Source: Magnetospirillum sp. | GTDB lineage: Bacteria; Pseudomonadota; Alphaproteobacteria; Rhodospirillales; Magnetospirillaceae | Reading direction: 5' to 3' | Assembly (NCBI GenBank): GCA_041915545.1 | Contig: JAYSBF010000013.1 | Coordinates: 13,390 to 77,389 of the forward strand | Length of the DNA stretch: 64,000 bases | Shown here: positions 1 through 64,000 of the stretch, piece after piece | Layout of the letters: the number at the start of each line of letters is the position of its first letter | Position numbering within the stretch: position 1 is the first letter of the stretch | Program-made: the position numbers and the translations under genes | The notes under the pieces: generated by a model | What the model was told of the DNA's origin: nothing | The model's database searches: none | Seen by the model: the letters and a program-made list of their open reading frames with translations, nothing else

Positions 1-689
1 TAGATGGGCAGCAACAGACTGACCGTTTCATGATGCAGGGTCAGGAAATCACCCAGCCAGGTGCCTTGCAGATAGGGGCCAACCAGGACCGACCCCATGA
101 TGGCGGCCAGACCCACATAGGTGGCACCCTTGGCATTGCCGGTGATGCGTTCATAAAGGCCAACGCCAATGGCGATGGGGATGGTCATGAACACGGCGAA
201 CGTGCCCCAGGCATTGCGTTCAAGCGCATGCACAACCACCATGGACAGACCAGCCATGGTAATGGTGATGATGAACAGCATGGCCAGACCCGTGCACCAG
301 CCGGCGATCGGCCCCAATTCCGCCTTGGCCACTTCCGACAGCGATTGGCCCTTATGCTTCATCGAGGCGAACAGCACCACGGTATCGTGGACCGCGCCGC
401 CGATGACACAGCCGATCAGCAACCAAAGAAAGCCAGGGAAATAGCCGAATTGCGCGGCCAGAACCGGCCCCACCAGCGGACCGGCGGCAGCGATGGCAGC
501 AAAATGTTGCCCGGCATTCACCCACTTCTTGGTAGGCACATAGTTGCGCCCGTCCTGAAGCTCGTGGGACGGAGTGACTTGGGAATCGTCGGCACGCAAC
601 ACCTTGCGGACAAAGAACACGCCGTAAAAGCGGTAGCAGATGGCAAGGATGCAGAGCGTGGCGATCACAAAGGTTAAGGCGTGTGCCAT
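1..689 (-). CDS. cstA: Carbon starvation protein A family transporter (CstA/BtsT-like peptide or pyruvate symporter), 5' part only; runs off the window
   Basis: Not in the ORF track; translated by hand from ATG at 689 (RBS GGAGGAGAG): MAHALTFVIATLCILAICYRFYG...DGRNYVPT...GQHFAAIAAAGPLVGPVLAAQFGYFPGFLWLLIGCVIGGAVHD, the CstA signature. Confidence 0.92.
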   Translation of the reverse strand, partial: MAHALTFVIATLCILAICYRFYGVFFVRKVLRADDSQVTPSHELQDGRNYVPTKKWVNAGQHFAAIAAAGPLVGPVLAAQFGYFPGFLWLLIGCVIGGAVHDTVVLFASMKHKGQSLSEVAKAELGPIAGWCTGLAMLFIITITMAGLSMVVVHALERNAWGTFAVFMTIPIAIGVGLYERITGNAKGATYVGLAAIMGSVLVGPYLQGTWLGDFLTLHHETVSLLLPI

Positions 690-826
690 GATTGCTCTCC
701 TCCAGAAAACTGAGGAGAGCTTAGCCCCGCTGGAACCAGCTTGGTGGACAGGCTGGGGGAACGGTCGAATCAGAGGCGTGAGCGGTAAAAGATCAGGGGT
801 CAGTGGTCATACCAGAGACGCCAAGA

Positions 827-1627
827 TCATGGTCGGATGACGTCAGAATTCCCCGGACGCACGGAAAAGCGAAATAATTTCAGAAACATCCCGGCCACCG
901 GCCGAGGCAGAAAATGCAGCAGACCCAACCCCCAAGCCAAGGGGGCGGGAAAGGCCAGCTTAGCCCGGTTGGCCGCCATGGCTTTCAGGATCATCGCCGC
1001 CGCCCGGTCCGCCGACACCATCAGGGGACGGCCTCCAACGATCCGGGCGCTCATGGGGGTATCCACATATCCCGGACAAATCACCGTGACACTGACACCA
1101 TGGGGCCGCAAATATCCCCCCAAGGCTTGACCATAAGCGTGAACCGCCGCCTTGCTGGCACTGTAAGCCGGGGAAAAAGGCAATCCGTAAAGCCCGGCCA
1201 GTGACCCAATCAGGCACACCCGGCCCCGGCCCCGCGCCATCATGGGAGCGACCATGGGGGCGACCACATTGATGACACCACCGGCATTCACCGCCAGGAC
1301 CTGCCGGGCTTCCCCGTCATCTTCCGGCGATCCGTCGGGACGGATGCCGCTGGACAGGCCGGCATTGGCGATCACCGCATCCAAGGGGGTGTGCCGGTCG
1401 GCGGACAACACCCAATCCCGTGCCGCCGTACCATCGGTAATATCAAAAACGGCAGTATGGACTTGGGCGCCACGCTCGCGGCATTGCCGGGCCACCCGGT
1501 CAAGCCGGTCCACAGCCCGCCCAGACAGAAACAAGGTGACCCCAGGCGCCGCGCAGGCCACAGCCAAAGCCGCGCCAAGGCCACCCGTGGCCCCGGTGAT
1601 GGCGATGGAAGATCCGATTGTCATCAT
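827..1627 (-). CDS. Short-chain dehydrogenase/reductase (resembles RkpH/WcbP-type SDRs)
   Basis: TGATGGLG Rossmann motif, NAG, catalytic YSASK. Confidence 0.9.
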   Translation of the reverse strand: MMTIGSSIAITGATGGLGAALAVACAAPGVTLFLSGRAVDRLDRVARQCRERGAQVHTAVFDITDGTAARDWVLSADRHTPLDAVIANAGLSSGIRPDGSPEDDGEARQVLAVNAGGVINVVAPMVAPMMARGRGRVCLIGSLAGLYGLPFSPAYSASKAAVHAYGQALGGYLRPHGVSVTVICPGYVDTPMSARIVGGRPLMVSADRAAAMILKAMAANRAKLAFPAPLAWGLGLLHFLPRPVAGMFLKLFRFSVRPGNSDVIRP

Positions 1628-1669
1628 TGCCCCCGCACCTTGGCCAAGGTCGGATTTATCCGCACCCCA

Positions 1670-2281
1670 TCAGTCCTTGACCAGCGGCGGCAAAGGCAAG
1701 GGTGCGGCCAAAAGCAGCATTCCGGCGGTCCGTTCCGGGTGCAGGCGCAAGGAAACCGGAACCTTGTCCCGTTCGGTAAAGCCCAAGGCACCATACATGG
1801 ACAAGGCAGGCTGATTATCCGCCCAGGCATGCAGGCTGATACTGCTTAATCCTTCTTCCACCGCCAGATCGGCGCAAAATTGCACCAATAACGATCCCAA
1901 GCCCCGGCCACGGGCCTCGTCACTGACCAGCAGGGTGTTGAGATACCAGGAATCATCAATCTTGCTGTCGAACAAAGCCTGCAACGGCTTGATCCGCCGG
2001 GACGGGACCAGATTTTTCAGCAATGGATGCAAGCCATAATCACTGGATGGATAGCCCAAGGCCATCCCCATGACCCGGCCATCATACTCCGCCAGGATCG
2101 CCCGCTGTGCATTCAGCGGCGAATCCTCGCTTTTCACAGCCATGCGGACAAATTGGACCGCACCAACTCCGGGGATGATGCCATCCAGCATGGATTGAAA
2201 CAGACCATCACCCGCCGCGATGATGAAATCCGCGATGATGGAACTGTCCGCCTCTTCCCCCAGTCGAAAATCAAAATCCAT
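1670..2281 (-). CDS. GNAT family N-acetyltransferase
   Basis: WYLNTLLVSDEARGRGLG acetyl-CoA motif; N...ALSMYGALGF. Confidence 0.85.
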   Translation of the reverse strand: MDFDFRLGEEADSSIIADFIIAAGDGLFQSMLDGIIPGVGAVQFVRMAVKSEDSPLNAQRAILAEYDGRVMGMALGYPSSDYGLHPLLKNLVPSRRIKPLQALFDSKIDDSWYLNTLLVSDEARGRGLGSLLVQFCADLAVEEGLSSISLHAWADNQPALSMYGALGFTERDKVPVSLRLHPERTAGMLLLAAPLPLPPLVKD

Positions 2282-2308
2282 GACTGTCCCCCCCCTGATG
2301 CCGTCCTT

Positions 2309-2743
2309 TTATCCACATCCCCCCTTGCCGCCACCGCCGCAGCCATGGGTAGGGGGTGGGGGCGGATTTTCCGCCGGGTTTCGGGACAGACCCGCCGCAT
2401 CCAACTGGGCCAGGTAATCGGCCCAGATACGGTCCTGGTTTTCACCCAGAGCATAAAGATAATCCCAGGTGTACAGGCCGGAATCGTGCAGATCGTCAAA
2501 ACCTATCTTGATGGCGTAATTGCCCACCGGCTCCACGGCGATGATGCCCACATGCTGACGACCGGCCACTAATTTCTTATCCGCCGGGCTGTGGCCCTGC
2601 ACTTCCGCCGATGGGCTTTCCACCCGCAGCAATTCCGCGCTCAGGCGGAAGCATTTTCCATCTTCAAAGGTCAGTTCGATCAGACGATCAGCCTTTTTGA
2701 CTTTGATTTCTTCCAAGGAATGGCGATTGCCGAACTGGGTCAT
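2309..2743 (-). CDS. DUF971 (gamma-butyrobetaine hydroxylase N-terminal-like) protein
   Basis: [42 protein letters not shown]. Confidence 0.88.
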
Positions 2744-2940
2744 GCATGATCCCCTTCGGTCAGCGTCCGAGCTTCGTCGGGCAGCATGATGGGAATACCG
2801 TCACGGATGGGATAGGCCAGGCCCGCCTGATCATCCACCAATTCATTGCGCTGGGCATCATAACGCAAAGGGGCATGAGTGCCGGGCGCCCGCAGGATTT
2901 CCAGCAATTTCGGATCAATGCCGGGAACGCGCTCGCTCAT
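2740..2940 (-). CDS. Trm112-like / UPF0434 protein
   Basis: LLEIL...[17 protein letters not shown]; overlaps the next gene by 4 nt. Confidence 0.88.
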
Positions 2941-2951
2941 TGCTTCGTCTC

Positions 2952-3596
2952 CTAATGTAAAACGCTGCCACCGGTTTCGCTCAGCAACGCCATCTCGAAC
3001 ATGGCCCCCATCAGCCGCGCCCGGTCCAGCACGGTGGGCGATTCCAGCAAGGCTTGCTTTTCTTCCGGCGATAATGGCGCCGCCATGGCCAGGGTGTTGA
3101 CCAATTCGGCGTCACCGATAGCACTTAATTTGCTGGTGTCGATGCCGATGCCGCGATGGGACATATAACCAACCACCGATGACATCAACTTTTCCCGGTC
3201 CAGACCAGTCTGGTTTTCCGGCTGGCGGTCATGGAGAAACTGGCTGTAATCGGCGGACACCCGGCGATATCCCTGGCGCCCCTCTTCTTCCCCCGACAGG
3301 CGGAATCGGTTCAGCCCCAAGGCGGTGATCAGATAGCGGCCCTCTGACGCCTCGCCAAAAGCGACAATGCGGGCGGCGATACCCACATTGCGCAATCCCG
3401 CCACCGTCGTCGCCTGCGCCAAGGCCCCTTCGGCCTGGGGCTGGACCAGGGCGAACAGCCGCCCCTGGCCCAAGGCATCATCGGTCATGGCCAGATAGCG
3501 GGGTTCGAACACAGTCAGGGAAATACGGGCATTGGGCAGCAGCAGCGCGCCCGAAACCGCGAAGACCGGCAGAACCGTCGGTAACCCCGCCTCCAT
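2952..3596 (-). CDS. LON peptidase substrate-binding (N-terminal) domain protein
   Basis: LPVFA...LLLP...[17 protein letters not shown]; usual neighbour of cnoX and Trm112. Confidence 0.88.
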
Positions 3597-3637
3597 CTGT
3601 CTCTCCCTTCCTGCCGTTTCGGCCCGGTCGCGATGCT

Positions 3638-4597
3638 TTAGGAAAAGATCAGGGATGACAGCCGCCGCCGCCCGGTCAGGGTCAGAGGATGGCTTGGTCC
3701 CAAGGCATCAAACACTTTCACCAATTGCTTGCGGGCACCGTCATCATTCCAGGCCCGGTCACGACGGAACAGTTCCAGCAACTCGTCCATGGACGCTTCG
3801 GTTTCGCCATCAGCGTAATAGGCCAAGGCCAGATCGAAGCGGGCCTGATGGTCATTAGCGTCCAAAGCCAGCCGACGGCGGTATTCCGCCGATTGGGCCG
3901 ATGCACGGGCGGCGGTTTCCCGCAATTCCAAAGCGGTCCGGGCCGCAGCCATATCCGGGTGCTTGGCGGTTTCGTCTTCGGCGCCATCCAGGATCTGGCG
4001 CGCGGTTTCGACATCACCAGCGGCCAGCATGCACCGGGCTAAACCGGCGATGGCCGGGGCGTTGGCTGCTTCCTCGCCCAGCACCTGCTGGTACAGATCG
4101 ACCGCGTTTTGCAGATCGCCGCTGTCCAAAGCCTGACGTGCCGCATCCAAAAGCTCGGCCACCGGAATGGATTGGGCGTCATCCCCGATCAGACGCTTCA
4201 AAAAGGCGCGGATCTGACTTTCCGGCAAGGCGCCGGTAAAGGCATCCACCGGGCGGCCATTCTTGAACGCATAGACGGTGGGAACCGATTGCACCCGCAA
4301 CTGGGCCGCCAATTCCTGGTTTTTATCCACGTCAATCTTGACCATGCGCACGGCGCCGCGCAGTTCCCGCACCACCTTTTCCAAGGTGGGACCAAGCTGT
4401 TTGCATGGGCCACACCAAGTGGCCCAGAAATCAACGATCACCGGGGTCTGCATCGATGCTTCCATCACATCGGCGACAAAACCGGCGGAAGAACCGTCCT
4501 TGATCAGGTCGCTGGTGGCACCGATCGTTCCCGCCCCGGCCTTGCCGGCGGAAGACGGCGCCTTGGCGCCGGAACCAATAAGAAAGTCCATGGGCAT
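3638..4597 (-). CDS. cnoX: Chaperedoxin CnoX/YbbN (thioredoxin + TPR)
   Basis: VDFWATWCGPCK thioredoxin site followed by TPR helices; C-terminal RRRLSSLIFS. Confidence 0.9.
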   Translation of the reverse strand: MPMDFLIGSGAKAPSSAGKAGAGTIGATSDLIKDGSSAGFVADVMEASMQTPVIVDFWATWCGPCKQLGPTLEKVVRELRGAVRMVKIDVDKNQELAAQLRVQSVPTVYAFKNGRPVDAFTGALPESQIRAFLKRLIGDDAQSIPVAELLDAARQALDSGDLQNAVDLYQQVLGEEAANAPAIAGLARCMLAAGDVETARQILDGAEDETAKHPDMAAARTALELRETAARASAQSAEYRRRLALDANDHQARFDLALAYYADGETEASMDELLELFRRDRAWNDDGARKQLVKVFDALGPSHPLTLTGRRRLSSLIFS

Positions 4598-4626
4598 GAC
4601 GTCCAGCTTGGATTACGACCAGCAAT

Positions 4627-4655
4627 AGATGGACTGTCCACGCCCGGCTGGCAAG
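4627..4655 (-). promoter_or_regulatory. Candidate RpoH (sigma32) promoter of the cnoX-LON-Trm112-DUF971 operon
   Basis: Minus strand CTTGCC-N15-GTCCATCT, about 30 nt before the cnoX start; resembles CTTG..-N13-17-CCCCATNT. Confidence 0.4.
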
Positions 4656-4698
4656 TGCAAAGCCAGCATGATTTTCCCACTCTTCGACCCAGGGCCGC

Positions 4699-4746
4699 AA
4701 TTTTTTCAGAAAAAAGTCTTGCAGAGCGCCAGAATTTTCGTACTAT
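4699..4746 (+). promoter_or_regulatory. sigma70-type stable-RNA promoter for tRNA-Gly
   Basis: A/T tracts (UP-like, 4699-4716), TTGCAG (4719-4724), N16, TACTAT (4741-4746), then GC-rich discriminator CCGGGCC. Confidence 0.6.
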
Positions 4747-4785
4747 CCGGGCCTCCAACGCATTCCATGTGTTGGGCGCCAGGAA

Positions 4786-4860
4786 GCGGGCGTAGCTCAG
4801 GGGTAGAGCACAACCTTGCCAAGGTTGGGGTCGAGGGTTCGAATCCCTTCGCCCGCTCCA
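4786..4860 (+). tRNA. tRNA-Gly(GCC)
   Basis: GCGGGCG acceptor stem, AACCT-TGCCAA-GGTT anticodon arm, GGTTCGAATCC T-loop, encoded CCA. Confidence 0.98.
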
Positions 4861-5023
4861 AATTTCACAACGATGATATGACGATTGATACAGGGGCCGT
4901 AGCCCTTGGCGTCTTTGCGTCGTTTTTGGCGTCTGTATCTCATACCAACGACCGGATGGCCGCGCCCGGCGAGGGCTGGACAACGGTCAATTCATTGGCC
5001 GGTTGATATCGTCTATCGTCCCG

Positions 5024-5674
5024 TTACCGGAAGGTCACGGTTTCCAATGCCCGTGCCTTGCGTCCTTCGGACCAAGTAACCGGAGAGGATGGCGCCGTGG
5101 CGGCAGAGCCAAGGGTAGTCCCTTCCCCCGCCGATAATTCCACCGTCCCAAGGCTGTTGCGGACTTCGACCCGGCCATCCTGAACCAGAACACCGTAAAC
5201 ACCATCAATGGGACCACCCCAAAACGTGGTCCCGCGAATACCGATGGTCGCCACGGGTGTGATCACGCTGACTGAATCAGGGTGCGCTTTACCAATCGCC
5301 CCAGTCACAGCGCGAAACACACCGGCAGCCATCCGCATGGTGGCCGCTCCCTTCCCCCGCTCGGGTTCATAAACATACTCATCAATCGCCAATCGGGAGT
5401 TTTCACCCAAGATGATGTCGGTATCGTCCAACAGGCGCAATTGTGCCCTGGCATCCTGGCCGGTCACCACCTCTTCCCCAAAACGGATCGTATCGCCCTG
5501 GGCCAGTGACCGCGACGGCACCCCCGGCATCACCGAATTGGCCTGGCCCTGCACCCGGACGGCCGTACCGATCACATCACCCAATTCCGCCGCCCAACAC
5601 AGGGACGACACCATCAAAGCCAACGGCAGGGCCGCCAAGCCAGATAAACACCGAATGTGAGTCCACTTAGGCAT
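5024..5674 (-). CDS. Exported FecR-domain protein
   Basis: Signal peptide; L.DDT.I.LGENS and ITPVATIGIRGT FecR-like motifs. Confidence 0.8.
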   Translation of the reverse strand: MPKWTHIRCLSGLAALPLALMVSSLCWAAELGDVIGTAVRVQGQANSVMPGVPSRSLAQGDTIRFGEEVVTGQDARAQLRLLDDTDIILGENSRLAIDEYVYEPERGKGAATMRMAAGVFRAVTGAIGKAHPDSVSVITPVATIGIRGTTFWGGPIDGVYGVLVQDGRVEVRNSLGTVELSAGEGTTLGSAATAPSSPVTWSEGRKARALETVTFR

Positions 5675-5699
5675 GGCTATTCACCGATACATGCTGATC

Positions 5700-6698
5700 T
5701 CACTGATCGCCGCGTATCGGCGCGAATTCCACCGGAACCCAGGCGAACCCATCCTTATCTGCCCGCACATGGCCGATACCAGGGAAGGGAAGATGGGCAC
5801 CCGCCACCCATAATGCCTGCCCAGACGCCAATTTAAAGATTTCCCGCCGGGTTTCCACCGCCTTGGCCTTATCGCTGTCAAACTCAATGGCAACATCGGG
5901 ACGGGCGAATTGAACGGCGTGATTATGGACAATATCGCCCCAGACCAATAGGGATTGATCCGCCGATTGCAGCAAATAGCTGGTATGGCCGGGGGTATGG
6001 CCGGGACTGGAAACCGCCTTGATCCCCGGCAGCAGCACATCACCGGCGTCAAACACCGTCAGCCGACCCAAGGCGCGATATGGAGCAACCGCATCGTCAG
6101 CCATCTTGAAGAACGGCTTGGCGTCTTTGGGACTGGCGGCAGCAATTTTTGGATCCAGCCAATAGGCGGCTTCGGCGCGGGCCACCCGGATTTGAGCGTT
6201 GGGGAAAGCCATGCCGCCTTGGGCATTCAACAATCCCAAGGCATGATCAGGATGCAGATGGGTCAACAGAACCGTATCCACCTGGGCCGGGTCATAGCCG
6301 GAAGCCCGGATATTGTCCACCAAATGACCCAAGGTCGGGCCAAAAGCGGTAGCGGTTCCGGTATCGACCAAAACCAGATGATCGCCCGTATGAACCAGAT
6401 AGGCATTCACCGCGGTTTGCAGGCCGGTGGCATATTTGGCCGCGAACATGCGAGCCAACAGGCTTTGCATATCCGTAGCGGAAATCGGACCGAACAATTC
6501 GGGTTTCAGATCAATATAGCCATCATACAAGGCGGTGATTTCGAACCCGCCCAAGGCAAATCGATAAAATCCCGGAACCTGGCTTTTCTGCTGGGCAGGC
6601 ACCGGGGGGGCAGCCAGGGCCGGGGCAGGCAGGGCGGCGGATGTAACCGCCGCCGCCATCAAGGCGCCGCCGAACATGGAAAAAACAGTCTTGATCAT
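5700..6698 (-). CDS. Exported metallo-beta-lactamase-fold hydrolase (methyl-parathion-hydrolase/lactonase-like)
   Basis: Signal peptide ending ALA; HLHPDH, GHTPGH, WGDIVH, HLPFPG. Confidence 0.88.
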   Translation of the reverse strand: MIKTVFSMFGGALMAAAVTSAALPAPALAAPPVPAQQKSQVPGFYRFALGGFEITALYDGYIDLKPELFGPISATDMQSLLARMFAAKYATGLQTAVNAYLVHTGDHLVLVDTGTATAFGPTLGHLVDNIRASGYDPAQVDTVLLTHLHPDHALGLLNAQGGMAFPNAQIRVARAEAAYWLDPKIAAASPKDAKPFFKMADDAVAPYRALGRLTVFDAGDVLLPGIKAVSSPGHTPGHTSYLLQSADQSLLVWGDIVHNHAVQFARPDVAIEFDSDKAKAVETRREIFKLASGQALWVAGAHLPFPGIGHVRADKDGFAWVPVEFAPIRGDQ

Positions 6699-6753
6699 GT
6701 GCGTGTCCTTATGGCAATTCAGCCTGCTAATTTATGAGTGGTGAAACGCCCGG

Positions 6754-7245
6754 TCAGGCTCCACAGCACTTTTTATATTTTTTCCCCGAACCACAGGGGC
6801 ATGGATCGTTCCGCCCCACCTTTTCGGTGACCCGCTGGGCCGGGCGCGGGTTCAGAACCCCATCCACATACAGCCAACGACCGTCTTCCTGGCGAAAGCT
6901 GGCCAATTCATGATGGGCATAAACCTTGCCTCGGAATTTGTAATTGGCGACGAATTCCACCGTATGGGGGGCATCATCGCTGGTTTGGATGGACCGCACC
7001 TCCAAACCGCGCCATTCAGCTTCCTTGACCCAGGTTTCGGTTTCCGCCGGGTCATAATCTTCCCGCGCTTCCGGCGCCAAGGTGGAATCGATATAAGCCA
7101 GATCAGCCCGGACAAAGGCGGTATAACGCGACCGCATCAGGGCTTCAGCACTGGGAGCCGACTGACCAGCCAATAACGGACCACAACATTCGTCGTAACT
7201 ACGGCCCGAGCCGCAGGGGCAAGCACTCATTTTCTTCAGTCCCAT
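6754..7245 (-). CDS. YchJ family protein with N- and C-terminal SEC-C motifs
   Basis: CPCGSG..Y..CC at both ends; [12 protein letters not shown]; VEFVA. Confidence 0.9.
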
Positions 7246-7293
7246 GATGTCGGGCCATCGGCCCGGTGATACCGGGCCAAATTACCCGGCGGA

Positions 7294-7641
7294 TCAGAAT
7301 TGAACCAAATTGGAAAACAGCACCATGCCGGCGACGGTCACCGCGACAAAAGTGCCAGCTACCCCCAACAGGAACAGAACATTTCCCAATGTGGGCAAGG
7401 GAAACATGCGGTGTTCACGGACCCGCCGTTCCTTGGACCGCCGTTCCACCCCCCCCACGACGGTCAGAAAAAAGCGTCGGCCAACAAAGGGAATGGTCAG
7501 GCGGATATTGATGGGATGACGCCGCCAGCTTACCGGCTTGACGGCGGAATAAAGGGCGGCGCGTTGCGCTTCGGTGAAAGTCGCCGCCACATCGGGCGGT
7601 ATCCTGTCCATCAGCGTTTCCAGCGCGTTATCGCTCGACAT
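7294..7641 (-). CDS. Conserved hypothetical membrane protein
   Basis: ATG at 7641 with GAGG; basic region RRHPINIRLTIPF followed by one C-terminal TM helix. Confidence 0.65.
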   Translation of the reverse strand: MSSDNALETLMDRIPPDVAATFTEAQRAALYSAVKPVSWRRHPINIRLTIPFVGRRFFLTVVGGVERRSKERRVREHRMFPLPTLGNVLFLLGVAGTFVAVTVAGMVLFSNLVQF

Positions 7642-7713
7642 GACCTCTTGCTCCCCCAGGCACATCAACGGCGAAACAGGCGGGATAATCCCCTTATCCC
7701 GCTTTTCATCCGA

Positions 7714-8625
7714 TCACGATGATCCGCCGCTCAAACGCGACAATATATCATCCAATTGTTCCAAATTGCCGTAATGGATGGTCAGGGTACCACCCTTGCC
7801 CAAGGTTTGGATATCCACCCGCACCCCTAATATCTGGGCCAACTCCCGTTCCAGGGCGGTGATATCCGCATCCTTGGCGGCAGCGGCAGAGCGCATGCCA
7901 CCGCCTTGGGCCGTTTTTCCCTTTCCTTCGCCACTGGCCAGCTTTTCCGTCTGGCGGACATTCAGTTGCTTATCCACCACCTCTTTGGCCAGGGCAACCG
8001 GATCATCCGCAGTCAGCAAGGCACGGGCATGACCGGCTGACAGCTTTTTTTGTTCCACCATGTCTTTGATGGGGTCTGGCAGGGCCAGCAATCGCATCAT
8101 ATTGGCCACATGGCTGCGGGATTTCCCCACCGCCTTGGCCAATTCTTCCTGAGTATGGCTGAATTCCTCAACCAACCGGCGATAGCCTTCAGCTTCTTCC
8201 AAGGCGGACAAATCCTGACGTTGCAGGTTTTCCACCAAGGCGACTTCCAAAGCTTCCTTATCGGTCAGCTCGCGGATAATCACCGGCACATCATGCAATT
8301 GTGCCCGCTGTGCCGCCCGCCACCGCCGTTCGCCAGCGATGATTTCGTAATCGCCTTCCAGGGGACGAACCAGGATCGGCTGAAGAATGCCCTTTTCCCG
8401 AATGGATTCCACCAAATCGGCAATGGCGTCTTCGTCAAATTGACGGCGGGGCTGAAATTTTCCAGGCTTCAGCTGACCAATGGGCAAGGTCCGCAGACCA
8501 CGGGGTAATGCCCCATCGTCGCTGGCCTTGTCCTTTTCCAGCACATTCACCGCAGCCGCATTGCTTTCGCCCAACAGGGCCGATAATCCCCGGCCCAAAC
8601 TGCTTCGGCGTTTTTCCTCGGACAC
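7714..8625 (-). CDS. parB: Chromosome partitioning protein ParB
   Basis: LGRGLSALL, QPR, IIAGERRWRAA, ENLQR, HTH GKSRSHVAN. Confidence 0.97.
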   Translation of the reverse strand: MSEEKRRSSLGRGLSALLGESNAAAVNVLEKDKASDDGALPRGLRTLPIGQLKPGKFQPRRQFDEDAIADLVESIREKGILQPILVRPLEGDYEIIAGERRWRAAQRAQLHDVPVIIRELTDKEALEVALVENLQRQDLSALEEAEGYRRLVEEFSHTQEELAKAVGKSRSHVANMMRLLALPDPIKDMVEQKKLSAGHARALLTADDPVALAKEVVDKQLNVRQTEKLASGEGKGKTAQGGGMRSAAAAKDADITALERELAQILGVRVDIQTLGKGGTLTIHYGNLEQLDDILSRLSGGSS

Positions 8626-8632
8626 TTTACGA

Positions 8633-9451
8633 TTACCCCACGGCTTTCAATTCACGTTCCCGCTTCAGCACTTCCGACGCCAAATGGATATAAGCCTCGG
8701 AACCGGCGCATTTCATGTCATAGATCAGCACTGGTTTGCCATGGGACGGCGCTTCCGACACTTTCACATTGCGTGGAATCACCGTTTTATAAACCTTGTC
8801 GCCAAAAAATTCCCGCACATCCGCGGCCACCATGTCGGACAAATTATTACGCTTGTCAAACATGGTCAGAACGATGCCTTGCAATTCCAAGGACGGATTC
8901 AGCCCTTGTTTGACCCGTTCAATGGTGCCGACCAGATGGCTGACCCCTTCCAGGGCAAAGAATTCGCATTGCAGCGGCACCATCACGGAATGGGCGGCAA
9001 CCAAGGCATTGACGGTCAGCAAATTCAGGCTGGGGGGGCAATCAATCAGCACATAATCATATTGATTGCTAAGATCAGCCAGGGCATCGGCCAAACGCTG
9101 CTCGCGCCGGTCCATATCCACCAATTCCACTTCAGCGCCAGTCAAATCCAGACCGGACGGAATCAGGGACAAGCCGGGAATATCCGTGGATAGAACGGCT
9201 TCAGCGGGCGACGCCTCACCGATAAGGATGTGATAGGAATTGACGGCCCGTGCCCGCCGGTCAATGCCCAAACCGGTGCTGGCATTGCCCTGGGGGTCCA
9301 GATCAATAATCAATACCGACCGCTTGGCCGCCGCGATGGCGGTTGCCAGATTGATGGTTGTGGTGGTCTTGCCCACTCCGCCTTTTTGATTGGCGATGGC
9401 AATGATGCGGGCGCTGTCGGAAGAAGGCGCGATCTCGCTATTCCTAACCAC
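8633..9451 (-). CDS. parA: Chromosome partitioning ATPase ParA
   Basis: NQKGGVGKTT, DLDPQGN, IDCPP, IPRNVKVSEAPSHG. Confidence 0.97.
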   Translation of the reverse strand: MVRNSEIAPSSDSARIIAIANQKGGVGKTTTTINLATAIAAAKRSVLIIDLDPQGNASTGLGIDRRARAVNSYHILIGEASPAEAVLSTDIPGLSLIPSGLDLTGAEVELVDMDRREQRLADALADLSNQYDYVLIDCPPSLNLLTVNALVAAHSVMVPLQCEFFALEGVSHLVGTIERVKQGLNPSLELQGIVLTMFDKRNNLSDMVAADVREFFGDKVYKTVIPRNVKVSEAPSHGKPVLIYDMKCAGSEAYIHLASEVLKRERELKAVG

Positions 9452-10100
9452 GGCGAACCTCTTTCAGATGGAGGATTTGTCCAGACGGATCCGTGAGAGA
9501 GGCTATCCTCTCGGCGCTGATATTCCATTCTTTAGCGGCCTGGGTCAATTCGTCTTCACCCCCCCTGCCCTTTAGAAACAGGCAGTGGCCATTCGGCAAC
9601 AGATGAGGTTCGGCCCAATCCAATAATTTCGCCAGTGGCGCCAGGGCGCGGGCCGTCACCACCTGGGCATCCAAGGGGGGAAGATGTTCGATGCGGGTGT
9701 TATGGATTGCCACCTGTGTCCGGGTAATCCGTGCGACTTCCCGCAGAAATGCGCATTTCCGGGCATCGCTTTCGATCAGATGGACATCGGCTACCCCCAG
9801 AATAGCCAAAACCATTCCCGGAAACCCGGCCCCACAGCCCATATCCACCAAACGCTGGGTATGGGGCGGCAAAAAAGGATAAAGCTGGGCGGAATCCAGC
9901 ATATGCCGTTGCCAAATATGGGGAACCGTATCCGGTCCAACCAGATTGATGCGGCTTTGCCACTTCACCAGCAAATCCGCATAGGCTTGCAAGCGGTCCA
10001 GTGTTTCACGTGAAACACCGGTTCTTGCCTGGAAATCACTGGAGGTCATCGGTCCCCCCAAATGAACAAGCTGATCCTGAAAGGTCATTGATCTATCCAT
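9444..10100 (-). CDS. rsmG: 16S rRNA m7G527 methyltransferase RsmG (GidB)
   Basis: RHMLDSAQL, DMGCGAGFPG, TARALA, KG; TGATG overlap with mnmG. Confidence 0.95.
   Translation of the reverse strand: MDRSMTFQDQLVHLGGPMTSSDFQARTGVSRETLDRLQAYADLLVKWQSRINLVGPDTVPHIWQRHMLDSAQLYPFLPPHTQRLVDMGCGAGFPGMVLAILGVADVHLIESDARKCAFLREVARITRTQVAIHNTRIEHLPPLDAQVVTARALAPLAKLLDWAEPHLLPNGHCLFLKGRGGEDELTQAAKEWNISAERIASLTDPSGQILHLKEVRRG
10001..10018. promoter_or_regulatory. parS site inside rsmG
   Basis: Perfect palindrome GTGTTTCACGTGAAACAC, matching the consensus tGTTTCACGTGAAACa. Confidence 0.92.
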
Positions 10101-11980
10101 CAGGCGGCAGGACGCCGCTTCACATGAGCCAGCAGCGCCGTCAAGGCCGCCGGGGTAATGCCAGGAATACGGGACGCCGCCGCCAAACTTTCCGGCCGGG
10201 CCGATTTTAACTTCTGCCGCACTTCATTGGAAAGAGAACCGATGGAATCATAATCCAACTGCGGGGGCAGGCACAAATTTTCATCCCGGCGATAGGCTTG
10301 GATATCATGGTTTTGCCGCTGCAAATACGCCTGATAGGTCCCTTCAATCTGAATTTGTTCAGCGATATCCGCACCAATCCCGGCCAATTGCGGCCAAATT
10401 TGCGCCAGACGATCCAATGTCATATGGGGATAGCACAGCAAATCCCAAGCGCTGCGCATGACCCCATCCTGATTGACGTCCAATCCAGACTTGCGCAGAT
10501 TGGTTGGCGATGCCGACAACCCCATCAGCAGTTGTTTTGCATCTGCCAGGGCCGCCGATTTGGTTCGGAAATGCATTGATCGTTCACTTCCGACACAGCC
10601 AACACTCTCGCCTTTGGCCGTCAAACGCAAATCCGCATTATCCGCCCGCAGGATAAGCCGATATTCCGCCCGCGACGTAAACATCCTATAGGGTTCATTG
10701 GTGCCCAAAGAGACAAGGTCATCGACCATGACTCCCATATAGGCATCGGCGCGATCAAGAATCAGCGGGTCATTTCCACCCACCAGACGGGCAGCGTTGA
10801 CACCCGCCAACAATCCCTGGGCGCCTGCTTCTTCATATCCGGTGGTTCCGTTAATTTGACCGGCCAAAAACAGGCCCGGCAAAGCCAGAGTTTCCAATGA
10901 CCGTTTCAACTGCCGGGGATCGGCAAAATCATATTCGATGGCATAGCCGGGACGCAAAATCGCGACTTTTTCCAGACCGGGAATGGTGTGGATCATCGCC
11001 TCTTGCACATCGGCAGGCAGTGACGTGGAAATCCCGTTGGGATAGACGGTGTGATCGTCCAAACCTTCCGGTTCCAGAAAAATCTGGTGCCGTTCCTTAT
11101 CGGCAAAGCGGACAACCTTATCCTCGATCGACGGGCAATAACGTGGCCCCACACTTTGAATCTGCCCGGAATACATGGGCGCCCGATGCAGATTGTCCCG
11201 GATCAATGCATGGGTGCCCGCATGGGTATAGGTAATGCCACAGGCAATTTGCCGAGTGGTGATCCGATCGGTCAGATAAGAAAACGGCACTGGCGGATCG
11301 TCGCCGGGCTGCATTTCCAACGAAGCCCAATCAATGGTCCGCCCATCCAGACGGGCCGGCGTTCCAGTCTTCAGCCGACCCAAGGTCAGCCCTGCCCGCC
11401 TCAAAGCCGCGGACAGGCCATAGGATGGGGCATCCCCGATCCGGCCGGCAGCCCATTGCCGTTCGCCGCAATGAACCTTGCCATGCAGGAAGGTGCCGGT
11501 GGTCACTACCACCGCGCCAGCAGCCAAACGGCGGCCATCGGCAAGAACCACGCCCCTGACCCGGCCATCCTGAATGACCAAATCCTCGGCTGATCCCGCC
11601 ATCAGGGTCAAATTATTCACCCGGTCCAATTCACGCCGCATGGCCTGGCGATACAAGGCGCGGTCGGCCTGGGCGCGGGGACCCTGGACGGCTGGTCCCT
11701 TGCTGCGGTTAAGGATGCGGAATTGGATGCCGGCCTGATCAATAACCCGCCCCATCAATCCATCCAGGGCGTCGATTTCGCGAACCAATTGCCCTTTGGC
11801 CAGACCACCAATGGCCGGATTACACGACATTTCGCCCAGGGTTTCCAAACGCTGGGTCAACAATATGGTGGCGGCCCCACAGCGGGCAGCGGCGGCGGCG
11901 GCCTCGCATCCGGCATGGCCACCGCCGATCACGATCACATCCGCCGTCAAATCCCAATCCTGTTGTTTCACGTGAAACAC
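10100..11980 (-). CDS. mnmG: tRNA uridine-5-carboxymethylaminomethyl modification enzyme MnmG (GidA); exact start uncertain
   Basis: [52 protein letters not shown]. Confidence 0.98.
11964..11979. promoter_or_regulatory. parS site overlapping the mnmG start
   Basis: TGTTTCACGTGAAACA. Confidence 0.92.
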
Positions 11981-13312
11981 CTACTTGCCGATACAGAACT
12001 CACCAAATACCACATCCAGGATATCGTCCACATCTACCCGTCCGGCAATGCTGCCAACCTGCTGGGCGGCGGCCCGCAAATCTTCTGCGGCCAGTTCCAC
12101 CAGATCAGCATGCTGAAAGCGCTGTAATGCCTGAACACAGGCCGCCAGAGCTTGACGATGACGGGCGCGGGTCAGGATAGGGGCCTCCCCCACACCGAAC
12201 CCCTGGGCAATCCTGTGTTCCATCGCCGCCAGCAATGCATCCATCCCCTGTCCGTTCCGCACTGAAAGCGGAATGGCAGGATGTCCCTGGATATGGGACG
12301 GCACCGATTCCGATGCCATATCAATCTTGTTGATGACCACCAAAGCATTGTCATCCAGCATATCCAGGCTGGCCTGATCCCAGTGGGGAGCCTGAGTGAC
12401 GTTGAAGACCACCAGCTTCAGATCAGCGGTTTCGGCACGGCCCAGGGCACGGCGAATTCCTTCGGCTTCCACCTCTTCCGCCTCATCACGCAGGCCAGCG
12501 GTATCAGCCAGCACCACAGGCCAGCCATGCAAATCCAAATGAACTTCGATCACATCACGGGTAGTTCCGGCCTGGGCTGATACGATGGCGGCATCACGCC
12601 CGGACAACCAATTCAGCAGGCTGGACTTTCCGGCATTCGGCGCCCCCAGGATCGCCACGTGAAACCCATCCCGCAACCGTTCCCCCCGTTGCCCCTGGGC
12701 CAGATGGGTTTCCATTTCGGTCACCAGGCCATCCACCAGGGGAATAACCTGGGTCAGGACATCGGCGGGAACCCCCTCTTCATCGGAAAAATCAATTCCG
12801 GCTTCCATCAGGGCCAAAGCCCGGATGACCCGCTTACGCCAATCTTCAGTCAGCCGCGACAAGCCGCCATCCAATTGCCGCAAGGCTTGACGCCTTTGCG
12901 CCGCAGTCTCTGAATCCACCAGATCGGCGATGGCCTCGGCTTCGGTCAGATCCAATTTTCCTGACAGAAAAGCCCGCTTGGAAAATTCCCCCGGACCGGC
13001 GGGACGCCCCCCCAATTCCACCAAGGCGGCGGATAGAGCCTGGGCAATGGCGCGACCGCCATGCACATGCAGTTCCACCACATCTTCACCCGTAAAGCTG
13101 CGGGGTGCGGGAAACCACAAGGCCAAAGCATCGTCCACATCTTCGCCACCATGACGCAGTCTGACCCTTTGGGCATGGCGGGGAACGGGTAAATCCGTGC
13201 GGCCAGACAAAGACAACAGCATGGACCCGGCATCAGGTCCCGACACCCGGAACACCGCCACCCCGGCACGACCAACGGCGCTGGCCAGGGCAAAAATCGT
13301 CTGGTCACCCAT
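11981..13312 (-). CDS. mnmE: tRNA modification GTPase MnmE (TrmE)
   Basis: SFTGEDVVE, GAPNAGKSS, GTTRD, DTAG, NKID, C-terminal FCIGK. Confidence 0.98.
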   Translation of the reverse strand: MGDQTIFALASAVGRAGVAVFRVSGPDAGSMLLSLSGRTDLPVPRHAQRVRLRHGGEDVDDALALWFPAPRSFTGEDVVELHVHGGRAIAQALSAALVELGGRPAGPGEFSKRAFLSGKLDLTEAEAIADLVDSETAAQRRQALRQLDGGLSRLTEDWRKRVIRALALMEAGIDFSDEEGVPADVLTQVIPLVDGLVTEMETHLAQGQRGERLRDGFHVAILGAPNAGKSSLLNWLSGRDAAIVSAQAGTTRDVIEVHLDLHGWPVVLADTAGLRDEAEEVEAEGIRRALGRAETADLKLVVFNVTQAPHWDQASLDMLDDNALVVINKIDMASESVPSHIQGHPAIPLSVRNGQGMDALLAAMEHRIAQGFGVGEAPILTRARHRQALAACVQALQRFQHADLVELAAEDLRAAAQQVGSIAGRVDVDDILDVVFGEFCIGK

Positions 13313-13317
13313 GGATT

Positions 13318-13569
13318 TTATTTCTTATCCCGTTTGACGCCACCGGCGGCAAATTGGGACCAGAACATTTTTTGCAACTGCTCCATCCCCTGCACCTGGG
13401 CAGGCAGCCATGTTTTCAGCATGGTTTCCGGTTCCATCGCCAATAGGCTTGCGGTCATGCGTTCCTGCACCTGTTTCATCAGGGCATCCTGCATGGGTTT
13501 CACATCGGGCAGTCCCAGAAAGGCCCGCGCCTCTTCCGGCGTGCAATCCACATCGACCGTGAATTTCAT
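13318..13569 (-). CDS. Small conserved protein (DUF6489-like)
   Basis: MKFTVDVDCTPEEARAFLGLPDV; stop lies 5 nt before the mnmE start. Confidence 0.75.
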   Translation of the reverse strand: MKFTVDVDCTPEEARAFLGLPDVKPMQDALMKQVQERMTASLLAMEPETMLKTWLPAQVQGMEQLQKMFWSQFAAGGVKRDKK

Positions 13570-13650
13570 TTGTGATATCCCATGATTGAGAGCTGGCATC
13601 AGCGGTCCAAATTAAGCCTTGAAGCCAAAACGCGCAAGGGAACCGCCTTT

Positions 13651-15696
13651 ATGACCAACCGGCTAACCGGCCAAACCAGTCCCTATCTTCGTCAGCACCA
13701 GCACAATCCGGTGGATTGGTGGCCATGGTCACCCGAAGCACTGGCCGAAGCCAAGGCCAGCAATCGCCCCATTTTGCTGTCCATCGGGTATGCCGCCTGT
13801 CACTGGTGCCATGTCATGGCCCATGAAAGCTTTGAAAACCCAAAAATCGCCCAGATCATGAACCGGGACTTCATCAACATCAAAGTCGACCGGGAAGAAC
13901 GGCCGGATCTGGATGGCATTTATCAGCGGGCTTTGTCACTGACCGGGCAACAGGGCGGATGGCCGTTAACCATGTTCCTGACCCCCGATGGCTTTCCCTT
14001 TTGGGGCGGAACCTATTTCCCCCCCTTCAGCCGCTATGGACGACCGGGATTTGCCGATGTCCTGACATCCATTGCCCAAGGATGGAAAGACGACCCCGAC
14101 GGCATCAGCCGGAACGTGGCAACGCTGGGGGCCGGGCTATCCCGTGCCGCCAATCCTCAAGGCGATGAAATACCGCTGACCTTGGACAATCTGGATCGCC
14201 AAGCCCTGGCCATGCTGGATTCCATTGATGACAGCTATGGCGGTCTGGTTGGCGCCCCCAAATTTCCCCAGCCCGAATTGTTCGGATTTCTTTGGCGAGC
14301 GGCCTTGCGCAATCGCGACGGCGGTTTGGTCCAAGCCGTCCTGCTGACCTTGGACAACATCTGCCAAGGCGGCATCTACGATCATTTGGGCGGCGGCTTC
14401 ATGCGCTATGCCACGGATGAAATCTGGCTGGTCCCCCATTTCGAAAAAATGCTCTATGACAACGCCCAACTGATTGACCTGCTGACCCTGGCCTGGCAAG
14501 CCACGAAATCTCCCCTGTATCAGGCCCGGATCAATGAAACCGTGGCATGGCTGCTGCGGGACATGACTGCCGAACATGGAGCCTTTGCCGCCACCCTGGA
14601 TGCCGATTCCGAGGGAGAGGAAGGCAAGTTCTATGTCTGGGGGGCCGATGAAATCGAAGGCATTCTGGGGAGCCAGGATGCCCGCCTGTTCAGCGACCAT
14701 TACGATATCAATCGCCATGGAAATTGGGACGGCCACAACATCCTGCGCCGTCTGACCCCCCTGCCCCAATACCAGAAAGCACAATCCCAAGAGGTGGAAG
14801 ACCATCTGGGCCAATTACGCCAACGTCTATGGCAAAGCCGGGAAAGCCGAATTCATCCAGGCCGTGATGACAAGATATTGGCCGATTGGAATGGGATGAT
14901 GATCAGCGCCCTGGCTCGGGCCGGTGCGGTTTTTGATCAACCGGCCTGGATTGATGCGGCCAAGATCGCCTTTGATGCCATTCTGAACCATTTGTCCCTG
15001 GCCGATGGCCGACTGGCCCATAGCTATTGCCAAGGACGGCACGGGGGCTTGTGCCTGGTGGACGATCTGGCCCAAATGATCCGTGCGGCCTTGACCCTGC
15101 TGGAAATCACCCAAGACAACCGCTATCTCACCTTGGCTCTGGGATGGCTGGATGCCGCCGACCGCCATTATTGGGACGATGCCGGGGCCGGGTATTTCCA
15201 AAGCGCCGATGATGCTGGTGATGTGATTCAGCGCATGAAACCCTATCACGACGGCGCAACACCATCGGCCAATGGGGTGATGGTGGATAATCTGGCCCGC
15301 CTGGCGCTGATCACCGGCACGGCCGAGCATGCGCAACGGGCTGACCGTATCCTGGCCGCCTTTTCATCCCCCTTGGTTCGCCATGGTCCATCCATGGCCG
15401 CCATGGCAAATGCCCTGGCACGCCATTTAACCGCTGCCCAGGTGATGATTGTCGGCCCGGATGGTCCAGAGCGTCAGGCGTTGCTTAACGCCGCCAGACG
15501 CTCTCCCTGGCCCGATCTGATGATCATGACGGATGAGGGTATACCCCTGCCCTTCGATCATCCTGCCACCGGGAAAAGCGCGGTGAATGGAAAGGCAGCG
15601 GCCTATATCTGTCTGAACAGATCCTGTCAGCCCGCCATCACCGATGCGGACATTCTGGCGCAGGCCCTGCACGTTTCCCTTCCCCAGCACGGATAA
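13651..15696 (+). CDS. YyaL / SPATA20-like thioredoxin-domain protein (DUF255 plus six-hairpin glycosidase-like domain)
   Basis: NRL...[44 protein letters not shown]. Confidence 0.92.
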
Positions 15697-15700
15697 TTCC

Positions 15701-16153
15701 ATGTCCTGCCTTAGCTATAACAGCCCCGTCGGTCCCCTGACCATTTTCACCGAAGACGATGCCATCGTCGCCCTGGAATGGGGCTGGCCACCCATTCCAC
15801 CCGATGACAACGATGCGTTCCTGGATCGCATCCGCGACCAATTGGATGGGTATTTTGCCGGAAACGGACAGGATTTCGATCTTCCCTGTCATCCTGCCGG
15901 CACCGCATTTCAGAAATCGGTCTGGCGGATCATGAGCGCCATTCCTTTGGGACAGACCCGCACCTATGGCGATGTGGCCGCCGAATTGGGCAGCAGCCCC
16001 CGTGCGGTCGGCAGCGCCTGCGGCAGAAACCCCATTCCCATCATCATTCCCTGCCATCGGATTCTATCGGCCAATGGCGGATTGGGCGGCTATTCCGGGA
16101 TTGATGGAATTGAAACCAAGCAGTTTTTGCTTGCCCTGGAAGGAGCCAGATAG
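15701..16153 (+). CDS. ogt: Methylated-DNA--protein-cysteine methyltransferase
   Basis: GTAFQKSVW, TYGDVA, RAVG, active site IPCHR. Confidence 0.92.
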   Translation: MSCLSYNSPVGPLTIFTEDDAIVALEWGWPPIPPDDNDAFLDRIRDQLDGYFAGNGQDFDLPCHPAGTAFQKSVWRIMSAIPLGQTRTYGDVAAELGSSPRAVGSACGRNPIPIIIPCHRILSANGGLGGYSGIDGIETKQFLLALEGAR

Positions 16154-16250
16154 AAAGGACCATATCCTGTTGATCCATCTGTGCCATTCAGCAAAAACGA
16201 AATAGAATGATCGGGGATGGCAGGATCAACTTTTACGTCGGGAGAAACCG

Positions 16251-16820
16251 ATGACCCGCGAACAGCGCAAACGCCTAAGGCTGATGGTGAATGGCGCTTC
16301 CACCGCCTGGATTTTACTGGTGGGTATGCTGATGTACCTGACCCTGCCCGAAGGCGCCATCGAGCATCACAATTCCTCGCTGGTGAAGGAAAAGATGGAT
16401 GCCCAGTGCAATGGCGAATTTCGCGACAAATATGATTGCAAGGAAAGCATCATCATCCAAAGCGGCCGCGAGACGTTCTGGCTGTTGTCATTCCGCTTTC
16501 TGGTCGTGATTTTGCCGCCTTTGGCCGGGACGTTCTGGCTTTCATCCTATCTGCGCCGCCATCCGGTCGCCCTGGCCGCGGAAGAGCCGCCGACCCATAC
16601 CGAGGACCCCGGTTGGAAAAATCGCGCCCAGCAGCACGTCAATACGACGTCACCGGAGCAGGCCGCCCAGGCGCTGCATATCCCGAAAGCGGAGCTTCCA
16701 CCCATCGTGCAGCCCCGCACCCCCGGTGGACGGACGACGCTGAACGATATTGCCCCATTGGATGATTGGACTGCCCGCGGTCATGATCCGGGGCATAAAC
16801 CCCAGCATCCCAAATCATAA
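16251..16820 (+). CDS. Hypothetical two-TM protein with a Cys pair in the loop and a Pro-rich tail
   Basis: GGAGA RBS; TM-loop(C..C)-TM topology. Confidence 0.65.
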   Translation: MTREQRKRLRLMVNGASTAWILLVGMLMYLTLPEGAIEHHNSSLVKEKMDAQCNGEFRDKYDCKESIIIQSGRETFWLLSFRFLVVILPPLAGTFWLSSYLRRHPVALAAEEPPTHTEDPGWKNRAQQHVNTTSPEQAAQALHIPKAELPPIVQPRTPGGRTTLNDIAPLDDWTARGHDPGHKPQHPKS

Positions 16821-16841
16821 AAAATGACGCCGGGTTTTGGT

Positions 16842-16970
16842 TTAGAGCGTATTTCGACCGCATTGGGTCGGAAATACGCGATCAAGCCTGCGCGGCGTTG
16901 AGCGGCCACGGGACGTGGCGGCCGCAGGCAAGAATAAGAGCTGATTTCGATTGGTCGAAATCAGCTCTAA
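16842..16970. repeat. 129-bp MITE/RIME-like composite palindromic element
   Basis: Ends TTAGAGC...GCTCTAA; three internal hairpins, including perfect 14-bp AGAGCTGATTTCGA-ttgg-TCGAAATCAGCTCT. Confidence 0.6.
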
Positions 16971-17000
16971 GACCGGGCGTCACCGAAAAAATCAGAATAT

Positions 17001-17036
17001 AAAAAGGGGAGAGTGGTCATCCACTCTCCCCTTTTT
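17001..17036. terminator. Bidirectional intrinsic terminator downstream of rho
   Basis: AAAAAGGGGAGAGTGG-tcat-CCACTCTCCCCTTTTT, perfect with A/T tails on both sides. Confidence 0.9.
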
Positions 17037-17037
17037 G

Positions 17038-18294
17038 TCAGGAATTCATCGCTTCGAAGAAATCATTGTTGTTCTTCGAATGCTTCAGCTTGTCCACCAG
17101 GAATTCCATGGCGTCAACCACGCCCATGGGCATCAGGATGCGGCGCAAGACCCACATCTTGGACAGAACCCCCTTATCCACCAGCAATTCTTCCTTGCGG
17201 GTGCCTGAACGGGTGATGTCAATCGCCGGGAAAGTGCGCTTATCGCTCAGCTTGCGATCCAGAATGATTTCAGAGTTACCGGTACCCTTGAACTCTTCGA
17301 AAATCACTTCATCCATGCGGCTGCCGGTATCAATCAAGGCGGTGGCGATGATGGTCAGCGACCCACCTTCCTCGATATTACGGGCGGCACCAAAGAACCG
17401 CTTCGGCCGTTGCAGCGCATTGGCGTCCACACCGCCGGTCAGCACCTTGCCCGAGCTGGGAACCACGGTGTTGTAAGCGCGGGCCAGACGGGTGATGGAA
17501 TCCAGCAAGATGACCACATCGCGCTTGTGTTCGACCAGACGCTTGGCCTTTTCCAGCACCATTTCAGTCACCTGAACGTGCCGCGAGGCCGGTTCGTCAA
17601 AGGTGGAGCTGATCACCTCGCCCCGGACGGAGCGGGCCATATCGGTCACTTCTTCCGGCCGTTCGTCGATCAACAACACGATCAGATAGACGTCAGGCTG
17701 ATTGGCGGCAATGGCGTGAGCCAGATTTTGCAGCATCACCGTCTTGCCGGTACGCGGCGGCGCGACGATCAGGGCGCGTTGCCCCTTGCCCAAGGGCGCC
17801 ACCAAATCAATGACCCGGGTGGTCAAATCCTTTTTGGTGGGATCTTCCAACTCCAGCTTCAGCTTTTCGTCAGGATAAAGCGGGGTCAGATTGTCGAAAT
17901 TAATGCGATGCCGCACATTCTCCGGCGGCTCGAAATTAATGGCATTCACCTTCAGCAAGGCGAAATAGCGTTCACCATCCTTGGGAGAACGGATCTGCCC
18001 TTCCACCGTGTCGCCGGTCCGCAGGCCAAAACGGCGCACCTGGCTGGGGCTGACATAGATGTCGTCCGGGCCGGGAAGGTAGTTGGCTTCGGGCGAGCGC
18101 AGGAAACCGAACCCGTCTTGCAGGATCTCCAGCACCCCATCGCCATAGATGGGGGTATCGTTATCGGCCAACTGCTTCAGGATGGCGAACATCATATCCT
18201 GTTTGCGCAGCGTGCTGGCATTCTCGATCTGCAATTCCTCGGCAAAGGCAAGCAGTTCCGCCGGGGTTTTTTTCTTGAGTTCCTGAAGATGCAT
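17038..18294 (-). CDS. rho: Transcription termination factor Rho
   Basis: [32 protein letters not shown]. Confidence 0.99.
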
Positions 18295-18483
18295 GCGGGG
18301 AGTGTCCGTCTCGCTGCTCGCGCGTACTCGCTATGGACGAGTCCCGAATTTGCTTCGGGTCCGGGAAACCGGCGCGGGTGTGACGATCTGCGATGAGTGG
18401 GTTTGTGGGATTCGCGGCGATTTCTTGCCGCCGCTGGTTTGGTCAGCTTTAGCCAATGCAAGCCCGTCTGTCAAACGTCAAAT

Positions 18484-18918
18484 TCAGAAGGGCTTGGTGA
18501 TCACCAGGATGACAATGACGATCATCAGCAAAGTGGGTACTTCATTGGCAACACGGAAAAAACGGCTGGTTCTGGAATTGCGGTCCGTCGCGAAATCACG
18601 ATACCACCGCACCATCATATGGTGGGCGATGGTCATTAGAACCACTAAAGTCAGTTTCACGTGAAACCATCCGTCGTGGAAAAGCCCACCGGACACCGCC
18701 ATGGTCAGCCCCGCGGCCCAGGCAACGATAGAGGCCGGAAACATGATGGCCCGCAAGAGACGGCGTTCCATCACCTTGAATGTTTCACTGGCGGCCGATC
18801 CCACATCCACCGAACAATGGTAGACGAACAGACGGGGTAGATAGAGCAGACCAGCCATCCATGAAATCACGGCGATAACGTGTAGTGCCTTGATCCACAG
18901 ATATAATTCGCCGTTCAT
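18484..18918 (-). CDS. hemJ: Protoporphyrinogen oxidase HemJ
   Basis: KALHVIAVISWMAGLLYLPRLFVYH, MERRL, NEVPT; ATGA overlap with hemH. Confidence 0.95.
   Translation of the reverse strand: MNGELYLWIKALHVIAVISWMAGLLYLPRLFVYHCSVDVGSAASETFKVMERRLLRAIMFPASIVAWAAGLTMAVSGGLFHDGWFHVKLTLVVLMTIAHHMMVRWYRDFATDRNSRTSRFFRVANEVPTLLMIVIVILVITKPF
18654..18667. promoter_or_regulatory. parS core inside hemJ
   Basis: GTTTCACGTGAAAC: perfect 14-bp core, outer bases non-consensus. Confidence 0.75.
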
Positions 18919-19925
18919 GCTTCCTCCTTGAACAGGCAGCGGCATCCCGACATGGTGCAATTATCCTTGGGAAGTTTCCTGATTGCGTCTTGAACCATCT
19001 GGGTCATGCCTTGAATGAAGGCCGGGTGATGACCGATGGCGGCAACCCGGACATAAGCGGGAATACCCAATTCTTCAGCTCGATGGCGGTATTCTATATC
19101 CAGTTCCACCAAGGTTTCCGAATGTTCGGAAACAAAGGCGATGGGAACCACTACCACGGGTACCTTGTCCTCGGCGGCGCGGGTTAATTCATCTTCGATG
19201 GATGGTCCGATCCATTTCAGCGGCCCGACCCGGCTTTGATAGCAGACCACCCAATCCAGCTTATCCAAATTCATGGCATCCGCCACCGAACGGGCTGTTT
19301 GCGCCACGTGCAAGGGATAGGGATCGCCCTTATCCACCACGCGCTGGGGCAGGCCATGGGCCGAAAACAAGATGCGGGGCCGTCCGCTTCTGGATGCCTG
19401 CTTCCAGCCGTCCAGGGTCAATTGGGCAAATGCCTGGACCAATCCGGGATCGCGGGGATAGCAGCATAATGTGCTGGTCGGGACCTGCCAATCGTGGCTT
19501 TCCGCCAAATTCCGCCATTCCCGCAGGGATGACCGGCTGGTTGCCGTGGAAAATTGCGGATAAAGCGGCAACAAAACCACATGATCGGCCCCCCAATCGC
19601 GGGCATGACGCATGGCCTCTTCCGCAAAGGGATGCCAATAGCGCATGGCCACGAAAACCCGATAATCGTCCCCCAAGCTTTGTTCCAATGCCTTCGCCTG
19701 TTTCCAGGTTTCTTCCACCAGGGGCGATTTCCCCCCCAATTTGGCATAGATGTCCCTGGCTACAGGTGCCCGCCGACGGGAAATGAATTTGGCCAAAGCC
19801 CATCGGATCGGGGTGGGAGCACCAATGATGGCAGGATCGTTGAACAGGTTGAAAAGAAAAGGTTCAACCGCATCCAGACTGTCCGGTCCGCCCATGTTGA
19901 ACAGAATGACGGCGGTTTTGCTCAT
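18915..19925 (-). CDS. hemH: Ferrochelatase
   Basis: NMGGP, MRYWHP, LYPQFS, FSAHGLP, SEHSETLVELD. Confidence 0.96.
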   Translation of the reverse strand: MSKTAVILFNMGGPDSLDAVEPFLFNLFNDPAIIGAPTPIRWALAKFISRRRAPVARDIYAKLGGKSPLVEETWKQAKALEQSLGDDYRVFVAMRYWHPFAEEAMRHARDWGADHVVLLPLYPQFSTATSRSSLREWRNLAESHDWQVPTSTLCCYPRDPGLVQAFAQLTLDGWKQASRSGRPRILFSAHGLPQRVVDKGDPYPLHVAQTARSVADAMNLDKLDWVVCYQSRVGPLKWIGPSIEDELTRAAEDKVPVVVVPIAFVSEHSETLVELDIEYRHRAEELGIPAYVRVAAIGHHPAFIQGMTQMVQDAIRKLPKDNCTMSGCRCLFKEEA

Positions 19926-19930
19926 GGGAA

Positions 19931-20974
19931 TCAGCCTTGCCAGGATGTCAGGATGGCCGCCAGCTTGGCGACATGTTCGGGCGGTGTGGGCGGGATGATC
20001 CCATGGCCCAGATTGAAGATGAATGGGCCTTTCCCCAGGGTTTTCAAGATATGGGTGACATTGGCATCCAATTTTTCACCGCCTGCGACCAGCAAGATGG
20101 GGTCCAAATTCCCCTGGACGGTGCAAAGCGGTTGCAGGACTTGCGCGGCCCAATCCAGTGGAACCGAACTATCCAGACTGACCCCGTCCACTTTGGTTTC
20201 CCGCACGTAATCAGCGTATAAAACACCGGCGCCACGAGGAAATCCGATAACTGGAATCCCTGGGCGCTCGCTATGGATGCGTTCGACCAATTGTCTGGTC
20301 GGTTCGATAACCCAGCGGCGGAATTCGGCTTCCGGCAGGGCCCCAGCCCAGGTGTCAAAAATCTGGATGGCTTCGGCACCATGGTCGATTTGGCGGATCA
20401 GATAATCGCCGGTAGCCTGGGTCAAAAGATCCATCAGGGCTTTGAAAACTGATGGTTGAGTCCACATCAGCGTTTTGGCGTGGGCGAAGTCCTTGGACCC
20501 CTTGCCTTCGATCATGTAGGTGGCCACGGTCCATGGTGCCCCGGAAAAGCCGATCAGCGCGGTCTGTTCCGGGATTGCTTTCGCCAGATTGGCTACGGTC
20601 CGGTAAACCGGGTCGAGGTGCTGGTGCAGGCCCGAAATATCAAGACCGCTCAGATCACTTGCCGAGCGAATGGGTGTCAATACCGGACCTTCGCCTTCGC
20701 GGAAGGCAACCTGTTGCCCCAATGCGTTTGGAACCACCAGGATATCGGAAAACAGGATTGCCGCGCTGAAGCCATAGCGCCGAAGCGGCTGTAGCGTTAC
20801 CTCCGTCGCCAGGGCGGGATTGTAACACAGATCGAGGAAGCTGCCGGCGGCAGCTCTGGTTTCCCGGTATTCCGGCAAATAGCGGCCAGCCTGGCGCATG
20901 AGCCAGAATGGGGGCTTGGTTTGGGTTTCACCGGCTAGGGCGCGAAGAAATGGCTTTTGGGGGTGGCTGGTCAC
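19931..20974 (-). CDS. hemE: Uroporphyrinogen decarboxylase
   Basis: [33 protein letters not shown]. Confidence 0.97.
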
Positions 20975-21362
20975 GGACGATCTCGGTCATGAGAGAGGCA
21001 CAAATTCATACTAGGTTTGAGGTAAGGATAAAAGTGGTTGAGGTTTGTGGGTGCCTGTGGATAACGGGGATTGGACTTTGTCCCGATTCCATCCACAGGG
21101 CTATCCAGAGTCAGGGTTTTTGGTGGAACAGTCTGTGGAAAACTTGGTGGATTCCCATGAAATCCGGGCTGTTTGGCGTCTTGTTGGTTTTTGGGAAAGC
21201 GGATGCCTGAAGGGATGATTCACGCTATTGTCGATGTGCTTGGTGATTCCATACCCAGCCGGGTGAATCACCGGGTAAGATCAGGGTCAACGGGGGGTGA
21301 TTTTTGCCTTTTCCCGTCGACCCCCTGGTTATCCCCAGTTTTAGACAGTGATCCACAGCCCC
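20975..21362. other. Probable chromosomal replication origin (oriC)
   Basis: Divergent hemE/ppsR intergenic gap; DnaA boxes TGTGGATAA (21056-21064), TGTGGAAAA (21134-21142), TTATCCCCA (21329-21337), TGATCCACA (21349-21357); six GANTC sites; strand-composition flip. Confidence 0.85.
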
Positions 21363-22214
21363 ATGCGTAGCTTTCATCTTCATCTGGTTTCCGATGCCAC
21401 GGGCGAAACCATCACGTCGGTCACCCGCGCCTGTATGGTGCAATTCGAAGGCGTTCAGGCCATCCAGCACAATTGGTGGCTGGTGCGTGGACAAGGTCAG
21501 GTCGAACGGGTGATCACTGGGATCGAAGCCAATCCCGGCATTGTTCTGTTCACCTTGGTTGATACCGGCGTACGTGGTTTGCTGGAGGAAGCCTGCCGTC
21601 GGCTGCATGTTCCTTGCATTCCGTTGTTGGACCCGGTGATGGGGGCTTTGGCCAGCTATCTGGGGGTGGAAATGCATGCCACGCCGGGGCGGCAATATCA
21701 GTTGGATGCCGAATATTTTGCCCGCATTGATGCCATGCAATTCACGCTGGCCCATGATGACGGGCAATTATTGGAAGACGCGGATAATGCCGACATCATC
21801 GTGGTGGGGGTGTCGCGGACATCCAAGACCCCGACCTGCATGTATCTGGCCAATCGCGGCTATAAATGCGCCAATTATCCCTTGGTGCCCCATGTCCCGC
21901 TGCCGACCGAATTGGAAAATGTCCGCAGGCCCCTGGTGGTCGGGCTGACCAAGGACCCGAAAAGCCTGTCGGATATCCGGCGTGCTCGTCTGCGTTTCCT
22001 CAATCATGACGAGGAATCGGATTACGCTCAGTTTGAAAAAGTCCGTGACGAAGTATCATTGGCCCGTCGTCTGTTTGCTCGGCATGGCTGGCCCGTAGTG
22101 GATGTTACCCGCCGTTCCATCGAAGAGGCATCGGCCACCATCATTCAGCTTCATGGCCAACATGTTGCCAAGCTGGAAGGGGCAAAGGCCGACGCCAACC
22201 GCCAGGAAGGATAA
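21363..22214 (+). CDS. ppsR: PEP synthase / pyruvate phosphate dikinase regulatory kinase-pyrophosphorylase (DUF299)
   Basis: HLVSDATGET, HDDG, GVSRTSKTP, SIEE. Confidence 0.92.
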   Translation: MRSFHLHLVSDATGETITSVTRACMVQFEGVQAIQHNWWLVRGQGQVERVITGIEANPGIVLFTLVDTGVRGLLEEACRRLHVPCIPLLDPVMGALASYLGVEMHATPGRQYQLDAEYFARIDAMQFTLAHDDGQLLEDADNADIIVVGVSRTSKTPTCMYLANRGYKCANYPLVPHVPLPTELENVRRPLVVGLTKDPKSLSDIRRARLRFLNHDEESDYAQFEKVRDEVSLARRLFARHGWPVVDVTRRSIEEASATIIQLHGQHVAKLEGAKADANRQEG

Positions 22215-22218
22215 GTCC

Positions 22219-22809
22219 ATGATTGTTTTGGCATCAGGGTCGGCGGCCCGTCAGGGCATGTTGCGTCAGGCCGGGGTAAGTTTTGACGTGCATGTGGCTC
22301 CCGTGGACGAAGACGGCATCAAAAGCGCTTTGCGTCAGGAAGGCGCGGATGCCAGCCAGACAGCGGAAACCCTGGCCGAGGTCAAGGCCCTGCGGGTCAG
22401 CCTGAATTATCCGGGGCGGATCGTTATTGGCGCTGATCAGATGTTGGATTGTCAGGGCCAATGGTTTGATAAACCCGCGAATTTGGCCGCCGCCGCTGGC
22501 CAGTTGAAAAGTTTGCGCGGGCAAACCCATCATTTGCACAGTGCGGTGGTGGCGGTGCGGGATGGCCAAAGATTGTGGCACTACCGCGATCGGGCCACTT
22601 TGACCATGCGGAATTTTTCCGACGATTTTCTAGCCACCTATCTGGATCGCGCCGGTGATGCCGTGCTGTCATCGGTTGGGGCTTATCAGGTGGAAGGATT
22701 GGGGGCCCAGCTTTTCGCCGCCTGGATCGGTGATCATTTCACCATCCTGGGTATGCCGTTGCTGCCGCTTTTGGATTTCTTGCGCGAGAATGGAGAATTG
22801 TCCCAATGA
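22219..22809 (+). CDS. maf: Maf-family nucleoside triphosphate pyrophosphatase
   Basis: LASGSAAR, IGADQ, KP, GAYQVEG, GMP. Confidence 0.93.
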   Translation: MIVLASGSAARQGMLRQAGVSFDVHVAPVDEDGIKSALRQEGADASQTAETLAEVKALRVSLNYPGRIVIGADQMLDCQGQWFDKPANLAAAAGQLKSLRGQTHHLHSAVVAVRDGQRLWHYRDRATLTMRNFSDDFLATYLDRAGDAVLSSVGAYQVEGLGAQLFAAWIGDHFTILGMPLLPLLDFLRENGELSQ

Positions 22810-23645
22810 CCATTTCCGGTAAGGCACGGTTGGCCGGTGTTATCGGCTGGCCGGTCGGGCATTCCCGTTCCCCCCGGCTGCATGGGTTCTGGCTGGATCA
22901 ATTGGGAATTGACGGTGCTTATGTGCCCCTGGCGGTGCGTCCCGAGGATTTGGAGCATGTTTTGACCGCCCTGCCCCGCATGGGATTTTCCGGGGTCAAT
23001 CTGACCGTGCCGCACAAGGAAGCCGCTTTGCGTGTGGTGGATGATGTGGACCCGGTGGCCCGGCGGATTGGTGCCGTGAATACGGTGATCGTGCGTCCCG
23101 ATGGGACATTGTTGGGCCAGAATACCGATGCATTCGGTTTTTTGGAAAATCTGCGCCGGGGTGCCAGCCAATGGCAGCCGGTCCAAGGCCCTGCCGTGGT
23201 TCTGGGGGCGGGAGGGGCCGCCCGGGCTGTCTGTGCCGCCCTGGTGGATGCCGGGGTTCCTGAAATCCGGCTGGTCAACCGGTCGGTGGAACGGGCGGCG
23301 CAATTGGCCATGGATGTGGGCGGTCCCATCCGGGTGCTGGGCTGGGATCAGGTTGGCTATGCCCAGCACGAAGCCGCCTTGCTGGTGAACACCACGACCT
23401 TGGGAATGACCGGACAGCCGGGTCTGGATTTGGATTTGTCGCCTTTGCCAACCCAGGCAGTGGTGAATGACATTGTCTACGCCCCGCTGGAAACCGTCCT
23501 GTTGGCCGCCGCCAAAGCCCGTGGCAACCAAGTGGTGGATGGGTTGGGAATGTTGTTGTGGCAAGGCGTACCGGGATTTGCCGCCTGGTTCGGCATCCGT
23601 CCCGACGTCACGGATGATCTGCGTCAATTCGTTTTGGCGGGCTGA
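22806..23645 (+). CDS. aroE: Shikimate dehydrogenase
   Basis: HSRSPRLH, NLTVPHK, GAVNT, NTD, GAGGAA. Confidence 0.96.
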   Translation: MTISGKARLAGVIGWPVGHSRSPRLHGFWLDQLGIDGAYVPLAVRPEDLEHVLTALPRMGFSGVNLTVPHKEAALRVVDDVDPVARRIGAVNTVIVRPDGTLLGQNTDAFGFLENLRRGASQWQPVQGPAVVLGAGGAARAVCAALVDAGVPEIRLVNRSVERAAQLAMDVGGPIRVLGWDQVGYAQHEAALLVNTTTLGMTGQPGLDLDLSPLPTQAVVNDIVYAPLETVLLAAAKARGNQVVDGLGMLLWQGVPGFAAWFGIRPDVTDDLRQFVLAG

Positions 23646-24305
23646 GTGATGAAAATTCTGGGCCTGACGGGGTCCATCGGCATGGGGAAAAGCACAGCCT
23701 CCGCCATGGTGCGGCGGCTTGGCGTGCCCGTTCATGATGCCGATGCCACGGTTCATCGGCTGATGGCAGTCAGGGGGCGGGCAGTTCCTGCCATCGCGGC
23801 GGCCTTTCCCGGCGTGGTTCGGGATGGGGCGGTGAACCGCCGGGCCTTGGGGGCGGTGGTCTTCGCTGATCCCAAGGCTCTGCGTCGGCTCGAAGCCATT
23901 TTGCATCCATTGGTGCACCAGGATGAACAGGTGTTTTTACGCCGTTGTGCCCGGCGCCGAAGTGGCATCGTTGCCTTGGACGTTCCTTTGTTGTTGGAAA
24001 CCGGCGGGCAAAAACGCTGTGACCGGGTGGCGGTGGTGTCGTGCCCCGCCTTTTTACAGAAACAGCGGGTCTTGGCCAGACCGGGCATGACATCCCAGCG
24101 TCTGGCGGCGATTTTGTCCCAACAAATGCCGGATCAGGTAAAGCGGCGTTTGGCCCATGGAATTATCCCCACTGGCTGTGGCCGTGGGGTCACCTTGCGT
24201 CACTTGCAGCGGTTATTGAAAGATTTGGCGTCGGAACCGGCCCGGCTGTGGCCGCCTTGTCCACGCCCCCGTTATTCCGGTTCATCAGGATATACCCATG
24301 CGTGA
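23646..24305 (+). CDS. coaE: Dephospho-CoA kinase
   Basis: GLTGSIGMGKST, DADA, LEAILHP, DVPLLLE. Confidence 0.95.
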   Translation: MMKILGLTGSIGMGKSTASAMVRRLGVPVHDADATVHRLMAVRGRAVPAIAAAFPGVVRDGAVNRRALGAVVFADPKALRRLEAILHPLVHQDEQVFLRRCARRRSGIVALDVPLLLETGGQKRCDRVAVVSCPAFLQKQRVLARPGMTSQRLAAILSQQMPDQVKRRLAHGIIPTGCGRGVTLRHLQRLLKDLASEPARLWPPCPRPRYSGSSGYTHA

Positions 24306-25011
24306 GATCGTGCTTGATACCGAAACCACCGGCTTTGATCCCCATGCCGGTCATCGGATCGTTGAGATCGGGTGTGTGGAGTTGATTAATCATCTGCCCA
24401 CGGGCGAGGTGTACCATCAATACGTCAACCCGGAACGGGACATGCCGGAAGAGGCATTCCGCGTCCATGGGTTATCCAACGAATTTTTGGCGGATAAGCC
24501 TGTTTTTGCCGAAATTGTCGGCGATTTCATGAGCTTTCTGGGGGATGCCCGGCTGGTCATCCACAATGCCGAATTCGATATGCGGTTCATCAACGCTGAA
24601 ATCGGTAAATTGGGTTTTCCCGCCCTTCCCATGAGCCGGTCGCTGGATACCGTGGCCATGGCCCGCAAAAAATTTCCCGGCGCCCAGGCCAGTCTGGATG
24701 CTCTATGCCGTCGCTTTGACATTGATAACAGCAATCGCACTTTTCACGGTGCCTTGCTGGATGCTCAATTGCTGGCGGACGTGTATCTGGAACTGATCGG
24801 CGGGCGGCAGCCAGGATTTGAATTGGGGGCCACGGCCAATAAAGGAATACAGCAAGAACAAAGTGGTCAGGCCGCGCGGGCGGCGGAACGGACGCACCGT
24901 CCCGCGCGTCTTCATCAACCCGGCCCCGATGAATTGGCTGCACATCAGGCGTTCTTGGAAAAGAAAATCAAGAATGCCCTGTGGCTGAAGGATGATGTTC
25001 AGCCATCCTGA
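24298..25011 (+). CDS. dnaQ: DNA polymerase III epsilon subunit
   Basis: LDTETTG, HNAEFD, HGALLDA. Confidence 0.97.
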   Translation: MREIVLDTETTGFDPHAGHRIVEIGCVELINHLPTGEVYHQYVNPERDMPEEAFRVHGLSNEFLADKPVFAEIVGDFMSFLGDARLVIHNAEFDMRFINAEIGKLGFPALPMSRSLDTVAMARKKFPGAQASLDALCRRFDIDNSNRTFHGALLDAQLLADVYLELIGGRQPGFELGATANKGIQQEQSGQAARAAERTHRPARLHQPGPDELAAHQAFLEKKIKNALWLKDDVQPS

Positions 25012-25119
25012 TGCTTATTTTTCGTGCTCCAAAATCCCGGCGAATGGATTTCATCAGGATTTGGTTGAGCGCAATGGCGACATACCGGTTCCGCAAGTCG
25101 GAAATTCATGGAACCGGTA

Positions 25120-25962
25120 TCAACTGGCTTCAGGAACCAGCCAATCCAGACGGGCTTTCCCGTCGGCTTCGGCCAGGACCTGGGCCAGCCACGGAAGCAA
25201 TCGCCCCAAAGCCTCATCCAGTTTCCATGGTGGATTGATCAGAACCAGACCGCAACCATTCAACCGCCCACTGTCGGTGTCGGGGCGGCACAGCAATTCG
25301 GCCACTAAAGTCTTGGGTAATCCCAGCATGGTCAGGTCGGCATGAAACCGGTCGATGGGCGGGCGGTCCTTGATGGGATACCACAGGGCATAAAAGCCGG
25401 TGGGCCAGCGCTTCATTGCCTGACGCAAGCCCTTGACCATGGTTTGGAATTCGTCGCGCTGTTCAAAGGGCGGGTCGATCAACACCAGCCCTCGCCGTTC
25501 CGGCGGCGGCAATAATCCTTTCAGCGCGTCATATCCGTTGCGGTGATGCACTCCCACCCGCTGGTCGGGGGCAAACAGCCGCTTCAGGCTGGCGGCGTCG
25601 TCGGGGTGCAATTCGCATAGGGCCAGCCGGTCCTGGGGGCGCGACAGGCTGGCGGCGATCCAAGGCGATCCGGGATAATAGCGGATGCCGCCTTGGGGAT
25701 TAAGCCTGGTCACTACCGTCAGCAAGGGGGCGATTTCCGCCGGGGCATCGGCGCGTCCGATGATGCGGCCAATACCATCACGCCATTCCCCGGTCTTTTC
25801 CGCCTGGACGGAAGACAGGTCATAGCAGCCGGTGCCTGCATGGGTGTCCACATAGGCGAAAGCGGCATCCTTGCGCTTCAGGCTGTCAATGATCAACGCC
25901 AGGATGGCGTGCTTTTGAACGTCGGCGAAATTGCCGGCGTGATAGGTGTGTCGGTAATTCAT
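25120..25962 (-). CDS. rlmJ: 23S rRNA m6A2030 methyltransferase RlmJ
   Basis: MNYRHTYHAGNFAD, YPGSP, LIDPPFE, WYPIK, INPPW. Confidence 0.96.
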   Translation of the reverse strand: MNYRHTYHAGNFADVQKHAILALIIDSLKRKDAAFAYVDTHAGTGCYDLSSVQAEKTGEWRDGIGRIIGRADAPAEIAPLLTVVTRLNPQGGIRYYPGSPWIAASLSRPQDRLALCELHPDDAASLKRLFAPDQRVGVHHRNGYDALKGLLPPPERRGLVLIDPPFEQRDEFQTMVKGLRQAMKRWPTGFYALWYPIKDRPPIDRFHADLTMLGLPKTLVAELLCRPDTDSGRLNGCGLVLINPPWKLDEALGRLLPWLAQVLAEADGKARLDWLVPEAS

Positions 25963-26200
25963 GCAGCGGGTTTTGGGGCAATTTCATGGGGAATGCAAGC
26001 AATGGTCTAACCAAAAAAAGACAAGTAACAGCCACATCATCCGAAAGGGTGGGTTTTCCCTGCTCTCCTGTGCGCAATTAATACTTTGAAAACATTTCAT
26101 TATAGGAAAGTGTTGATTCATGTTGGTTAGTATAGATAGGTTAAAGAAATAGCAGCCATCGCCGGGGGGCGGTGGCATTGGCTTCAGCGGAGAAACGGCG

Positions 26201-26725
26201 ATGGCGGCACGGTCCAGGGTACTGACCGGCGTGGAACGCACGTTCAGTACCGACGAGATCATCGTCAGTAAGACCGATCCCACCGGGCGGATCATCTATG
26301 CCAACGAAATATTCCTGCAAATGGCCGATTATTCGGAAGCAGAAATTTTGGGCCAGCCGCATAGCGTCATTCGCCACCCGGACATGCCGCGGGCGGTCTT
26401 CAAGCTGCTGTGGGATACGATTTCCGCCGGGCGGGAATGTTTCGCCTATGTGGTCAACCGGTCCAAGCATGGGGATCATTATTGGGTGCTGGCCCATATC
26501 ACGCCCACCTTCGATTCCACGGGCAAGATCGTCAGCTATCATTCCAACCGGCGCAGCCCTGGCCGCGGATCGGTGGAAAAGGTGTCTGCCCTTTATAAAG
26601 AGTTGCTGGCAATCGAAAATGCCCATGACGACCGCAAGGTCGGCATGATGGCGGCTTATGCCGAATTGGAACGCCGTCTTGCCGCCTTGGGGGTGCCATA
26701 CGATGAATTCGTCTTCGCTCTCTAA
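26201..26725 (+). CDS. Stand-alone Aer-type (FAD-binding) PAS sensor protein
   Basis: IVSKTD..G.I.YAN, GQPH...RHPDMPR.VF..LW, N..K.GDHYWV. Confidence 0.88.
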
Positions 26726-28013
26726 GGCGCTGGCCGGGGCGATTCTGGCCGGTCTGGCCGGAGCCGTGACCGTGATCGTCGGCCTGGCTCAGGCCGGATT
26801 GCCTGCGGCCATTGGCGGGGCCGTGACCCTGATGGGCGCGGTGATGAGCGTGCTGTTCCTGCAAAAAGGCATGCAGTGTGTCAACCGGGCCAATGCCGTG
26901 CTGGGGCAGGCGGCGCAGGGGCGGTTGGACGTGCGGGTGATCGGCATCCGCGAACACGGCGTGCTGGGGAATTTGGATCACAGCATCAACCGATTGCTGG
27001 ATTTGACCGAAGCCTTCACCAAAGAAGCCGATGCCGCCATGGTGAAAACGGCCGAGGGCCGGTATTTCCGCCATATCCTGACCCAGGGCATGGTGGGGGA
27101 ATTCGCCGATCATGCCCAGTTGATCAATCGGGCGCTGGAGGGGATGGAACGCAAGGCCGGTGAATTCGTGGCCGAGGCCACCGGAGTCGGCAACACCATC
27201 CGCCATCTCAGCCAGGCCGTGGCCGCCACCGCCACCGAATTGGAAGCCACCGCCCAGCAGATGAGTTCCATTGCCCAACACACCAGCGAGCGATCGGCCA
27301 CCGTGGCCCAAGCCGCGTCCGATGCGTCGCATCAGGTGGAGGGGGTGGCCGCCGCCGCCGATCAGGTATCCGCGGGCATCAGCGACGTGGCCCAGCGTAT
27401 TCACGAATCCGCCGACATGGCGCAAAAAACCGTACAGGTGGCCGATGATACCGATGCAGCCATCGGTCAATTGCGTGCCGCCGCCAACAAAATCGGCGAA
27501 GTGGTGCAGTTGATCACCGACATCGCCAGCCAGACCAATTTGCTGGCCCTGAACGCCACCATCGAAGCCGCCCGTGCGGGTGAAGCCGGCAAAGGCTTTG
27601 CCGTGGTGGCCAATGAAGTGAAATCCCTGGCCAATCAGACGGCACGGGCGACCGAGGATATTACCAGCCAGATCCAGGCCATGCGTGAAGCCACGGATCA
27701 TGCGGTCCGGGCGGTTCATGCCATTTCCAGTATGATCGGCGATATCAATAATCATGCGGCCGGTATCGCGGTGACCACCCAACAGCAATCGGCGGCGGTA
27801 TCCGAAATCTGTCGGTCCATCCGCGATGTGGCCGAAAACGTGCAGACCGTGGCCGGAACCATTGCCGAAGTGTCCGACGTGGCCGGGACCGCCACCGATG
27901 CTGCCCAGCAGGTTCTGGTGGCGGCTGGGGATTTGGCCAGCCGGACCGTGGGCATGAATGATGATATCGACGCCTTCATCGCCCGCGTCTGCTCTGGCAT
28001 CCGCAATCAGTGA
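26703..28013 (+). CDS. Methyl-accepting chemotaxis protein (TM hairpin, HAMP, signalling domain)
   Basis: [34 protein letters not shown]; two adjacent N-terminal TM helices. Confidence 0.93.
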
Positions 28014-28115
28014 TCCCCGGTTCCGCCATTGGGGGGCCGCAAACAAAACCCCTCAGCGATTTATGGTGTACTTTCCAGTCAGCTTGGGGTAAGTCTCCAC
28101 GCTGACGGAGGAACC

Positions 28116-28223
28116 ATGTCAGCATCCTTGCTTGATATCGACATGATCGCGGTCCCGGCTTTGGCCAGGGCGGTGCAGTTCGTCGTCACCACCAAAACCG
28201 GCAAGAAGACCACCACTGCCTGA
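28116..28223 (+). CDS. Putative 35-aa attenuator leader peptide of asd (Thr/Lys-rich)
   Basis: GGAGG RBS at 28107-28111; MSASLLDIDMIAVPALARAVQFVVTTKTGKKTTTA; 9 of codons 25-34 are Thr or Lys. Confidence 0.7.
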   Translation: MSASLLDIDMIAVPALARAVQFVVTTKTGKKTTTA

Positions 28224-28249
28224 CAGGCGGGCCGGATCGTCATGTGTGT

Positions 28250-28290
28250 ACGAAAAGGCCCGCGAACCAGGATCGCGGGCCTTTTCGTTT
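28250..28290 (+). terminator. Intrinsic terminator/attenuator hairpin 70 nt upstream of asd
   Basis: ACGAAAAGGCCCGCGA-accagga-TCGCGGGCCTTTTCGT, perfect 16-bp; U-rich 3' side TTTTCGTTT. Confidence 0.88.
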
Positions 28291-28359
28291 GGGATGTTGA
28301 ATGGGTTGAGTTTCTCGTCTGGGGCGTAAGACACCCTCCAGCCAACGGAGAGAGGGATC

Positions 28360-29379
28360 ATGGGTTATAAGGTTGCTGTCATCGGTGCCACCGGCAATGT
28401 GGGCCGCGAAATTCTGCAAATTCTGGCTGAACGGGAATTTCCGGTGGACGACGTGGTCGCCCTGGCATCCGAACGGTCGGTCGGCAAGGAAATTTCCTTT
28501 GGCGAAGATCAGGTTTTGAAAGTGCAAAACCTGGCGACCTTCGATTTCAAGGGGTGGGATATCGCCTTGTCCTCGCCGGGCGCCAAGGTGTCGGCGGTGC
28601 ATTCCCCTCGTGCAGCGGCGGCCGGATGCGTGGTCATCGACAACACGTCGCATTTCCGTATGGACCCCGATGTGCCGCTGGTGGTGCCGGAAGTGAACCC
28701 GGACGCCATCGCCCAGTACACCAAGAAGGGCATTATCGCCAATCCCAATTGCTCGACCATTCAGATGGTGGTGGCGTTGAAGCCCCTGCACGAATTGGCG
28801 ACCATCAAGCGGGTGGTGGTGGCCACCTACCAATCGGTGTCGGGTGCTGGCAAGGAAGCCATGGACGAGCTGTTCAATCAGACCCGTGGCGTGTTCGTCA
28901 ATCAGGACCGGGTGCCGGAACTGTTCCCCAAGCCCATCGCCTTCAATCTGATTCCGCAGATCGACACCTTCATGGATGACGGATCGACCAAGGAAGAATG
29001 GAAGATGGTGGTGGAAACCAAGAAGATCCTGGACCCCAAGATCGCCGTTCATGCCACCTGCGTCCGTGTGCCGGTATTCGTCAGCCATTCCGAATCGGTG
29101 AATGTGGAATTCGAAAAGCCGATTTCGGCGGATGCCGCCCTGGCCGCTTTGTCCCGTGCCCCCGGCGTGACCGTGTTGGACAAGCGGGAACCCGGCGGTT
29201 ATGCCACCCCGGTGGAAGTCACCGGCGAAGATGACGTGTTCATTAGCCGCCTGCGGGAAGATCCCACCGTGGAAAACGGCTTGGCCTTCTGGTGCGTGGG
29301 CGACAATCTGCGCAAGGGCGCAGCCCTGAACGCGGTGCAGATCGCCGAAGTGCTGGTGCGCGATTATCTGAAGAAGTAG
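28360..29379 (+). CDS. asd: Aspartate-semialdehyde dehydrogenase
   Basis: GATGNVG, IDNTSHFRM, ANPNCST, QSVSGAG, DNLRKGAALNAVQIAE. Confidence 0.98.
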   Translation: MGYKVAVIGATGNVGREILQILAEREFPVDDVVALASERSVGKEISFGEDQVLKVQNLATFDFKGWDIALSSPGAKVSAVHSPRAAAAGCVVIDNTSHFRMDPDVPLVVPEVNPDAIAQYTKKGIIANPNCSTIQMVVALKPLHELATIKRVVVATYQSVSGAGKEAMDELFNQTRGVFVNQDRVPELFPKPIAFNLIPQIDTFMDDGSTKEEWKMVVETKKILDPKIAVHATCVRVPVFVSHSESVNVEFEKPISADAALAALSRAPGVTVLDKREPGGYATPVEVTGEDDVFISRLREDPTVENGLAFWCVGDNLRKGAALNAVQIAEVLVRDYLKK

Positions 29380-29395
29380 GGCGTTTTTTTGATCA

Positions 29396-29435
29396 CCGGA
29401 TCATCGGACGTCAGAGATGACGCCCGATGATCCGG
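29396..29435. repeat. Long palindromic element (family A, copy 1)
   Basis: CCGGATCATCGG-a-CGTCA-gaga-TGACG-c-CCGATGATCCGG; related to 63607-63642. Confidence 0.75.
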
Positions 29436-29470
29436 GATTGCCATGTCCCTCAGCGGTGCTATGGCCGCCC

Positions 29471-29503
29471 AAAAAAACCCGTGGCGCCGGGCGCCACGGG
29501 TTT
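29471..29503 (-). terminator. Intrinsic terminator of trxA
   Basis: AAACCCGTGGCGC-cgg-GCGCCACGGGTTT; T-run follows on the minus strand. Confidence 0.85.
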
Positions 29504-29528
29504 CTGATCCGGGTGATGTGGCCTTTGG

Positions 29529-29849
29529 TTACAGGCTTTGTTCCACCCATTCATACAGCTTGCCCTTGGGCAGGGCGCCAATCTTGGTGGCGGCCACCTG
29601 ACCATCCTTGAAGATCATCAGGGTCGGGATGCTGCGCACGCCGTATTTGCCGGGAGTGCCGGGATTTTCGTCGATATTGATCTTGGCCACGGTGACCTTG
29701 GCCCCCAGATCCTTGGACAGTTCTTCCAGCGCCGGGGCGATCTGGCGGCAGGGGCCGCACCATTCAGCCCAAAAATCCACCAAAACCGGGCCGCCGGCCT
29801 TCAATACCTCGGCTTCGAACGTGTCGTCGGTGATATTCTTCATCGCCAT
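29529..29849 (-). CDS. trxA: Thioredoxin
   Basis: [21 protein letters not shown]. Confidence 0.96.
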
Positions 29850-30079
29850 ATCCTTGTTGTCAGGCCAGGGGGAACCGTTGCCACGGCCGTTGCGTTCTGC
29901 TGGCGCCCACTCTAGGAAGGACGGTCCCAGGCGTCAAGGCGGGGACCGGACCTCCTTGGAGCATATGGGGGAGCTTTTACTGATTGCGAGTTAAAAAACA
30001 GCGGACGCGCCTTGTGCCAACAGATGTTTATTCCCGCGCGCGCCCCAGCCATAATGCCGCCCCCTGACAGGAGACAGTC

Positions 30080-30421
30080 ATGCCGCCAAAGATCAACCCG
30101 TTGAAATTGAACCCGCTTCAGTGCAAGACCCTGGTTCTGTTCCAGGAATTGGCCCGCCACCCCGAAACATCCCAGGATGCGGCCGAAGGCGGAAAAATCC
30201 TGACCACCCTGCCCAAGCCCCATGGCAACCATTTTCATGTGGGCGATAAGGTAGCGCTGTCCAAGGATGCCAGCGGTCTGGGCAATCAGGCGGTTTGGGT
30301 GGCCTTGGAACGCAAGGGTCTGATCAGCGGCAGCTTTCCCGTCGCCGTGATCCTGACCCAGGCCGGGCTGGATTATGACACCGGACTCGCCCATCAGATT
30401 TTGCACGGCAGCGATCACTAA
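30080..30421 (+). CDS. Conserved hypothetical protein, first gene of the que operon
   Basis: AGGAGA RBS; 113 aa; 4 nt gap to queE. Confidence 0.75.
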   Translation: MPPKINPLKLNPLQCKTLVLFQELARHPETSQDAAEGGKILTTLPKPHGNHFHVGDKVALSKDASGLGNQAVWVALERKGLISGSFPVAVILTQAGLDYDTGLAHQILHGSDH

Positions 30422-30425
30422 GACC

Positions 30426-31052
30426 ATGGCCTATCAGGTCAAGGAACTGTTCTACACCTTGCAAGGTGAAGGCGGGCAAAGCGGCCGTGGGGCGGTTTTC
30501 CTGCGGTTCACCGGTTGCAATCTGTGGAGCGGGCGTGACGCCGACCGCGACACCGCCCGGTGCCGTTTTTGCGATACCGATTTCGTCGGCGGCCAGCGTT
30601 TCGACGATGCCCGCACCCTGGCCCAAGCCTGTGCCGATCTGTGGCCCAAGGGGGCGGGCCGTCTGGCCCAACCCTATGTGGTGTGCACCGGTGGCGAACC
30701 GGGGCTGCAATTGGACACGCCGCTGATCGACGCCTTGCACGGCTTGGGGTTTGAGGTGGCGGTGGAAAGCAATGGCACCATCGCCTTGCCCCCCGGTCTG
30801 GATTGGGTGTGCATCAGCCCCAAGGCTGGGGTGCCGCTGGTTCAGGACAGTGGGGATGAATTGAAATTGGTCTGGCCGCAGGCGGATATGGACCCGGCCC
30901 AGTTGGAAATGCTGCCGTTCCGGCATTATTTTCTTCAGCCGATGGATGGTCCTGACCGTCAGGCCAATCTGGCTTTGTGTGTCGGCTATTGCTTGACGCA
31001 TCCACGGTGGCGTCTCAGCCTGCAGACCCACAAAATCATTGGTATTCCATAA
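30426..31052 (+). CDS. queE: 7-carboxy-7-deazaguanine synthase (radical SAM, CX14CX2C type)
   Basis: ELFYTLQGEG, AVFLRFTGCNLWSG...CRFCDTDF, TGGEP, ESNGT, SPK, LQP, LSLQTHK. Confidence 0.95.
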   Translation: MAYQVKELFYTLQGEGGQSGRGAVFLRFTGCNLWSGRDADRDTARCRFCDTDFVGGQRFDDARTLAQACADLWPKGAGRLAQPYVVCTGGEPGLQLDTPLIDALHGLGFEVAVESNGTIALPPGLDWVCISPKAGVPLVQDSGDELKLVWPQADMDPAQLEMLPFRHYFLQPMDGPDRQANLALCVGYCLTHPRWRLSLQTHKIIGIP

Positions 31053-31064
31053 GGGTATCGTCTC

Positions 31065-31595
31065 ATGCCGGCGCCTTTCCGCGTCTCTCGCCGTATTGAA
31101 ATCGATGCGGCCCACCGCATCATGACCCATGGGTCGAAGTGCCGGAACCTTCACGGCCACCGCTATGGAATCGAGGTCATTTGCGAGGCGGTAAGCCTGC
31201 ATGACCAAGGGGAGCAAAGCGGCATGGTGGTGGATTTCGGCTTTCTGAAGGAAGAAATGATGATCGCCATCGACCAGCCTTGTGACCATGGGTTCATGGC
31301 CGCCCTGGCTGATCGCGATCTTTTGGCCATGTTTGCCCCGTCCGGCCACGTCAGCGATCAGTGGATCGCTGACATCGGGGCGCAGGTGGCCGCCCATGGC
31401 GAAGCCACCACCACCCAGACCCGGTTAGGGACCAAGCTGACGGTCATGCCCATGCAGCCCACGGCCGAGGGTCTGGCTCAGCATTGGTATGGAAAATTGG
31501 CGGGACCGGTCCAGACCCGATCGGGCGGTACGGCCCGGCTGGTCAGTGTGAAGGTCTTTGAAACCCCCAATTGCTGGGCGGAATACGGCGGATGA
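31065..31595 (+). CDS. queD: 6-carboxytetrahydropterin synthase QueD/PTPS family (long variant)
   Basis: [29 protein letters not shown]. Confidence 0.85.
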
Positions 31596-31930
31596 CCGCG
31601 CCCGCCGCCAGTCTGCTGGTATATGGCGTGGCGGCCCTGGCCGAAATTGGCGGCTGTTTTGCCTTTTGGTCCTGGGCCAAATCGGGGCGCCCCATCTGGT
31701 GGCTATTGCCGGGCCTGGCGTCCTTGGTGCTGTTCGCCTGGATATTGACCAGGATCGAGACGGATTTCGCCGGCCGTGCCTATGCCGCCTATGGCGGGAT
31801 TTATATTCTGGCATCGCTGGGATGGCTGTGGGTGGTGGAAGGCCAGGCCCCCGACCGCTGGGATGCGGGCGGCGCGCTGCTGTGTCTGGCCGGTGCAGCG
31901 GTTATTTTATGGGGACCGCGCGGGGGCTGA
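31592..31930 (+). CDS. ynfA: YnfA/UPF0060 small membrane protein
   Basis: [30 protein letters not shown]; ATGA overlap with queD. Confidence 0.92.
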
Positions 31931-31983
31931 TTTTTTTTCGCAGGAAAGGAGATGGCGGGTCGTTCAATGGAATGTCATCGGTT

Positions 31984-32211
31984 GGATGCTTCGCAACCCG
32001 CACAATGTGGGGCATCCGCCGACGGGGCGTTCCGTAACCCGCACGCGCGGAACGCCACGCTCGGCCCGTTGGTCGCTCTATCCCCCTTCATTAGAGCGGC
32101 TGACGGGCCGGACCCTTTTGCGATATCCGTTAACAAGTGTCCTGCACGGGACGAACAACATCCCGGCGAGGGACCAAAGGAAAGTTCCGACCTCGGGTCG
32201 GAACTTTCTAA
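31984..32211. repeat. Hairpin-rich intergenic element between the convergent ynfA and GGDEF genes
   Basis: Stems 31984-32017, 32026-32056, 32062-32110 and 32180-32208; segment 32162-32208 matches 63661-63707 at 44/47 (reverse complement). Confidence 0.65.
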
Positions 32212-32233
32212 TAGGGTGGGGAAAAACCCCGCT

Positions 32234-33352
32234 TCAGCCTTCGTCTTCGGCTCCGGCCAGGGTGACGCGGTTGCGGCCTTCGGTCTTGGACCGGTACAGC
32301 GCCTTATCGGCCCGGCCCAGCAGGGCGGGGACCGTGGGGAATGTGCCGTTTTCCGATGGCTGGGCGGTAGCCACCCCCACACTGACGGTAAAGCTCAGAA
32401 TTTCGCCCTTGGGCAGGGGCAATTTGATCTGTTCCACCTGCTGACGCAGCCGGTCGGCGATGACCATAGCGGCATCGGTCCCGGTATTGGGCAGGGCGAC
32501 GGCGAATTCCTCGCCCCCGCAGCGGCCCAGGATATCCAATTCGCGCAAGGCCAGCTTGCAGGCCCCCACAAACGCCTTCAGCGCTTCATCCCCGGTGGCG
32601 TGGCCCCAGGTGTCGTTGATGCGTTTGAAGTGATCAATGTCCAGGGCCAGCAGCGAGAAATTGCGGCCCATGCGACGGGCGTGATCCAGTTCCAGCGCGG
32701 CCTGATGGTGGAAATGGCGCAGATTGGCCACCCCGGTCAAGGCATCGCGGGTGGCCAGGATTTCCAGCTCGGCTACATGCTGCTGGGTATCGCTGAACGC
32801 CTTCAGCGACAGGGCCAGATCCTGAACCCGGCCATGGGGGTCCACCACCACCGGCACCCGTTCGATCAACAGGCGCAACAGGCCGGTGGCGGTATCGCTA
32901 TCGTCCAGCCCGTCCATGTCGCCCGGCGGGTGGGCGTAAACCCCGACCACCAGGCGCGATCCACCGGCGGGCAGCACCAGGCGCTGCCATGTCTGGGTTT
33001 CCCCATCTTCCAATGCCGCCGTATAGGACCGCCACAGGGGGCGTTGAACCCGATGGGCGAAGGTGTATTCGAATTCCAGCATCCCACGGCGTTCCACCGG
33101 CAAGATGTCGGTGGGCAACACGTCGATCACCTGCCCGGTCAGATCCGTACCGAATTGTTCGACGAAGCCCTGACCGTAATAGGAATAACGGATGTGCGAG
33201 CCGTCGATGTCGATGATCAGCAGATTGTCCTTATGAACAGCGAAGCTGTCCAACGGGTCCTTGACTTCGCCAGTGGGCAGGAAAGCCGATTGCCAGCGGC
33301 TGAACAGATCGAACAGCCGGGCGTCCATCACTTGGGAAAGCAGGGTCTGCAT
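32234..33352 (-). CDS. Diguanylate cyclase with an N-terminal PAS-like domain
   Basis: DALTG..N, DIDHFKRINDTWGH..GD, RELD I-site, GGEEF. Confidence 0.93.
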   Translation of the reverse strand: MQTLLSQVMDARLFDLFSRWQSAFLPTGEVKDPLDSFAVHKDNLLIIDIDGSHIRYSYYGQGFVEQFGTDLTGQVIDVLPTDILPVERRGMLEFEYTFAHRVQRPLWRSYTAALEDGETQTWQRLVLPAGGSRLVVGVYAHPPGDMDGLDDSDTATGLLRLLIERVPVVVDPHGRVQDLALSLKAFSDTQQHVAELEILATRDALTGVANLRHFHHQAALELDHARRMGRNFSLLALDIDHFKRINDTWGHATGDEALKAFVGACKLALRELDILGRCGGEEFAVALPNTGTDAAMVIADRLRQQVEQIKLPLPKGEILSFTVSVGVATAQPSENGTFPTVPALLGRADKALYRSKTEGRNRVTLAGAEDEG

Positions 33353-33452
33353 GCGCCACCGTCTTTGCTATGGCTAGGTTGGGGCAAGACGTACCACATT
33401 TGTCCCGCCAGGAACATCTTTCCGAGTGGAAAGATTTTCCCCGGAGACAAAG

Positions 33453-33484
33453 AAAAACCCCCGAAGGCCGTCGCCTTCGGGGGT
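33453..33484 (-). terminator. Intrinsic terminator of typA
   Basis: ACCCCCGAAGGC-cgtc-GCCTTCGGGGGT; T5 follows on the minus strand. Confidence 0.85.
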
Positions 33485-33489
33485 GGTCA

Positions 33490-35307
33490 TCACTCTTCAG
33501 CCTGACGCGACGCCCGTTTGCGTTCGTTGGGGTCACGCAGACGCTTGCGCAGACGGATGGATTTGGGGGTCACTTCCACCAATTCATCATCCTGAATGTA
33601 GGCGATGGCCTGTTCCAGGCTCATTTTCCGCGGGGTGGTCAGGCGCACGGCCTCGTCCTTGCCGGCGGCGCGGATGTTGGTCAATTGCTTGGCCTTCAGC
33701 GGGTTCACTTCCAGGTCGTTGCCCCGGCTGTGTTCGCCAATGATCATGCCTTCGTAAATCTTCACCCCGGCGGGGATGAACATGGGGCCGCGATCTTCCA
33801 GATTCCACAGGGCATAAGCCACCGATTCGCCCGTCGCGTTCGAGATCAGCACGCCATTACGGCGGCCTTCGATGGCGCCCTTATACGGGGCATAGCCATG
33901 GAACACGCGGTTCATCAGCCCGGTGCCGCGGGTATCGGTCAGGAATTCGCCGTGATACCCGATCAGGCCACGGGACGGGGCCAGGAAGGTGATACGGGTC
34001 TTGCCGCCGCCGGTGGGGCGCATGCCGGTCAACTCGGCCTTGCGCAGGGTCATCTTTTCCACCACCGCGCCCGAGAATTCATCGTCCACATCGACGAAGA
34101 CTTCTTCCATGGGTTCGGTGCGCTGGCCGTTTTCGTCGTTCTTGAACAGAACGCGGGGGCGCGACACGCTCAGTTCGAAACCTTCGCGGCGCATGGTTTC
34201 AATCAGCACGCCCAATTGCAATTCGCCGCGTCCAGCCACTTCGAACGCGTCCCGGCTGGGCAGTTCGGTAATGCGGATGGCCACGTTGGATTCGGCTTCG
34301 CGGGCCAAACGGGCGCCGATGACGCGGCTGGTGACCTTGTCGCCTTCGGTTCCGGCCAGCGGGCTGTCATTGACCGAGAAGATCATGGCCAGGGTGGGCG
34401 GGTCGATGGGCTGGGCATACAGGGCTTCAGTCACTTCCGGCACGCAAATGGTGTCGGCCACGGTCACCTTGGTCATGCCGGACAGGCAAACAATGTCGCC
34501 AGCCTCGGCCTGTTCCACCGGCACCCGTTCGATGCCACGGAAGGCCAGGATCTTGGCGGCGCGGAACTGTTCGATCATCTCGCCATCGCGGTTCAGACCC
34601 TTGAGCGCCTGATTGGTCTTCAAGACGCCGGTGGCGATGCGACCGGTCAGGATGCGGCCCAGATAGGGGTCGGCTTCCAACGTGGTGGCCAGCATGGAGA
34701 ACGGCTGGTCCAGATCGCGGGCGGGGGCGGGCACATGACGCAGAATCAGATCGAACAACGGTTCCAGGCTGTCCGTGGGGCCATCGGGGGATTCTGCGGC
34801 CCAGCCATCGCGGCCCACGGCGAACAAGGTGGGGAAGTCCAATTGTTCGTCATTGGCGTCCAGGGCGGCGAACAGGTCGAAGCATTCATCATGCACTTCG
34901 TGGGGACGGGCATCGCCGCGATCCACCTTGTTCACCACCACGATGGGGCGCAGGCCCAGGCCCAATGCCTTGCCGGTGACGAATTTGGTCTGGGGCATGG
35001 GGCCTTCGGCCGCGTCCACCAGCACCACCACACCATCGACCATGGACAGGATGCGTTCCACCTCGCCGCCGAAATCGGCGTGGCCGGGGGTATCGACGAT
35101 GTTGATGCGGACACCCTTCCATTCCACCGAGGTGCACTTGGCCAGAATGGTGATGCCGCGTTCTTTTTCCAGATCGTTGGAGTCCATCACCCGTTCCGCC
35201 ACCTGCTGGTTTTCGCGGAAGGTGCCGGACTGGCGGAGCATGGCGTCGACCAGGGTGGTTTTACCGTGGTCGACGTGGGCGATGATGGCGATGTTTCTGA
35301 GTTCCAT
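33490..35307 (-). CDS. typA: Translational GTPase TypA/BipA
   Basis: [41 protein letters not shown]. Confidence 0.98.
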
Positions 35308-35376
35308 GGGACTGTCGTTACGCTACCGAAGCGGATGGGGGAAGGGAAAGGCGGATTACCGCCCGGCCCCGGAGAG

Positions 35377-36375
35377 TCAAAGTGACGCCAAACGGGCCGC
35401 GGCCAGCTTGGCCAGGGCCTGTTCAGGGCGGGCGCCGAAATGGGAAATCACCTCGCCGGCGGCCAGACCGCCCAGCAAGGCACAGACGGGCAGGCTGTGA
35501 CCCTGGGTCAGGCCAGACAGGAAGCCGGCGGCGTACAGATCGCCCGCCCCGGTGGTATCCACCACCTTGGCCACCTTGTCGGCGGGAACGGCATGGACGC
35601 CATTCCCAGTGATCACCACCGAGCCTTCAGCGCCACGGGTGACGGCGGCGATGCGGGCGTGGCCACGCACCTGACGCACTGCCTGATCGAAATCATCAGT
35701 GCGGTATAGGGACATCAATTCGGATTCATTGGCGAAAAGGATGTCCACATGGCTGCCGACCAGATCCAGGAACGCATCGCGATGACGGTCGACGCAGAAC
35801 GGATCGGACAGCGACAGCGACACCTGGCGCCCGGCCTGATGGGCGATGGCGGCGGCCTTTTGAAAGGCCGCCTTGGCCTCGGGCGGGTCGTACAGATAGC
35901 CTTCCAGATAAGTGACCGCAGACTGGGCCACCACCTGTTCATCCACATCCGCCGGGCCAAAGCCGACGCAGGCCCCCAGATAGGTCAGCATGGTGCGTTG
36001 GGCATCGGGGGTGACCAGAACGAAACAGCGGGCGGTAGCGGGGCCGGAGGTCGCGGCCTTGGTGGGGAAATCCACCTGGGCCTTGCGGATATCATGGCCG
36101 AAAACCTGGCCCAACTGGTCGTCGCGTACCTTACCCAGATAGGCGGCCTTGCCCCCTAACGAGGCGACGCCGACAATGGTATTGGCGGCCGAGCCGCCGG
36201 AACATTCCACACCGGGGGGGATCTGTTCGTAGATGCGTTCGGCCTGGGATTCGTCGATCAGGGTCATGACACCCTTGACCAGATCCAGGCGGGACAGCAG
36301 GGCATCATCGGCATGTACCAGCACGTCGACGATCGCGTTGCCGATGCCGGCGACGTGGTATGTGGGTTCGGCCAT
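35377..36375 (-). CDS. PfkB-family kinase (adenosine kinase-like)
   Basis: [26 protein letters not shown]. Confidence 0.92.
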
Positions 36376-36536
36376 TGTCTTAAATCTTCGGTCGATTGCG
36401 CACGGGTTGGGGCCGGCATCGGGCACACCCGTCCGGCGGCGCAGTATAGCCGGGACGGCGAATGGAACAATTAAAAAAGGACGCTGGACAAAAAAGGATG
36501 CCCCGGCTTTGACCGTGGGCGGTTTCATGCTTAAGT

Positions 36537-37214
36537 GTGACCGCCATGATCGCCGCCATCTGCAAAGCCCTGGGCCAATTGCCCGATCCCCGCCTGCGCC
36601 GCGTCCTCACCTTGGGGGTGGGCGGGGCGCTGACCGCTTATTTGACCCTGGTGGCGGTGGTGTGGATCACGGTGTCCCATTTGACCTTGTTTCAGGATCA
36701 TTGGGCCGATCTGGGGGCGGGGATCACCCTGGTCCTGCTGGCCCTGACCGTGCCGGTTCTGTTTTTCCCCGCTCTGGCAACCACGATCATGAGCGTCTTT
36801 CTGGATGACGCCGCCCTGGCGGTGGAGCAGCGTCATTATCCCGGATTGCCACCCGCCCGGCAGCAGCCTTGGCATGAAGTGGTCCTGGGGTCCTTGCGTT
36901 TCCTGGCGGTAATGATCGGCATCAACCTGTTGGCCCTGCCACTCTATCTTTTGTTGTTGGCCACCGGGTTGGGGGTGGTTCTGGGGGCGGTGATCAATGG
37001 ATATCTTTTGGGGCGGGAATATTATGAATTGGTGGCGGTCCGCCGCCTGCCCCCCGATCAGGCCCGATTGGGCTTTCGCCATTCGCTTGGGCGGGTTTGG
37101 GTGGCGGGCATCGTCATCTGGCTTTTGTTCTGCGTTCCGGTGGTGAATCTGGCGGCGCCGGTTATCGCCACGGCTTTCATGGTTCACGTATTCCAGTCAT
37201 TGCGCATCCGGTAA
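36537..37214 (+). CDS. EI24/CysZ-like membrane protein
   Basis: Multi-TM; F.DD....VE..HYP, NGYLLGREY. Confidence 0.8.
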   Translation: MTAMIAAICKALGQLPDPRLRRVLTLGVGGALTAYLTLVAVVWITVSHLTLFQDHWADLGAGITLVLLALTVPVLFFPALATTIMSVFLDDAALAVEQRHYPGLPPARQQPWHEVVLGSLRFLAVMIGINLLALPLYLLLLATGLGVVLGAVINGYLLGREYYELVAVRRLPPDQARLGFRHSLGRVWVAGIVIWLLFCVPVVNLAAPVIATAFMVHVFQSLRIR

Positions 37215-37255
37215 CAAACGCTATAATCCCGCATCCTTCGCGTTGCGGTTACATC

Positions 37256-37669
37256 ATGCGCCTGACCCATCTGGCTGTGTTCGCGCCCTTGGCCCTGTTG
37301 GCGGCCTGTGGCGGAAATCCCCAAGACTTGACCATCAGCAATGGTGCCAGCGGCATGTCCAGCGTGGCCGCGGAAAAGGCTCGTCTGGCGGCTTTGCGCC
37401 AGGGTGGGACGCTTGAACCGGCCCGGTTGAAGGGAATGAACACGTTGGAAATCCGCTCCATCCTGGGGAAGCCTGGATTTACCCGCCGGGATGCGCCGGC
37501 GGAAATCTGGCAGTATCGGGGGCGCATCTGCACCTTGGACCTGTTCCTGTATGACGATGCCAGCGGTCAGACCGTGGCCCATTACGCCGTTCGCGGGGCC
37601 ATGCCGGTCAGCGAAGGCGAATGCGTCAACGAACTGGTCGGGCGCAATGCGGGTACTCCCACCAGCTAG
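37256..37669 (+). CDS. Lipoprotein (BamE/SmpA-like LG.P...R core)
   Basis: Lipobox LLAAC; LGKPGFTRRDAPAEIWQY. Confidence 0.7.
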   Translation: MRLTHLAVFAPLALLAACGGNPQDLTISNGASGMSSVAAEKARLAALRQGGTLEPARLKGMNTLEIRSILGKPGFTRRDAPAEIWQYRGRICTLDLFLYDDASGQTVAHYAVRGAMPVSEGECVNELVGRNAGTPTS

Positions 37670-37684
37670 GCTTCGCCGGATTTA

Positions 37685-39427
37685 ATGCACGGTTCATCTC
37701 TTTGGGCGGGCGCGATGTCCGCCCTGACGCGCAAGGCGGGCCAAGTGGTCCGTGACCCTGTGCTGCGCCGGTTCCTGTTGGACCGTGCCTTGGGGCGGAT
37801 CGAAAATCCGGCGCCTTTCACCCCGCATTGCCCACCTTATCTGCCGACGCATCAGCCGCACGATTCCGTGCTGCCTATCCCCAGTCCAACCGCGTCGGCC
37901 CGTCCCCAGGGCGGAATTTCCGTGGATTTGCCGGGAATGCGGCTGGATGTGGACCCTGCCGATCCGGGGGCGGTCTTCGATCTGGATTTCGCTGATGGTG
38001 AAACCGCCGAAGCCTTGCACCGCTTCGCCTGGCTGCCCCTGACCCCCGACGTGTCCGCCGATTGGGTATTCGCCCTGTGGGATGCTTGGGTCCGCCGCTT
38101 TGTTCCGGCCGATCCCCGACAGGGGGGGGACGAGCGGGCGTGGAATGCCTATACCGCTGCCGAACGGGTGTGCAACATCCTGGATTACGGCCAACGGGTC
38201 GGCTGGCCCGGCGGCTGGGATCATTGTGCCGCCGTGTTGGCCCACCATGCCCCCCGAATCCGGGCCGGGTTGGAATATTATGGCGAGACGGCCACCCATA
38301 ATCATTTGGCCAATGACGGGCGTGGTTTGTACCGGCTGGGGGTCGCCTTGGGGTTGGCGGCCCCCCGTCAAACGGGTTTGGCCATTTTAACGCACGAGGC
38401 CGAGCGCCTGTTCCGCCCGTCGGGGATATTGCGGGAAGGGTCATCCCACTACCATCTTTTATATACAAGGAATTACGCTGATTGCTGGCTGGCCGCCCGT
38501 GCCGCCGGATTGACGGATGATGCCGGACGGCTGGAAGCCGTCGTGACCCGACTTTTGGCGGTTCTGCCCCATCTGGCTTTGCCCGGCGGGCTGCCTCTGG
38601 TGGGGGATATCTCGCCGGATTCGCCGCCCGATTATCTGGTCGGCCTGCTGCCGGGGCGACAGGATGCCGGTGGCTGGATGGCCCGGTTGGCGCCGGGGGA
38701 CCGGGCCGGTCTTTTGGCGCTGATGGCGACGGTACGTCCGGTCGGGCGGGATGTGCTGGCCGCCGATGGCTGGCTGCGGCTGGATCGTGGGCCATGGGCC
38801 GGAATGGTGCGGGCCGAACCGGCCGGATGGGTGTTCAGCCCCGGTCACGGGCACCAGGATTGGGGATCGCTGGTTCTGCATCACCGGGATCAGCCGGTTT
38901 TGGTGGATTGCGGACGCGGCGCCTATGGTGAAACCGGGCATGCGGCCTTATACCGGACGGGGCAGGTTCATAACGGCGTGACCGTGGATGGATGCGATCC
39001 TTATGCGGTCAACCGGCCTTATTATACCGATGCCTTTCGACGCAAGGCCGGTGGCGAGGCGGCGGCAGCGGATTGGACTGATGACGACGCCCGGATTTTG
39101 GCCGGAGGCTTCGCCCGGATCGGCGCCGGTGCCTGGCGGCGGCGGATTCAGGTGGAAGACGGACAGGTTGTCATCACTGATCGGATCGCGGGCCGGGGAC
39201 GGTTCACGGTCACCCGCCATTTTCATACGCCGCTGCCGGTCGTGATCAAGGATGACCATGTGGAGTTGGGCGGGCGGTTCCGCTTGCGTGCGCCGGGCGG
39301 GCGGATCATCATCGCCCCGGCCCGGCTGTGGGTGGCCTATGGCCGCGATGTGCCCGGCTGGGCCATCCGGGTGGAAAGCCCAACCCGGTTGCCTTGGGAT
39401 GCGACAACGGTGATCGAGGCTTTTTGA
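37685..39427 (+). CDS. Heparinase II/III-like protein
   Basis: NHL.ND, EGSSHYH, HGHQD.GS, HN; family frequent in polysaccharide loci. Confidence 0.8.
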   Translation: MHGSSLWAGAMSALTRKAGQVVRDPVLRRFLLDRALGRIENPAPFTPHCPPYLPTHQPHDSVLPIPSPTASARPQGGISVDLPGMRLDVDPADPGAVFDLDFADGETAEALHRFAWLPLTPDVSADWVFALWDAWVRRFVPADPRQGGDERAWNAYTAAERVCNILDYGQRVGWPGGWDHCAAVLAHHAPRIRAGLEYYGETATHNHLANDGRGLYRLGVALGLAAPRQTGLAILTHEAERLFRPSGILREGSSHYHLLYTRNYADCWLAARAAGLTDDAGRLEAVVTRLLAVLPHLALPGGLPLVGDISPDSPPDYLVGLLPGRQDAGGWMARLAPGDRAGLLALMATVRPVGRDVLAADGWLRLDRGPWAGMVRAEPAGWVFSPGHGHQDWGSLVLHHRDQPVLVDCGRGAYGETGHAALYRTGQVHNGVTVDGCDPYAVNRPYYTDAFRRKAGGEAAAADWTDDDARILAGGFARIGAGAWRRRIQVEDGQVVITDRIAGRGRFTVTRHFHTPLPVVIKDDHVELGGRFRLRAPGGRIIIAPARLWVAYGRDVPGWAIRVESPTRLPWDATTVIEAF

Positions 39428-41307
39428 TGTGTGGATTGGCCGGGCTGTTCGTGCCGCGCCTCGTGGCGCCGCCCGTGGCCGATATGGATGCCATGGTGCG
39501 GATCATGGCGCATCGTGGCCCCAATGGCACGGGAACGCATATTTCCCATGACCGCCGGTTTCAGGCCGGTTTCGCCCGGCTGGCCATCATTGATCTGGCC
39601 ACCAGCGGCCAGCCATTGGTGCATGATGGCGGCGCCCGTGTCTTCATGGGCAATGGCGAGATATACAATTACCGGGAATTGCGGGCAGGGCTGGAAAGCA
39701 AGGGGCATCGCTTTCTCACCCAGGGCGATATGGAACCGGCGTTGCGCGCCCATATGGATCTGGGGGATGATTTTGTCCATCAACTGAACGGCATGTATGC
39801 CCTGGCTTCGTATGACCGGGACAGTCACAGCCTGTTCCTGGTCCGGGACCGGTTGGGGATCAAACCGCTTTATTGGGCGCACACTGCTGGCGGTGCGATT
39901 GTCTTTGCTAGCGAAATCAAGGCGCTGTTCGCCAGCGGCCTGATTTCTCCATCGGTGCGGACCGACATGCTGCCCTCTTGGTTGCTGCATGGATATGTGC
40001 CTGCTCCCGACACGTTGTATCAGGGAATTCATAAATTGCCCCCCGGCCATTGGCTGCGGGTGGATGCCGACGGCACCGTTACCATCCGGCGCTATTGGCG
40101 TCCCGGACCCGCGGCTTGGGTTCCCGCGGATTTTCAACAAGGCCGCGATCATCTGCTGGATTTGTTGGGGCAATCGGTCAAATGGCAATTACACAGCGAT
40201 GTGCCCCTGGGCATCTTGCTATCGGGGGGCATTGATTCCGGGCTGATCGCCGCGCTTGCCGCCCAACACAGCCAAACGCCGCTGCACACCTATACCGTCC
40301 GTTTCAGCGGCGCCGCAGTGGATGAAAGCCCGCTGGCCCGATTGGTGGCCGAACGCTACGGCACCCGGCACAGCCAGTTGGATTTGGGCATGGACGATGT
40401 CGCCGGCTATTTGCCTGCCTTGGCCTGGCATTGCGACGAACCGCTTTTTGATGCCGCCTTGCTGCCCAATCATTTGATCAATGCCAGATTGGGCCAGGAT
40501 GTGCGGGTGGTGTTGAATGGCAGTGGCGGCGATGAGTTATTCGCGGGCTATGGCCGGTATTTTCCCCTGGCCGCCGAACAGCGCTGGCTGGCTCTGCCCC
40601 GGATAATGCGCCGCTGCCTGCGTCCTTTGATCGGTGCCCTATCCCCTCGGCGAGGATGGCAGTTGGGTCGGGCTGACGATCTGGATGCCGATCCCGGCGC
40701 CTATCTTGCCGGGCACACCACCTTGTTTCCGGCTCCGCTCCGGCGTCAATTGGGGTGGGGGGGGGCGGTTCAGGCAGCACAATCGGCTGCCTTTGCCGCG
40801 TTTCCCGGTCCGCGCCAATCGGCCATGTTGGCGGCCGATCTGGAAACCTATCTGCCCGAGGATTTGATGACCCTGCTGGACCGCACCACCATGGCATCCA
40901 GTGTGGAAGGCCGGGTGCCGTTTTTGGATCATCGCCTGGTCGAAGCGGCCCTGGCCCTGCCCCCGGACATGCGCACCCCCCAGGGGCGGCAAAAGGGGAT
41001 GGAACGGGCCATGGCCGCCGATTTTCTGCCCGATGTGGTGCTGACGGCGCCGAAACAGGGTTTCGCTTCGCCGGTGCCATCCTGGTTCGATGGTGCCCTG
41101 GGCCATATTGCCCGCCGGGTGTTGACCGGGAAAACAGCGCGGCGGCGCGGCTGGTTCGATCAAGATGGCCTGGCCGTCTTGTTGTCGCAGCCTCGCCGTC
41201 ATGCTTTCCCACTTTATGCGCTGACCATGTTGGAACTGACGGTGCGCACCCATGTGGATCGGCGCGACCCATGCCCCGCCGGACTTGAGGATTTGACCCA
41301 TGACTGA
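39427..41307 (+). CDS. Asparagine synthase-like glutamine amidotransferase (AsnB/WbpS type)
   Basis: N-terminal MCGLAG, HRGP, RLAIIDL, NGEIYNY, RDRLGIKPLY, LSGGIDS, RVPFLDH. Confidence 0.93.
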   Translation: MCGLAGLFVPRLVAPPVADMDAMVRIMAHRGPNGTGTHISHDRRFQAGFARLAIIDLATSGQPLVHDGGARVFMGNGEIYNYRELRAGLESKGHRFLTQGDMEPALRAHMDLGDDFVHQLNGMYALASYDRDSHSLFLVRDRLGIKPLYWAHTAGGAIVFASEIKALFASGLISPSVRTDMLPSWLLHGYVPAPDTLYQGIHKLPPGHWLRVDADGTVTIRRYWRPGPAAWVPADFQQGRDHLLDLLGQSVKWQLHSDVPLGILLSGGIDSGLIAALAAQHSQTPLHTYTVRFSGAAVDESPLARLVAERYGTRHSQLDLGMDDVAGYLPALAWHCDEPLFDAALLPNHLINARLGQDVRVVLNGSGGDELFAGYGRYFPLAAEQRWLALPRIMRRCLRPLIGALSPRRGWQLGRADDLDADPGAYLAGHTTLFPAPLRRQLGWGGAVQAAQSAAFAAFPGPRQSAMLAADLETYLPEDLMTLLDRTTMASSVEGRVPFLDHRLVEAALALPPDMRTPQGRQKGMERAMAADFLPDVVLTAPKQGFASPVPSWFDGALGHIARRVLTGKTARRRGWFDQDGLAVLLSQPRRHAFPLYALTMLELTVRTHVDRRDPCPAGLEDLTHD

Positions 41308-42256
41308 CGCCCTGCAAAACTTGGCCGATGTAAGCGTGATCATGCCGGCCTACAACAATCAGGACAGCGTGGGCCGGGCCTTGGCCAGCATCGCCGCGCA
41401 GACCTTGAAACCACGCGAAGTGATCGTGGTGGATGACGGTTCATCCGACGATACCATCGGCGCGGTGCGGGCGATGAAGGATCATATGAATGGTGTGACC
41501 CTGCGTTTGTTCCATCAGGAAAATAACGGCGCCGGGGCCGCCCGTAATCGGGCCGTGGTCGAAGCGCGGGGCGAATGGCTGGGATTTTTGGATGCCGATG
41601 ACCAATGGCTGCCCGGCAAATTGGAAAAAACATTGTGCCCCACCTTGGACCGCGGATTGGAGATGAGCGCCCATAATCTGGTGTCCGTGGCCCCCGATGG
41701 GCAGGAACGCATGATCTCAAGCCGTGCCCGCTGGCTGGGCAATCCGGCTGATCCGTATCGGAGGCTGTTTCTGGTTGGATTCATCTCCTCTTCCACCGTT
41801 TTGGTCCGTCGGCGGCTGGTGGTGCAGGTCGGGGGATTCGATGTGGGGCTGCGTTCGGCGCAGGATTACGAATTATGGCTGGCTTTGCTGGATCTGATCG
41901 GCCACCGGTTCGAAGTGTTCGCCGATCCGCTGCTGCGCTATACCCTGGCGCCCCAAGGCATCACCAGCGCGATCGACCGCAAGGTGTCGTGCTCTCTGGC
42001 GATTTTGAACCGCCATATGGGTGTGTTGAAACGCCATCCCGGTCCGATGATCAAATGGCTGGTCCTGCGTTTGCTCATCATTCATCTGGAAGCCGTGCAG
42101 GGGCATTGGCAGCGTGGTCAACGGGCCGCAGCCTTGGGGCAGATATGGCGATTCCTGCCCCGCCTTGGCGCCGTCTTGGCCCGCTTCCCCAAGGCCCGTG
42201 GCCAGCGTCCCGATTTTCTGGCCCATTTGCCCCCGGCGGCGGATATCGCGTTGTGA
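41300..42256 (+). CDS. Family 2 glycosyltransferase
   Basis: SVIMPAYN, VVDDGS, GAGAARN, FLDADD, DYELW. Confidence 0.93.
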   Translation: MTDALQNLADVSVIMPAYNNQDSVGRALASIAAQTLKPREVIVVDDGSSDDTIGAVRAMKDHMNGVTLRLFHQENNGAGAARNRAVVEARGEWLGFLDADDQWLPGKLEKTLCPTLDRGLEMSAHNLVSVAPDGQERMISSRARWLGNPADPYRRLFLVGFISSSTVLVRRRLVVQVGGFDVGLRSAQDYELWLALLDLIGHRFEVFADPLLRYTLAPQGITSAIDRKVSCSLAILNRHMGVLKRHPGPMIKWLVLRLLIIHLEAVQGHWQRGQRAAALGQIWRFLPRLGAVLARFPKARGQRPDFLAHLPPAADIAL

Positions 42257-43374
42257 TCACGCCCACTCCCCGCCCGGCACTGTGGCCCCTGCTGGCCTTG
42301 CGGTTTCTGGCGTCGCCATCCGGTCCCGGATTGGCCCGTCCGTTCCTGGATCTTCAGGCGGGGACGCCGGGCGGGCTGTGGCTGTCGCGTTCGGCGTGGT
42401 CCCTGGCCGCCTTGGCCGATGGTTTTCGCAGGCTGCACGGGCGCAAGCCGGTGGTGGCGCTGCCGGATTACATCTGTAACCAATCCCTGTGGCCGTTGCG
42501 TCAAGATCGCGCCGATCTGATGTTTTATCCGGTGGATGCCGCCACCTTGCATCCCTGTTGGGATGATTTCCACGGTCAGACGGCGGATATTTTTGTTCTG
42601 GTCCACTATTTCGGTCATGCCAATGATGGGGCGGGGGCCAGGGAATGGTGTGACCGGCATGGAGCTTGGCTGGTCGAGGATGCGGCCCATGTGCTGATGC
42701 CCAATGACGGCATTGGCCGCTGGGGTGATGCGGTGCTGTACAGTCCGCACAAACTGGTGGCCATTCCCGATGGGGCGGTCCTGGTGATCAATGACAGTCT
42801 GCGCCATGGGGAAAAGGCGGTGGCCCAGGCGGTGCTGGCATTAGGCGGGGCCCATCCTCATACCCAGCTCTGGCGGCTGAAACGGTTGATCCAGTCGGTC
42901 TTGCCCGCCGCCATTCAGCGGCGTTTCGGGGGTAAGGCCGCCCCTGATTTTAATTACGACCCAGAAACAGTGCCGATGCCGCAGGTTCCGGCACCATCCT
43001 TGGCCGGGGCTGCCTTGCTGGCTCGGGCGGATTTGCCCGGCATTGCCCGAATCCGCCGTGCCAATGCCCGGAGCCTGGGCCAGGCCGTGGCGGATTTGGC
43101 GCCGTGGCAGCCTCTTTTTCCCGTGGATGGGGGGGGCGTTCCTTATCGTCTGGCCATGCGCTGTCAAACACCCCAGATCGCCGGGGATATTTTCGCCCGG
43201 TTGCATGCGGCCGGTCTGCCGGTGGAAAGCTGGCCCGACCTTCCACCGGAAAGTGCCCCTCATTCCGCCGCACGGCAGTTGCGGATGACGCTTCTGCTGT
43301 TGCCCTGTCATCAGGATTTGACGGAAACAGAGCTGAGGCGGGCCTATGTCCGGGCCTTGGGGGGGCGGGCATGA
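42253..43374 (+). CDS. DegT/DnrJ/EryC1/StrS-like PLP-dependent aminotransferase
   Basis: PDYIC, VHYFG, EDAAH, YSPHKL (putative PLP lysine), LPCHQ; GTGA overlap. Confidence 0.78.
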   Translation: MITPTPRPALWPLLALRFLASPSGPGLARPFLDLQAGTPGGLWLSRSAWSLAALADGFRRLHGRKPVVALPDYICNQSLWPLRQDRADLMFYPVDAATLHPCWDDFHGQTADIFVLVHYFGHANDGAGAREWCDRHGAWLVEDAAHVLMPNDGIGRWGDAVLYSPHKLVAIPDGAVLVINDSLRHGEKAVAQAVLALGGAHPHTQLWRLKRLIQSVLPAAIQRRFGGKAAPDFNYDPETVPMPQVPAPSLAGAALLARADLPGIARIRRANARSLGQAVADLAPWQPLFPVDGGGVPYRLAMRCQTPQIAGDIFARLHAAGLPVESWPDLPPESAPHSAARQLRMTLLLLPCHQDLTETELRRAYVRALGGRA

Positions 43375-44309
43375 CCATCACCTTGGCCTGGGCCGACCGC
43401 CGGGATGAGTTTGACGCGCTATGTCCCACCGATGGGCAATCCAGCCTGCTGCAATGCTGGGCATGGGGCGAAGCCAAGCGCGAGGTGGAAGGCTGGCACC
43501 CCCGCCGGGCCATTTTGGCCCGGGGACCGGATGTGATCGGTGCGGTCCAGATCTTGGAAAAGCGTCTGGGGCCGGTGCGGGTGGCCCGGATCAACCGTGG
43601 ACCATTTTGGGTCGGCGCGCATGATCCTGATCCGGCGGTCAAAGCGGCGGCTTTGGCCTGTTTACGCGGCCAATGGCGGTGGTGGCGGGGCCGTGCCTTG
43701 CTGATCGCACCGGAATTGGCCGCCGATGCCGCCGCCGATCTGCCCGGTTTGGGGTTTCATCGCCGGGCGGGGGACGGTTGGTGTTCGGCCTGGGTGGATT
43801 TACGCCGCAGCGATGGGGATTTGCGGAAATCCCTGCACGGCAAATGGCGGAACATGTTGGTGAACGCGGAAAAAGCCGGGCTGGATCTGGATCTGATGGC
43901 GGGGCCGGATGCGGTGGATTGGCTGATGCCGCTATATCGGTCAGCCATGGAGGAAAAGGGATTTTCCGGGGCATCCCCGGCCATGATGCAGGCATTGGCC
44001 CGCCATGCGGCCCCGGATGACATGCTGGTTTACCGGGTCAGGTCGAACGGGGACGAGGCGGCGGCGCTGCTGATGGCCCGTCATGGTGTGTCGGTCACCT
44101 ATCTGGTGGGCTGCACCGGCCCGGCGGGACGGGCATCGCGGGCAACCTATCTGGCATTGTGGCGGGCTATGCTGGATTTGCGGGATCGGGGGTGCCATTG
44201 GCTGGATTTGGGGGGGATCGACGATCAATCCACCCCGGGCGTGGCCGCGTTCAAACGCGGGGTCAAGGGCAGCGAATACCGGTTGGCGGGGGAATTCTGG
44301 TCCCTGTAG
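43371..44309 (+). CDS. FemAB/GNAT-fold aminoacyl- or acyltransferase
   Basis: LLQ..AWG..K, KWRN....AEK, LDLGG, GVAAFKRG. Confidence 0.8.
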   Translation: MTITLAWADRRDEFDALCPTDGQSSLLQCWAWGEAKREVEGWHPRRAILARGPDVIGAVQILEKRLGPVRVARINRGPFWVGAHDPDPAVKAAALACLRGQWRWWRGRALLIAPELAADAAADLPGLGFHRRAGDGWCSAWVDLRRSDGDLRKSLHGKWRNMLVNAEKAGLDLDLMAGPDAVDWLMPLYRSAMEEKGFSGASPAMMQALARHAAPDDMLVYRVRSNGDEAAALLMARHGVSVTYLVGCTGPAGRASRATYLALWRAMLDLRDRGCHWLDLGGIDDQSTPGVAAFKRGVKGSEYRLAGEFWSL

Positions 44310-44320
44310 GGAGGCCGGGC

Positions 44321-45055
44321 ATGGATGATGTCATCGTTTTGGATCTCGGTGGACGTTCCGTATCTGTAATGGTTATCCATTCCGCCCGCGCACGCCGATT
44401 GGCTTTGCGCCTGGACCCGGCCAAGGGGCCGGTGGTGACCGTTCCCCCGCGGGTGTCGCCGTCCCAGACCATGGATTTCCTGATCCGGCACCGCATTTGG
44501 CTGGCCGAACGTCTGGCCCGCCTGCCGGGGCCGGTTCGCCTGATGCCGGGGCAGCGGGTGCCGCTGCTGGGCGTTTCTCATCTGATCGTTCATTGCCCCG
44601 ATGCGCGGCGCGGAGTCTGGCTGGATTGCGGCGAGATCCGGGTGTCCGGGGTGGTGGAGCATGTGGAACGGCGGGTCCGTGATTTTTTGATGACGCAGGC
44701 CCGGCAGATCATTCCGCTCAAGGCCCGGTCCCTGGCCGGGATGGCCGGTAGGAACGTGGCGCGGATCACGGTCAAGGACACCAAAAGCCGGTGGGGCAGT
44801 TGCTCATCCCAGGGTAATCTGGCCTTTTCCTGGCGTCTGGTGTTGGCCCCTGAAACAGTGCTGGATTATGTGGTGGCACATGAAGTGTCCCACTTGTTTC
44901 AGATGAATCACTCGGCGGCGTTTTGGCGGATGGTCGGGACATTGTGCCCCCATTGGCAAGAAAGCCGCCGCTGGCTGAAGCTGAATGGGCATAGTCTGCA
45001 TGGTTACGGATTGGATGCTTTGCAATCATTTGGATTGCCGTCGACTATGGCTTGA
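44321..45055 (+). CDS. M48/DUF45 (YgjP/SprT-like) metallopeptidase-family protein
   Basis: KSRWGSCS, YVVAHEVSH, NHS..FW. Confidence 0.88.
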   Translation: MDDVIVLDLGGRSVSVMVIHSARARRLALRLDPAKGPVVTVPPRVSPSQTMDFLIRHRIWLAERLARLPGPVRLMPGQRVPLLGVSHLIVHCPDARRGVWLDCGEIRVSGVVEHVERRVRDFLMTQARQIIPLKARSLAGMAGRNVARITVKDTKSRWGSCSSQGNLAFSWRLVLAPETVLDYVVAHEVSHLFQMNHSAAFWRMVGTLCPHWQESRRWLKLNGHSLHGYGLDALQSFGLPSTMA

Positions 45056-45102
45056 ACGACAAAAACCTGCTATCACCCATCCTCCCATAGCCTCGTAGAG
45101 CC

Positions 45103-48100
45103 TTGATTTCTGCCGTGTACAGCAAAAACCCGATAGCCATCATCGGCCAAGCATGCCGTTTCCCCGGTGGGGGAACGTCCCCGGATCGTTTTTGGTCCCT
45201 TTTGATGGAAGGGCGCGACGCCGTCAGCGAAATTCCCGATGATCGTTGGGATAAACGCCATTTTTTTCATCCCGATGCGGATGAAGCCGGGCGGGCCTAT
45301 ACCTTCCGGGCGGGGACATTGGGGGATGTGGCCGGGTTCGATGCCGCGTTTTTCGGGATTTCCCCGCGCGAGGCGGAACAGATGGACCCGCAGCAACGCC
45401 TGCTGCTGGAGCTGACTTGGGAAGCCATGGAAAGTGCCGGGCTGACCGCCGAACGGCTGGCCGGCAGCGACACCGCCGTCTATGTGGGGGTTTCCAGCAC
45501 CGATTATGCCGATTATCGCCAGGGTGATCCGTCTGGCGCCAATGCCTATTTCATGCTGGGATCGACGCTGTCCATCGTCGCCAACCGGCTGTCTTACGTG
45601 TTCGATCTGCACGGGCCGTCCATGGCGGTGGATACGGCCTGTTCCTCCAGCCTGGTGGCCTTGCATGAAGCCGTGGGGGCCATCCGTTCCGGTCGCTGTG
45701 CCCAGGCGGTGGTGGGCGGCGTTCATCTTTTGCTCAGCCCCTTTCCGTTCGTGGGCTTTTCCAAGGCGTCCATGCTGTCATCGTATGGCCGTTGCCGTGC
45801 TTTCGACCGCATCGCCAAGGGGTATGTGCGGGGCGAAGGCGGCGGCGCCCTGATCCTGAAGCCGTTGGCTCAGGCCGAACGTGACGGCGATCCGATTTTG
45901 GCGGTGATCGAAGGCGTGGGGCTGAACAGCGATGGCCGGACCCAGGGCATCGCCTTGCCGTCATCCGAACGGCAAGAGGAATTGCTGCGCAAGGTCTATG
46001 CCGATTGCGGGGCCAATCCCAGCGATCTGGTTTATTTCGAAGCGCATGGGACCGGCACCGCCGTGGGCGACCCGGCGGAAACCGGGGCCATTGGCCGCGC
46101 TTTGTCCCAGCGCCGTCCGTCCGGGTTGCCCTTGCCCATCGGTTCGGTGAAATCCAATATCGGCCATCTGGAGCCGGCATCGGGCATGGCCGGGCTGATC
46201 AAGGCCATTGGCGTCCTGCGTCACGGGGTGATTCCGCCCACCTTGCATGTGGACGAACCCAATCCCGACATTGATTTCGACGGGCTGAATCTGGCGGTCG
46301 CCACCGCCGCCCGCCCGGTGGCCCGTGGGGATCGCCCCGCCCTGGTGGGGGTCAATTCTTTTGGTTTTGGCGGCGCCAACGCCCATGTGGTGTTGCGCGA
46401 ATATCGTGTCGATACAGAAACGGTTCCCGCCTCTGCCGCGCCTGCGGTTCTGCCGCCCCTGCCGATTTCCGCTCGGTCGCCCGCGGCGCTGTCCGCCATG
46501 GCGGGTGATCTGGCCGATTTGCTGGCTGGCAAGACGGCGCCGTCCGTGGCCGATCTGGCCTGGACGCTGTGCCATAAGCGGACCCATCATTCCCAACGCC
46601 TGATGGTGCGGGCCGCCACGGCGACGGCGCTGATCGACGATTTGCGCCAATTGGCTGACGGCAAATCCCCGTCGGGCTGCATTCGGAACAAAACCGTTTC
46701 CGCCAATCCCCGCGTGGGCTTTCTTTTTTCCGGCAATGGCGCCCAATGGCTGGGCATGGGTGTGCAGCTTCTGGCCGAGGATGCGGCCTTTCGGGCCGAG
46801 GTCGAACGGATTGACGCGCTGATCCAATCCCAGGCCGGTTGGTCGGTGATCGCTGAATTGCAGGCCCCGGCGGAAACCAGCCGCATCGACGATACCCGTT
46901 TTTCCCAGCCGATGCTGTTCGCGGTTCAGGCGGGTCTGGTGGCGGCCCTGGCCGCGCGCGGTCTGGGGGCCGATGCCGTGGCCGGGCACAGCGTCGGCGA
47001 AGTCATCGCCGCCTATGCCGCCGGGATTCTGACGTTGGAACAGGCGGTTCATGTGATCGTCTGCCGCAGTGCTGTCCAGGGGGAAACCCGCGGCATGGGC
47101 CGGATGGCCGCCGTGGCCTTGGGGGCCCAGGCGGCGCGGGATGCGATTGCCGCCTATGACGGTGCCATTGAAGTGGCGGCGGTCAACAGCCCCAGCGCGG
47201 TCACCTTGTCGGGACGCGAAGATGCGTTGCTGGCGCTCAAGGACGAATTGGGCGCCAAGGGGGTGGATTTCCGCCTTCTCAATCTGGACTATGCCTTCCA
47301 CAACCGGGTGCTGGACCCATTCCAAAGCCGCATGCTGGACAGTCTGGGGGCGGTGACCGCCGCCGAAGGACGGCTGCGCTTTTATTCCTCGGTCACCGGG
47401 GCGGTGATCGGCGGCCCCCATCTGGACAGCCAATATTGGTGGGAAAACGTGCGCCGTCCGGTGCTGTTCCAGCAGGCGGTGGAAGCCATGCTGGCCGATG
47501 GCATCGACGTTCTGGTGGAAATCAGCCCCCATCCCATCATTCATTCTTATCTGCGCCATATTTTCCGCAGCCTGGACGCCCAAGCCCAGGCATTGGGATC
47601 GGTCAACCGGCAAAATGCCGGCGCGCACCGTCTGGACCGGGTTGTCGATGAAGCCTGGACCCTGGGGGCAGACTTGGCCTGGGATCGGGTGGTCCCGGCG
47701 GGCCGTCAAGTGGATCTGCCGACCTATCCCTGGCAGCGTGAACGGTTCTGGTGTCCGCCGACGCCCGAATCCCGTGGTCCGCTGTATCACCGGTGGGAAG
47801 CCCGGTTCCTGGGGGCGCGGGTGGCGCCGTCCTTGCCGATTTGGGAATCGACCATCGACACGGGCACCTTGCCGTTCCTGGCCGACCATCAGGTCGGGGG
47901 GCTGGCGGTATTTCCGGCGGCCGGGTTCGTGGAAATGGCGCTTCAGGCATCGCAATGCCTGTGGGGCGATGGACAGCATGATGTGGAGCAACTGGAAATC
48001 CGCCGTCCGCTGACCCTGGACCGGACCAAGGTGGTCCGCTTCCTGTGGGGCGAGGACCAAGGCACGTTCCAGATTTCCAGTCGCCCGCGCATGACCGATG

Positions 48101-51100
48101 ACGGCTGGACGGTTCACGCGGTTGGGCGGCTGACCCAATCCGCCGCGACACAGCCGTCGGTTCCGCCCCAATTGGCGGCGGATGGCGCCGAAATCGCCGC
48201 CGCTGATCATTACGCCATGGCGGATCGGATCGGCTTGGCCTATGGACCCGCCTTCCAGACCGTGACCCGGACCAGGGTGCATGGCGCGGTGGCCGTGGCG
48301 GATCTGCGTTTTCCCACGGCCGATGAGGGGGGGGATGGCTATCTGCTGCCGCCGGGATTGTTCGATGGCTGCTTGCAGGTGGTGTTCGACCTGCTGAAGG
48401 ACCACATTCAATCCGCCAGCCAGCCCCATGCCTTCCTGCCGGTGCAGATTGGGCGGTTGCTGCTGCATGGCGATGCCAGCCGGATCAGCCGGTGTCATGT
48501 GCGGTTGGATCGGATGTCGCGGCGTTCGTTGGTGGCCAGCATCTGGCTGACCGATCAGGATGGTGCGGTCATCGCCGAAGCCCGGTCGTGCCGGTTCCAG
48601 CGGATGGATATGGGCAAGGCGCTGGGGGCGCCATCTCAGTACGAATTCGAAACTATTCCGCTATCCGACCGTTCACCCCAATCCCATTGGCCCCATGCGG
48701 CCATGCCCATATGGCCGACAGGGGCGGATATCGGCCCGGATATCGGCCTGGATGCCATCGCCGCCGCTTTCTGCGCCGAAGCGTTGGCGGCGACGCCGAA
48801 GCCCGCGCCGGAATGGAATGATGTGGCCCGTCTGGCCGGTGTTTTGGCCGCAGGCCATGATTCTGATCAGACCGCCCATGATCTGTGGCGCTCGGCCTTG
48901 AATGCCCATCCCGGCCATCTGGCGGAACTGACGCTGTTGGGCAATCTGGGCCTGCATCTGGGGCGGGCCTTGGCCGGGGATCTGGTGGCGTCCAGTTTGC
49001 TTCCCGCCAACTCGACCTTGGACCATCTGCTGGATGCGTCGCCCCTGGTGGCGGTGGGGCATGACGCCATTGCCGCCGCCTTGGCTCAATTGGTCAGCCA
49101 TTGGCCGGACAGCCAACGCCTGCGGGTGATCGAGGTGGGGGGCGGCGCCCCGGATCTGACCGCCCGGCTGATGGCACTGCTGCCTGCCGGTCGTTACGAT
49201 TACACCATCGCCGCCGCCGATGCGGCCCTGGCCCTGACGGCGGAAGCCGGTTTGGGGCATCAGCATCCCGATCATTCGGTGGTGACCTTTGATGCGGCCC
49301 GGCCCTTGGCCGATCAGGAACAATTGGCTGTCGGCAGCCATGATCTGGTGATCGCGGTCAACGCCCTGGGCTATTGGCCCGATGCGTCCACCGCCCTGGC
49401 TGCCTTGGCAAGCCTGGGACGGGGTGGCGCCAGGGTGTTGTCCTGCGCACCGGCTGCGGGCGCTTGGCTGGACTTGGCCGCAGCGGTCCATGCGGTGGCG
49501 GGAAAGGCATTTCCGCTGCGTCCGTTGCCCAGTGATGCTTTCGGCGGCTTTGACACGGCATCCGCCGTCACCGTGGCGGGAACGGCCCTGTTGGCGGCCA
49601 GTTTGCCGGCGGCGGCCCTGGCCGCGAATACCGGTCCCTTGCTGGCCGAGGATGCCAGGCCATGGCTGATCCTGGCGGGTGGAACCGATGCGGAAATGGC
49701 CTTGGCCGATGTGGTGGCCGATCGGCTGGGGGCGGCGCTGATCGTCTTGCCGGAAGGTGAAGGCGACGACGAAACAGCCTTGCGCATTCCCGCCGATTCC
49801 CCGGCGGCCTGGGCCGATTTCCTGGCGACCTTGGTTGAGGCCGGCAGTGAACCGGCTGGCTTGATCCATCTTTGGGGTCTGGCTGAACCTCGCCAGGGCC
49901 GTGACGGCGATCTGTCGCATCAGAACCGCCGATGCTGGAGCACCCTGGCCTTTGCCCAGGCAACCACCCAAGTGAGCCTAAGCCAGTCGCCGCATCTGGT
50001 GACGGTCACCCGTGGCGCCTTGGATGGCGAGATTTCCCAGGCGCCGCTTTGGGGCCTGGCTCGCGTGCTTGGCAATGAATTCCCGCAACTGTCCGTCCGG
50101 CGGATTGATTTGGACCCGATGGCCTTTGCCGGTCTGGGGGCTGCCCTGGCGGCGGAAATCGCCGCCCCCGATGCTCAGGACGAAGTCCGGTTGGGGTTGG
50201 ATTGGCGCCAGGGCCTGCGATTGCGCAAACGGGCGGTGAAGCCGGTCGGCGCTTCGGCATCGGCTCCTGCCGCCTTGGCCCGGACCTTGTCTTTTGGCGC
50301 CGGTTCGCTGGATCATCTGGCATGGGTGGATGCGTCCCGGCGGGCGCCGGGCGCGGGCGAGGTGGAAATCAGAATCCGGGCATCGGGTTTGAACTTCCGC
50401 GATGTCATGCTGGCCTTGGGCGTTCTGCCGGATGAAGCGGTGGAAAACGGATTTGCCGGGGCCAATGTGGGGATGGAAGCCGCCGGGACCGTGGTGGCGG
50501 TCGGGGCCGGTGTGGACCGCTTGTCCGTGGGCGATGATGTCCTGTTCTTTGCCCCGGCTTGTTTTGCCAGCCATGTGACCACCAAGGTGACGGCGGTGGC
50601 CCGCAAGCCGGCCAGTCTGGGCTTTGCCGAGGCGGCCACCATTCCCACCGCTTTTTTCACCATCTATTACGCCCTGTCCGAATTGGCCCGTTTGCGGGCT
50701 GGGGAACGGGTGCTGATTCATGGTGCGGCCGGTGGTGTGGGTTTGGCCGCCATTCAATATGCCCGCCATGTGGGGGCGGAAATCTTCGCCACCGCCGGCA
50801 GCCCGGAAAAGCGGGCCGTGGTGGAATTGGCCGGGGTGCCCCGCGATCATATCCTGGATTCCCGCTCTTTGGCTTTTGCCGATCAGGTCATGACCTTGAC
50901 CCAGGGCCAGGGTGTGGATGTGGTGCTGAATTCCCTGGCGGGCGAAGCCATTCATAAAAGTCTGGGGCTCCTGCGGCCCTTTGGCCGTTTCCTGGAATTG
51001 GGAAAGCGGGACTTTTTCGCCAATACGCCATTGGGATTGCGGCCATTCCGCAACAACATTTCCTATTTCGGCATTGATGCCGACCAGTTGATGGCGGTCC

Positions 51101-52509
51101 TGCCCGATCTGGCCGGGCGTCTGTTCGCCCAGATGATGGAGTTGTTCGAACAGGGGATTTTCCATCCGCTGCCCTATCGGGTTTTCCCCCAGGACCGCAT
51201 CGTCGATGCCTTCCGTCACATGCAGCAATCCCGCCATATGGGCAAGATCATCGTCGCCGATGATGGCGTTGATGATCTGGTGGCATCCGTTCCGGCGGAT
51301 GGCGGTCAATCCCTGACCCTGGACCCCGATGGTGCTTATCTGGTCACGGGGGGGCTGGGCGGTTTTGGTTTGGCCACGGCCCAATGGCTGGCGGAACGCG
51401 GTGCCCGGCATCTGGTTCTGGCCAGTCGGCGGGGTAAGGCCGATGACGACGCCCAGGCCGTGCTGGATGCCCTGGCGGCGCAAGGGGTCGAGATTCAGGC
51501 GCGGGCCTGCGACGTGGGGGATGCCGCCCAGGTGGATGAACTGATCCAATCCATTGCCGCCCGTCGGCCGTTAAAGGGGATCATTCATGCCGCGGCGGTC
51601 TTTGATGACGGCATTGCCGCCACCATGACCCATGACCAGTTCAACCGCGTCCTGTCGCCCAAGCTGGAAGGCGGCTGGCACCTGCATCGCGCCAGTCTGG
51701 GCCAGCCCTTGGATCTGTTCGTGCTGTATTCATCGGTCACCACCATCTTGGGCAATCCCGGCCAAGCGAATTACGTGGCCGGTAACATGGCGTTGGAAGC
51801 CTTGGCCCACCATCGGCGGGCGCGGTCCCTGCCTGCCCTGGCGGTGGGTTGGGGGGCGATCGCCGATGCCGGGTACTTGACCCGCCATACCGATGTGCGC
51901 GATACGCTGTCCAAGCGTATGGGGGTGGATGCCTTGACCGCCCGCACGGCGCTGGACAGTCTGGGCGCCTTGCTGGCTGGCGATCACCCGCCGGTGGTTT
52001 GCGTGGCCGAGGTGGATTGGCGGACCATGGCGGCCTTGCCTGCCCTGAAATCGCCGCGCTTCGCCCTGGTGGCCAGCGGTGGACGGACGGAAAGCAGCGG
52101 CGAAGCTTTTGATCTGGATAAGCTTCTGGCGGGATTGAGCCCGCAGGAAGTGACCCAGGTGTTGACCGAATTGGTGGCCGAACAGGTGGGCACCGTGCTG
52201 CGCATTCCGGCGGAACGGTTGGATGTCACCCAATCCGTCTTTGAAATGGGGATGGATTCGCTGATGGCCATGGAATTGCGCTCAGCCATCGAAGAACGGT
52301 TCGGCGTGCAATTGCCTGCCATGGCCTTGTCCGAGGGAGCGTCCATCACTCGTCTGGCGGAACGCATCCGGGCACATCTGATGGGGGATGCCAAGGCGGA
52401 TGCCGCCCAGGACGATGTCACCGCCTTGCTGGCCCGTCATGCGGAAGGTGCGGATAAGGCTGTCGTGGCTCAGGGCGTGGCCGCCTTGGCCGGGACGGCA
52501 GATAAATAA
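45103..52509 (+). CDS. Single-module type I PKS: KS-AT-DH-(degenerate MT)-ER-KR-ACP (RkpA/WcbR-like)
   Basis: KS DTACSSS/HGTGT/KSNIGH; AT GHSVG/YAFH; DH HQVGGLAVFP; ER IHGAAGGVG; KR GGLGGFG/GQANY; ACP GMDSL; no thioesterase. Confidence 0.95.
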   Translation: MISAVYSKNPIAIIGQACRFPGGGTSPDRFWSLLMEGRDAVSEIPDDRWDKRHFFHPDADEAGRAYTFRAGTLGDVAGFDAAFFGISPREAEQMDPQQRLLLELTWEAMESAGLTAERLAGSDTAVYVGVSSTDYADYRQGDPSGANAYFMLGSTLSIVANRLSYVFDLHGPSMAVDTACSSSLVALHEAVGAIRSGRCAQAVVGGVHLLLSPFPFVGFSKASMLSSYGRCRAFDRIAKGYVRGEGGGALILKPLAQAERDGDPILAVIEGVGLNSDGRTQGIALPSSERQEELLRKVYADCGANPSDLVYFEAHGTGTAVGDPAETGAIGRALSQRRPSGLPLPIGSVKSNIGHLEPASGMAGLIKAIGVLRHGVIPPTLHVDEPNPDIDFDGLNLAVATAARPVARGDRPALVGVNSFGFGGANAHVVLREYRVDTETVPASAAPAVLPPLPISARSPAALSAMAGDLADLLAGKTAPSVADLAWTLCHKRTHHSQRLMVRAATATALIDDLRQLADGKSPSGCIRNKTVSANPRVGFLFSGNGAQWLGMGVQLLAEDAAFRAEVERIDALIQSQAGWSVIAELQAPAETSRIDDTRFSQPMLFAVQAGLVAALAARGLGADAVAGHSVGEVIAAYAAGILTLEQAVHVIVCRSAVQGETRGMGRMAAVALGAQAARDAIAAYDGAIEVAAVNSPSAVTLSGREDALLALKDELGAKGVDFRLLNLDYAFHNRVLDPFQSRMLDSLGAVTAAEGRLRFYSSVTGAVIGGPHLDSQYWWENVRRPVLFQQAVEAMLADGIDVLVEISPHPIIHSYLRHIFRSLDAQAQALGSVNRQNAGAHRLDRVVDEAWTLGADLAWDRVVPAGRQVDLPTYPWQRERFWCPPTPESRGPLYHRWEARFLGARVAPSLPIWESTIDTGTLPFLADHQVGGLAVFPAAGFVEMALQASQCLWGDGQHDVEQLEIRRPLTLDRTKVVRFLWGEDQGTFQISSRPRMTDDGWTVHAVGRLTQSAATQPSVPPQLAADGAEIAAADHYAMADRIGLAYGPAFQTVTRTRVHGAVAVADLRFPTADEGGDGYLLPPGLFDGCLQVVFDLLKDHIQSASQPHAFLPVQIGRLLLHGDASRISRCHVRLDRMSRRSLVASIWLTDQDGAVIAEARSCRFQRMDMGKALGAPSQYEFETIPLSDRSPQSHWPHAAMPIWPTGADIGPDIGLDAIAAAFCAEALAATPKPAPEWNDVARLAGVLAAGHDSDQTAHDLWRSALNAHPGHLAELTLLGNLGLHLGRALAGDLVASSLLPANSTLDHLLDASPLVAVGHDAIAAALAQLVSHWPDSQRLRVIEVGGGAPDLTARLMALLPAGRYDYTIAAADAALALTAEAGLGHQHPDHSVVTFDAARPLADQEQLAVGSHDLVIAVNALGYWPDASTALAALASLGRGGARVLSCAPAAGAWLDLAAAVHAVAGKAFPLRPLPSDAFGGFDTASAVTVAGTALLAASLPAAALAANTGPLLAEDARPWLILAGGTDAEMALADVVADRLGAALIVLPEGEGDDETALRIPADSPAAWADFLATLVEAGSEPAGLIHLWGLAEPRQGRDGDLSHQNRRCWSTLAFAQATTQVSLSQSPHLVTVTRGALDGEISQAPLWGLARVLGNEFPQLSVRRIDLDPMAFAGLGAALAAEIAAPDAQDEVRLGLDWRQGLRLRKRAVKPVGASASAPAALARTLSFGAGSLDHLAWVDASRRAPGAGEVEIRIRASGLNFRDVMLALGVLPDEAVENGFAGANVGMEAAGTVVAVGAGVDRLSVGDDVLFFAPACFASHVTTKVTAVARKPASLGFAEAATIPTAFFTIYYALSELARLRAGERVLIHGAAGGVGLAAIQYARHVGAEIFATAGSPEKRAVVELAGVPRDHILDSRSLAFADQVMTLTQGQGVDVVLNSLAGEAIHKSLGLLRPFGRFLELGKRDFFANTPLGLRPFRNNISYFGIDADQLMAVLPDLAGRLFAQMMELFEQGIFHPLPYRVFPQDRIVDAFRHMQQSRHMGKIIVADDGVDDLVASVPADGGQSLTLDPDGAYLVTGGLGGFGLATAQWLAERGARHLVLASRRGKADDDAQAVLDALAAQGVEIQARACDVGDAAQVDELIQSIAARRPLKGIIHAAAVFDDGIAATMTHDQFNRVLSPKLEGGWHLHRASLGQPLDLFVLYSSVTTILGNPGQANYVAGNMALEALAHHRRARSLPALAVGWGAIADAGYLTRHTDVRDTLSKRMGVDALTARTALDSLGALLAGDHPPVVCVAEVDWRTMAALPALKSPRFALVASGGRTESSGEAFDLDKLLAGLSPQEVTQVLTELVAEQVGTVLRIPAERLDVTQSVFEMGMDSLMAMELRSAIEERFGVQLPAMALSEGASITRLAERIRAHLMGDAKADAAQDDVTALLARHAEGADKAVVAQGVAALAGTADK

Positions 52510-52564
52510 TTAGGCCACCCGTGGCTGTCTCGTCGGGTGTTGGCATAAGAGAGAATGGGGTGGG

Positions 52565-53968
52565 ATGAGCGAACATCAGAAAGATCACCGGTCCTTATCG
52601 GCCCAGGAAAAACAGGACCTGCTGAAAGCGATCCTGAAAAAGCGCAAGGGTGATCAAAAGCCGACCGATCAGCCCGCCATCACGCCAGCGGCCGGTGCGG
52701 CTTTGTCAGCGGATGCGGAACCGGCGGAAGAGACGTGGCGGATTGAAAAATTTCCCGCCTATCAGCAGGTACTGGTCCAGCGGTCGGTGGCCCGGCATCT
52801 GGGGGTGGAAAGCCCGTTTTTCACGGTGCATGACGGTGTCAGCGGGGCTACCACCCAGGTGGGCAACCGGACCTTGATCAATTACGCCACCTATAATTAC
52901 CTGGGTTTAAATGGCGATGCGCGGGTGACCAAGGCGGCCAAGGACGCCATCGACATCTATGGCGTATCCGCTTCGGCCAGCCGGGTGGTGTCGGGGGAAC
53001 GCCCGCCCCACCGTCAATTGGAAAAGGCGCTGGCCGCCTTGCATGGCGTCGATGACGCCATTGCCTATGTGTCCGGTCATGCGGCGAATGTCAGCACGAT
53101 CGGCTGCCTGATGGGACCGCGCGATTTGATCGTGCATGACCGGCTGGCGCATAATTCCATGCTGCAGGGGGCGTTGCTGTCCGGGGCGGCGCGTCTGCCT
53201 TTTTCTCATAATGACATGGATGCGCTGGATGACATCCTGACCCGCAATCGGCGCAATTACGAAAAGGTGCTGATCGCGGTCGAGGGTATCTATAGCATGG
53301 ATGGCGATATGTGCCCGCTGGACCGGCTGGTCGAGTTGAAGCACCGTCATCATGCGTTGCTGATGGTGGATGAAGCCCATTCCCTGGGGGTATTGGGGGC
53401 GACCGGGCGCGGCGTGGGGGAACAGTTCGGGGTCAATGGCGCCGATGTGGATTTGTGGATGGGCACCCTGTCCAAGACCTTGTCGGGCTGCGGCGGCTAT
53501 ATCGCCGGGTCGGCGGCCTTGGTGGAATTGCTGAAATTCACCTCGCCGGGTTTCGTTTACTCGGTGGGCATGCCCCCGGCCATCGCCGCCGCCGCCGTCG
53601 CATCGCTGGAATGCATGCTGGCGGAACCGTGGCGGGTGGAAAAACTGCGCCATAACGGACGTCTGTTCCTGGACACCGCCCGTGCCGCCGGGTTGGATAC
53701 CGGCCTGTCCCAGGGCTTTAACATTATTCCCGTGATCACCGGGCGGTCGGTGCTTGCGGTCAAGCTGTCCAACACTTTGCTTGATCTGGGGATCAATGCG
53801 GCCCCCATCATTTATCCGGCGGTGGATGAACGGGCGGCCCGACTGCGCTTTTTTCTGTCCAGCGAACATAGTGACGACCAGATCCGGCAGACGGTGCAGG
53901 TGGCGGCACGGGAATTGGAACGTCTGCGCCAAGAAAGCGATGCGCCCGATGCTCCTGCCGATGAATAG
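52565..53968 (+). CDS. AONS/serine-palmitoyltransferase-family PLP enzyme (RkpG/WcbT-like)
   Basis: YNYLGL, SMDGD, VDEAHS, GTLSKT (PLP lysine), RLRFF; ~55-aa N-terminal extension. Confidence 0.92.
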   Translation: MSEHQKDHRSLSAQEKQDLLKAILKKRKGDQKPTDQPAITPAAGAALSADAEPAEETWRIEKFPAYQQVLVQRSVARHLGVESPFFTVHDGVSGATTQVGNRTLINYATYNYLGLNGDARVTKAAKDAIDIYGVSASASRVVSGERPPHRQLEKALAALHGVDDAIAYVSGHAANVSTIGCLMGPRDLIVHDRLAHNSMLQGALLSGAARLPFSHNDMDALDDILTRNRRNYEKVLIAVEGIYSMDGDMCPLDRLVELKHRHHALLMVDEAHSLGVLGATGRGVGEQFGVNGADVDLWMGTLSKTLSGCGGYIAGSAALVELLKFTSPGFVYSVGMPPAIAAAAVASLECMLAEPWRVEKLRHNGRLFLDTARAAGLDTGLSQGFNIIPVITGRSVLAVKLSNTLLDLGINAAPIIYPAVDERAARLRFFLSSEHSDDQIRQTVQVAARELERLRQESDAPDAPADE

Positions 53969-54044
53969 TTGATTTAATCTTTTCTTTTTACGCTCAAGAC
54001 GGCGCATTCCGGCTGTAAACTCCTCGCTGATTGACGATCCTGTC

Positions 54045-55055
54045 ATGACAGTCAGCGAGGATAGGCCCATGACCAAACGCAATGTGGTGCTGGTTCAAGA
54101 TGGCGCCATCGACGAATTGGCGTCGGTGCTGTTATTGGCGTCCATGCCGGACATATCCATCAAGGCCATTGAAATCCTGAATGCCGATTGTCTGGCGGCT
54201 CCGACATTCCAGGCGACGGTACGGCTGCTGAAATTGATCGGGCGCGGCGATATTCCGGTCAGCATCTCGCCAGCGCGGGGGTGGAATCCGTTCCCGTGGG
54301 AATACCGGCAATACGCCATGATGGTCAATCTGTTGCCCATCGTTAATCAGTATCAGGCGGATGTGCCGGTTCCGGTGCCGCCCTTCACGGTCAGTTTGGC
54401 CGAAATTCTGAAGCGGGTGCGGGCCGAAGACCCCGGCACCCCCCTGGTGATCCTGTGCCTGGGGCCGTTGACCAGCGTGGCGGATGCCTTGCGGGATTTA
54501 TCCCGCGATGCCTATGACGAATTGGTCTGGATGGGCGGTGTCTATACCCCCCCGGATCAGGGCGATGTTTTACCCGTGGGCAATATCGACACCGGCATCG
54601 CCCCTGGGGCCAACCCCAATGCGGAATGGAATGTATACTGGGACCCTTATGCGGCGGATCGGGTGCTGAAAGCACAATTGCCCTTCCGCATGTTTCCGCT
54701 GAACGTCACCAATGATGTCTTGCTGACCCCCCAGATCATCCGGGAATATTTTTTGCCGCAAAGCCGGAAACACCCGATTCTGGACCTGATGGCCCAGATG
54801 TATTCCATGGTGGCATTCCAGGCCGGGTTCAGTTTTTGGGACACGGCAACGACCGCTTATTTGGGGGCGCCGCAATTATATGGCTTCAAGGACTATCCAA
54901 TTCGTGTGGATATCTCTCCCGATCCGGCAGCGCAAGGCACACTGAGTGTGGACGCCAAAAGCGGATCGCGGGTGACCATGGCCACCCGGATCGACGTGAA
55001 CGGATTTTATACCTATCTGGTGGATTCGCTGAAATCACTGCCGGTGAAGGTGTGA
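54045..55055 (+). CDS. Nucleoside hydrolase (IUNH family, purine-specific-like)
   Basis: DGAIDE, LGPLT, MGG, AEWNVYWDP, FWD. Confidence 0.88.
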   Translation: MTVSEDRPMTKRNVVLVQDGAIDELASVLLLASMPDISIKAIEILNADCLAAPTFQATVRLLKLIGRGDIPVSISPARGWNPFPWEYRQYAMMVNLLPIVNQYQADVPVPVPPFTVSLAEILKRVRAEDPGTPLVILCLGPLTSVADALRDLSRDAYDELVWMGGVYTPPDQGDVLPVGNIDTGIAPGANPNAEWNVYWDPYAADRVLKAQLPFRMFPLNVTNDVLLTPQIIREYFLPQSRKHPILDLMAQMYSMVAFQAGFSFWDTATTAYLGAPQLYGFKDYPIRVDISPDPAAQGTLSVDAKSGSRVTMATRIDVNGFYTYLVDSLKSLPVKV

Positions 55056-55171
55056 TCGTGGTTCCACGAATTTCCCATTGGTGGAACGTGTCAGCGGTCG
55101 TTGAGGTCGCAGCCAAGTGAGCGGGCACATGGACCATCCTGCGTTCCACCGAACGCAGGATGGTTGGGGGA

Positions 55172-56191
55172 TCACCAGCGCAAGACGCCGCCCAGGGGCT
55201 TTTTCTTGTTCCCCATACCGGCCTTGGTCACCAGCACCCATTCATTGACCTGCATGAAACGCGGGGCCAGGAATTGGTAAATGGTGCGGATATGGCTGGT
55301 GTTTTCTTCGGATTTGGATACGAAGACATTGCGCCAGACCGGAATGATTTCTTCCCAAGGCCACAGCCGACGGTACAATTCGTCGCGGACTCCCCGGATA
55401 TAATCAATCTGGTTGTCGATATTCTTCAGCATGGCCAGGATTTCGCCGGTCTGGGCATCGACCTGATCAAAGTAATCCTGGAAGACCTTCAGCGCCCGTT
55501 GCGACAGGCGGGCAACTTGGTCCGAGGTTTCGATCATGCTGCGGTCATGGGAATAGATACGGCGCAAAGCCTGGATTTTTTCGTCGATCTTTTTGATTTC
55601 GTGAAAAACGTCCCGTTCGGCCTCGATATAGGCAAGTTCCTTGGCCAAGGTTTCGATGTACTTGACCACTTCCTCGCGGTTATCACGGCCCAGCCCCAAC
55701 GCTTCCGCCGCTTCGGAAAAAGCCAGTTGGATGTTTTTCTTGATCTGGGGGTCTTCGGCGATCTGCATCAATTCCTCGGACGAGGTAAAGATGTGTTCGT
55801 CGCCGGTCAGCCAAGTGACCATCTGCATGGTCAGGCGCTGGTGGGCGATGCGCAAATGCCGGTCCGACGGTTCCCACGACGCCTCGCGGGTCAGGATTTC
55901 CTTGGGCAGCATGTCGCCCAGGCGCAGGCCACGGACGAATTGCAAACCTTCGGCGACCATGTCCAGCATGCGGCCATCGGGGCTGTCATCGCTCAGGGCG
56001 AATTCCCGCTTGATGCCATCAATGCCCAACACAGCTTCATTGCTGGCCAGCTTGACGATGGCCACCGGTTCGCCGCTATCGGTCAGACGAAAATAAATAT
56101 CTTCCAGCGAATGGAAGAATTTATGTTCGAAGACAACCGTTCCATCGCCAGGAAGATCCGTCTTTTTGTTGCTGCGGGTATCTGCCGCCAT
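55172..56191 (-). CDS. Conserved hypothetical, mostly helical cytoplasmic protein
   Basis: 339-aa ORF with host-like codon bias; AGAGG RBS before ATG 56191. Confidence 0.75.
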   Translation of the reverse strand: MAADTRSNKKTDLPGDGTVVFEHKFFHSLEDIYFRLTDSGEPVAIVKLASNEAVLGIDGIKREFALSDDSPDGRMLDMVAEGLQFVRGLRLGDMLPKEILTREASWEPSDRHLRIAHQRLTMQMVTWLTGDEHIFTSSEELMQIAEDPQIKKNIQLAFSEAAEALGLGRDNREEVVKYIETLAKELAYIEAERDVFHEIKKIDEKIQALRRIYSHDRSMIETSDQVARLSQRALKVFQDYFDQVDAQTGEILAMLKNIDNQIDYIRGVRDELYRRLWPWEEIIPVWRNVFVSKSEENTSHIRTIYQFLAPRFMQVNEWVLVTKAGMGNKKKPLGGVLRW

Positions 56192-56333
56192 GCCTCTGGG
56201 TCCTCGACCGATTGTTTGTCCGGCATTGATATAAAACAAACGCGAACGTCGCGCCTTAGTATGCCCGAGGTGTGGGGCCAGGAACAAGTGCCCGCGTTAG
56301 GGATTAAGCAACCTCTTTTCCCGCCGGGTCATT

Positions 56334-56948
56334 TCACCGCTGGTTCCGTTCATCCCGTGAGCAGACATCCAATATCTGGGTTCGGGACAAACTGCCCTGG
56401 CGGGCGTGGTCCTGGCTGGCGAATTGCTGCCGGGCATAGGCTTCGAACTCGGCCCAACTGACCTGAAAATCCACATTGGCATCGGCCGACATCACCGGGT
56501 CGGGCTGACTTTGCGGGCGATAGCCGCCACTGCCAGCCCGCGATGGTCCGCCGCGTTCGCGGGGGGACGGGTGATCATCATCGGGGCGGGGCGGGGTGAT
56601 CCGCATTCTGTAGGCGGTCAATTCATCGGCGGTGATCATGCCGTTGCCATCGGCATCGGCCAATTTGAACCAGCGGGCGGCATCCGCCAAATATTCGGGC
56701 AGATCCAAAGTTCCGTCACGATTGGTGTCGGTCCGGTCGAACCATGCCCCCAAAACCGCCGGACAGGATGGCTCGGGGCTGCCGCCGGGCAGGGGTTCGC
56801 CATTGGGGGTCACCACCGTCTGGGGATGGTGCGGACCATCGCCGGGCCGGGGGTGGTCGGGTCCGCATCCGGCCAAAAGCACGGCCAGAACCGGAAGAGC
56901 GGCCAGAAACAGCGGGGTGCGCGGACGGATCATCGGTCTGATTTCCAA
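56334..56948 (-). CDS. EF-hand domain lipoprotein
   Basis: Lipobox LLAGC; DTNRDGTLDLPE, DADGNGMITADE, DANVDFQVSWAE. Confidence 0.8.
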   Translation of the reverse strand: MEIRPMIRPRTPLFLAALPVLAVLLAGCGPDHPRPGDGPHHPQTVVTPNGEPLPGGSPEPSCPAVLGAWFDRTDTNRDGTLDLPEYLADAARWFKLADADGNGMITADELTAYRMRITPPRPDDDHPSPRERGGPSRAGSGGYRPQSQPDPVMSADANVDFQVSWAEFEAYARQQFASQDHARQGSLSRTQILDVCSRDERNQR

Positions 56949-56995
56949 GGTGGGGGCGGCGCCGTGATCGGATTATGGCGGATGATCATGACAAT

Positions 56996-57027
56996 AAAAA
57001 GACCGGCCACCGTCAAGGTGGCCGGTC
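56996..57027 (-). terminator. Intrinsic terminator of fabI
   Basis: GACCGGCCACC-gtcaa-GGTGGCCGGTC; T5 follows on the minus strand. Confidence 0.85.
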
Positions 57028-57050
57028 GACATTTCTTATCGCGGTGCGGA

Positions 57051-57851
57051 TCAGCCGACGATGTGATACCCGCCATCCACGAACAAGGTGCTGCCGGTCA
57101 CCGATTTGGCCAGATCGCTGACCAGATAGGCGGCCAGGGAACCGCAATCGTCGATGGTGGCCAATTGATGAGTCGGGGCCTTGGCGGCGGCGGCATCCAT
57201 CAATTCGTCGAAGTGATCAATGCCCGACGCGGCACGGGTCTTCAGCGGGCCAGGCGACAGGGCGACGACGCGGATACCCTTTTCGCCCAGTTCGGCAGCC
57301 ATGTACTTGGTGGTGGATTCCAGCGCGGCCTTGACCGGCCCCATGACGTTGTAATGCTCGACCACCTTGCGGCCACCATAGAAGGTGACGGTCATCAGGC
57401 ACCCACCATCCTTCATCAGCGGCTCGGCCAGCTTGGCCATGCGGATGAAGGAATGGCAAGACACGTCCATGGCCAGCTTGAAGCCATCCTGGGAACAATC
57501 GACCACCCGACCGTGCAGATCGTCACGGTTGGCGAAGGCGATGGAGTGGATGACGAAATCCAGCTTGCCCCACTTCTTTTCGATCTCGGCGAAGACCGCT
57601 TCCAACTGGCCTTCCTGCTGCACGTCGCACGGCAACAAGATGTCGGCGTCCAGGCCTTCGGCCAGGGGACGGACGAAACGGTCGGCCTTTTCGTTGAGGT
57701 ACGTGATCGCCAGGTCTGCCCCATAGGCACGGCAATGTTTGGCGCACCCATAAGCAATGCTTTGATCGTTGGCGATACCGACGATCAGACCTTTCTTGCC
57801 GGTCAGATCAAGTGTGGAAACTTGCTGATACGGCTTCAACGCGGCGTCCAT
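57051..57851 (-). CDS. fabI: Enoyl-ACP reductase FabI
   Basis: GIANDQSIAYG, HSIAFA, YNVMGPVKAALE, SPGPLKT, VDGG. Confidence 0.96.
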   Translation of the reverse strand: MDAALKPYQQVSTLDLTGKKGLIVGIANDQSIAYGCAKHCRAYGADLAITYLNEKADRFVRPLAEGLDADILLPCDVQQEGQLEAVFAEIEKKWGKLDFVIHSIAFANRDDLHGRVVDCSQDGFKLAMDVSCHSFIRMAKLAEPLMKDGGCLMTVTFYGGRKVVEHYNVMGPVKAALESTTKYMAAELGEKGIRVVALSPGPLKTRAASGIDHFDELMDAAAAKAPTHQLATIDDCGSLAAYLVSDLAKSVTGSTLFVDGGYHIVG

Positions 57852-57973
57852 GGAAGTACCTTTCCATTAAGTGATGCTGCGCCGCAGCGTAACTCAGGGG
57901 TGGCGCAGTCTCAAGCCCCCGACGGGATTTTCGCGGAAAAGTCACAACTTGACGATTCGCGTACCCGCCACGC

Positions 57974-58002
57974 TTGACGGGGATGACCACGGGGCGTAGC
58001 CT
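57974..58002 (+). promoter_or_regulatory. sigma70-type promoter for the SAM-II/metZ leader
   Basis: TTGACG-N17-TAGCCT; predicted start ~58008-58010, at the 5' edge of the riboswitch. Confidence 0.65.
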
Positions 58003-58007
58003 CTCGC

Positions 58008-58063
58008 CCCGTGGTAATTTGTCCGACCGGCTTGCGGCCACGTTAAATAACTCGCTAAAGAGG
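58008..58063 (+). ncRNA. SAM-II (SAM_alpha) riboswitch
   Basis: CGTGGTAATTTG...GGCTTGCGGCCACGTTAAATAACTCGCTAAAGAGG fits the SAM-II consensus (P1 CGUGG/CCACG, 3' GCUAAA) and lies upstream of a met gene. Confidence 0.9.
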
Positions 58064-58070
58064 TCTTTGC

Positions 58071-59330
58071 TTGGTCCTTCCAAGCCATGACCCCTTTTCG
58101 CCGGCCTTCATTGCCTATGCGAGCACGAGGCGGATCATGACCAAACGTATTCCTACCCAGCGTATTTTGCGGTCCCGTACCCTTCAGGTGCGGGGCGGGT
58201 TGTCGCGCACCGGTTTCTCGGAAACCAGCGAAGCATTGTTCATGACCTCGGGCTATGTCTACGATTCGGCGGAAGAGGCGGAAGAAAGTTTCGACGGTAC
58301 CCGTGACCGTATGGTGTATTCGCGGTTCAAGAACCCCACCGTGGCCACCTTCGAAGAACGTCTGGCGGCCATCGAAGGGGCGGAAGCCTGCCGCGCCACC
58401 GCATCGGGCATGGCCGCCGTTCATGCGGCCCTGGTCTGCCAGTTGAAGACGGGTGACCGGGTGGTGGCGGCGCGGGCATTGTTCGGGTCGTGTACCTGGA
58501 TCATTCATGATCTGCTGCCCCGCTTCGGCATTGCGGTGGATTTTGTCGATGGTACCGATCCCGCCCAATGGGAACAGGCCCTGTCGCGCCCAGCCCAGGT
58601 GGTGTTCCTGGAAAGCCCGTCCAACCCCACCTTGGAAATCATCGACCTGGCACGGGTGGCCGATCTGGCCCATCAGGCCGGTGCCCGGCTGGTGGTGGAT
58701 AATGTGTTCGCCACCCCTGTCTTGCAAAAGCCGCTGACCCTGGGGGCGGATGTGGTGGTTTATTCCGCCACCAAGCACATTGACGGTCAGGGCCGTTGCC
58801 TGGGTGGCGCCATTTTGTGTGACAACGCCTTTGCCAATGACATTTTGGGGCCGTATCTGCGCCATACCGGCCCCGCCATGTCGCCGTTCAATGCCTGGAT
58901 ACTGCAAAAGGGCCTTGAAACCCTGGATCTGCGGGTGGAGCGTCATGCGGCCAATGCCCTGACGGTGGCCCGCTTCCTGGAAAGCCGCCCCGAAGTGGCC
59001 CGGACCATTTATCCCGGCCTGGAAAGTCATCCCCAGCATGATTTGGCCAAACGGCAGATGCAGGGCTTCGGCGGTATCGTCGCCTTTGATCTGAAGGGCG
59101 GCAAACAGGCTGCCTATGACCTGATGAACCGGCTGGAGGTCATCGACATCTCGAACAATCTGGGCGATGCCAAAAGCCTGATCACCCATCCCTGGACCAC
59201 CACCCATCAACGCCTGGCCCCCGAGGACAAGCTGGCCCAAGGCATTGGCGAAGGCTTGCTGCGCCTGTCGGTGGGATTGGAGGATGCCGACGATTTGGTG
59301 GAGGATTTGGCCCTGGCCCTGAAAGGTTAA
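58071..59330 (+). CDS. metZ: O-succinyl/acetylhomoserine sulfhydrylase (start is TTG 58071 or ATG 58137)
   Basis: ETSEALF.TSGY, YSRFKNPT, SGMAA, ESPSNP, DNVFATP, YSATKHIDGQGR. Confidence 0.93.
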   Translation: MVLPSHDPFSPAFIAYASTRRIMTKRIPTQRILRSRTLQVRGGLSRTGFSETSEALFMTSGYVYDSAEEAEESFDGTRDRMVYSRFKNPTVATFEERLAAIEGAEACRATASGMAAVHAALVCQLKTGDRVVAARALFGSCTWIIHDLLPRFGIAVDFVDGTDPAQWEQALSRPAQVVFLESPSNPTLEIIDLARVADLAHQAGARLVVDNVFATPVLQKPLTLGADVVVYSATKHIDGQGRCLGGAILCDNAFANDILGPYLRHTGPAMSPFNAWILQKGLETLDLRVERHAANALTVARFLESRPEVARTIYPGLESHPQHDLAKRQMQGFGGIVAFDLKGGKQAAYDLMNRLEVIDISNNLGDAKSLITHPWTTTHQRLAPEDKLAQGIGEGLLRLSVGLEDADDLVEDLALALKG

Positions 59331-59435
59331 AGACGGGATGCCTCTCCGCCCCGGCCTTGCGCCGGGGCGGGCAAATGAGTCTAATATGGCGTCAGGGGCC
59401 GGTTTGCGCCGCCAATCTCTTGCCGGGGTGTTGCC

Positions 59436-59828
59436 ATGTACAATCAGACCACACGCGACATCACCGTGTCGGTCCAGCCCGTCTATCTGGACGATCAATC
59501 ATCGCCCGCCGACGGCCATTATGTATGGGCCTATCGGGTGCGGATCGAAAACAATGGCGGAGAACGGGTGCAATTGCGGCGCCGCCACTGGATCATCACC
59601 GATGCCGTGGGATTGGTGCAGGAAGTCCAAGGCGCCGGGGTGGTGGGCGAACAGCCGGTTTTGGAGCCGGGGCAGAGTTTTGAATATACCAGCGGCACGC
59701 CGCTGCACACGCCATCGGGGATCATGCACGGCACCTATCAGATGGAAGGCCCGAATGGTGAAACCTTCGATGTGGTCATCCCCGCCTTTTCCCTGGACAG
59801 CCCGCACGAAATCCATCGGCTGAATTAG
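59436..59828 (+). CDS. apaG: ApaG protein
   Basis: [33 protein letters not shown]. Confidence 0.95.
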
Positions 59829-59922
59829 CGGCCGCACCTTGTAATCAGCCCAGGGATACACCACATCTTTCGGTAGTGTGTGTGACAGGATGGTGCCGGA
59901 CCGTCGGCGCCCAGGGGAAATC

Positions 59923-60570
59923 ATGACCAATATTGAACCCGTCGGCCCCAAAGGCCAAAGCCAGCAAACCCGGCTGGAGGCGAAGCCCAGCCGGGCAGAG
60001 GCGGAAAATGCCGTGCGGACCTTGCTGCGTTGGGCGGGCGATGACCCGGACCGGGAGGGTCTGGTCGGTACGCCCGATCGGGTGGTGCGGGCGTATGAAG
60101 AATTTTTCGCGGGCTATGACCAGGACCCGGTGGACATGCTGAACCGGACCTTCGAGGAAACCGACGGCTATGACGAAATGGTCGTGCTGAAGGATATCCG
60201 CTTGGAATCCCATTGCGAACATCACATGGTGCCCATCATCGGCAAGGCCCATGTGGCCTATTTGCCGGATCGCCGGGTGGTGGGAATTTCCAAACTGGCG
60301 CGGGTGGTGGAAGTTTTCGCCAAGCGTCTGCAAATCCAGGAAAAATTGACCAGCCAGATCGCCAACAGCATCGACGAGGTCTTGCAGCCCAAAGGGGTGG
60401 CGGTGGTGATCGAGGCCGCGCATCAATGCATGACCACCCGTGGGGTCCATAAGCCCGGCGTGACCATGGTAACCAGCCGGATGTTGGGCGTGTTCCGTAG
60501 CGATGCGGCCACACGGCGTGAATTCATGGCCCTGATCCGGGGGGGCGGCACCGATTTGAATAATGCCTGA
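59923..60570 (+). CDS. folE: GTP cyclohydrolase I
   Basis: [35 protein letters not shown]. Confidence 0.97.
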
Positions 60571-60705
60571 CCGTTTCCGTCCGGCGCGGACGGTTAAAGC
60601 GGGACAGGAAAGACTGGACAGCCGGGCCGAAGCGGGCCATTAGTCCCTGGACCGTGCGGGGGATGACCCCGGCGGACGGAAAGGCTTTCCGGGGGTTTCT
60701 GGCGC

Positions 60706-62154
60706 TTGATCGACTTTCGGCCGGTCATCTTCGTTAACGGCATCTTGCTGCAAATCCTGGCCGCATCCATGGTGGTGCCGGCCCTGGTCGATCTTTGGTC
60801 GGACGATCTGGATTGGCGGGTCTTTGCCGTGTCCGCCATGGTCACCGGTTTTGTCGGGGCCATGATGATGCTGGGCTGTCGGCCCGACCGGCGCACGCCC
60901 CTGGATACCCGCCAGGCATTCCTGCTGACCTCGTCATGCTGGTTCCTGATGTCGGGATTTGGGGCGTTGCCGTTCATCTTTTCCGCCCTGGATCTGACTA
61001 TCGCCGAAGGGGTGTTCGAAGCCGCCAGCGGCATCACCACCACCGGCGCCACGGTGTTGACCGGGCTGGATCATGCCCCAAAGGGCATTTTGCTGTGGCG
61101 GGCCATCCTGAACTGGCTGGGCGGGTTGGGGGTGATCGTTCTGGCCGTGGCCATTCTGCCCATCCTGCGCATCGGCGGCATGCAATTGTTCAAGATGGAA
61201 TCATCGGACAAAAGCGACAAGATCCGCCCCCGCATCGCCCAGGTGGCCTGGTCCATCGCCGCCGTCTATATGATCTTGAACGTGGCCAGCGCGGTGGCGT
61301 TGTGGGCCACGGGAATGTCCGTGTTCGACGCCATTTGCCACGCGGTGGCGGCAATCGCCACGGGCGGGTTTTCCACCTCGGATCAATCCTTGGGGAAATG
61401 GGGGGCGGCCACCCAGTGGGTGACCACCGTTTCCATGGCTTTGGGCGGATGTACCTTCACCTTGCTGATCACGCCGTGGCGGCAGGGGCGATGGGTGCTG
61501 TTCCGGGACAGTCAGACCCGATGGTATTTCGGCTTCCTGGCCTTTTTCTCGGCTCTGCTGGCATTCTGGCAATGGGCGGTCAATGATATGGACCCGTTCC
61601 AATCCCTGACCCACGCCTGTTTCAACGTGGTGTCCATCGTCACCAGCACCGGCTTTGCCTCGACCGATTACAATGCATGGGGCGGGTTTGCCCAGGTGAT
61701 CTTTTTCATCTTGCTGTTCATCGGCGGCTGTACCGGATCGACCGCGGGCGGGGTCAAGGTGTTCCGCTGGGAAGTGCTGTTCAAATTGGCCGGGGTGCAG
61801 TTGAAGCGGCTGTTGCATCCCCACGGTGTTTTCGCCGTGGATTTCAACCGTCGCCGGATTTCCGATCAGGTGGTGGATTCTGTCCTGGGCTTCATGGTCA
61901 TGTATTTCCTGGTGTTTTCTCTGTTTTCCCTGGCGTTGACCGCCGTGGGGGTGGACATGGTCACCGCGTTCAGCGGCTCGGCCGCCACTTTGGGAAATGC
62001 CGGGCCCGGTGTGGGGGACATTATCGGCCCGTCCGGGACCTATAAGCCGCTGCCCGATACCGCCAAATGGATCATGGCGGTGGAAATGATCCTGGGTCGG
62101 TTGGAATTGTTCAGCGTCATCGTGCTGTTTTCCCGATCGTTCTGGCGGGCATGA
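60706..62154 (+). CDS. trkH: TrkH family K+ uptake channel, copy 1
   Basis: Four pore loops: SGITTTG, ATGGFS, TSTGF, GNAGPG; GSTAGGVK; GRLE. Confidence 0.93.
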   Translation: MIDFRPVIFVNGILLQILAASMVVPALVDLWSDDLDWRVFAVSAMVTGFVGAMMMLGCRPDRRTPLDTRQAFLLTSSCWFLMSGFGALPFIFSALDLTIAEGVFEAASGITTTGATVLTGLDHAPKGILLWRAILNWLGGLGVIVLAVAILPILRIGGMQLFKMESSDKSDKIRPRIAQVAWSIAAVYMILNVASAVALWATGMSVFDAICHAVAAIATGGFSTSDQSLGKWGAATQWVTTVSMALGGCTFTLLITPWRQGRWVLFRDSQTRWYFGFLAFFSALLAFWQWAVNDMDPFQSLTHACFNVVSIVTSTGFASTDYNAWGGFAQVIFFILLFIGGCTGSTAGGVKVFRWEVLFKLAGVQLKRLLHPHGVFAVDFNRRRISDQVVDSVLGFMVMYFLVFSLFSLALTAVGVDMVTAFSGSAATLGNAGPGVGDIIGPSGTYKPLPDTAKWIMAVEMILGRLELFSVIVLFSRSFWRA

Positions 62155-63608
62155 CCATGATCGACGCCCGGCCCGCCCTCAGCAATCTTGGTCGTGTTCT
62201 TTGCATCCTGGCGGTGTCCATGCTGGCCCCGGCCTTGGCCGATGCCTTGGCCGGGACCGATGGCTGGCGGTCCTTCCTGCCCAGTGCCGGGCTGACCGGC
62301 TTTGTCGGCGCGGCATTGGTGCTGGCCACGCGCGAACGGGTGTGCCAGGTCATGACCGTGCGGCAGATTTATCTGTCCATCGCCTTGTGCTGGATCGTGC
62401 CGTGCTTTTTCGCCGCCCTGCCCATGACCGGGGCGGCGGCGCATCTTTCCTTTATCGACGCCCTGTTCGAAGCCACCAGTGGCCTGACATCGACCGGTTC
62501 CACGGTGATGACCGGACTTAACCACCGCCCGCCGGGCATTTTGCTGTGGCGGGCCTTGATGCAATGGATGGGCGGTATCGGCATCATCGTCATGGCGGTG
62601 ACCGCCTTGCCTGCCCTGCATATTGGCGGGATGCAGATTTTCCGGGCCGAAGTGGTGTCGGCCAATGACCGGGCCATCCCACGGATCGCCCGGATCGGCA
62701 ACACCATTATCGCCGTCTATATGGGGTTCACTCTGGTCTTGGGGGTGGGGTTGTGGCTGGCCGGCATGGTGCCCTTCGATGCCATCATCTATGCCATGAG
62801 CACCATTGCCACCGGCGGCTTTTCCAATCACGACAATTCCTTGGCCTTTTTCAACAATGGCTGGATCGACGGGCTGATCTATGTGGGCATGGTCCTGGGC
62901 GGCATGCCGTTTCTGTTGTTCTTTCAACTGACCCAGGGAAATTGGCGGCGGGTGGTTCATGACCAGCAATTGCACTGGTATTTGGGGCTGCTGTTCCTGG
63001 CGGGGCTGGGCATCGGGTTGTGGCTGTTCACCAATACCGGCATGTCCTTGCTGTCGGCCTTTCATCACGGTTTTTTCACCGTGGCGTCGGTGATGACCGG
63101 AACGGGGTTGGCGTCGATGGATTACGGGGCCTGGACCGGAATGCCATCCGCCATTTTGTTTCTGCTGATTTTCGTGGGGGGCTGCGCCGGGTCCACCGCC
63201 GCCGGGATCAAGGTGTTCCGGCTGCAATTGCTGTATGCCAATGCCCTGATCCAGACCCGTCAGTTATTGCGCCCCCATGCGGTCATGGTGCCCACCTATA
63301 ACAAGAAACCCATCGGCGAAGATGTGCTGGAATCGGTGATGGGCTTTTTGTTCGTCTATGTGTTCAGCTTTGCCGTGGTGGCGATCCTGTTATCCCTGAT
63401 GGGATTGGATTTCCTAAGCTCGGTTTCCGCCTCGGCGGCGGCCATCTCCAATGTGGGGCCTGGGCTGGGGCCGGTGGTCGGACCGGCCGGCACCTTTGCC
63501 ACCGTGCCCGACGGGGCCAAGCTGCTGCTGTCCGCGACCATGCTGTTCGGGCGGCTGGAAATGTTCACATTGCTGGTGCTGTTCGTCCCCAATTTCTGGA
63601 AACATTAG
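62151..63608 (+). CDS. trkH: TrkH family K+ uptake channel, copy 2
   Basis: SGLTSTG, ATGGFS, TGTGL, SNVGPG; GSTAAGIK; GRLE; ATGA overlap with copy 1. Confidence 0.93.
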   Translation: MTMIDARPALSNLGRVLCILAVSMLAPALADALAGTDGWRSFLPSAGLTGFVGAALVLATRERVCQVMTVRQIYLSIALCWIVPCFFAALPMTGAAAHLSFIDALFEATSGLTSTGSTVMTGLNHRPPGILLWRALMQWMGGIGIIVMAVTALPALHIGGMQIFRAEVVSANDRAIPRIARIGNTIIAVYMGFTLVLGVGLWLAGMVPFDAIIYAMSTIATGGFSNHDNSLAFFNNGWIDGLIYVGMVLGGMPFLLFFQLTQGNWRRVVHDQQLHWYLGLLFLAGLGIGLWLFTNTGMSLLSAFHHGFFTVASVMTGTGLASMDYGAWTGMPSAILFLLIFVGGCAGSTAAGIKVFRLQLLYANALIQTRQLLRPHAVMVPTYNKKPIGEDVLESVMGFLFVYVFSFAVVAILLSLMGLDFLSSVSASAAAISNVGPGLGPVVGPAGTFATVPDGAKLLLSATMLFGRLEMFTLLVLFVPNFWKH

Positions 63609-63688
63609 ATCATCGTGCGTCAAATATGACGCACGATGATCTGGGGTTATACTTGTTTTCGAAAGTTCCGACCCAAGGTCGGAACTTT
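63607..63688. repeat. Two palindromes (family A copy 2 and family B) just before the tandem array
   Basis: AGATCATCGTGCGTCA-aata-TGACGCACGATGATCT (63607-63642); AAAGTTCCGACC-caa-GGTCGGAACTTT (63662-63688). Confidence 0.8.
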
Positions 63689-63689
63689 T

Positions 63690-64000
63690 CTTTTGTCCCT
63701 CGCCGGGCGGGCGCTTTCGCGCCCTTGGCCGCCGCCGCCGCAATGGCGGCTGGGATTCTTTTGTCCCTCGCCGGGCGGGCGCTTTCGCGCCCTTGGCCGC
63801 CGCCGCAATGGCGGCTGGGATTCTTTTGTCCCTCGCCGGGCGGGCGCTTTCGCACCCTTGGCCGCCGCCGCAATGGCGGCTGGGATTCTTTTGTCCCTCG
63901 CCGGGCGGGCGCTTTCGCGCCCTTGGCCGCCGCCGCAATGGCGGCTGGGATTTTTTTGTCCCTCGCCGGGCGGGCGCTTTCGTACCCTTGGCCGCCGCCG
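63690..64000. repeat. Tandem array of 65-bp GC-rich palindromic units (at least 5; continues past the window)
   Basis: Units start at 63690 (68 bp), 63758, 63823, 63888 (65 bp each) and 63953 (truncated); unit CTTTTGTCCCTCGCCGGGCGGGCGCTTTCGCGCCCTTGGCCGCCGCCGCAATGGCGGCTGGGATT. Confidence 0.95.

Follow-up and report, generated by a model that had tools for sequence, protein, structure and literature searches.

A putative leader-peptide attenuator with interleaved threonine and lysine codons upstream of asd in Magnetospirillum

Aspartate-semialdehyde dehydrogenase (Asd) performs the last step common to the synthesis of lysine/diaminopimelate, threonine, methionine and isoleucine. To our knowledge, very little has been described of its regulation in alphaproteobacteria. 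In the window, the 64,000-nucleotide stretch of Magnetospirillum DNA analysed here, asd lies downstream of a chemoreceptor gene with its stop codon at 28013. A sequence-only reading had placed there a short threonine- and lysine-rich leader open reading frame (ORF) and a set of mutually exclusive RNA stems, proposed to form an attenuator of asd that senses both amino acids. All of its coordinates for the Shine-Dalgarno sequence, the ORF, the stems and the hairpin are exact in the sequence, and comparative and folding evidence now supports the proposal as an interpretation of function. In our view the element is likely to be a ribosome-mediated transcription attenuator of asd of the classical leader-peptide type, with interleaved Thr and Lys codons as its sensor, which would most likely raise Asd production when Thr or Lys runs short. 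The features concerned are as follows.

28090..28095, + strand: candidate -10 box (TAAGTC) of a leader promoter, aligning with a conserved GGTAAAGCT / GGTATT box
28107..28111, + strand: Shine-Dalgarno sequence GGAGG of the leader ORF
28116..28223, + strand: leader ORF of 35 codons plus TGA (MSASLLDIDMIAVPALARAVQFVVTTKTGKKTTTA), with ATG at 28116 and the stop codon TGA at 28221
28189..28218, + strand: proposed regulatory codons ACC ACC AAA ACC GGC AAG AAG ACC ACC ACT (6 Thr, 3 Lys)
28198..28221, + strand: region 1, CCGGC (28198-202) and CTGCCT (28216-21), pairing with region 2
28225..28240, + strand: region 2, AGGCGGGCCGGATCGT, pairing with region 1 or region 3
28250..28265, + strand: region 3, ACGAAAAGGCCCGCGA, left arm of the terminator and 3′ half of the antiterminator
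28273..28290, + strand: region 4, TCGCGGGCCTTTTCGT, right arm of the terminator and trailing TT
28347..28352, + strand: Shine-Dalgarno sequence GGAGAG of asd; the ACGGAGAG block 5′ of the asd ATG is conserved
28360..29379, + strand: asd, aspartate-semialdehyde dehydrogenase, 339 aa (NF011456, 517 bits; TIGR01296, 456 bits; PF01118, PF02774)

The leader ORF is nested inside a longer, TTG-started frame. Its 35-aa product has an exact match in public collections, where it is a called but unnamed gene product, and a search of Pfam and NCBIfam with the peptide gave no family match. A GACGGAGG block situated 4-9 nt 5′ of the leader ATG is kept within the genus and, beyond it, in many families. Homologous frames in 43 relatives are 15-47 codons long; their N-terminal part is variable and their tail T/K-rich, and the Shine-Dalgarno sequence, start and frame are preserved despite this variation in length. 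We infer that the ORF is translated. The peptide ends here in TTKTGKKTTTA, and its last 10 sense codons include 6 Thr and 3 Lys.

A conserved short frame might instead, or in addition, code for a small protein with a function of its own, or the RNA of about 190 nt released at the terminator might act in trans, giving a dual-function RNA in the manner of rnTrpL/peTrpL of Sinorhizobium meliloti. The peptide is indeed predicted by gene callers, the product of a comparable ORF in S. meliloti has been detected as a tagged protein (PMC10117765), and trans functions of an attenuator RNA and its leader peptide are reported for an alphaproteobacterium (PMC6614838, PMC7298713). We nevertheless regard this explanation as improbable: over its N-terminal two thirds the peptide differs freely between relatives, in sequence as well as in length, and the tail preserves nothing but its T/K composition, unlike in a folded or binding peptide; the missing protein family match and the strict linkage of the element to asd also count against it.

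The composition of the tail is the first line of evidence for a sensor. In the last 12 codons of the 43 leaders, Thr accounts for 49% and Lys for 17.6% of positions, compared with backgrounds of 4.9% and 2.55%, respectively, in the long ORFs of the genome; the enrichment of Lys is thus about 7-fold. At least one Lys codon is present in 42/43 leaders and at least two in 37/43. Synonymous ACC/ACT/ACG and AAA/AAG variants occur among the leaders, and the order of the two residues differs by lineage (for example TTTTKTKTTT, KTTKTTKTKT and ETKTKTKKTTV). The retention of Lys together with Thr, though positions shift, argues for selection on the Lys codons themselves. The sequence-only reading had also pointed to Ile and Met codons further upstream (DIDMI) as possible sensors. 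These codons sit in a variable, unconserved portion of the peptide at too great a distance from region 2, and neither residue is enriched in the 43 tails (Ile 3.1%, Met 0.8%); Ile/Met sensing via DIDMI was therefore rejected.

Thr alone could in principle be sensed, with the Lys codons serving as spacers, A-rich and unstructured, or as structural parts of stem 1, and lysine supply going unnoticed. Thr codons do dominate the tail, Thr can take the place of the second Lys, and one relative (L006), in which ATA replaces AAA, has no Lys in its leader at all. In the genus, moreover, the first Lys codon, AAA, overlaps the conserved AAAACCGGC of stem 1, so that structure partly accounts for its conservation there, and the best Rfam match of the element is the Thr_leader family. 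Yet the Lys codons, with their overall 7-fold enrichment, are kept also in lineages with a quite different stem-1 sequence, Asd is needed for lysine and diaminopimelate synthesis in a genome that lacks a lysine riboswitch, and the enterobacterial thrL leader, the established Thr attenuator, carries Ile codons and not Lys. A sensor confined to Thr hence appears unlikely, and we retain the reading in which both amino acids are sensed.

The RNA downstream of these codons can adopt three helices. Stem 1:2 combines CTGCCT (28216-21) with AGGCGG (28225-30) and CCGGC (28198-202) with GCCGG (28231-35). Stem 2:3, the antiterminator, combines GCGGGCC (28227-33) with GGCCCGC (28257-63) and TCGT (28237-40) with ACGA (28250-53). 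The terminator hairpin 3:4 spans 28250-28288 with 16 bp and is followed by TT. Each folded alone, the three have energies of -14.7, -21.2 and -29.6 kcal/mol, respectively, and the leader region as a whole folds more stably than its shuffles (z = -2.7).

That these structures are mutually exclusive, as the earlier reading had held, is borne out by computed folds that switch with ribosome position. When nascent RNA was folded up to a point before region 4, the antiterminator formed with the ribosomal A-site on any codon from Lys24 to Thr31; once the ribosome stood on the stop codon it was impossible and the terminator resulted. The minimum free energy structure of the full-length RNA always contains the terminator, and the switch must therefore be kinetic, as in trp. 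Stem 1:2 is weaker here than stem 2:3, and ribosome-free nascent RNA favours the antiterminator. A high level of basal read-through could result, and the contribution of region 1 may be small.

These folds are consistent with the following scheme. Transcription would probably start at about 28102, from a weak promoter, or else read through into the leader from the chemoreceptor gene that precedes it. A ribosome would load at the GGAGG and ATG (28107/28116) and trail RNA polymerase. With charged tRNA-Thr and tRNA-Lys both plentiful, it would reach the TGA at 28221 and its footprint would extend over region 2 (28227-33); with region 2 masked, region 3 would pair with region 4 to form the terminator at 28250-28288, and most transcripts would stop near 28290. 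If either charged tRNA were scarce, the ribosome would stall within 28189-28218, covering region 1 and leaving region 2 exposed. The latter would pair with region 3 as this emerges (-21 kcal/mol), no terminator would form, and polymerase would enter asd. Repression would thus be expected only when Thr and Lys both suffice, amounting to multivalent repression of a shared enzyme. The response to Thr and to Lys, like termination in vivo at the hairpin, is in this scheme a prediction from sequence.

The U-tract of the hairpin deserves comment. It is broken here (UUUUCGUUU), some relatives have only 3 U, and a simple consensus terminator scan did not list the 28250-28288 hairpin, probably since A-U pairs absorb part of the T-run. 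A short and interrupted tract would suit a leader whose translation acts on asd by another route, through Rho-dependent polarity, asd translation or mRNA stability. We judge such a route very unlikely, however. The terminator is a conserved G+C-rich hairpin of 13-16 bp followed by U-rich sequence, and this design fits, together with the competing 2:3 helix, an intrinsic-terminator switch; the asd Shine-Dalgarno sequence lies about 55 nt past the hairpin, outside the alternative pairings.

Is the arrangement conserved as a unit? The same layout is found 5′ of asd in all 18 loci of the genus sampled and in two other genera of the family, and it extends to about 19 GTDB families, most of which belong to a single order (Rhodospirillales-like). 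A covariance model of the asd Thr/Lys leader (R1) was used with a count threshold of at least 40 bits, which about 77 of the 301 genomes of the order reached. Among 20 diverse strong matches that were checked, 18 lie directly 5′ of asd and one precedes a small ORF that is followed by asd. The three matches outside the order, in two families, are all 5′ of asd and all have T/K tails. The locus studied here scores 86.6 bits, though it belonged to the seed of the model, and has all traits of the family: a T/K tail, a GCGGGC region 2 just past the stop codon and a GGCCCGCGG terminator. R1 did not find a second copy of the element in this genome. Its weak matches (C45 and C18 in this genome, and second matches in G002 and G262) turned out to be gene-end terminators with a GGCCCGC palindrome; as these are plain terminators, scores below about 38 bits are considered unreliable.

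The sequence-only reading had called for an alignment of asd upstream regions, and in this alignment the leader ORF with its Shine-Dalgarno sequence and Thr/Lys runs is kept, as are the terminator, the complementarity of regions 2 and 3 and the placement of region 2 just past the stop codon. The GCGGGC core of region 2 is almost invariant across families. Counted from the first base of the stop codon, region 2 begins at a distance of 0-7 nt (median 3) in 43/43 leaders. Its pairing with the 9-nt core of the left terminator arm comprises at least 5 bp in 36/43 leaders, with a median ΔG of -20.6 and a median z of -3.3 against shuffles. In the terminated fold, 87% of positions are paired across 25 sequences and 8 pairs have changed on both sides, which none of 500 shuffles matched; within the alignment, pairing in the terminator helix reaches 92%, and 5 of its pairs show changes on both sides. 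Stem 1:2 is paired in 77-84% of cells, some pairs being altered on both sides, and its equivalent in the genus consists of AACCGGC:GCCGGTT and CCGC:GCGG (11 bp). The antiterminator core (alignment columns 48-54 with 88-94) is 98% paired but invariant, and therefore shows no covariation.

Among the matches listed in a sample of asd neighbours from mostly distant alphaproteobacteria, a T/K leader is present 5′ of asd in Chthonobacter; for Skermanella, Inquilinus, Reyranella, Acetobacteraceae, Sphingomonadales and Xanthobacter, the 280 nt next to asd showed none.

This distribution bears on another explanation of the hairpin, namely that it terminates the chemoreceptor gene or is a generic GGCCCGC palindrome, next to which the T/K ORF and the complementarities arose fortuitously. 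The hairpin is symmetrical and looks bidirectional, comparable GGCCCGC hairpins are found at the ends of many genes both here and in related genomes, and no other terminator is present between 28013 and asd. The comparative data, however, already contradict this explanation, to which we assign next to no probability. The upstream neighbour varies by lineage, being a chemoreceptor gene here and leuB-like ends elsewhere, and hence the element travels with asd: the ORF stays in front of it, together with region 2 and the terminator, whatever gene lies upstream. Moreover, among the 22 terminators with a GGCCCGC arm in this genome, only this one is preceded, at 8-45 nt, by the complement GCGGGCC. 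The enrichment of T/K codons and the spacing from stop codon to region 2 are likewise preserved across the 43 leaders, and the persistence of the layout 5′ of asd across lineages makes a chance origin untenable.

How does the candidate attenuator relate to known systems? The Rfam family Thr_leader (RF00506) aligns with it end to end on the + strand (40.0 bits, E 7.6e-6), region 4 aligning to the terminator of the family. The element falls below the gathering threshold of 55 bits and is not a member. The minus strand scores 30.6 bits with the same model, and about 30 of the 40 bits therefore come from the palindromic terminator alone. Both the enterobacterial thrL and the leader here have a short peptide with a terminal Thr run, a stop codon adjoining region 2, exclusive 2:3 and 3:4 hairpins, an intrinsic terminator and a target in the aspartate-family pathway. 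They differ in target (asd here, thrABC in enterobacteria), in the second codon (Lys here, Ile in thrL), in the greater length of the leader here (35 aa) and in its alphaproteobacterial lineage.

Feedback by lysine is otherwise familiar from riboswitches or allostery. The lysine riboswitch (RF00168) resembles the element here as a cis-acting, terminator-based control of Lys-pathway genes that responds to lysine, and differs in binding lysine directly, without translation. No match to RF00168 was obtained in the region at E <= 10, and the riboswitch is absent from the whole genome (90% complete), whereas control genomes matched. A structured RNA of Lactobacillales, the asd RNA motif of Rfam, is also located 5′ of asd. 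It shares with the element here its conservation in front of this gene but belongs to another phylum, lacks a leader peptide and has no known ligand; no match to it was found in the region at E <= 10. Leader-peptide attenuation has reportedly been described for the lysine biosynthetic cluster of Thermus thermophilus. That leader is said to sense lysine through its Lys codons via transcription attenuation, as proposed here, and to differ in phylum, in serving the aminoadipate route and in using Lys only, with no sequence relationship.

The closest published precedent comes from S. meliloti. A translated ORF (SEP5), in which six Thr and three Lys codons are found towards the 3′ end, lies in the 5′-UTR of the corresponding gene (Hadjeras et al., 2023, PMC10117765), its translation being documented by Ribo-seq and Western blot, and the authors suggest that it may encode a leader peptide (PMC10117765). 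The sequence-only reading, which knew of no described Lys/Thr leader on asd and asked for a literature check, thus has to be qualified, as such an ORF had been flagged in 2023 (PMC10117765). The account comprises a few sentences, without an RNA switch or data on regulation, and limits conservation to Sinorhizobium (PMC10117765). This remark on SEP5 was the only published work on an asd leader or attenuator that we found (PMC10117765); asd is not mentioned by Naville and Gautheret (2010). Compared by published description only, the S. meliloti ORF is like the leader here in its Thr/Lys codons, its position in front of the corresponding gene and its alphaproteobacterial host. Given the few matches of R1 outside the order, they may share a remote ancestor or may have arisen separately.

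If the proposed attenuator operates as outlined, multivalent control of the common pathway would have an explanation in a large bacterial group without a lysine riboswitch, and lysine would join the short list of amino acids sensed through leader-peptide attenuation. The alignment and covariance model would then provide a family ready for genome annotation and Rfam. The mechanism itself is that of the textbooks; what would be of value is a new combination of inputs, a new target and the breadth of conservation, and not a new principle. A bolder version would make this element the founding and best-conserved member of an uncatalogued RNA family, with asd as the point at which Rhodospirillales-type alphaproteobacteria without lysine riboswitches sense Lys and Thr via tRNA charging, forming a two-input gate of interleaved codons that opens when either amino acid is short; its abundant terminated RNA of about 190 nt, or the peptide, might also act in trans, like the products of the trp attenuator in S. 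meliloti. Taken in full, this version is a speculation that we hold to be unlikely. Some relatives are genetically tractable, and ordinary reporter fusions in them would allow a direct test.

A minor observation concerns the origin of the leader transcript. The box TAAGTC is proposed as the -10 element of a leader promoter purely from its alignment with the conserved box of relatives, and a promoter scan did not call it at 28090-28095. The -35 element of this putative promoter is degenerate and poor in this genome; in relatives, the GGTAAAGCT / GGTATT box is paired with a CTTGC -35 element some 17-18 nt upstream.

The intergenic region between a chemotaxis gene and asd is the putative attenuator site, and sequence inspection found the leader-to-asd anatomy of the sequence-only reading exactly as described, with all of its stem coordinates correct. 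Regions 1-4 are segments of the leader RNA, which pair as protector (1:2), antiterminator (2:3) or terminator (3:4).

Features of the locus (leader elements as read in the sequence)
26658-28013, + strand: methyl-accepting chemotaxis gene (Pfam MCPsignal)
28107-11: leader Shine-Dalgarno (SD) sequence, GGAGG
28116: leader start codon, ATG
stop TGA at 28221-23: leader ORF of 35 codons, product MSASLLDIDMIAVPALARAVQFVVTTKTGKKTTTA
28225-40: region 2 segment, AGGCGGGCCGGATCGT
28250-28288: terminator hairpin of 16 bp, arms ACGAAAAGGCCCGCGA / TCGCGGGCCTTTTCGT, then TT
28360-29379: asd (NCBIfam NF011456, 517 bits)
29529-29849, - strand: thioredoxin gene, convergent with asd

The leader peptide had already been predicted by gene callers, without a name, and matched no family in protein family collections. 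GCTGAC (28101-06) can pair with GTCAGC (28118-23), which places the leader SD and AUG inside an 11-nt hairpin loop; relatives have a similar but imperfect version, and this hairpin could tune initiation of the leader ORF.

Asd homologues were found in 39 of 41 related genomes, and the 300 nt upstream of them were aligned in the correct orientation. A common layout is present in every one of the 18 genus loci and in two other genera of the family.

Shared layout (genus alignment)
Promoter-like part: -35/-10-like pair, CTTGCG ... GGTAAAGCT
Leader start: GACGGAGG, ATG, about 25 variable codons
Leader tail: GTC GYC ACC ACT AAA ACC GGC ACT AAG ACC ACC GCN TAA
3' part: GCGGGCCGGTTCGTC, short spacer, ACGAAAAAGGCCCGCGG-loop-CCCGCGGGCTTTTTCG, asd SD

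Indels inside the leader ORF are frame-keeping. More distant families of the order, the Rhodospirillales-like alphaproteobacteria, keep the architecture with different peptide sequences (tails such as TTTTKTKTTTPR, NTTTKPKTKTGF, TKTTKRKTKTAG and TTTKTTTKTGGG). The upstream neighbour varies, being a chemoreceptor here and leuB-like gene ends elsewhere, which assigns the element to asd rather than to the preceding gene.

A covariance model of the leader family (R1) was built from 25 sequences, with the terminated fold as its structure. Among 301 sampled genomes of the order, 173 had matches at E <= 1e-3 and about 77 at 40 bits or above. Inspection of 20 diverse strong matches placed 18 directly before the asd start and one before a 177-aa ORF followed by asd; the last was a plain terminator. 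When 401 genomes spread evenly over the class were sampled, only three from outside the order matched at E <= 1e-7, all before asd (tails ETKTKTKKTTV and PTTTKKTKTVA). Among the matches listed for other named alphaproteobacteria, most lack a leader of this type in the 280 nt before asd (Skermanella, Inquilinus, Reyranella, Acetobacteraceae, Sphingomonadales, Xanthobacter); Chthonobacter carries one, and R1 matches were obtained in Magnetospira and several Rhodospirillaceae MAGs.

Individual loci show further variation. In the window, about 20 extra nucleotides (TGAATGGGTTGAGTTTCT..., 28296-28318) lie between terminator and asd SD and are absent from genus relatives in the strand-corrected alignment of asd upstream regions (A2). 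Locus L011 (genome G002), from a genus relative, has an insertion of ~120 nt between attenuator terminator and asd (A2 columns 301-425), which carries a long inverted repeat (GTGTGGCGATTCTGAAATTCGCA ... TGCGAATTTCAGAATCGCCACAC) and resembles a small palindromic mobile element. The leader at L167 (G081, family f33; 131-1888) closes with VKTVVTTIKMTGR, in which Thr and Lys are joined by Val, Ile and Met, and this lineage has the 177-aa ORF between attenuator and asd. Among the matches listed, L087 (JBLNBU010000218.1), titled 'Actinomycetota bacterium MAG143', has an asd 81% identical to that of the window and a genus-type leader (...FVATTKTGTTTTP; R1 100.5 bits), probably reflecting a wrong bin label or a contaminant contig.

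Over the last 12 codons of 43 leaders, Thr makes up 49%, Lys 17.6%, Ile 3.1% and Met 0.8%, against a background of 4.9%, 2.55%, 5.2% and 2.3%, respectively, in long ORFs of this genome. Lys is present in 42 of the 43, and at least twice in 37. The order of Thr and Lys varies among lineages, and synonymous codons are mixed (ACC 187, ACT 39, ACG 23; AAA 47, AAG 44). Composition is thus kept while sequence turns over, a signature of selection on codon identity that, judged from these tails, covers Lys as well as Thr. The Ile and Met codons further upstream (DIDMI), also pointed out in the sequence-only reading, fall in an unconserved part of the peptide, and neither residue is enriched in the 43 tails.

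In isolation, the 1:2, 2:3 and 3:4 structures fold at -14.7, -21.2 and -29.6 kcal/mol, and the whole leader is more stable than its shuffles (z = -2.7). The minimum-energy fold of the full RNA always contains the terminator, as in other attenuators, so the decision must be kinetic. When nascent RNA was folded as far as the end of region 3 with a ribosome footprint imposed, the antiterminator formed with the A-site on Lys24 through Thr31, and could not form with the ribosome on the stop codon. In 43/43 leaders, region 2 starts 0-7 nt (median 3) past the first stop-codon base, and a terminating ribosome is therefore bound to cover it. In contrast to the trp paradigm, 1:2 is weaker than 2:3 in this genome, and an untranslated leader would therefore thermodynamically favour the antiterminator; relatives within the genus have a stronger 1:2 (7 + 4 bp).

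In folds from stop codon to left terminator arm (median dG -20.6 kcal/mol; median z -3.3 versus shuffled spacers), region 2 pairs over at least 5 bp with the 9-nt arm core in 36 of 43 leaders. Across 25 sequences the terminated fold is 87% paired, with eight pairs changed on both sides, a result reached by 0/500 shuffles. The antiterminator core is 98% paired and invariant, and thus offers conservation, not covariation. This genome has 22 GGCCCGC-type terminators, of which only the one at asd is preceded, at a distance of 8-45 nt, by a GCGGGCC complement.

Attenuation by Lys codons in a leader is known for the lysine cluster of Thermus thermophilus. The Rfam Thr_leader model aligns end to end with the asd leader at 40 bits (E 7.6e-6), below its cut-off of 55 bits; on the reverse strand the palindromic terminator by itself yields 30.6 bits. 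Curated membership is ruled out by this score, by the different regulated gene and by Lys in place of the Ile of Thr_leader. A palindrome, AAAGGCCCGC...GCGGGCCTTT, is common to many gene-end terminators in this genome (22 sites, e.g. contig positions C45:22550-22662 and C18:16437-16554) and its relatives, and hence gives spurious mid-range scores with the attenuator model R1. A repeated element is likewise ruled out, as the leader is single-copy in the genome and weaker R1 matches are ordinary gene-end terminators. So is a lysine riboswitch: there is none in the region, nor in the whole genome. Apart from one case, an asd leader-peptide attenuator was not described in the literature reached by full-text searches; the exception is the translated Sinorhizobium meliloti sORF SEP5, which has six Thr and three Lys codons and lies in the 5'-UTR of the corresponding gene, proposed by its authors as a leader peptide and conserved, according to them, in Sinorhizobium only (Hadjeras et al., 2023; PMC10117765).

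Conservation, codon content, geometry and folds together support, to the limit of sequence evidence, the earlier proposal that the asd leader is a putative Thr- and Lys-sensing attenuator. From the ribosome-position folds, polymerase should read on into asd when either charged tRNA (Thr or Lys) is scarce, and should terminate near 28290 when both are sufficient. Such a mechanism is textbook; what is new is the asd target, the combination of Thr and Lys as inputs and how widely an uncatalogued family extends.

Two observations concern the flanks. Between the convergent asd and thioredoxin genes, two overlapping terminator-like hairpins lie on opposite strands (29477-29533). Upstream, a 174-aa PAS-like ORF containing HPDMP (26201-26725, +) runs into the beginning of the 451-aa chemoreceptor gene (26658-28013, +), for which the aerotaxis transducer Aer2 is the top match in NCBIfam; together they may form a PAS and MCP sensor that is split or encoded by two genes.

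Follow-up and report, generated by a model that had tools for sequence, protein, structure and literature searches.

A co-oriented gene run in a Magnetospirillum genome, probably composed of a glycan cassette, a core housekeeping gene and an RkpA/RkpG-type polyketide synthase pair

The window analysed here, a stretch of 64,000 nucleotides from a Magnetospirillum sp. genome, contains a run of eight genes (37685-53968) in which glycan-tailoring genes precede a type I polyketide synthase (PKS) and an enzyme of the alpha-oxoamine synthase (AONS) family. Does this run encode a single pathway that links a PKS-derived lipid to a glycan, or do separate units lie side by side?

Layout of the gene run

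All eight genes lie on the plus strand, and the sequence together with Pfam confirmed their order and, with one exception, the families given in the first-pass annotation (Table 1). The exception is the gene described there as M48, which does encode a metallopeptidase but one of the YgjP-like family. The junctions are exactly those recorded earlier: TGATG, in which the asnB ATG overlaps the stop codon of the heparinase-like gene, then ATGACTGA, GTGA and ATGA, followed by gaps of 11, 47 and 55 nt. None of the 34 terminator-like sites found by a consensus scan falls within the gaps of the run, bearing out the reported absence of terminators there. The statement that KpsC/KpsS, sulfatase and ABC export genes are missing from the run holds for that interval. 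Upstream, a lipoprotein-like ORF ends 15 nt before the heparinase-like gene; it matched no Pfam family, and tblastn against the relatives' cassette loci gave no hit. Downstream, 76 nt separate the AONS gene from a nucleoside hydrolase gene, which adjoins AONS in none of the other loci compared.

Table 1. Features of the gene run and related or neighbouring genes in the window
Feature	Position	Strand	Support	Placement
Short-chain dehydrogenase/reductase family gene (SDR)	827..1627	-	Pfam adh_short	Likely PKS-AONS partner
GNAT acetyltransferase	1670..2281	-	Pfam Acetyltransf_1	PKS-AONS partner
Lipoprotein-like small ORF (MRLTHLAVFAPLALLAAC...), 137 aa	37256..37669	+	Read from sequence	Outside cassette
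Hepar_II_III_C gene, no signal peptide	37685..39427	+	Pfam, 62.9 bits	Cassette gene 1
AsnB-type glutamine amidotransferase	39427..41307	+	Pfam Asn_synthase and GATase_7	Cassette gene 2
GT2 glycosyltransferase	41300..42256	+	Pfam Glycos_transf_2, 105.9 bits	Cassette gene 3
Divergent DegT-like PLP protein	42253..43374	+	Weak Pfam DegT match, 25.5 bits	Cassette gene 4
FemAB/Acetyltransf_6-like acyl- or aminoacyl-transferase	43371..44309	+	Pfam Acetyltransf_6, 50.6 bits; FemAB, 41.3 bits	Cassette gene 5
YgjP-like metallopeptidase	44321..45055	+	Pfam YgjP-like, 166.5 bits	Member of neither module
Type I PKS, single module KS-AT-DH-ER-KR-ACP, without TE	45103..52509	+	Pfam domain order	RkpA/WcbR-type
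AONS/SPT-family PLP enzyme	52565..53968	+	Pfam Aminotran_1_2	RkpG/WcbT-type
Inosine-uridine nucleoside hydrolase	54045..55055	+	Pfam IU_nuc_hydro	Neighbour, outside module

The shared strand, the overlapping or short junctions and the terminator-free gaps favour one operon-encoded eight-gene pathway, in which a sphingoid-like base would be glycosylated to give a new glycolipid independent of KpsC/S-type capsule machinery. Moreover, the PKS-AONS pair of a distant genome (G034) is directly preceded by a gene of GT21, the ceramide-glucosyltransferase family, which makes it plausible that the products of such pairs are glycosylated.

The glycan cassette and the ygjP gene

The distribution of the first five genes in other genomes was compared with that of the PKS-AONS pair. 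The five genes occur in identical order, with 44-66% identity, in two relatives (G011 and G021) and are split in a third (G006). Four metagenome contigs carry all five genes in order, and a fifth carries the asnB, GT2, degT-like and femAB-like genes; the loci that keep the order are L097, L101 and L118-L121. Across the cassette loci, identity amounts to 60-64% for AsnB and 61-66% for GT2. The setting in relatives is that of surface-polysaccharide loci, and the cassette of G011 is flanked by sugar dehydratase, DegT, Acyl_transf_3, methyltransferase and radical-SAM genes. A PKS-AONS pair stands beside the cassette in none of the eight loci provided by G011, G021, G006 and the five metagenome contigs, and neither PKS, AONS nor ygjP has a match anywhere in the five metagenome loci. 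Of 40 relatives, 19 carry a homologue of the heparinase-like gene (39-50% identity), all of them lacking a close PKS-AONS pair, and 16 carry a FemAB-like homologue. We conclude that the five genes are a portable, translationally coupled glycan-tailoring cassette that is inherited separately from the PKS-AONS pair.

Several catalytic features of the cassette proteins are preserved. AsnB starts with MCG, which provides the Cys2 nucleophile, and scores 407.7 against NCBIfam TIGR01536 (cut-off 267). The DegT-like protein has weak PDB matches to aminotransferases; its D143, H146 and S164-P-H-K167 motif, in which K167 is the SxHK lysine, are invariant in four homologues. The cassette would most likely attach and decorate a single sugar, for instance through glycosyl transfer, carboxylate amidation, or amination and subsequent N-(amino)acylation. 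The pairing of an AsnB-type amidotransferase with a FemAB-like protein in a polysaccharide setting also recalls the XrtA/PEP-CTERM exopolysaccharide enzymes. Membership of that system was rejected for both proteins, as they fall far under the NCBIfam cut-offs (AsnB, 431 bits against 816.9 for TIGR03108; FemAB-like protein, 25.2 bits against 260.35 for TIGR03019) and are not those equivalogs.

Between the cassette and the PKS lies ygjP, a single-copy core housekeeping gene. It was found in 39 of 41 searched genomes, mostly as a single copy, with 40-59% identity, and none of the PKS-AONS or cassette loci examined contains it. Its neighbours in five relatives examined are unrelated to the window, and those of three among them, when mapped onto the present genome (G000), fall on other contigs.

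The PKS-AONS pair and its partners

The PKS (2468 aa) and AONS (467 aa) frames are both intact. The PKS carries the motifs DPQQR, DTACSS, HGTGT, GHSVGE, YAFH and HxxxGxxxxP, while the AONS has an N-terminal extension of about 95 aa and the PLP lysine motif TLSK. The AONS and the RkpG of Sinorhizobium meliloti are reciprocal best hits with 53% identity, and a search of this genome with RkpG returned the window AONS at 409 bits and the next-best AONS paralogue at 165 bits. The PKS and RkpA are likewise reciprocal best hits (37-41% identity). In the AONS tree, RkpG and the window AONS share one clade (100/99) with the housekeeping paralogues outside, and the window AONS forms a 100/100 clade with those of three other PKS-AONS loci. 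KpsS and sulfatase genes are also present at two of these three; the contig of the third (G014) is 4.7 kb long. At the loci of close AONS homologues, a PKS lies directly upstream in 7/7 and a sulfatase-family gene beside the pair in 4/7; three of those four also have Capsule_synth and GNAT genes, with an SDR in two, and other loci have Poly_export or ABC2 genes. The earlier assignment of the pair to the RkpA/RkpG and WcbR/WcbT kind is thus upheld by the reciprocal best hits and by the presence of close homologues in canonical capsule loci. Judged by its sequence, the pair appears to be an ordinary member of this known capsule-lipid pair, that is, a new member of a known module.

A serine palmitoyltransferase role for the AONS was also considered. 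Together with the FemAB/Acetyltransf_6-like protein as a ceramide-synthase-like N-acyltransferase, it would give a ceramide-type pathway to a (glyco)sphingolipid. Bacterial serine palmitoyltransferases are among the best solved-structure matches of the AONS (217.7 bits, with Thermus AONS/KBL about equal at 214 bits), and bacterial ceramide synthase is a GNAT-superfamily enzyme, which speaks for such a route. However, the AONS is under all NCBIfam equivalog cut-offs, scoring 224-276 against 500-670 for the Spt models and 339 against 426 for BioF, and it groups with RkpG and the wcb-type enzymes in the tree. The FemAB-like gene, moreover, accompanies the cassette in genomes lacking a PKS-AONS pair, and the cluster has no CerR-type reductase. 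We therefore consider a ceramide pathway highly improbable.

The reference for the K-antigen capsule was the S. meliloti rkp-1 region (CP090106.1), with the order rkpU-rkpA-rkpG-rkpH-rkpI-rkpJ-kpsF. The role assigned to its products is to synthesise and modify a specific lipid carrier used in exporting the K-antigen (PMC4881576), and rkpA mutations affect KPS (PMC5539429). As in the window, a single-module KS-AT-DH-ER-KR-ACP PKS gene is directly followed by an AONS-family gene. Reciprocal best hits were obtained for RkpA, RkpG, RkpJ, RkpI and RkpU, and beyond the PKS and AONS the identities are 38% for the KpsS-like protein, 28% for the sulfatase-family protein and 33% for the outer-membrane export protein OPX. 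The rkp-1 genes are contiguous, whereas their counterparts here occupy at least three places (45103-53968 and 827-2281 in the window, and contig C22), with export genes on contig C102. The window SDR matches RkpH weakly (27% identity, not reciprocal) and is not a clear RkpH orthologue, and the GNAT that this genome shares with the closest loci is not listed for rkp-1.

In alpha- and beta-proteobacteria, WcbR/RkpA PKS genes are found with genes for the synthesis and export of capsule, and the KS motifs DPQQR and HGTGT reported for them are intact in the window PKS (PMC3908369). The wcb-type capsule loci of Burkholderiales (WcbQ/R/S/T layout), compared in Caballeronia insecticola p2 and Cupriavidus basilensis, share with the present genome the PKS and AONS (about 54-62% identity for AONS) and a sulfatase/LtaS-family gene, which in the Burkholderiales lie within an ABC-transporter capsule locus. 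They differ in having an LpxC-like gene between PKS and AONS, as in the Caballeronia order SDR-LtaS-PKS-LpxC-AONS-OPX-ABC-ABC-PCP; the window lacks this gene and has no export genes nearby. Another likeness is the cyanobacterial FAAL-ACP-AONS-B12 radical SAM cassette of Arthrospira, Lyngbya, Moorena and Planktothrix, whose AONS is about 50% identical and falls in the same 100/99 clade. It shares a carrier-protein-bound acyl donor, the ACP being fused to AONS in Moorena, but it relies on a fatty acyl-AMP ligase to load the acyl chain in place of a PKS to build it. No capsule gene was present among the surrounding genes checked at three cyanobacterial AONS loci (L026, L037 and L046).

Genes of the kinds that accompany such pairs are present elsewhere in this genome. 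On contig C22, which is not contiguous with the PKS-AONS pair, KpsS-like (Capsule_synth) and sulfatase-family genes are adjacent and co-oriented. Their products are 70% and 61% identical, respectively, to the corresponding neighbours of the PKS-AONS pair at locus L107, and the window PKS (60%) and AONS (70%) have comparable identities to that locus; we counted this similarity in favour of an rkp/wcb-type module. A second Capsule_synth gene, a GT4 gene and an OPX (Poly_export/SLBB) gene lie on contig C102 (6.9 kb) of this metagenome-assembled genome, which is 90% complete. Near the start of the window, the SDR is 57% identical to that of L107, a PKS-AONS-KpsS-sulfatase locus, and the GNAT is 62% identical to the L107 GNAT; the two genes adjoin each other as in L107 and L112. 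GNAT genes lie beside the PKS-AONS module in five loci (L107, L108, L112, G039 and G040) and directly adjoin AONS in G039 and G040.

The phylogenetic profiles point in the same direction. A close PKS-AONS pair occurs in three of 40 relatives (G014, G039 and G040), and among the 40 these three and no others carry the KpsS-like and GNAT genes (Fisher p=1e-4); the three have neither the heparinase-like nor the FemAB-like gene. In the class-wide sample, the KpsS-like gene was found in 8/10 AONS-positive genomes versus 16/390 others (p=2e-9), and the heparinase-like gene in 0/10 of the AONS-positive genomes. PKS-AONS orthologues are present in 13 other sampled genomes, the three close relatives included, and the heparinase-like gene in none of these; the FemAB-like gene shows no co-variation with AONS. 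Orthology and phylogenetic profile together show the SDR, the GNAT and the C22 sulfatase/LtaS-family and KpsS-like genes, not the glycan cassette, as the predicted working partners of the pair; the SDR is a likely partner that could reduce a 3-keto group.

The two halves of the run do not co-occur in other genomes, the very observation that the first-pass annotation had named as speaking against its joining of the glycan genes and the PKS/AONS genes into one pathway. Its suggestion of a different glycolipid made without KpsS or sulfatase partners also falls, as KpsS-like, sulfatase, SDR, GNAT and export genes all exist in the genome. A single co-inherited cluster is unsupported because the halves separate in other genomes, core ygjP intervenes and the partners lie elsewhere. 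Despite the operon-like layout, one eight-gene pathway is therefore unlikely.

Dispersal of the partners over three separate loci, and retention of a close orthologous set in so few relatives, might instead mark the pair as a decaying or orphan remnant, perhaps non-functional. Against this, the PKS and AONS frames are intact with their catalytic motifs, the partner genes are all intact, and GC and GC3 resemble those of the genome at large. Three other genomes (G238, G074 and G085) likewise have their PKS-AONS and KpsS-like genes at scattered positions. We regard a remnant as very unlikely.

Predicted product and meaning

The 16 kb stretch is probably a juxtaposition of the glycan cassette, core ygjP and an rkp/wcb-type PKS-AONS pair whose partners are dispersed elsewhere. 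As its domains suggest, the iterative PKS would use its own ACP to assemble a reduced acyl chain. The AONS would condense this chain with a small amino acid, with decarboxylation, and so release a 2-amino-3-keto lipid; the release step is deduced from the chemistry of the AONS family and from relatives in which an ACP is fused to the AONS or lies next to it. The SDR would then reduce the keto group, the GNAT would N-acylate the amine, the LtaS-like enzyme would add a phospho head group and the KpsS-like Kdo-transferase homologue would start a Kdo linker. The product would be a capsule lipid carrier or anchor, as proposed for rkp-1, in the manner of ABC-transporter-type capsules.

Some observations weigh against this juxtaposition. 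The same co-orientation, overlaps, short gaps and lack of terminator-like sites would allow a single eight-gene transcript, which could couple the cassette with the PKS-AONS pair in this strain. For the Kdo polymer of S. meliloti 1021, the reported anchor is a phosphoglycerol-hydroxy fatty acid rather than an amino lipid. The low similarity of the SDR to RkpH was also counted on this side. Since PKS-AONS pairs of the RkpA/RkpG family habitually adjoin variable polysaccharide genes, the cassette could be this strain's variable polysaccharide region. It is conceivable, albeit rather unlikely, that the cassette was recruited beside rkpA/rkpG, is co-transcribed with them and decorates the same capsule on a PKS-derived sphingoid-like anchor. 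PKS, AONS, SDR and GNAT may together produce this anchor as a 2-acylamido-3-hydroxy long-chain lipid, with phospho-activation by the LtaS-like enzyme and priming by the KpsS-like one. The E. coli capsule terminus is lyso-phosphatidylglycerol-Kdo; if the cassette was so recruited, the capsule anchor would be chemically unlike it.

With juxtaposition as the preferred reading, the locus illustrates that biosynthetic genes in a tidy, co-oriented and closely packed row can be neighbours by chance; here phylogenetic profiles tell apart a portable glycan cassette, a housekeeping gene and a known capsule-lipid module. The dispersed partners suggest that an RkpA/RkpG-type module may work from separate loci. 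In this sample, the conserved partners of the RkpA/RkpG family include a GNAT, and GNAT and SDR partners would fit a route of keto-reduction and N-acylation to a sphingoid-like lipid.

Gene content and flanks of the run at 37685-53968

The source assembly comprises 3.8 Mb in 119 contigs and is 90% complete; the window lies on contig C13, and the nearest protein records carry the labels Magnetospirillum and Magnetospiraceae. Pfam and NCBIfam scans bore out the eight co-oriented genes and the protein kinds proposed in the first-pass annotation. The term cassette here denotes the first five genes of the run, heparinase-like through FemAB-like. The junctions (TGATG, ATGACTGA, GTGA, and ATGA, then gaps of 11, 47, and 55 nt) match those listed earlier and, as had been claimed, the gaps hold no terminator-like site, all those of the scan being located outside them. 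Promoter-like sites numbered 4, compared with 5.0 expected by chance, which is uninformative, and none was observed between ygjP and the PKS gene.

Coordinates of features in the window (bare numbers) and on other contigs of the same genome (C numbers)
Feature	Coordinates	Strand	Basis or remark
Heparinase II/III-like	37685-39427	+	Pfam/NCBIfam
AsnB	39427-41307	+	Pfam/NCBIfam; true start 39427, giving an MCG N-terminus
GT2	41300-42256	+	Pfam/NCBIfam
DegT-like PLP protein	42253-43374	+	Pfam/NCBIfam, weak match
Acetyltransf_6/FemAB-like	43371-44309	+	Pfam/NCBIfam
YgjP-like metallopeptidase (ygjP)	44321-45055	+	Pfam/NCBIfam
PKS, 2468 aa	45103-52509	+	Pfam/NCBIfam; KS-AT-DH-ER-KR-ACP, without TE
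AONS-family enzyme	52565-53968	+	Pfam/NCBIfam
ORF, 137 aa	37256-37669		lipoprotein-type signal (…LALLAAC)
Long frames, probably not genes	31952-33505, 33370-35385, 55160-56461, 56406-57977	+	no Pfam match
Match to L107 SDR	827-1627		57%
Match to L107 GNAT	1670-2281		62%
Loci of the rkp-1-like set	827-2281, C22:31284-34153, C102:112-3672		housekeeping flanks
Type I PKS-like locus	C48:14583-20512		two KS domains; frames of 2195 and 756 aa
Type I PKS-like locus	C19:22387-23778		5029-aa frame

Housekeeping genes flank the run, with BipA, PfkB, and CysZ plus a small lipoprotein ORF upstream, and nucleoside hydrolase, EF-hand protein, FabI, Cys/Met PLP enzyme, FolE, and TrkH downstream. The ORF, between cysZ and the cassette and 15 nt before the heparinase-like gene, has no Pfam match and is absent from the other cassette loci. 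The minus-strand frames overlapping the four long frames rejected as genes are mostly Pfam-positive (GGDEF, BipA, EF-hand, and FabI; 55172-56287 without a match). GC and GC3 of both the cassette and the PKS-AONS pair resemble the rest of the genome, and composition is uninformative on horizontal transfer.

Relatives and genomic partners of the PKS-AONS pair

The PKS-AONS pair had been assigned to the RkpA/RkpG and WcbR/WcbT kind, an assignment upheld by the S. meliloti best matches, the homologues in capsule loci, and the AONS tree. The S. meliloti reference was region L116 (637869-667080) of PLSDB record CP090106.1 (3.72 Mb, labelled plasmid pSymB). The record gives no rkp names; the labels RkpA, G, H, I, J, and U were assigned from gene order and product names, and we take this order to agree with the published rkp-1 organisation. 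The rkp-1 region is chromosomal; the stretch in CP090106.1 adjoins secD and kpsF, and the record appears to be mislabelled as pSymB. The RkpI frame (520 aa) is missing from its gene table. Identity is 37-41% between the window PKS and RkpA, 53% between the AONS and RkpG, 38% between the KpsS-like protein of contig C22 and RkpJ, 28% between the C22 sulfatase-family protein and the RkpI frame, and 33% between the OPX protein of contig C102 and RkpU; all five S. meliloti proteins find their named counterpart as best match in the genome. A full wcb-type layout is present on plasmid p2 of Caballeronia insecticola (SDR, LtaS-family, PKS, LpxC-like, AONS, OPX, ABC permease, ABC ATPase, and chain-length determinant).

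In the IQ-TREE phylogeny, the window AONS groups with those of Dongia, L107, and G014 (a relative of the same genus) at 100/100 support. A 100/99 clade of 23 sequences unites RkpG with the wcb-type enzymes and a cyanobacterial group, and outside it lie the three housekeeping AONS paralogues of the genome. Of 40 relatives, only G014 (76%), G040 (59%), and G039 (57%) have a close AONS orthologue preceded by a PKS. All seven close AONS homologues on long contigs (56-71% identity) have a PKS directly upstream. An AONS contig scan had suggested that PKS pairing is rare, which the protein-homologue search and the encoding contigs overturned; owing to peptide-pattern seeding, that scan matched mostly cyanobacterial loci with a fatty acyl-AMP ligase (FAAL), an ACP, and AONS. 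A sulfatase-family gene adjoins PKS-AONS in 4 of the 7 loci, 3 of which also have Capsule_synth (KpsS-like) and GNAT genes and 2 an SDR gene; other close loci have Poly_export, ABC2_membrane, GDP-sugar, or glycosyltransferase genes. Three PKS-AONS-KpsS-sulfatase loci (L107:13929-15392, L108:15053-16528, and L112:11370-12842) share a Pfam-negative protein of roughly 490 aa; tblastn found no homologue of it in the genome.

On contig C22, a Capsule_synth gene has as its co-oriented neighbour a gene for a sulfatase-family membrane protein. Identity to their counterparts next to the PKS-AONS of L107 is 70% and 61%, respectively; the L107 PKS (60%) and AONS (70%) show the same level. Counterparts of the L107 SDR and GNAT lie in the window itself. 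A second Capsule_synth gene is located on contig C102, together with GT4, GDP-sugar, and OPX export genes. The first-pass annotation had recognised no KpsC/KpsS or sulfatase genes; that statement is correct for 37685-53968 and does not hold for the genome, which has KpsS-like and sulfatase-family genes on C22. Among the 40 relatives, KpsS-like and GNAT genes are found in exactly G014, G039, and G040 (Fisher p = 1e-4), GNAT adjoining AONS in the latter two. In a class-wide sample of 400 genomes, an AONS orthologue occurs in 10, and a KpsS-like gene is present in 8/10 of these versus 16/390 of the others (p = 2e-9). In this genome the rkp-1-like set is scattered across at least three loci, and PKS-AONS and KpsS-like genes are likewise dispersed in three others (G238, G074, and G085). 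The neighbourhood of the SDR and GNAT genes includes parAB, gidA, and mnmE, suggestive of an origin-proximal location. Two more type I PKS-like loci are present on C48 and C19.

One relative, G034, has a distant AONS orthologue (51% identity); the KpsS-like protein of C22 is unmatched there. On its contig C11 (L020:9128-20000, L021:1-6414), genes for a GT21 (ceramide-glucosyltransferase-family) enzyme and a 451-aa Pfam-negative protein precede the distant PKS-AONS; close by, the opposite strand carries genes of the FabF-like KS, SDR, LolA-like, and MMPL/cNMP-binding transporter kinds. Compared with the window, this locus is the stronger candidate source of a glycosylated sphingoid-like lipid.

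Proposed chemistry

The PKS motifs (DPQQR, DTACSS, HGTGT, GHSVGE/YAFH, HxxxGxxxxP of the DH, and GGVG of the ER) and the TLSK lysine motif of the AONS are intact. The PKS would iteratively synthesise a reduced acyl-ACP, and the AONS would condense the acyl chain with a small amino acid and release a 2-amino-3-keto lipid. The keto group may then be reduced by the SDR and the amine N-acylated by the GNAT, while an LtaS-like protein and the KpsS-like protein would add a phospho head group and Kdo, respectively. No more specific choice of amino acid is possible, given that the AONS falls below every curated equivalog cut-off and that SPT and AONS/KBL structures were matched equally well. The anchor of the Kdo polymer of S. 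meliloti 1021 is reportedly a phosphoglycerol-hydroxy fatty acid, and for this reason the amino-lipid step is one that we only infer.

AONS homologues about 50% identical to that of the window occur in filamentous cyanobacteria (Arthrospira, Lyngbya, Moorena, Planktothrix, and many others). Three loci examined, from Arthrospira, Lyngbya, and Moorena (L026:7563-12928, L037:7424-13261, and L046:7393-13463), contain FAAL, ACP, AONS, and a B12-binding radical SAM/DUF4070 gene, the ACP being fused to AONS in Moorena. This cyanobacterial cassette is probably an undescribed aminolipid pathway. By analogy with these relatives, in which FAAL and ACP precede AONS or the ACP is fused to it, a carrier-protein substrate for the window enzyme is supported. 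The scheme agrees with the published view in which the rkp-1 products synthesise and alter a specific lipid carrier used in exporting K-antigen (PMC4881576), and with reports of WcbR/RkpA genes occurring alongside capsule genes (PMC3908369).

The glycan cassette, ygjP, and the question of a single pathway

Homologues of the heparinase-like and FemAB-like genes occur in 19/40 and 16/40 relatives, respectively, and both are absent from G014, G039, and G040. The five genes are contiguous in conserved order in G011 and G021 (44-66% identity) and split 3 + 2 in G006. In G011, the neighbours are surface-polysaccharide genes (sugar dehydratase, DegT, Acyl_transf_3, methyltransferase, and radical-SAM). 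A metagenome scan with the FemAB-like query recovered the five-gene order in 4 contigs and 4 of the 5 genes in a fifth, and PKS, AONS, and ygjP have no match anywhere in these five loci. The cassette looks functional, because the SxHK lysine of the DegT-like protein and Cys2 of AsnB are retained. For the FemAB-like protein, a role as ceramide synthase was considered; the phylogenetic profile argues against it.

Membership of ygjP in either module was ruled out. It is a core gene, present in 39 of 41 genomes, mostly in single copy (40-59% identity), and none of the other PKS-AONS or cassette loci examined contains it. None of its neighbours in the five relatives fetched matches any window gene, and those of three relatives map onto other contigs of this genome, C6 and C9. 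In G015 and G016, the genes adjoining ygjP are homologous to the C6:52-58 kb block and to a gene on C9; on C6 (C6:56642-59173) a gene of opposite orientation comes directly after the block, and ygjP instead lies between the cassette and the PKS gene. It has moved in this genome.

The first-pass annotation had joined the two halves in one novel glycolipid pathway. This reading does not withstand the co-occurrence test that the annotation itself had set as a refuting condition: the heparinase-like gene is found in none of the close PKS-AONS relatives and in 0 of the 10 AONS-positive genomes of the class sample. In all the material sampled, only this genome has the cassette adjacent to PKS-AONS, and functional coupling of the two in this strain is improbable. 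The PKS-AONS pair is a further example of an already known type, and the cassette is an uncharacterised yet widespread glycan-tailoring unit.
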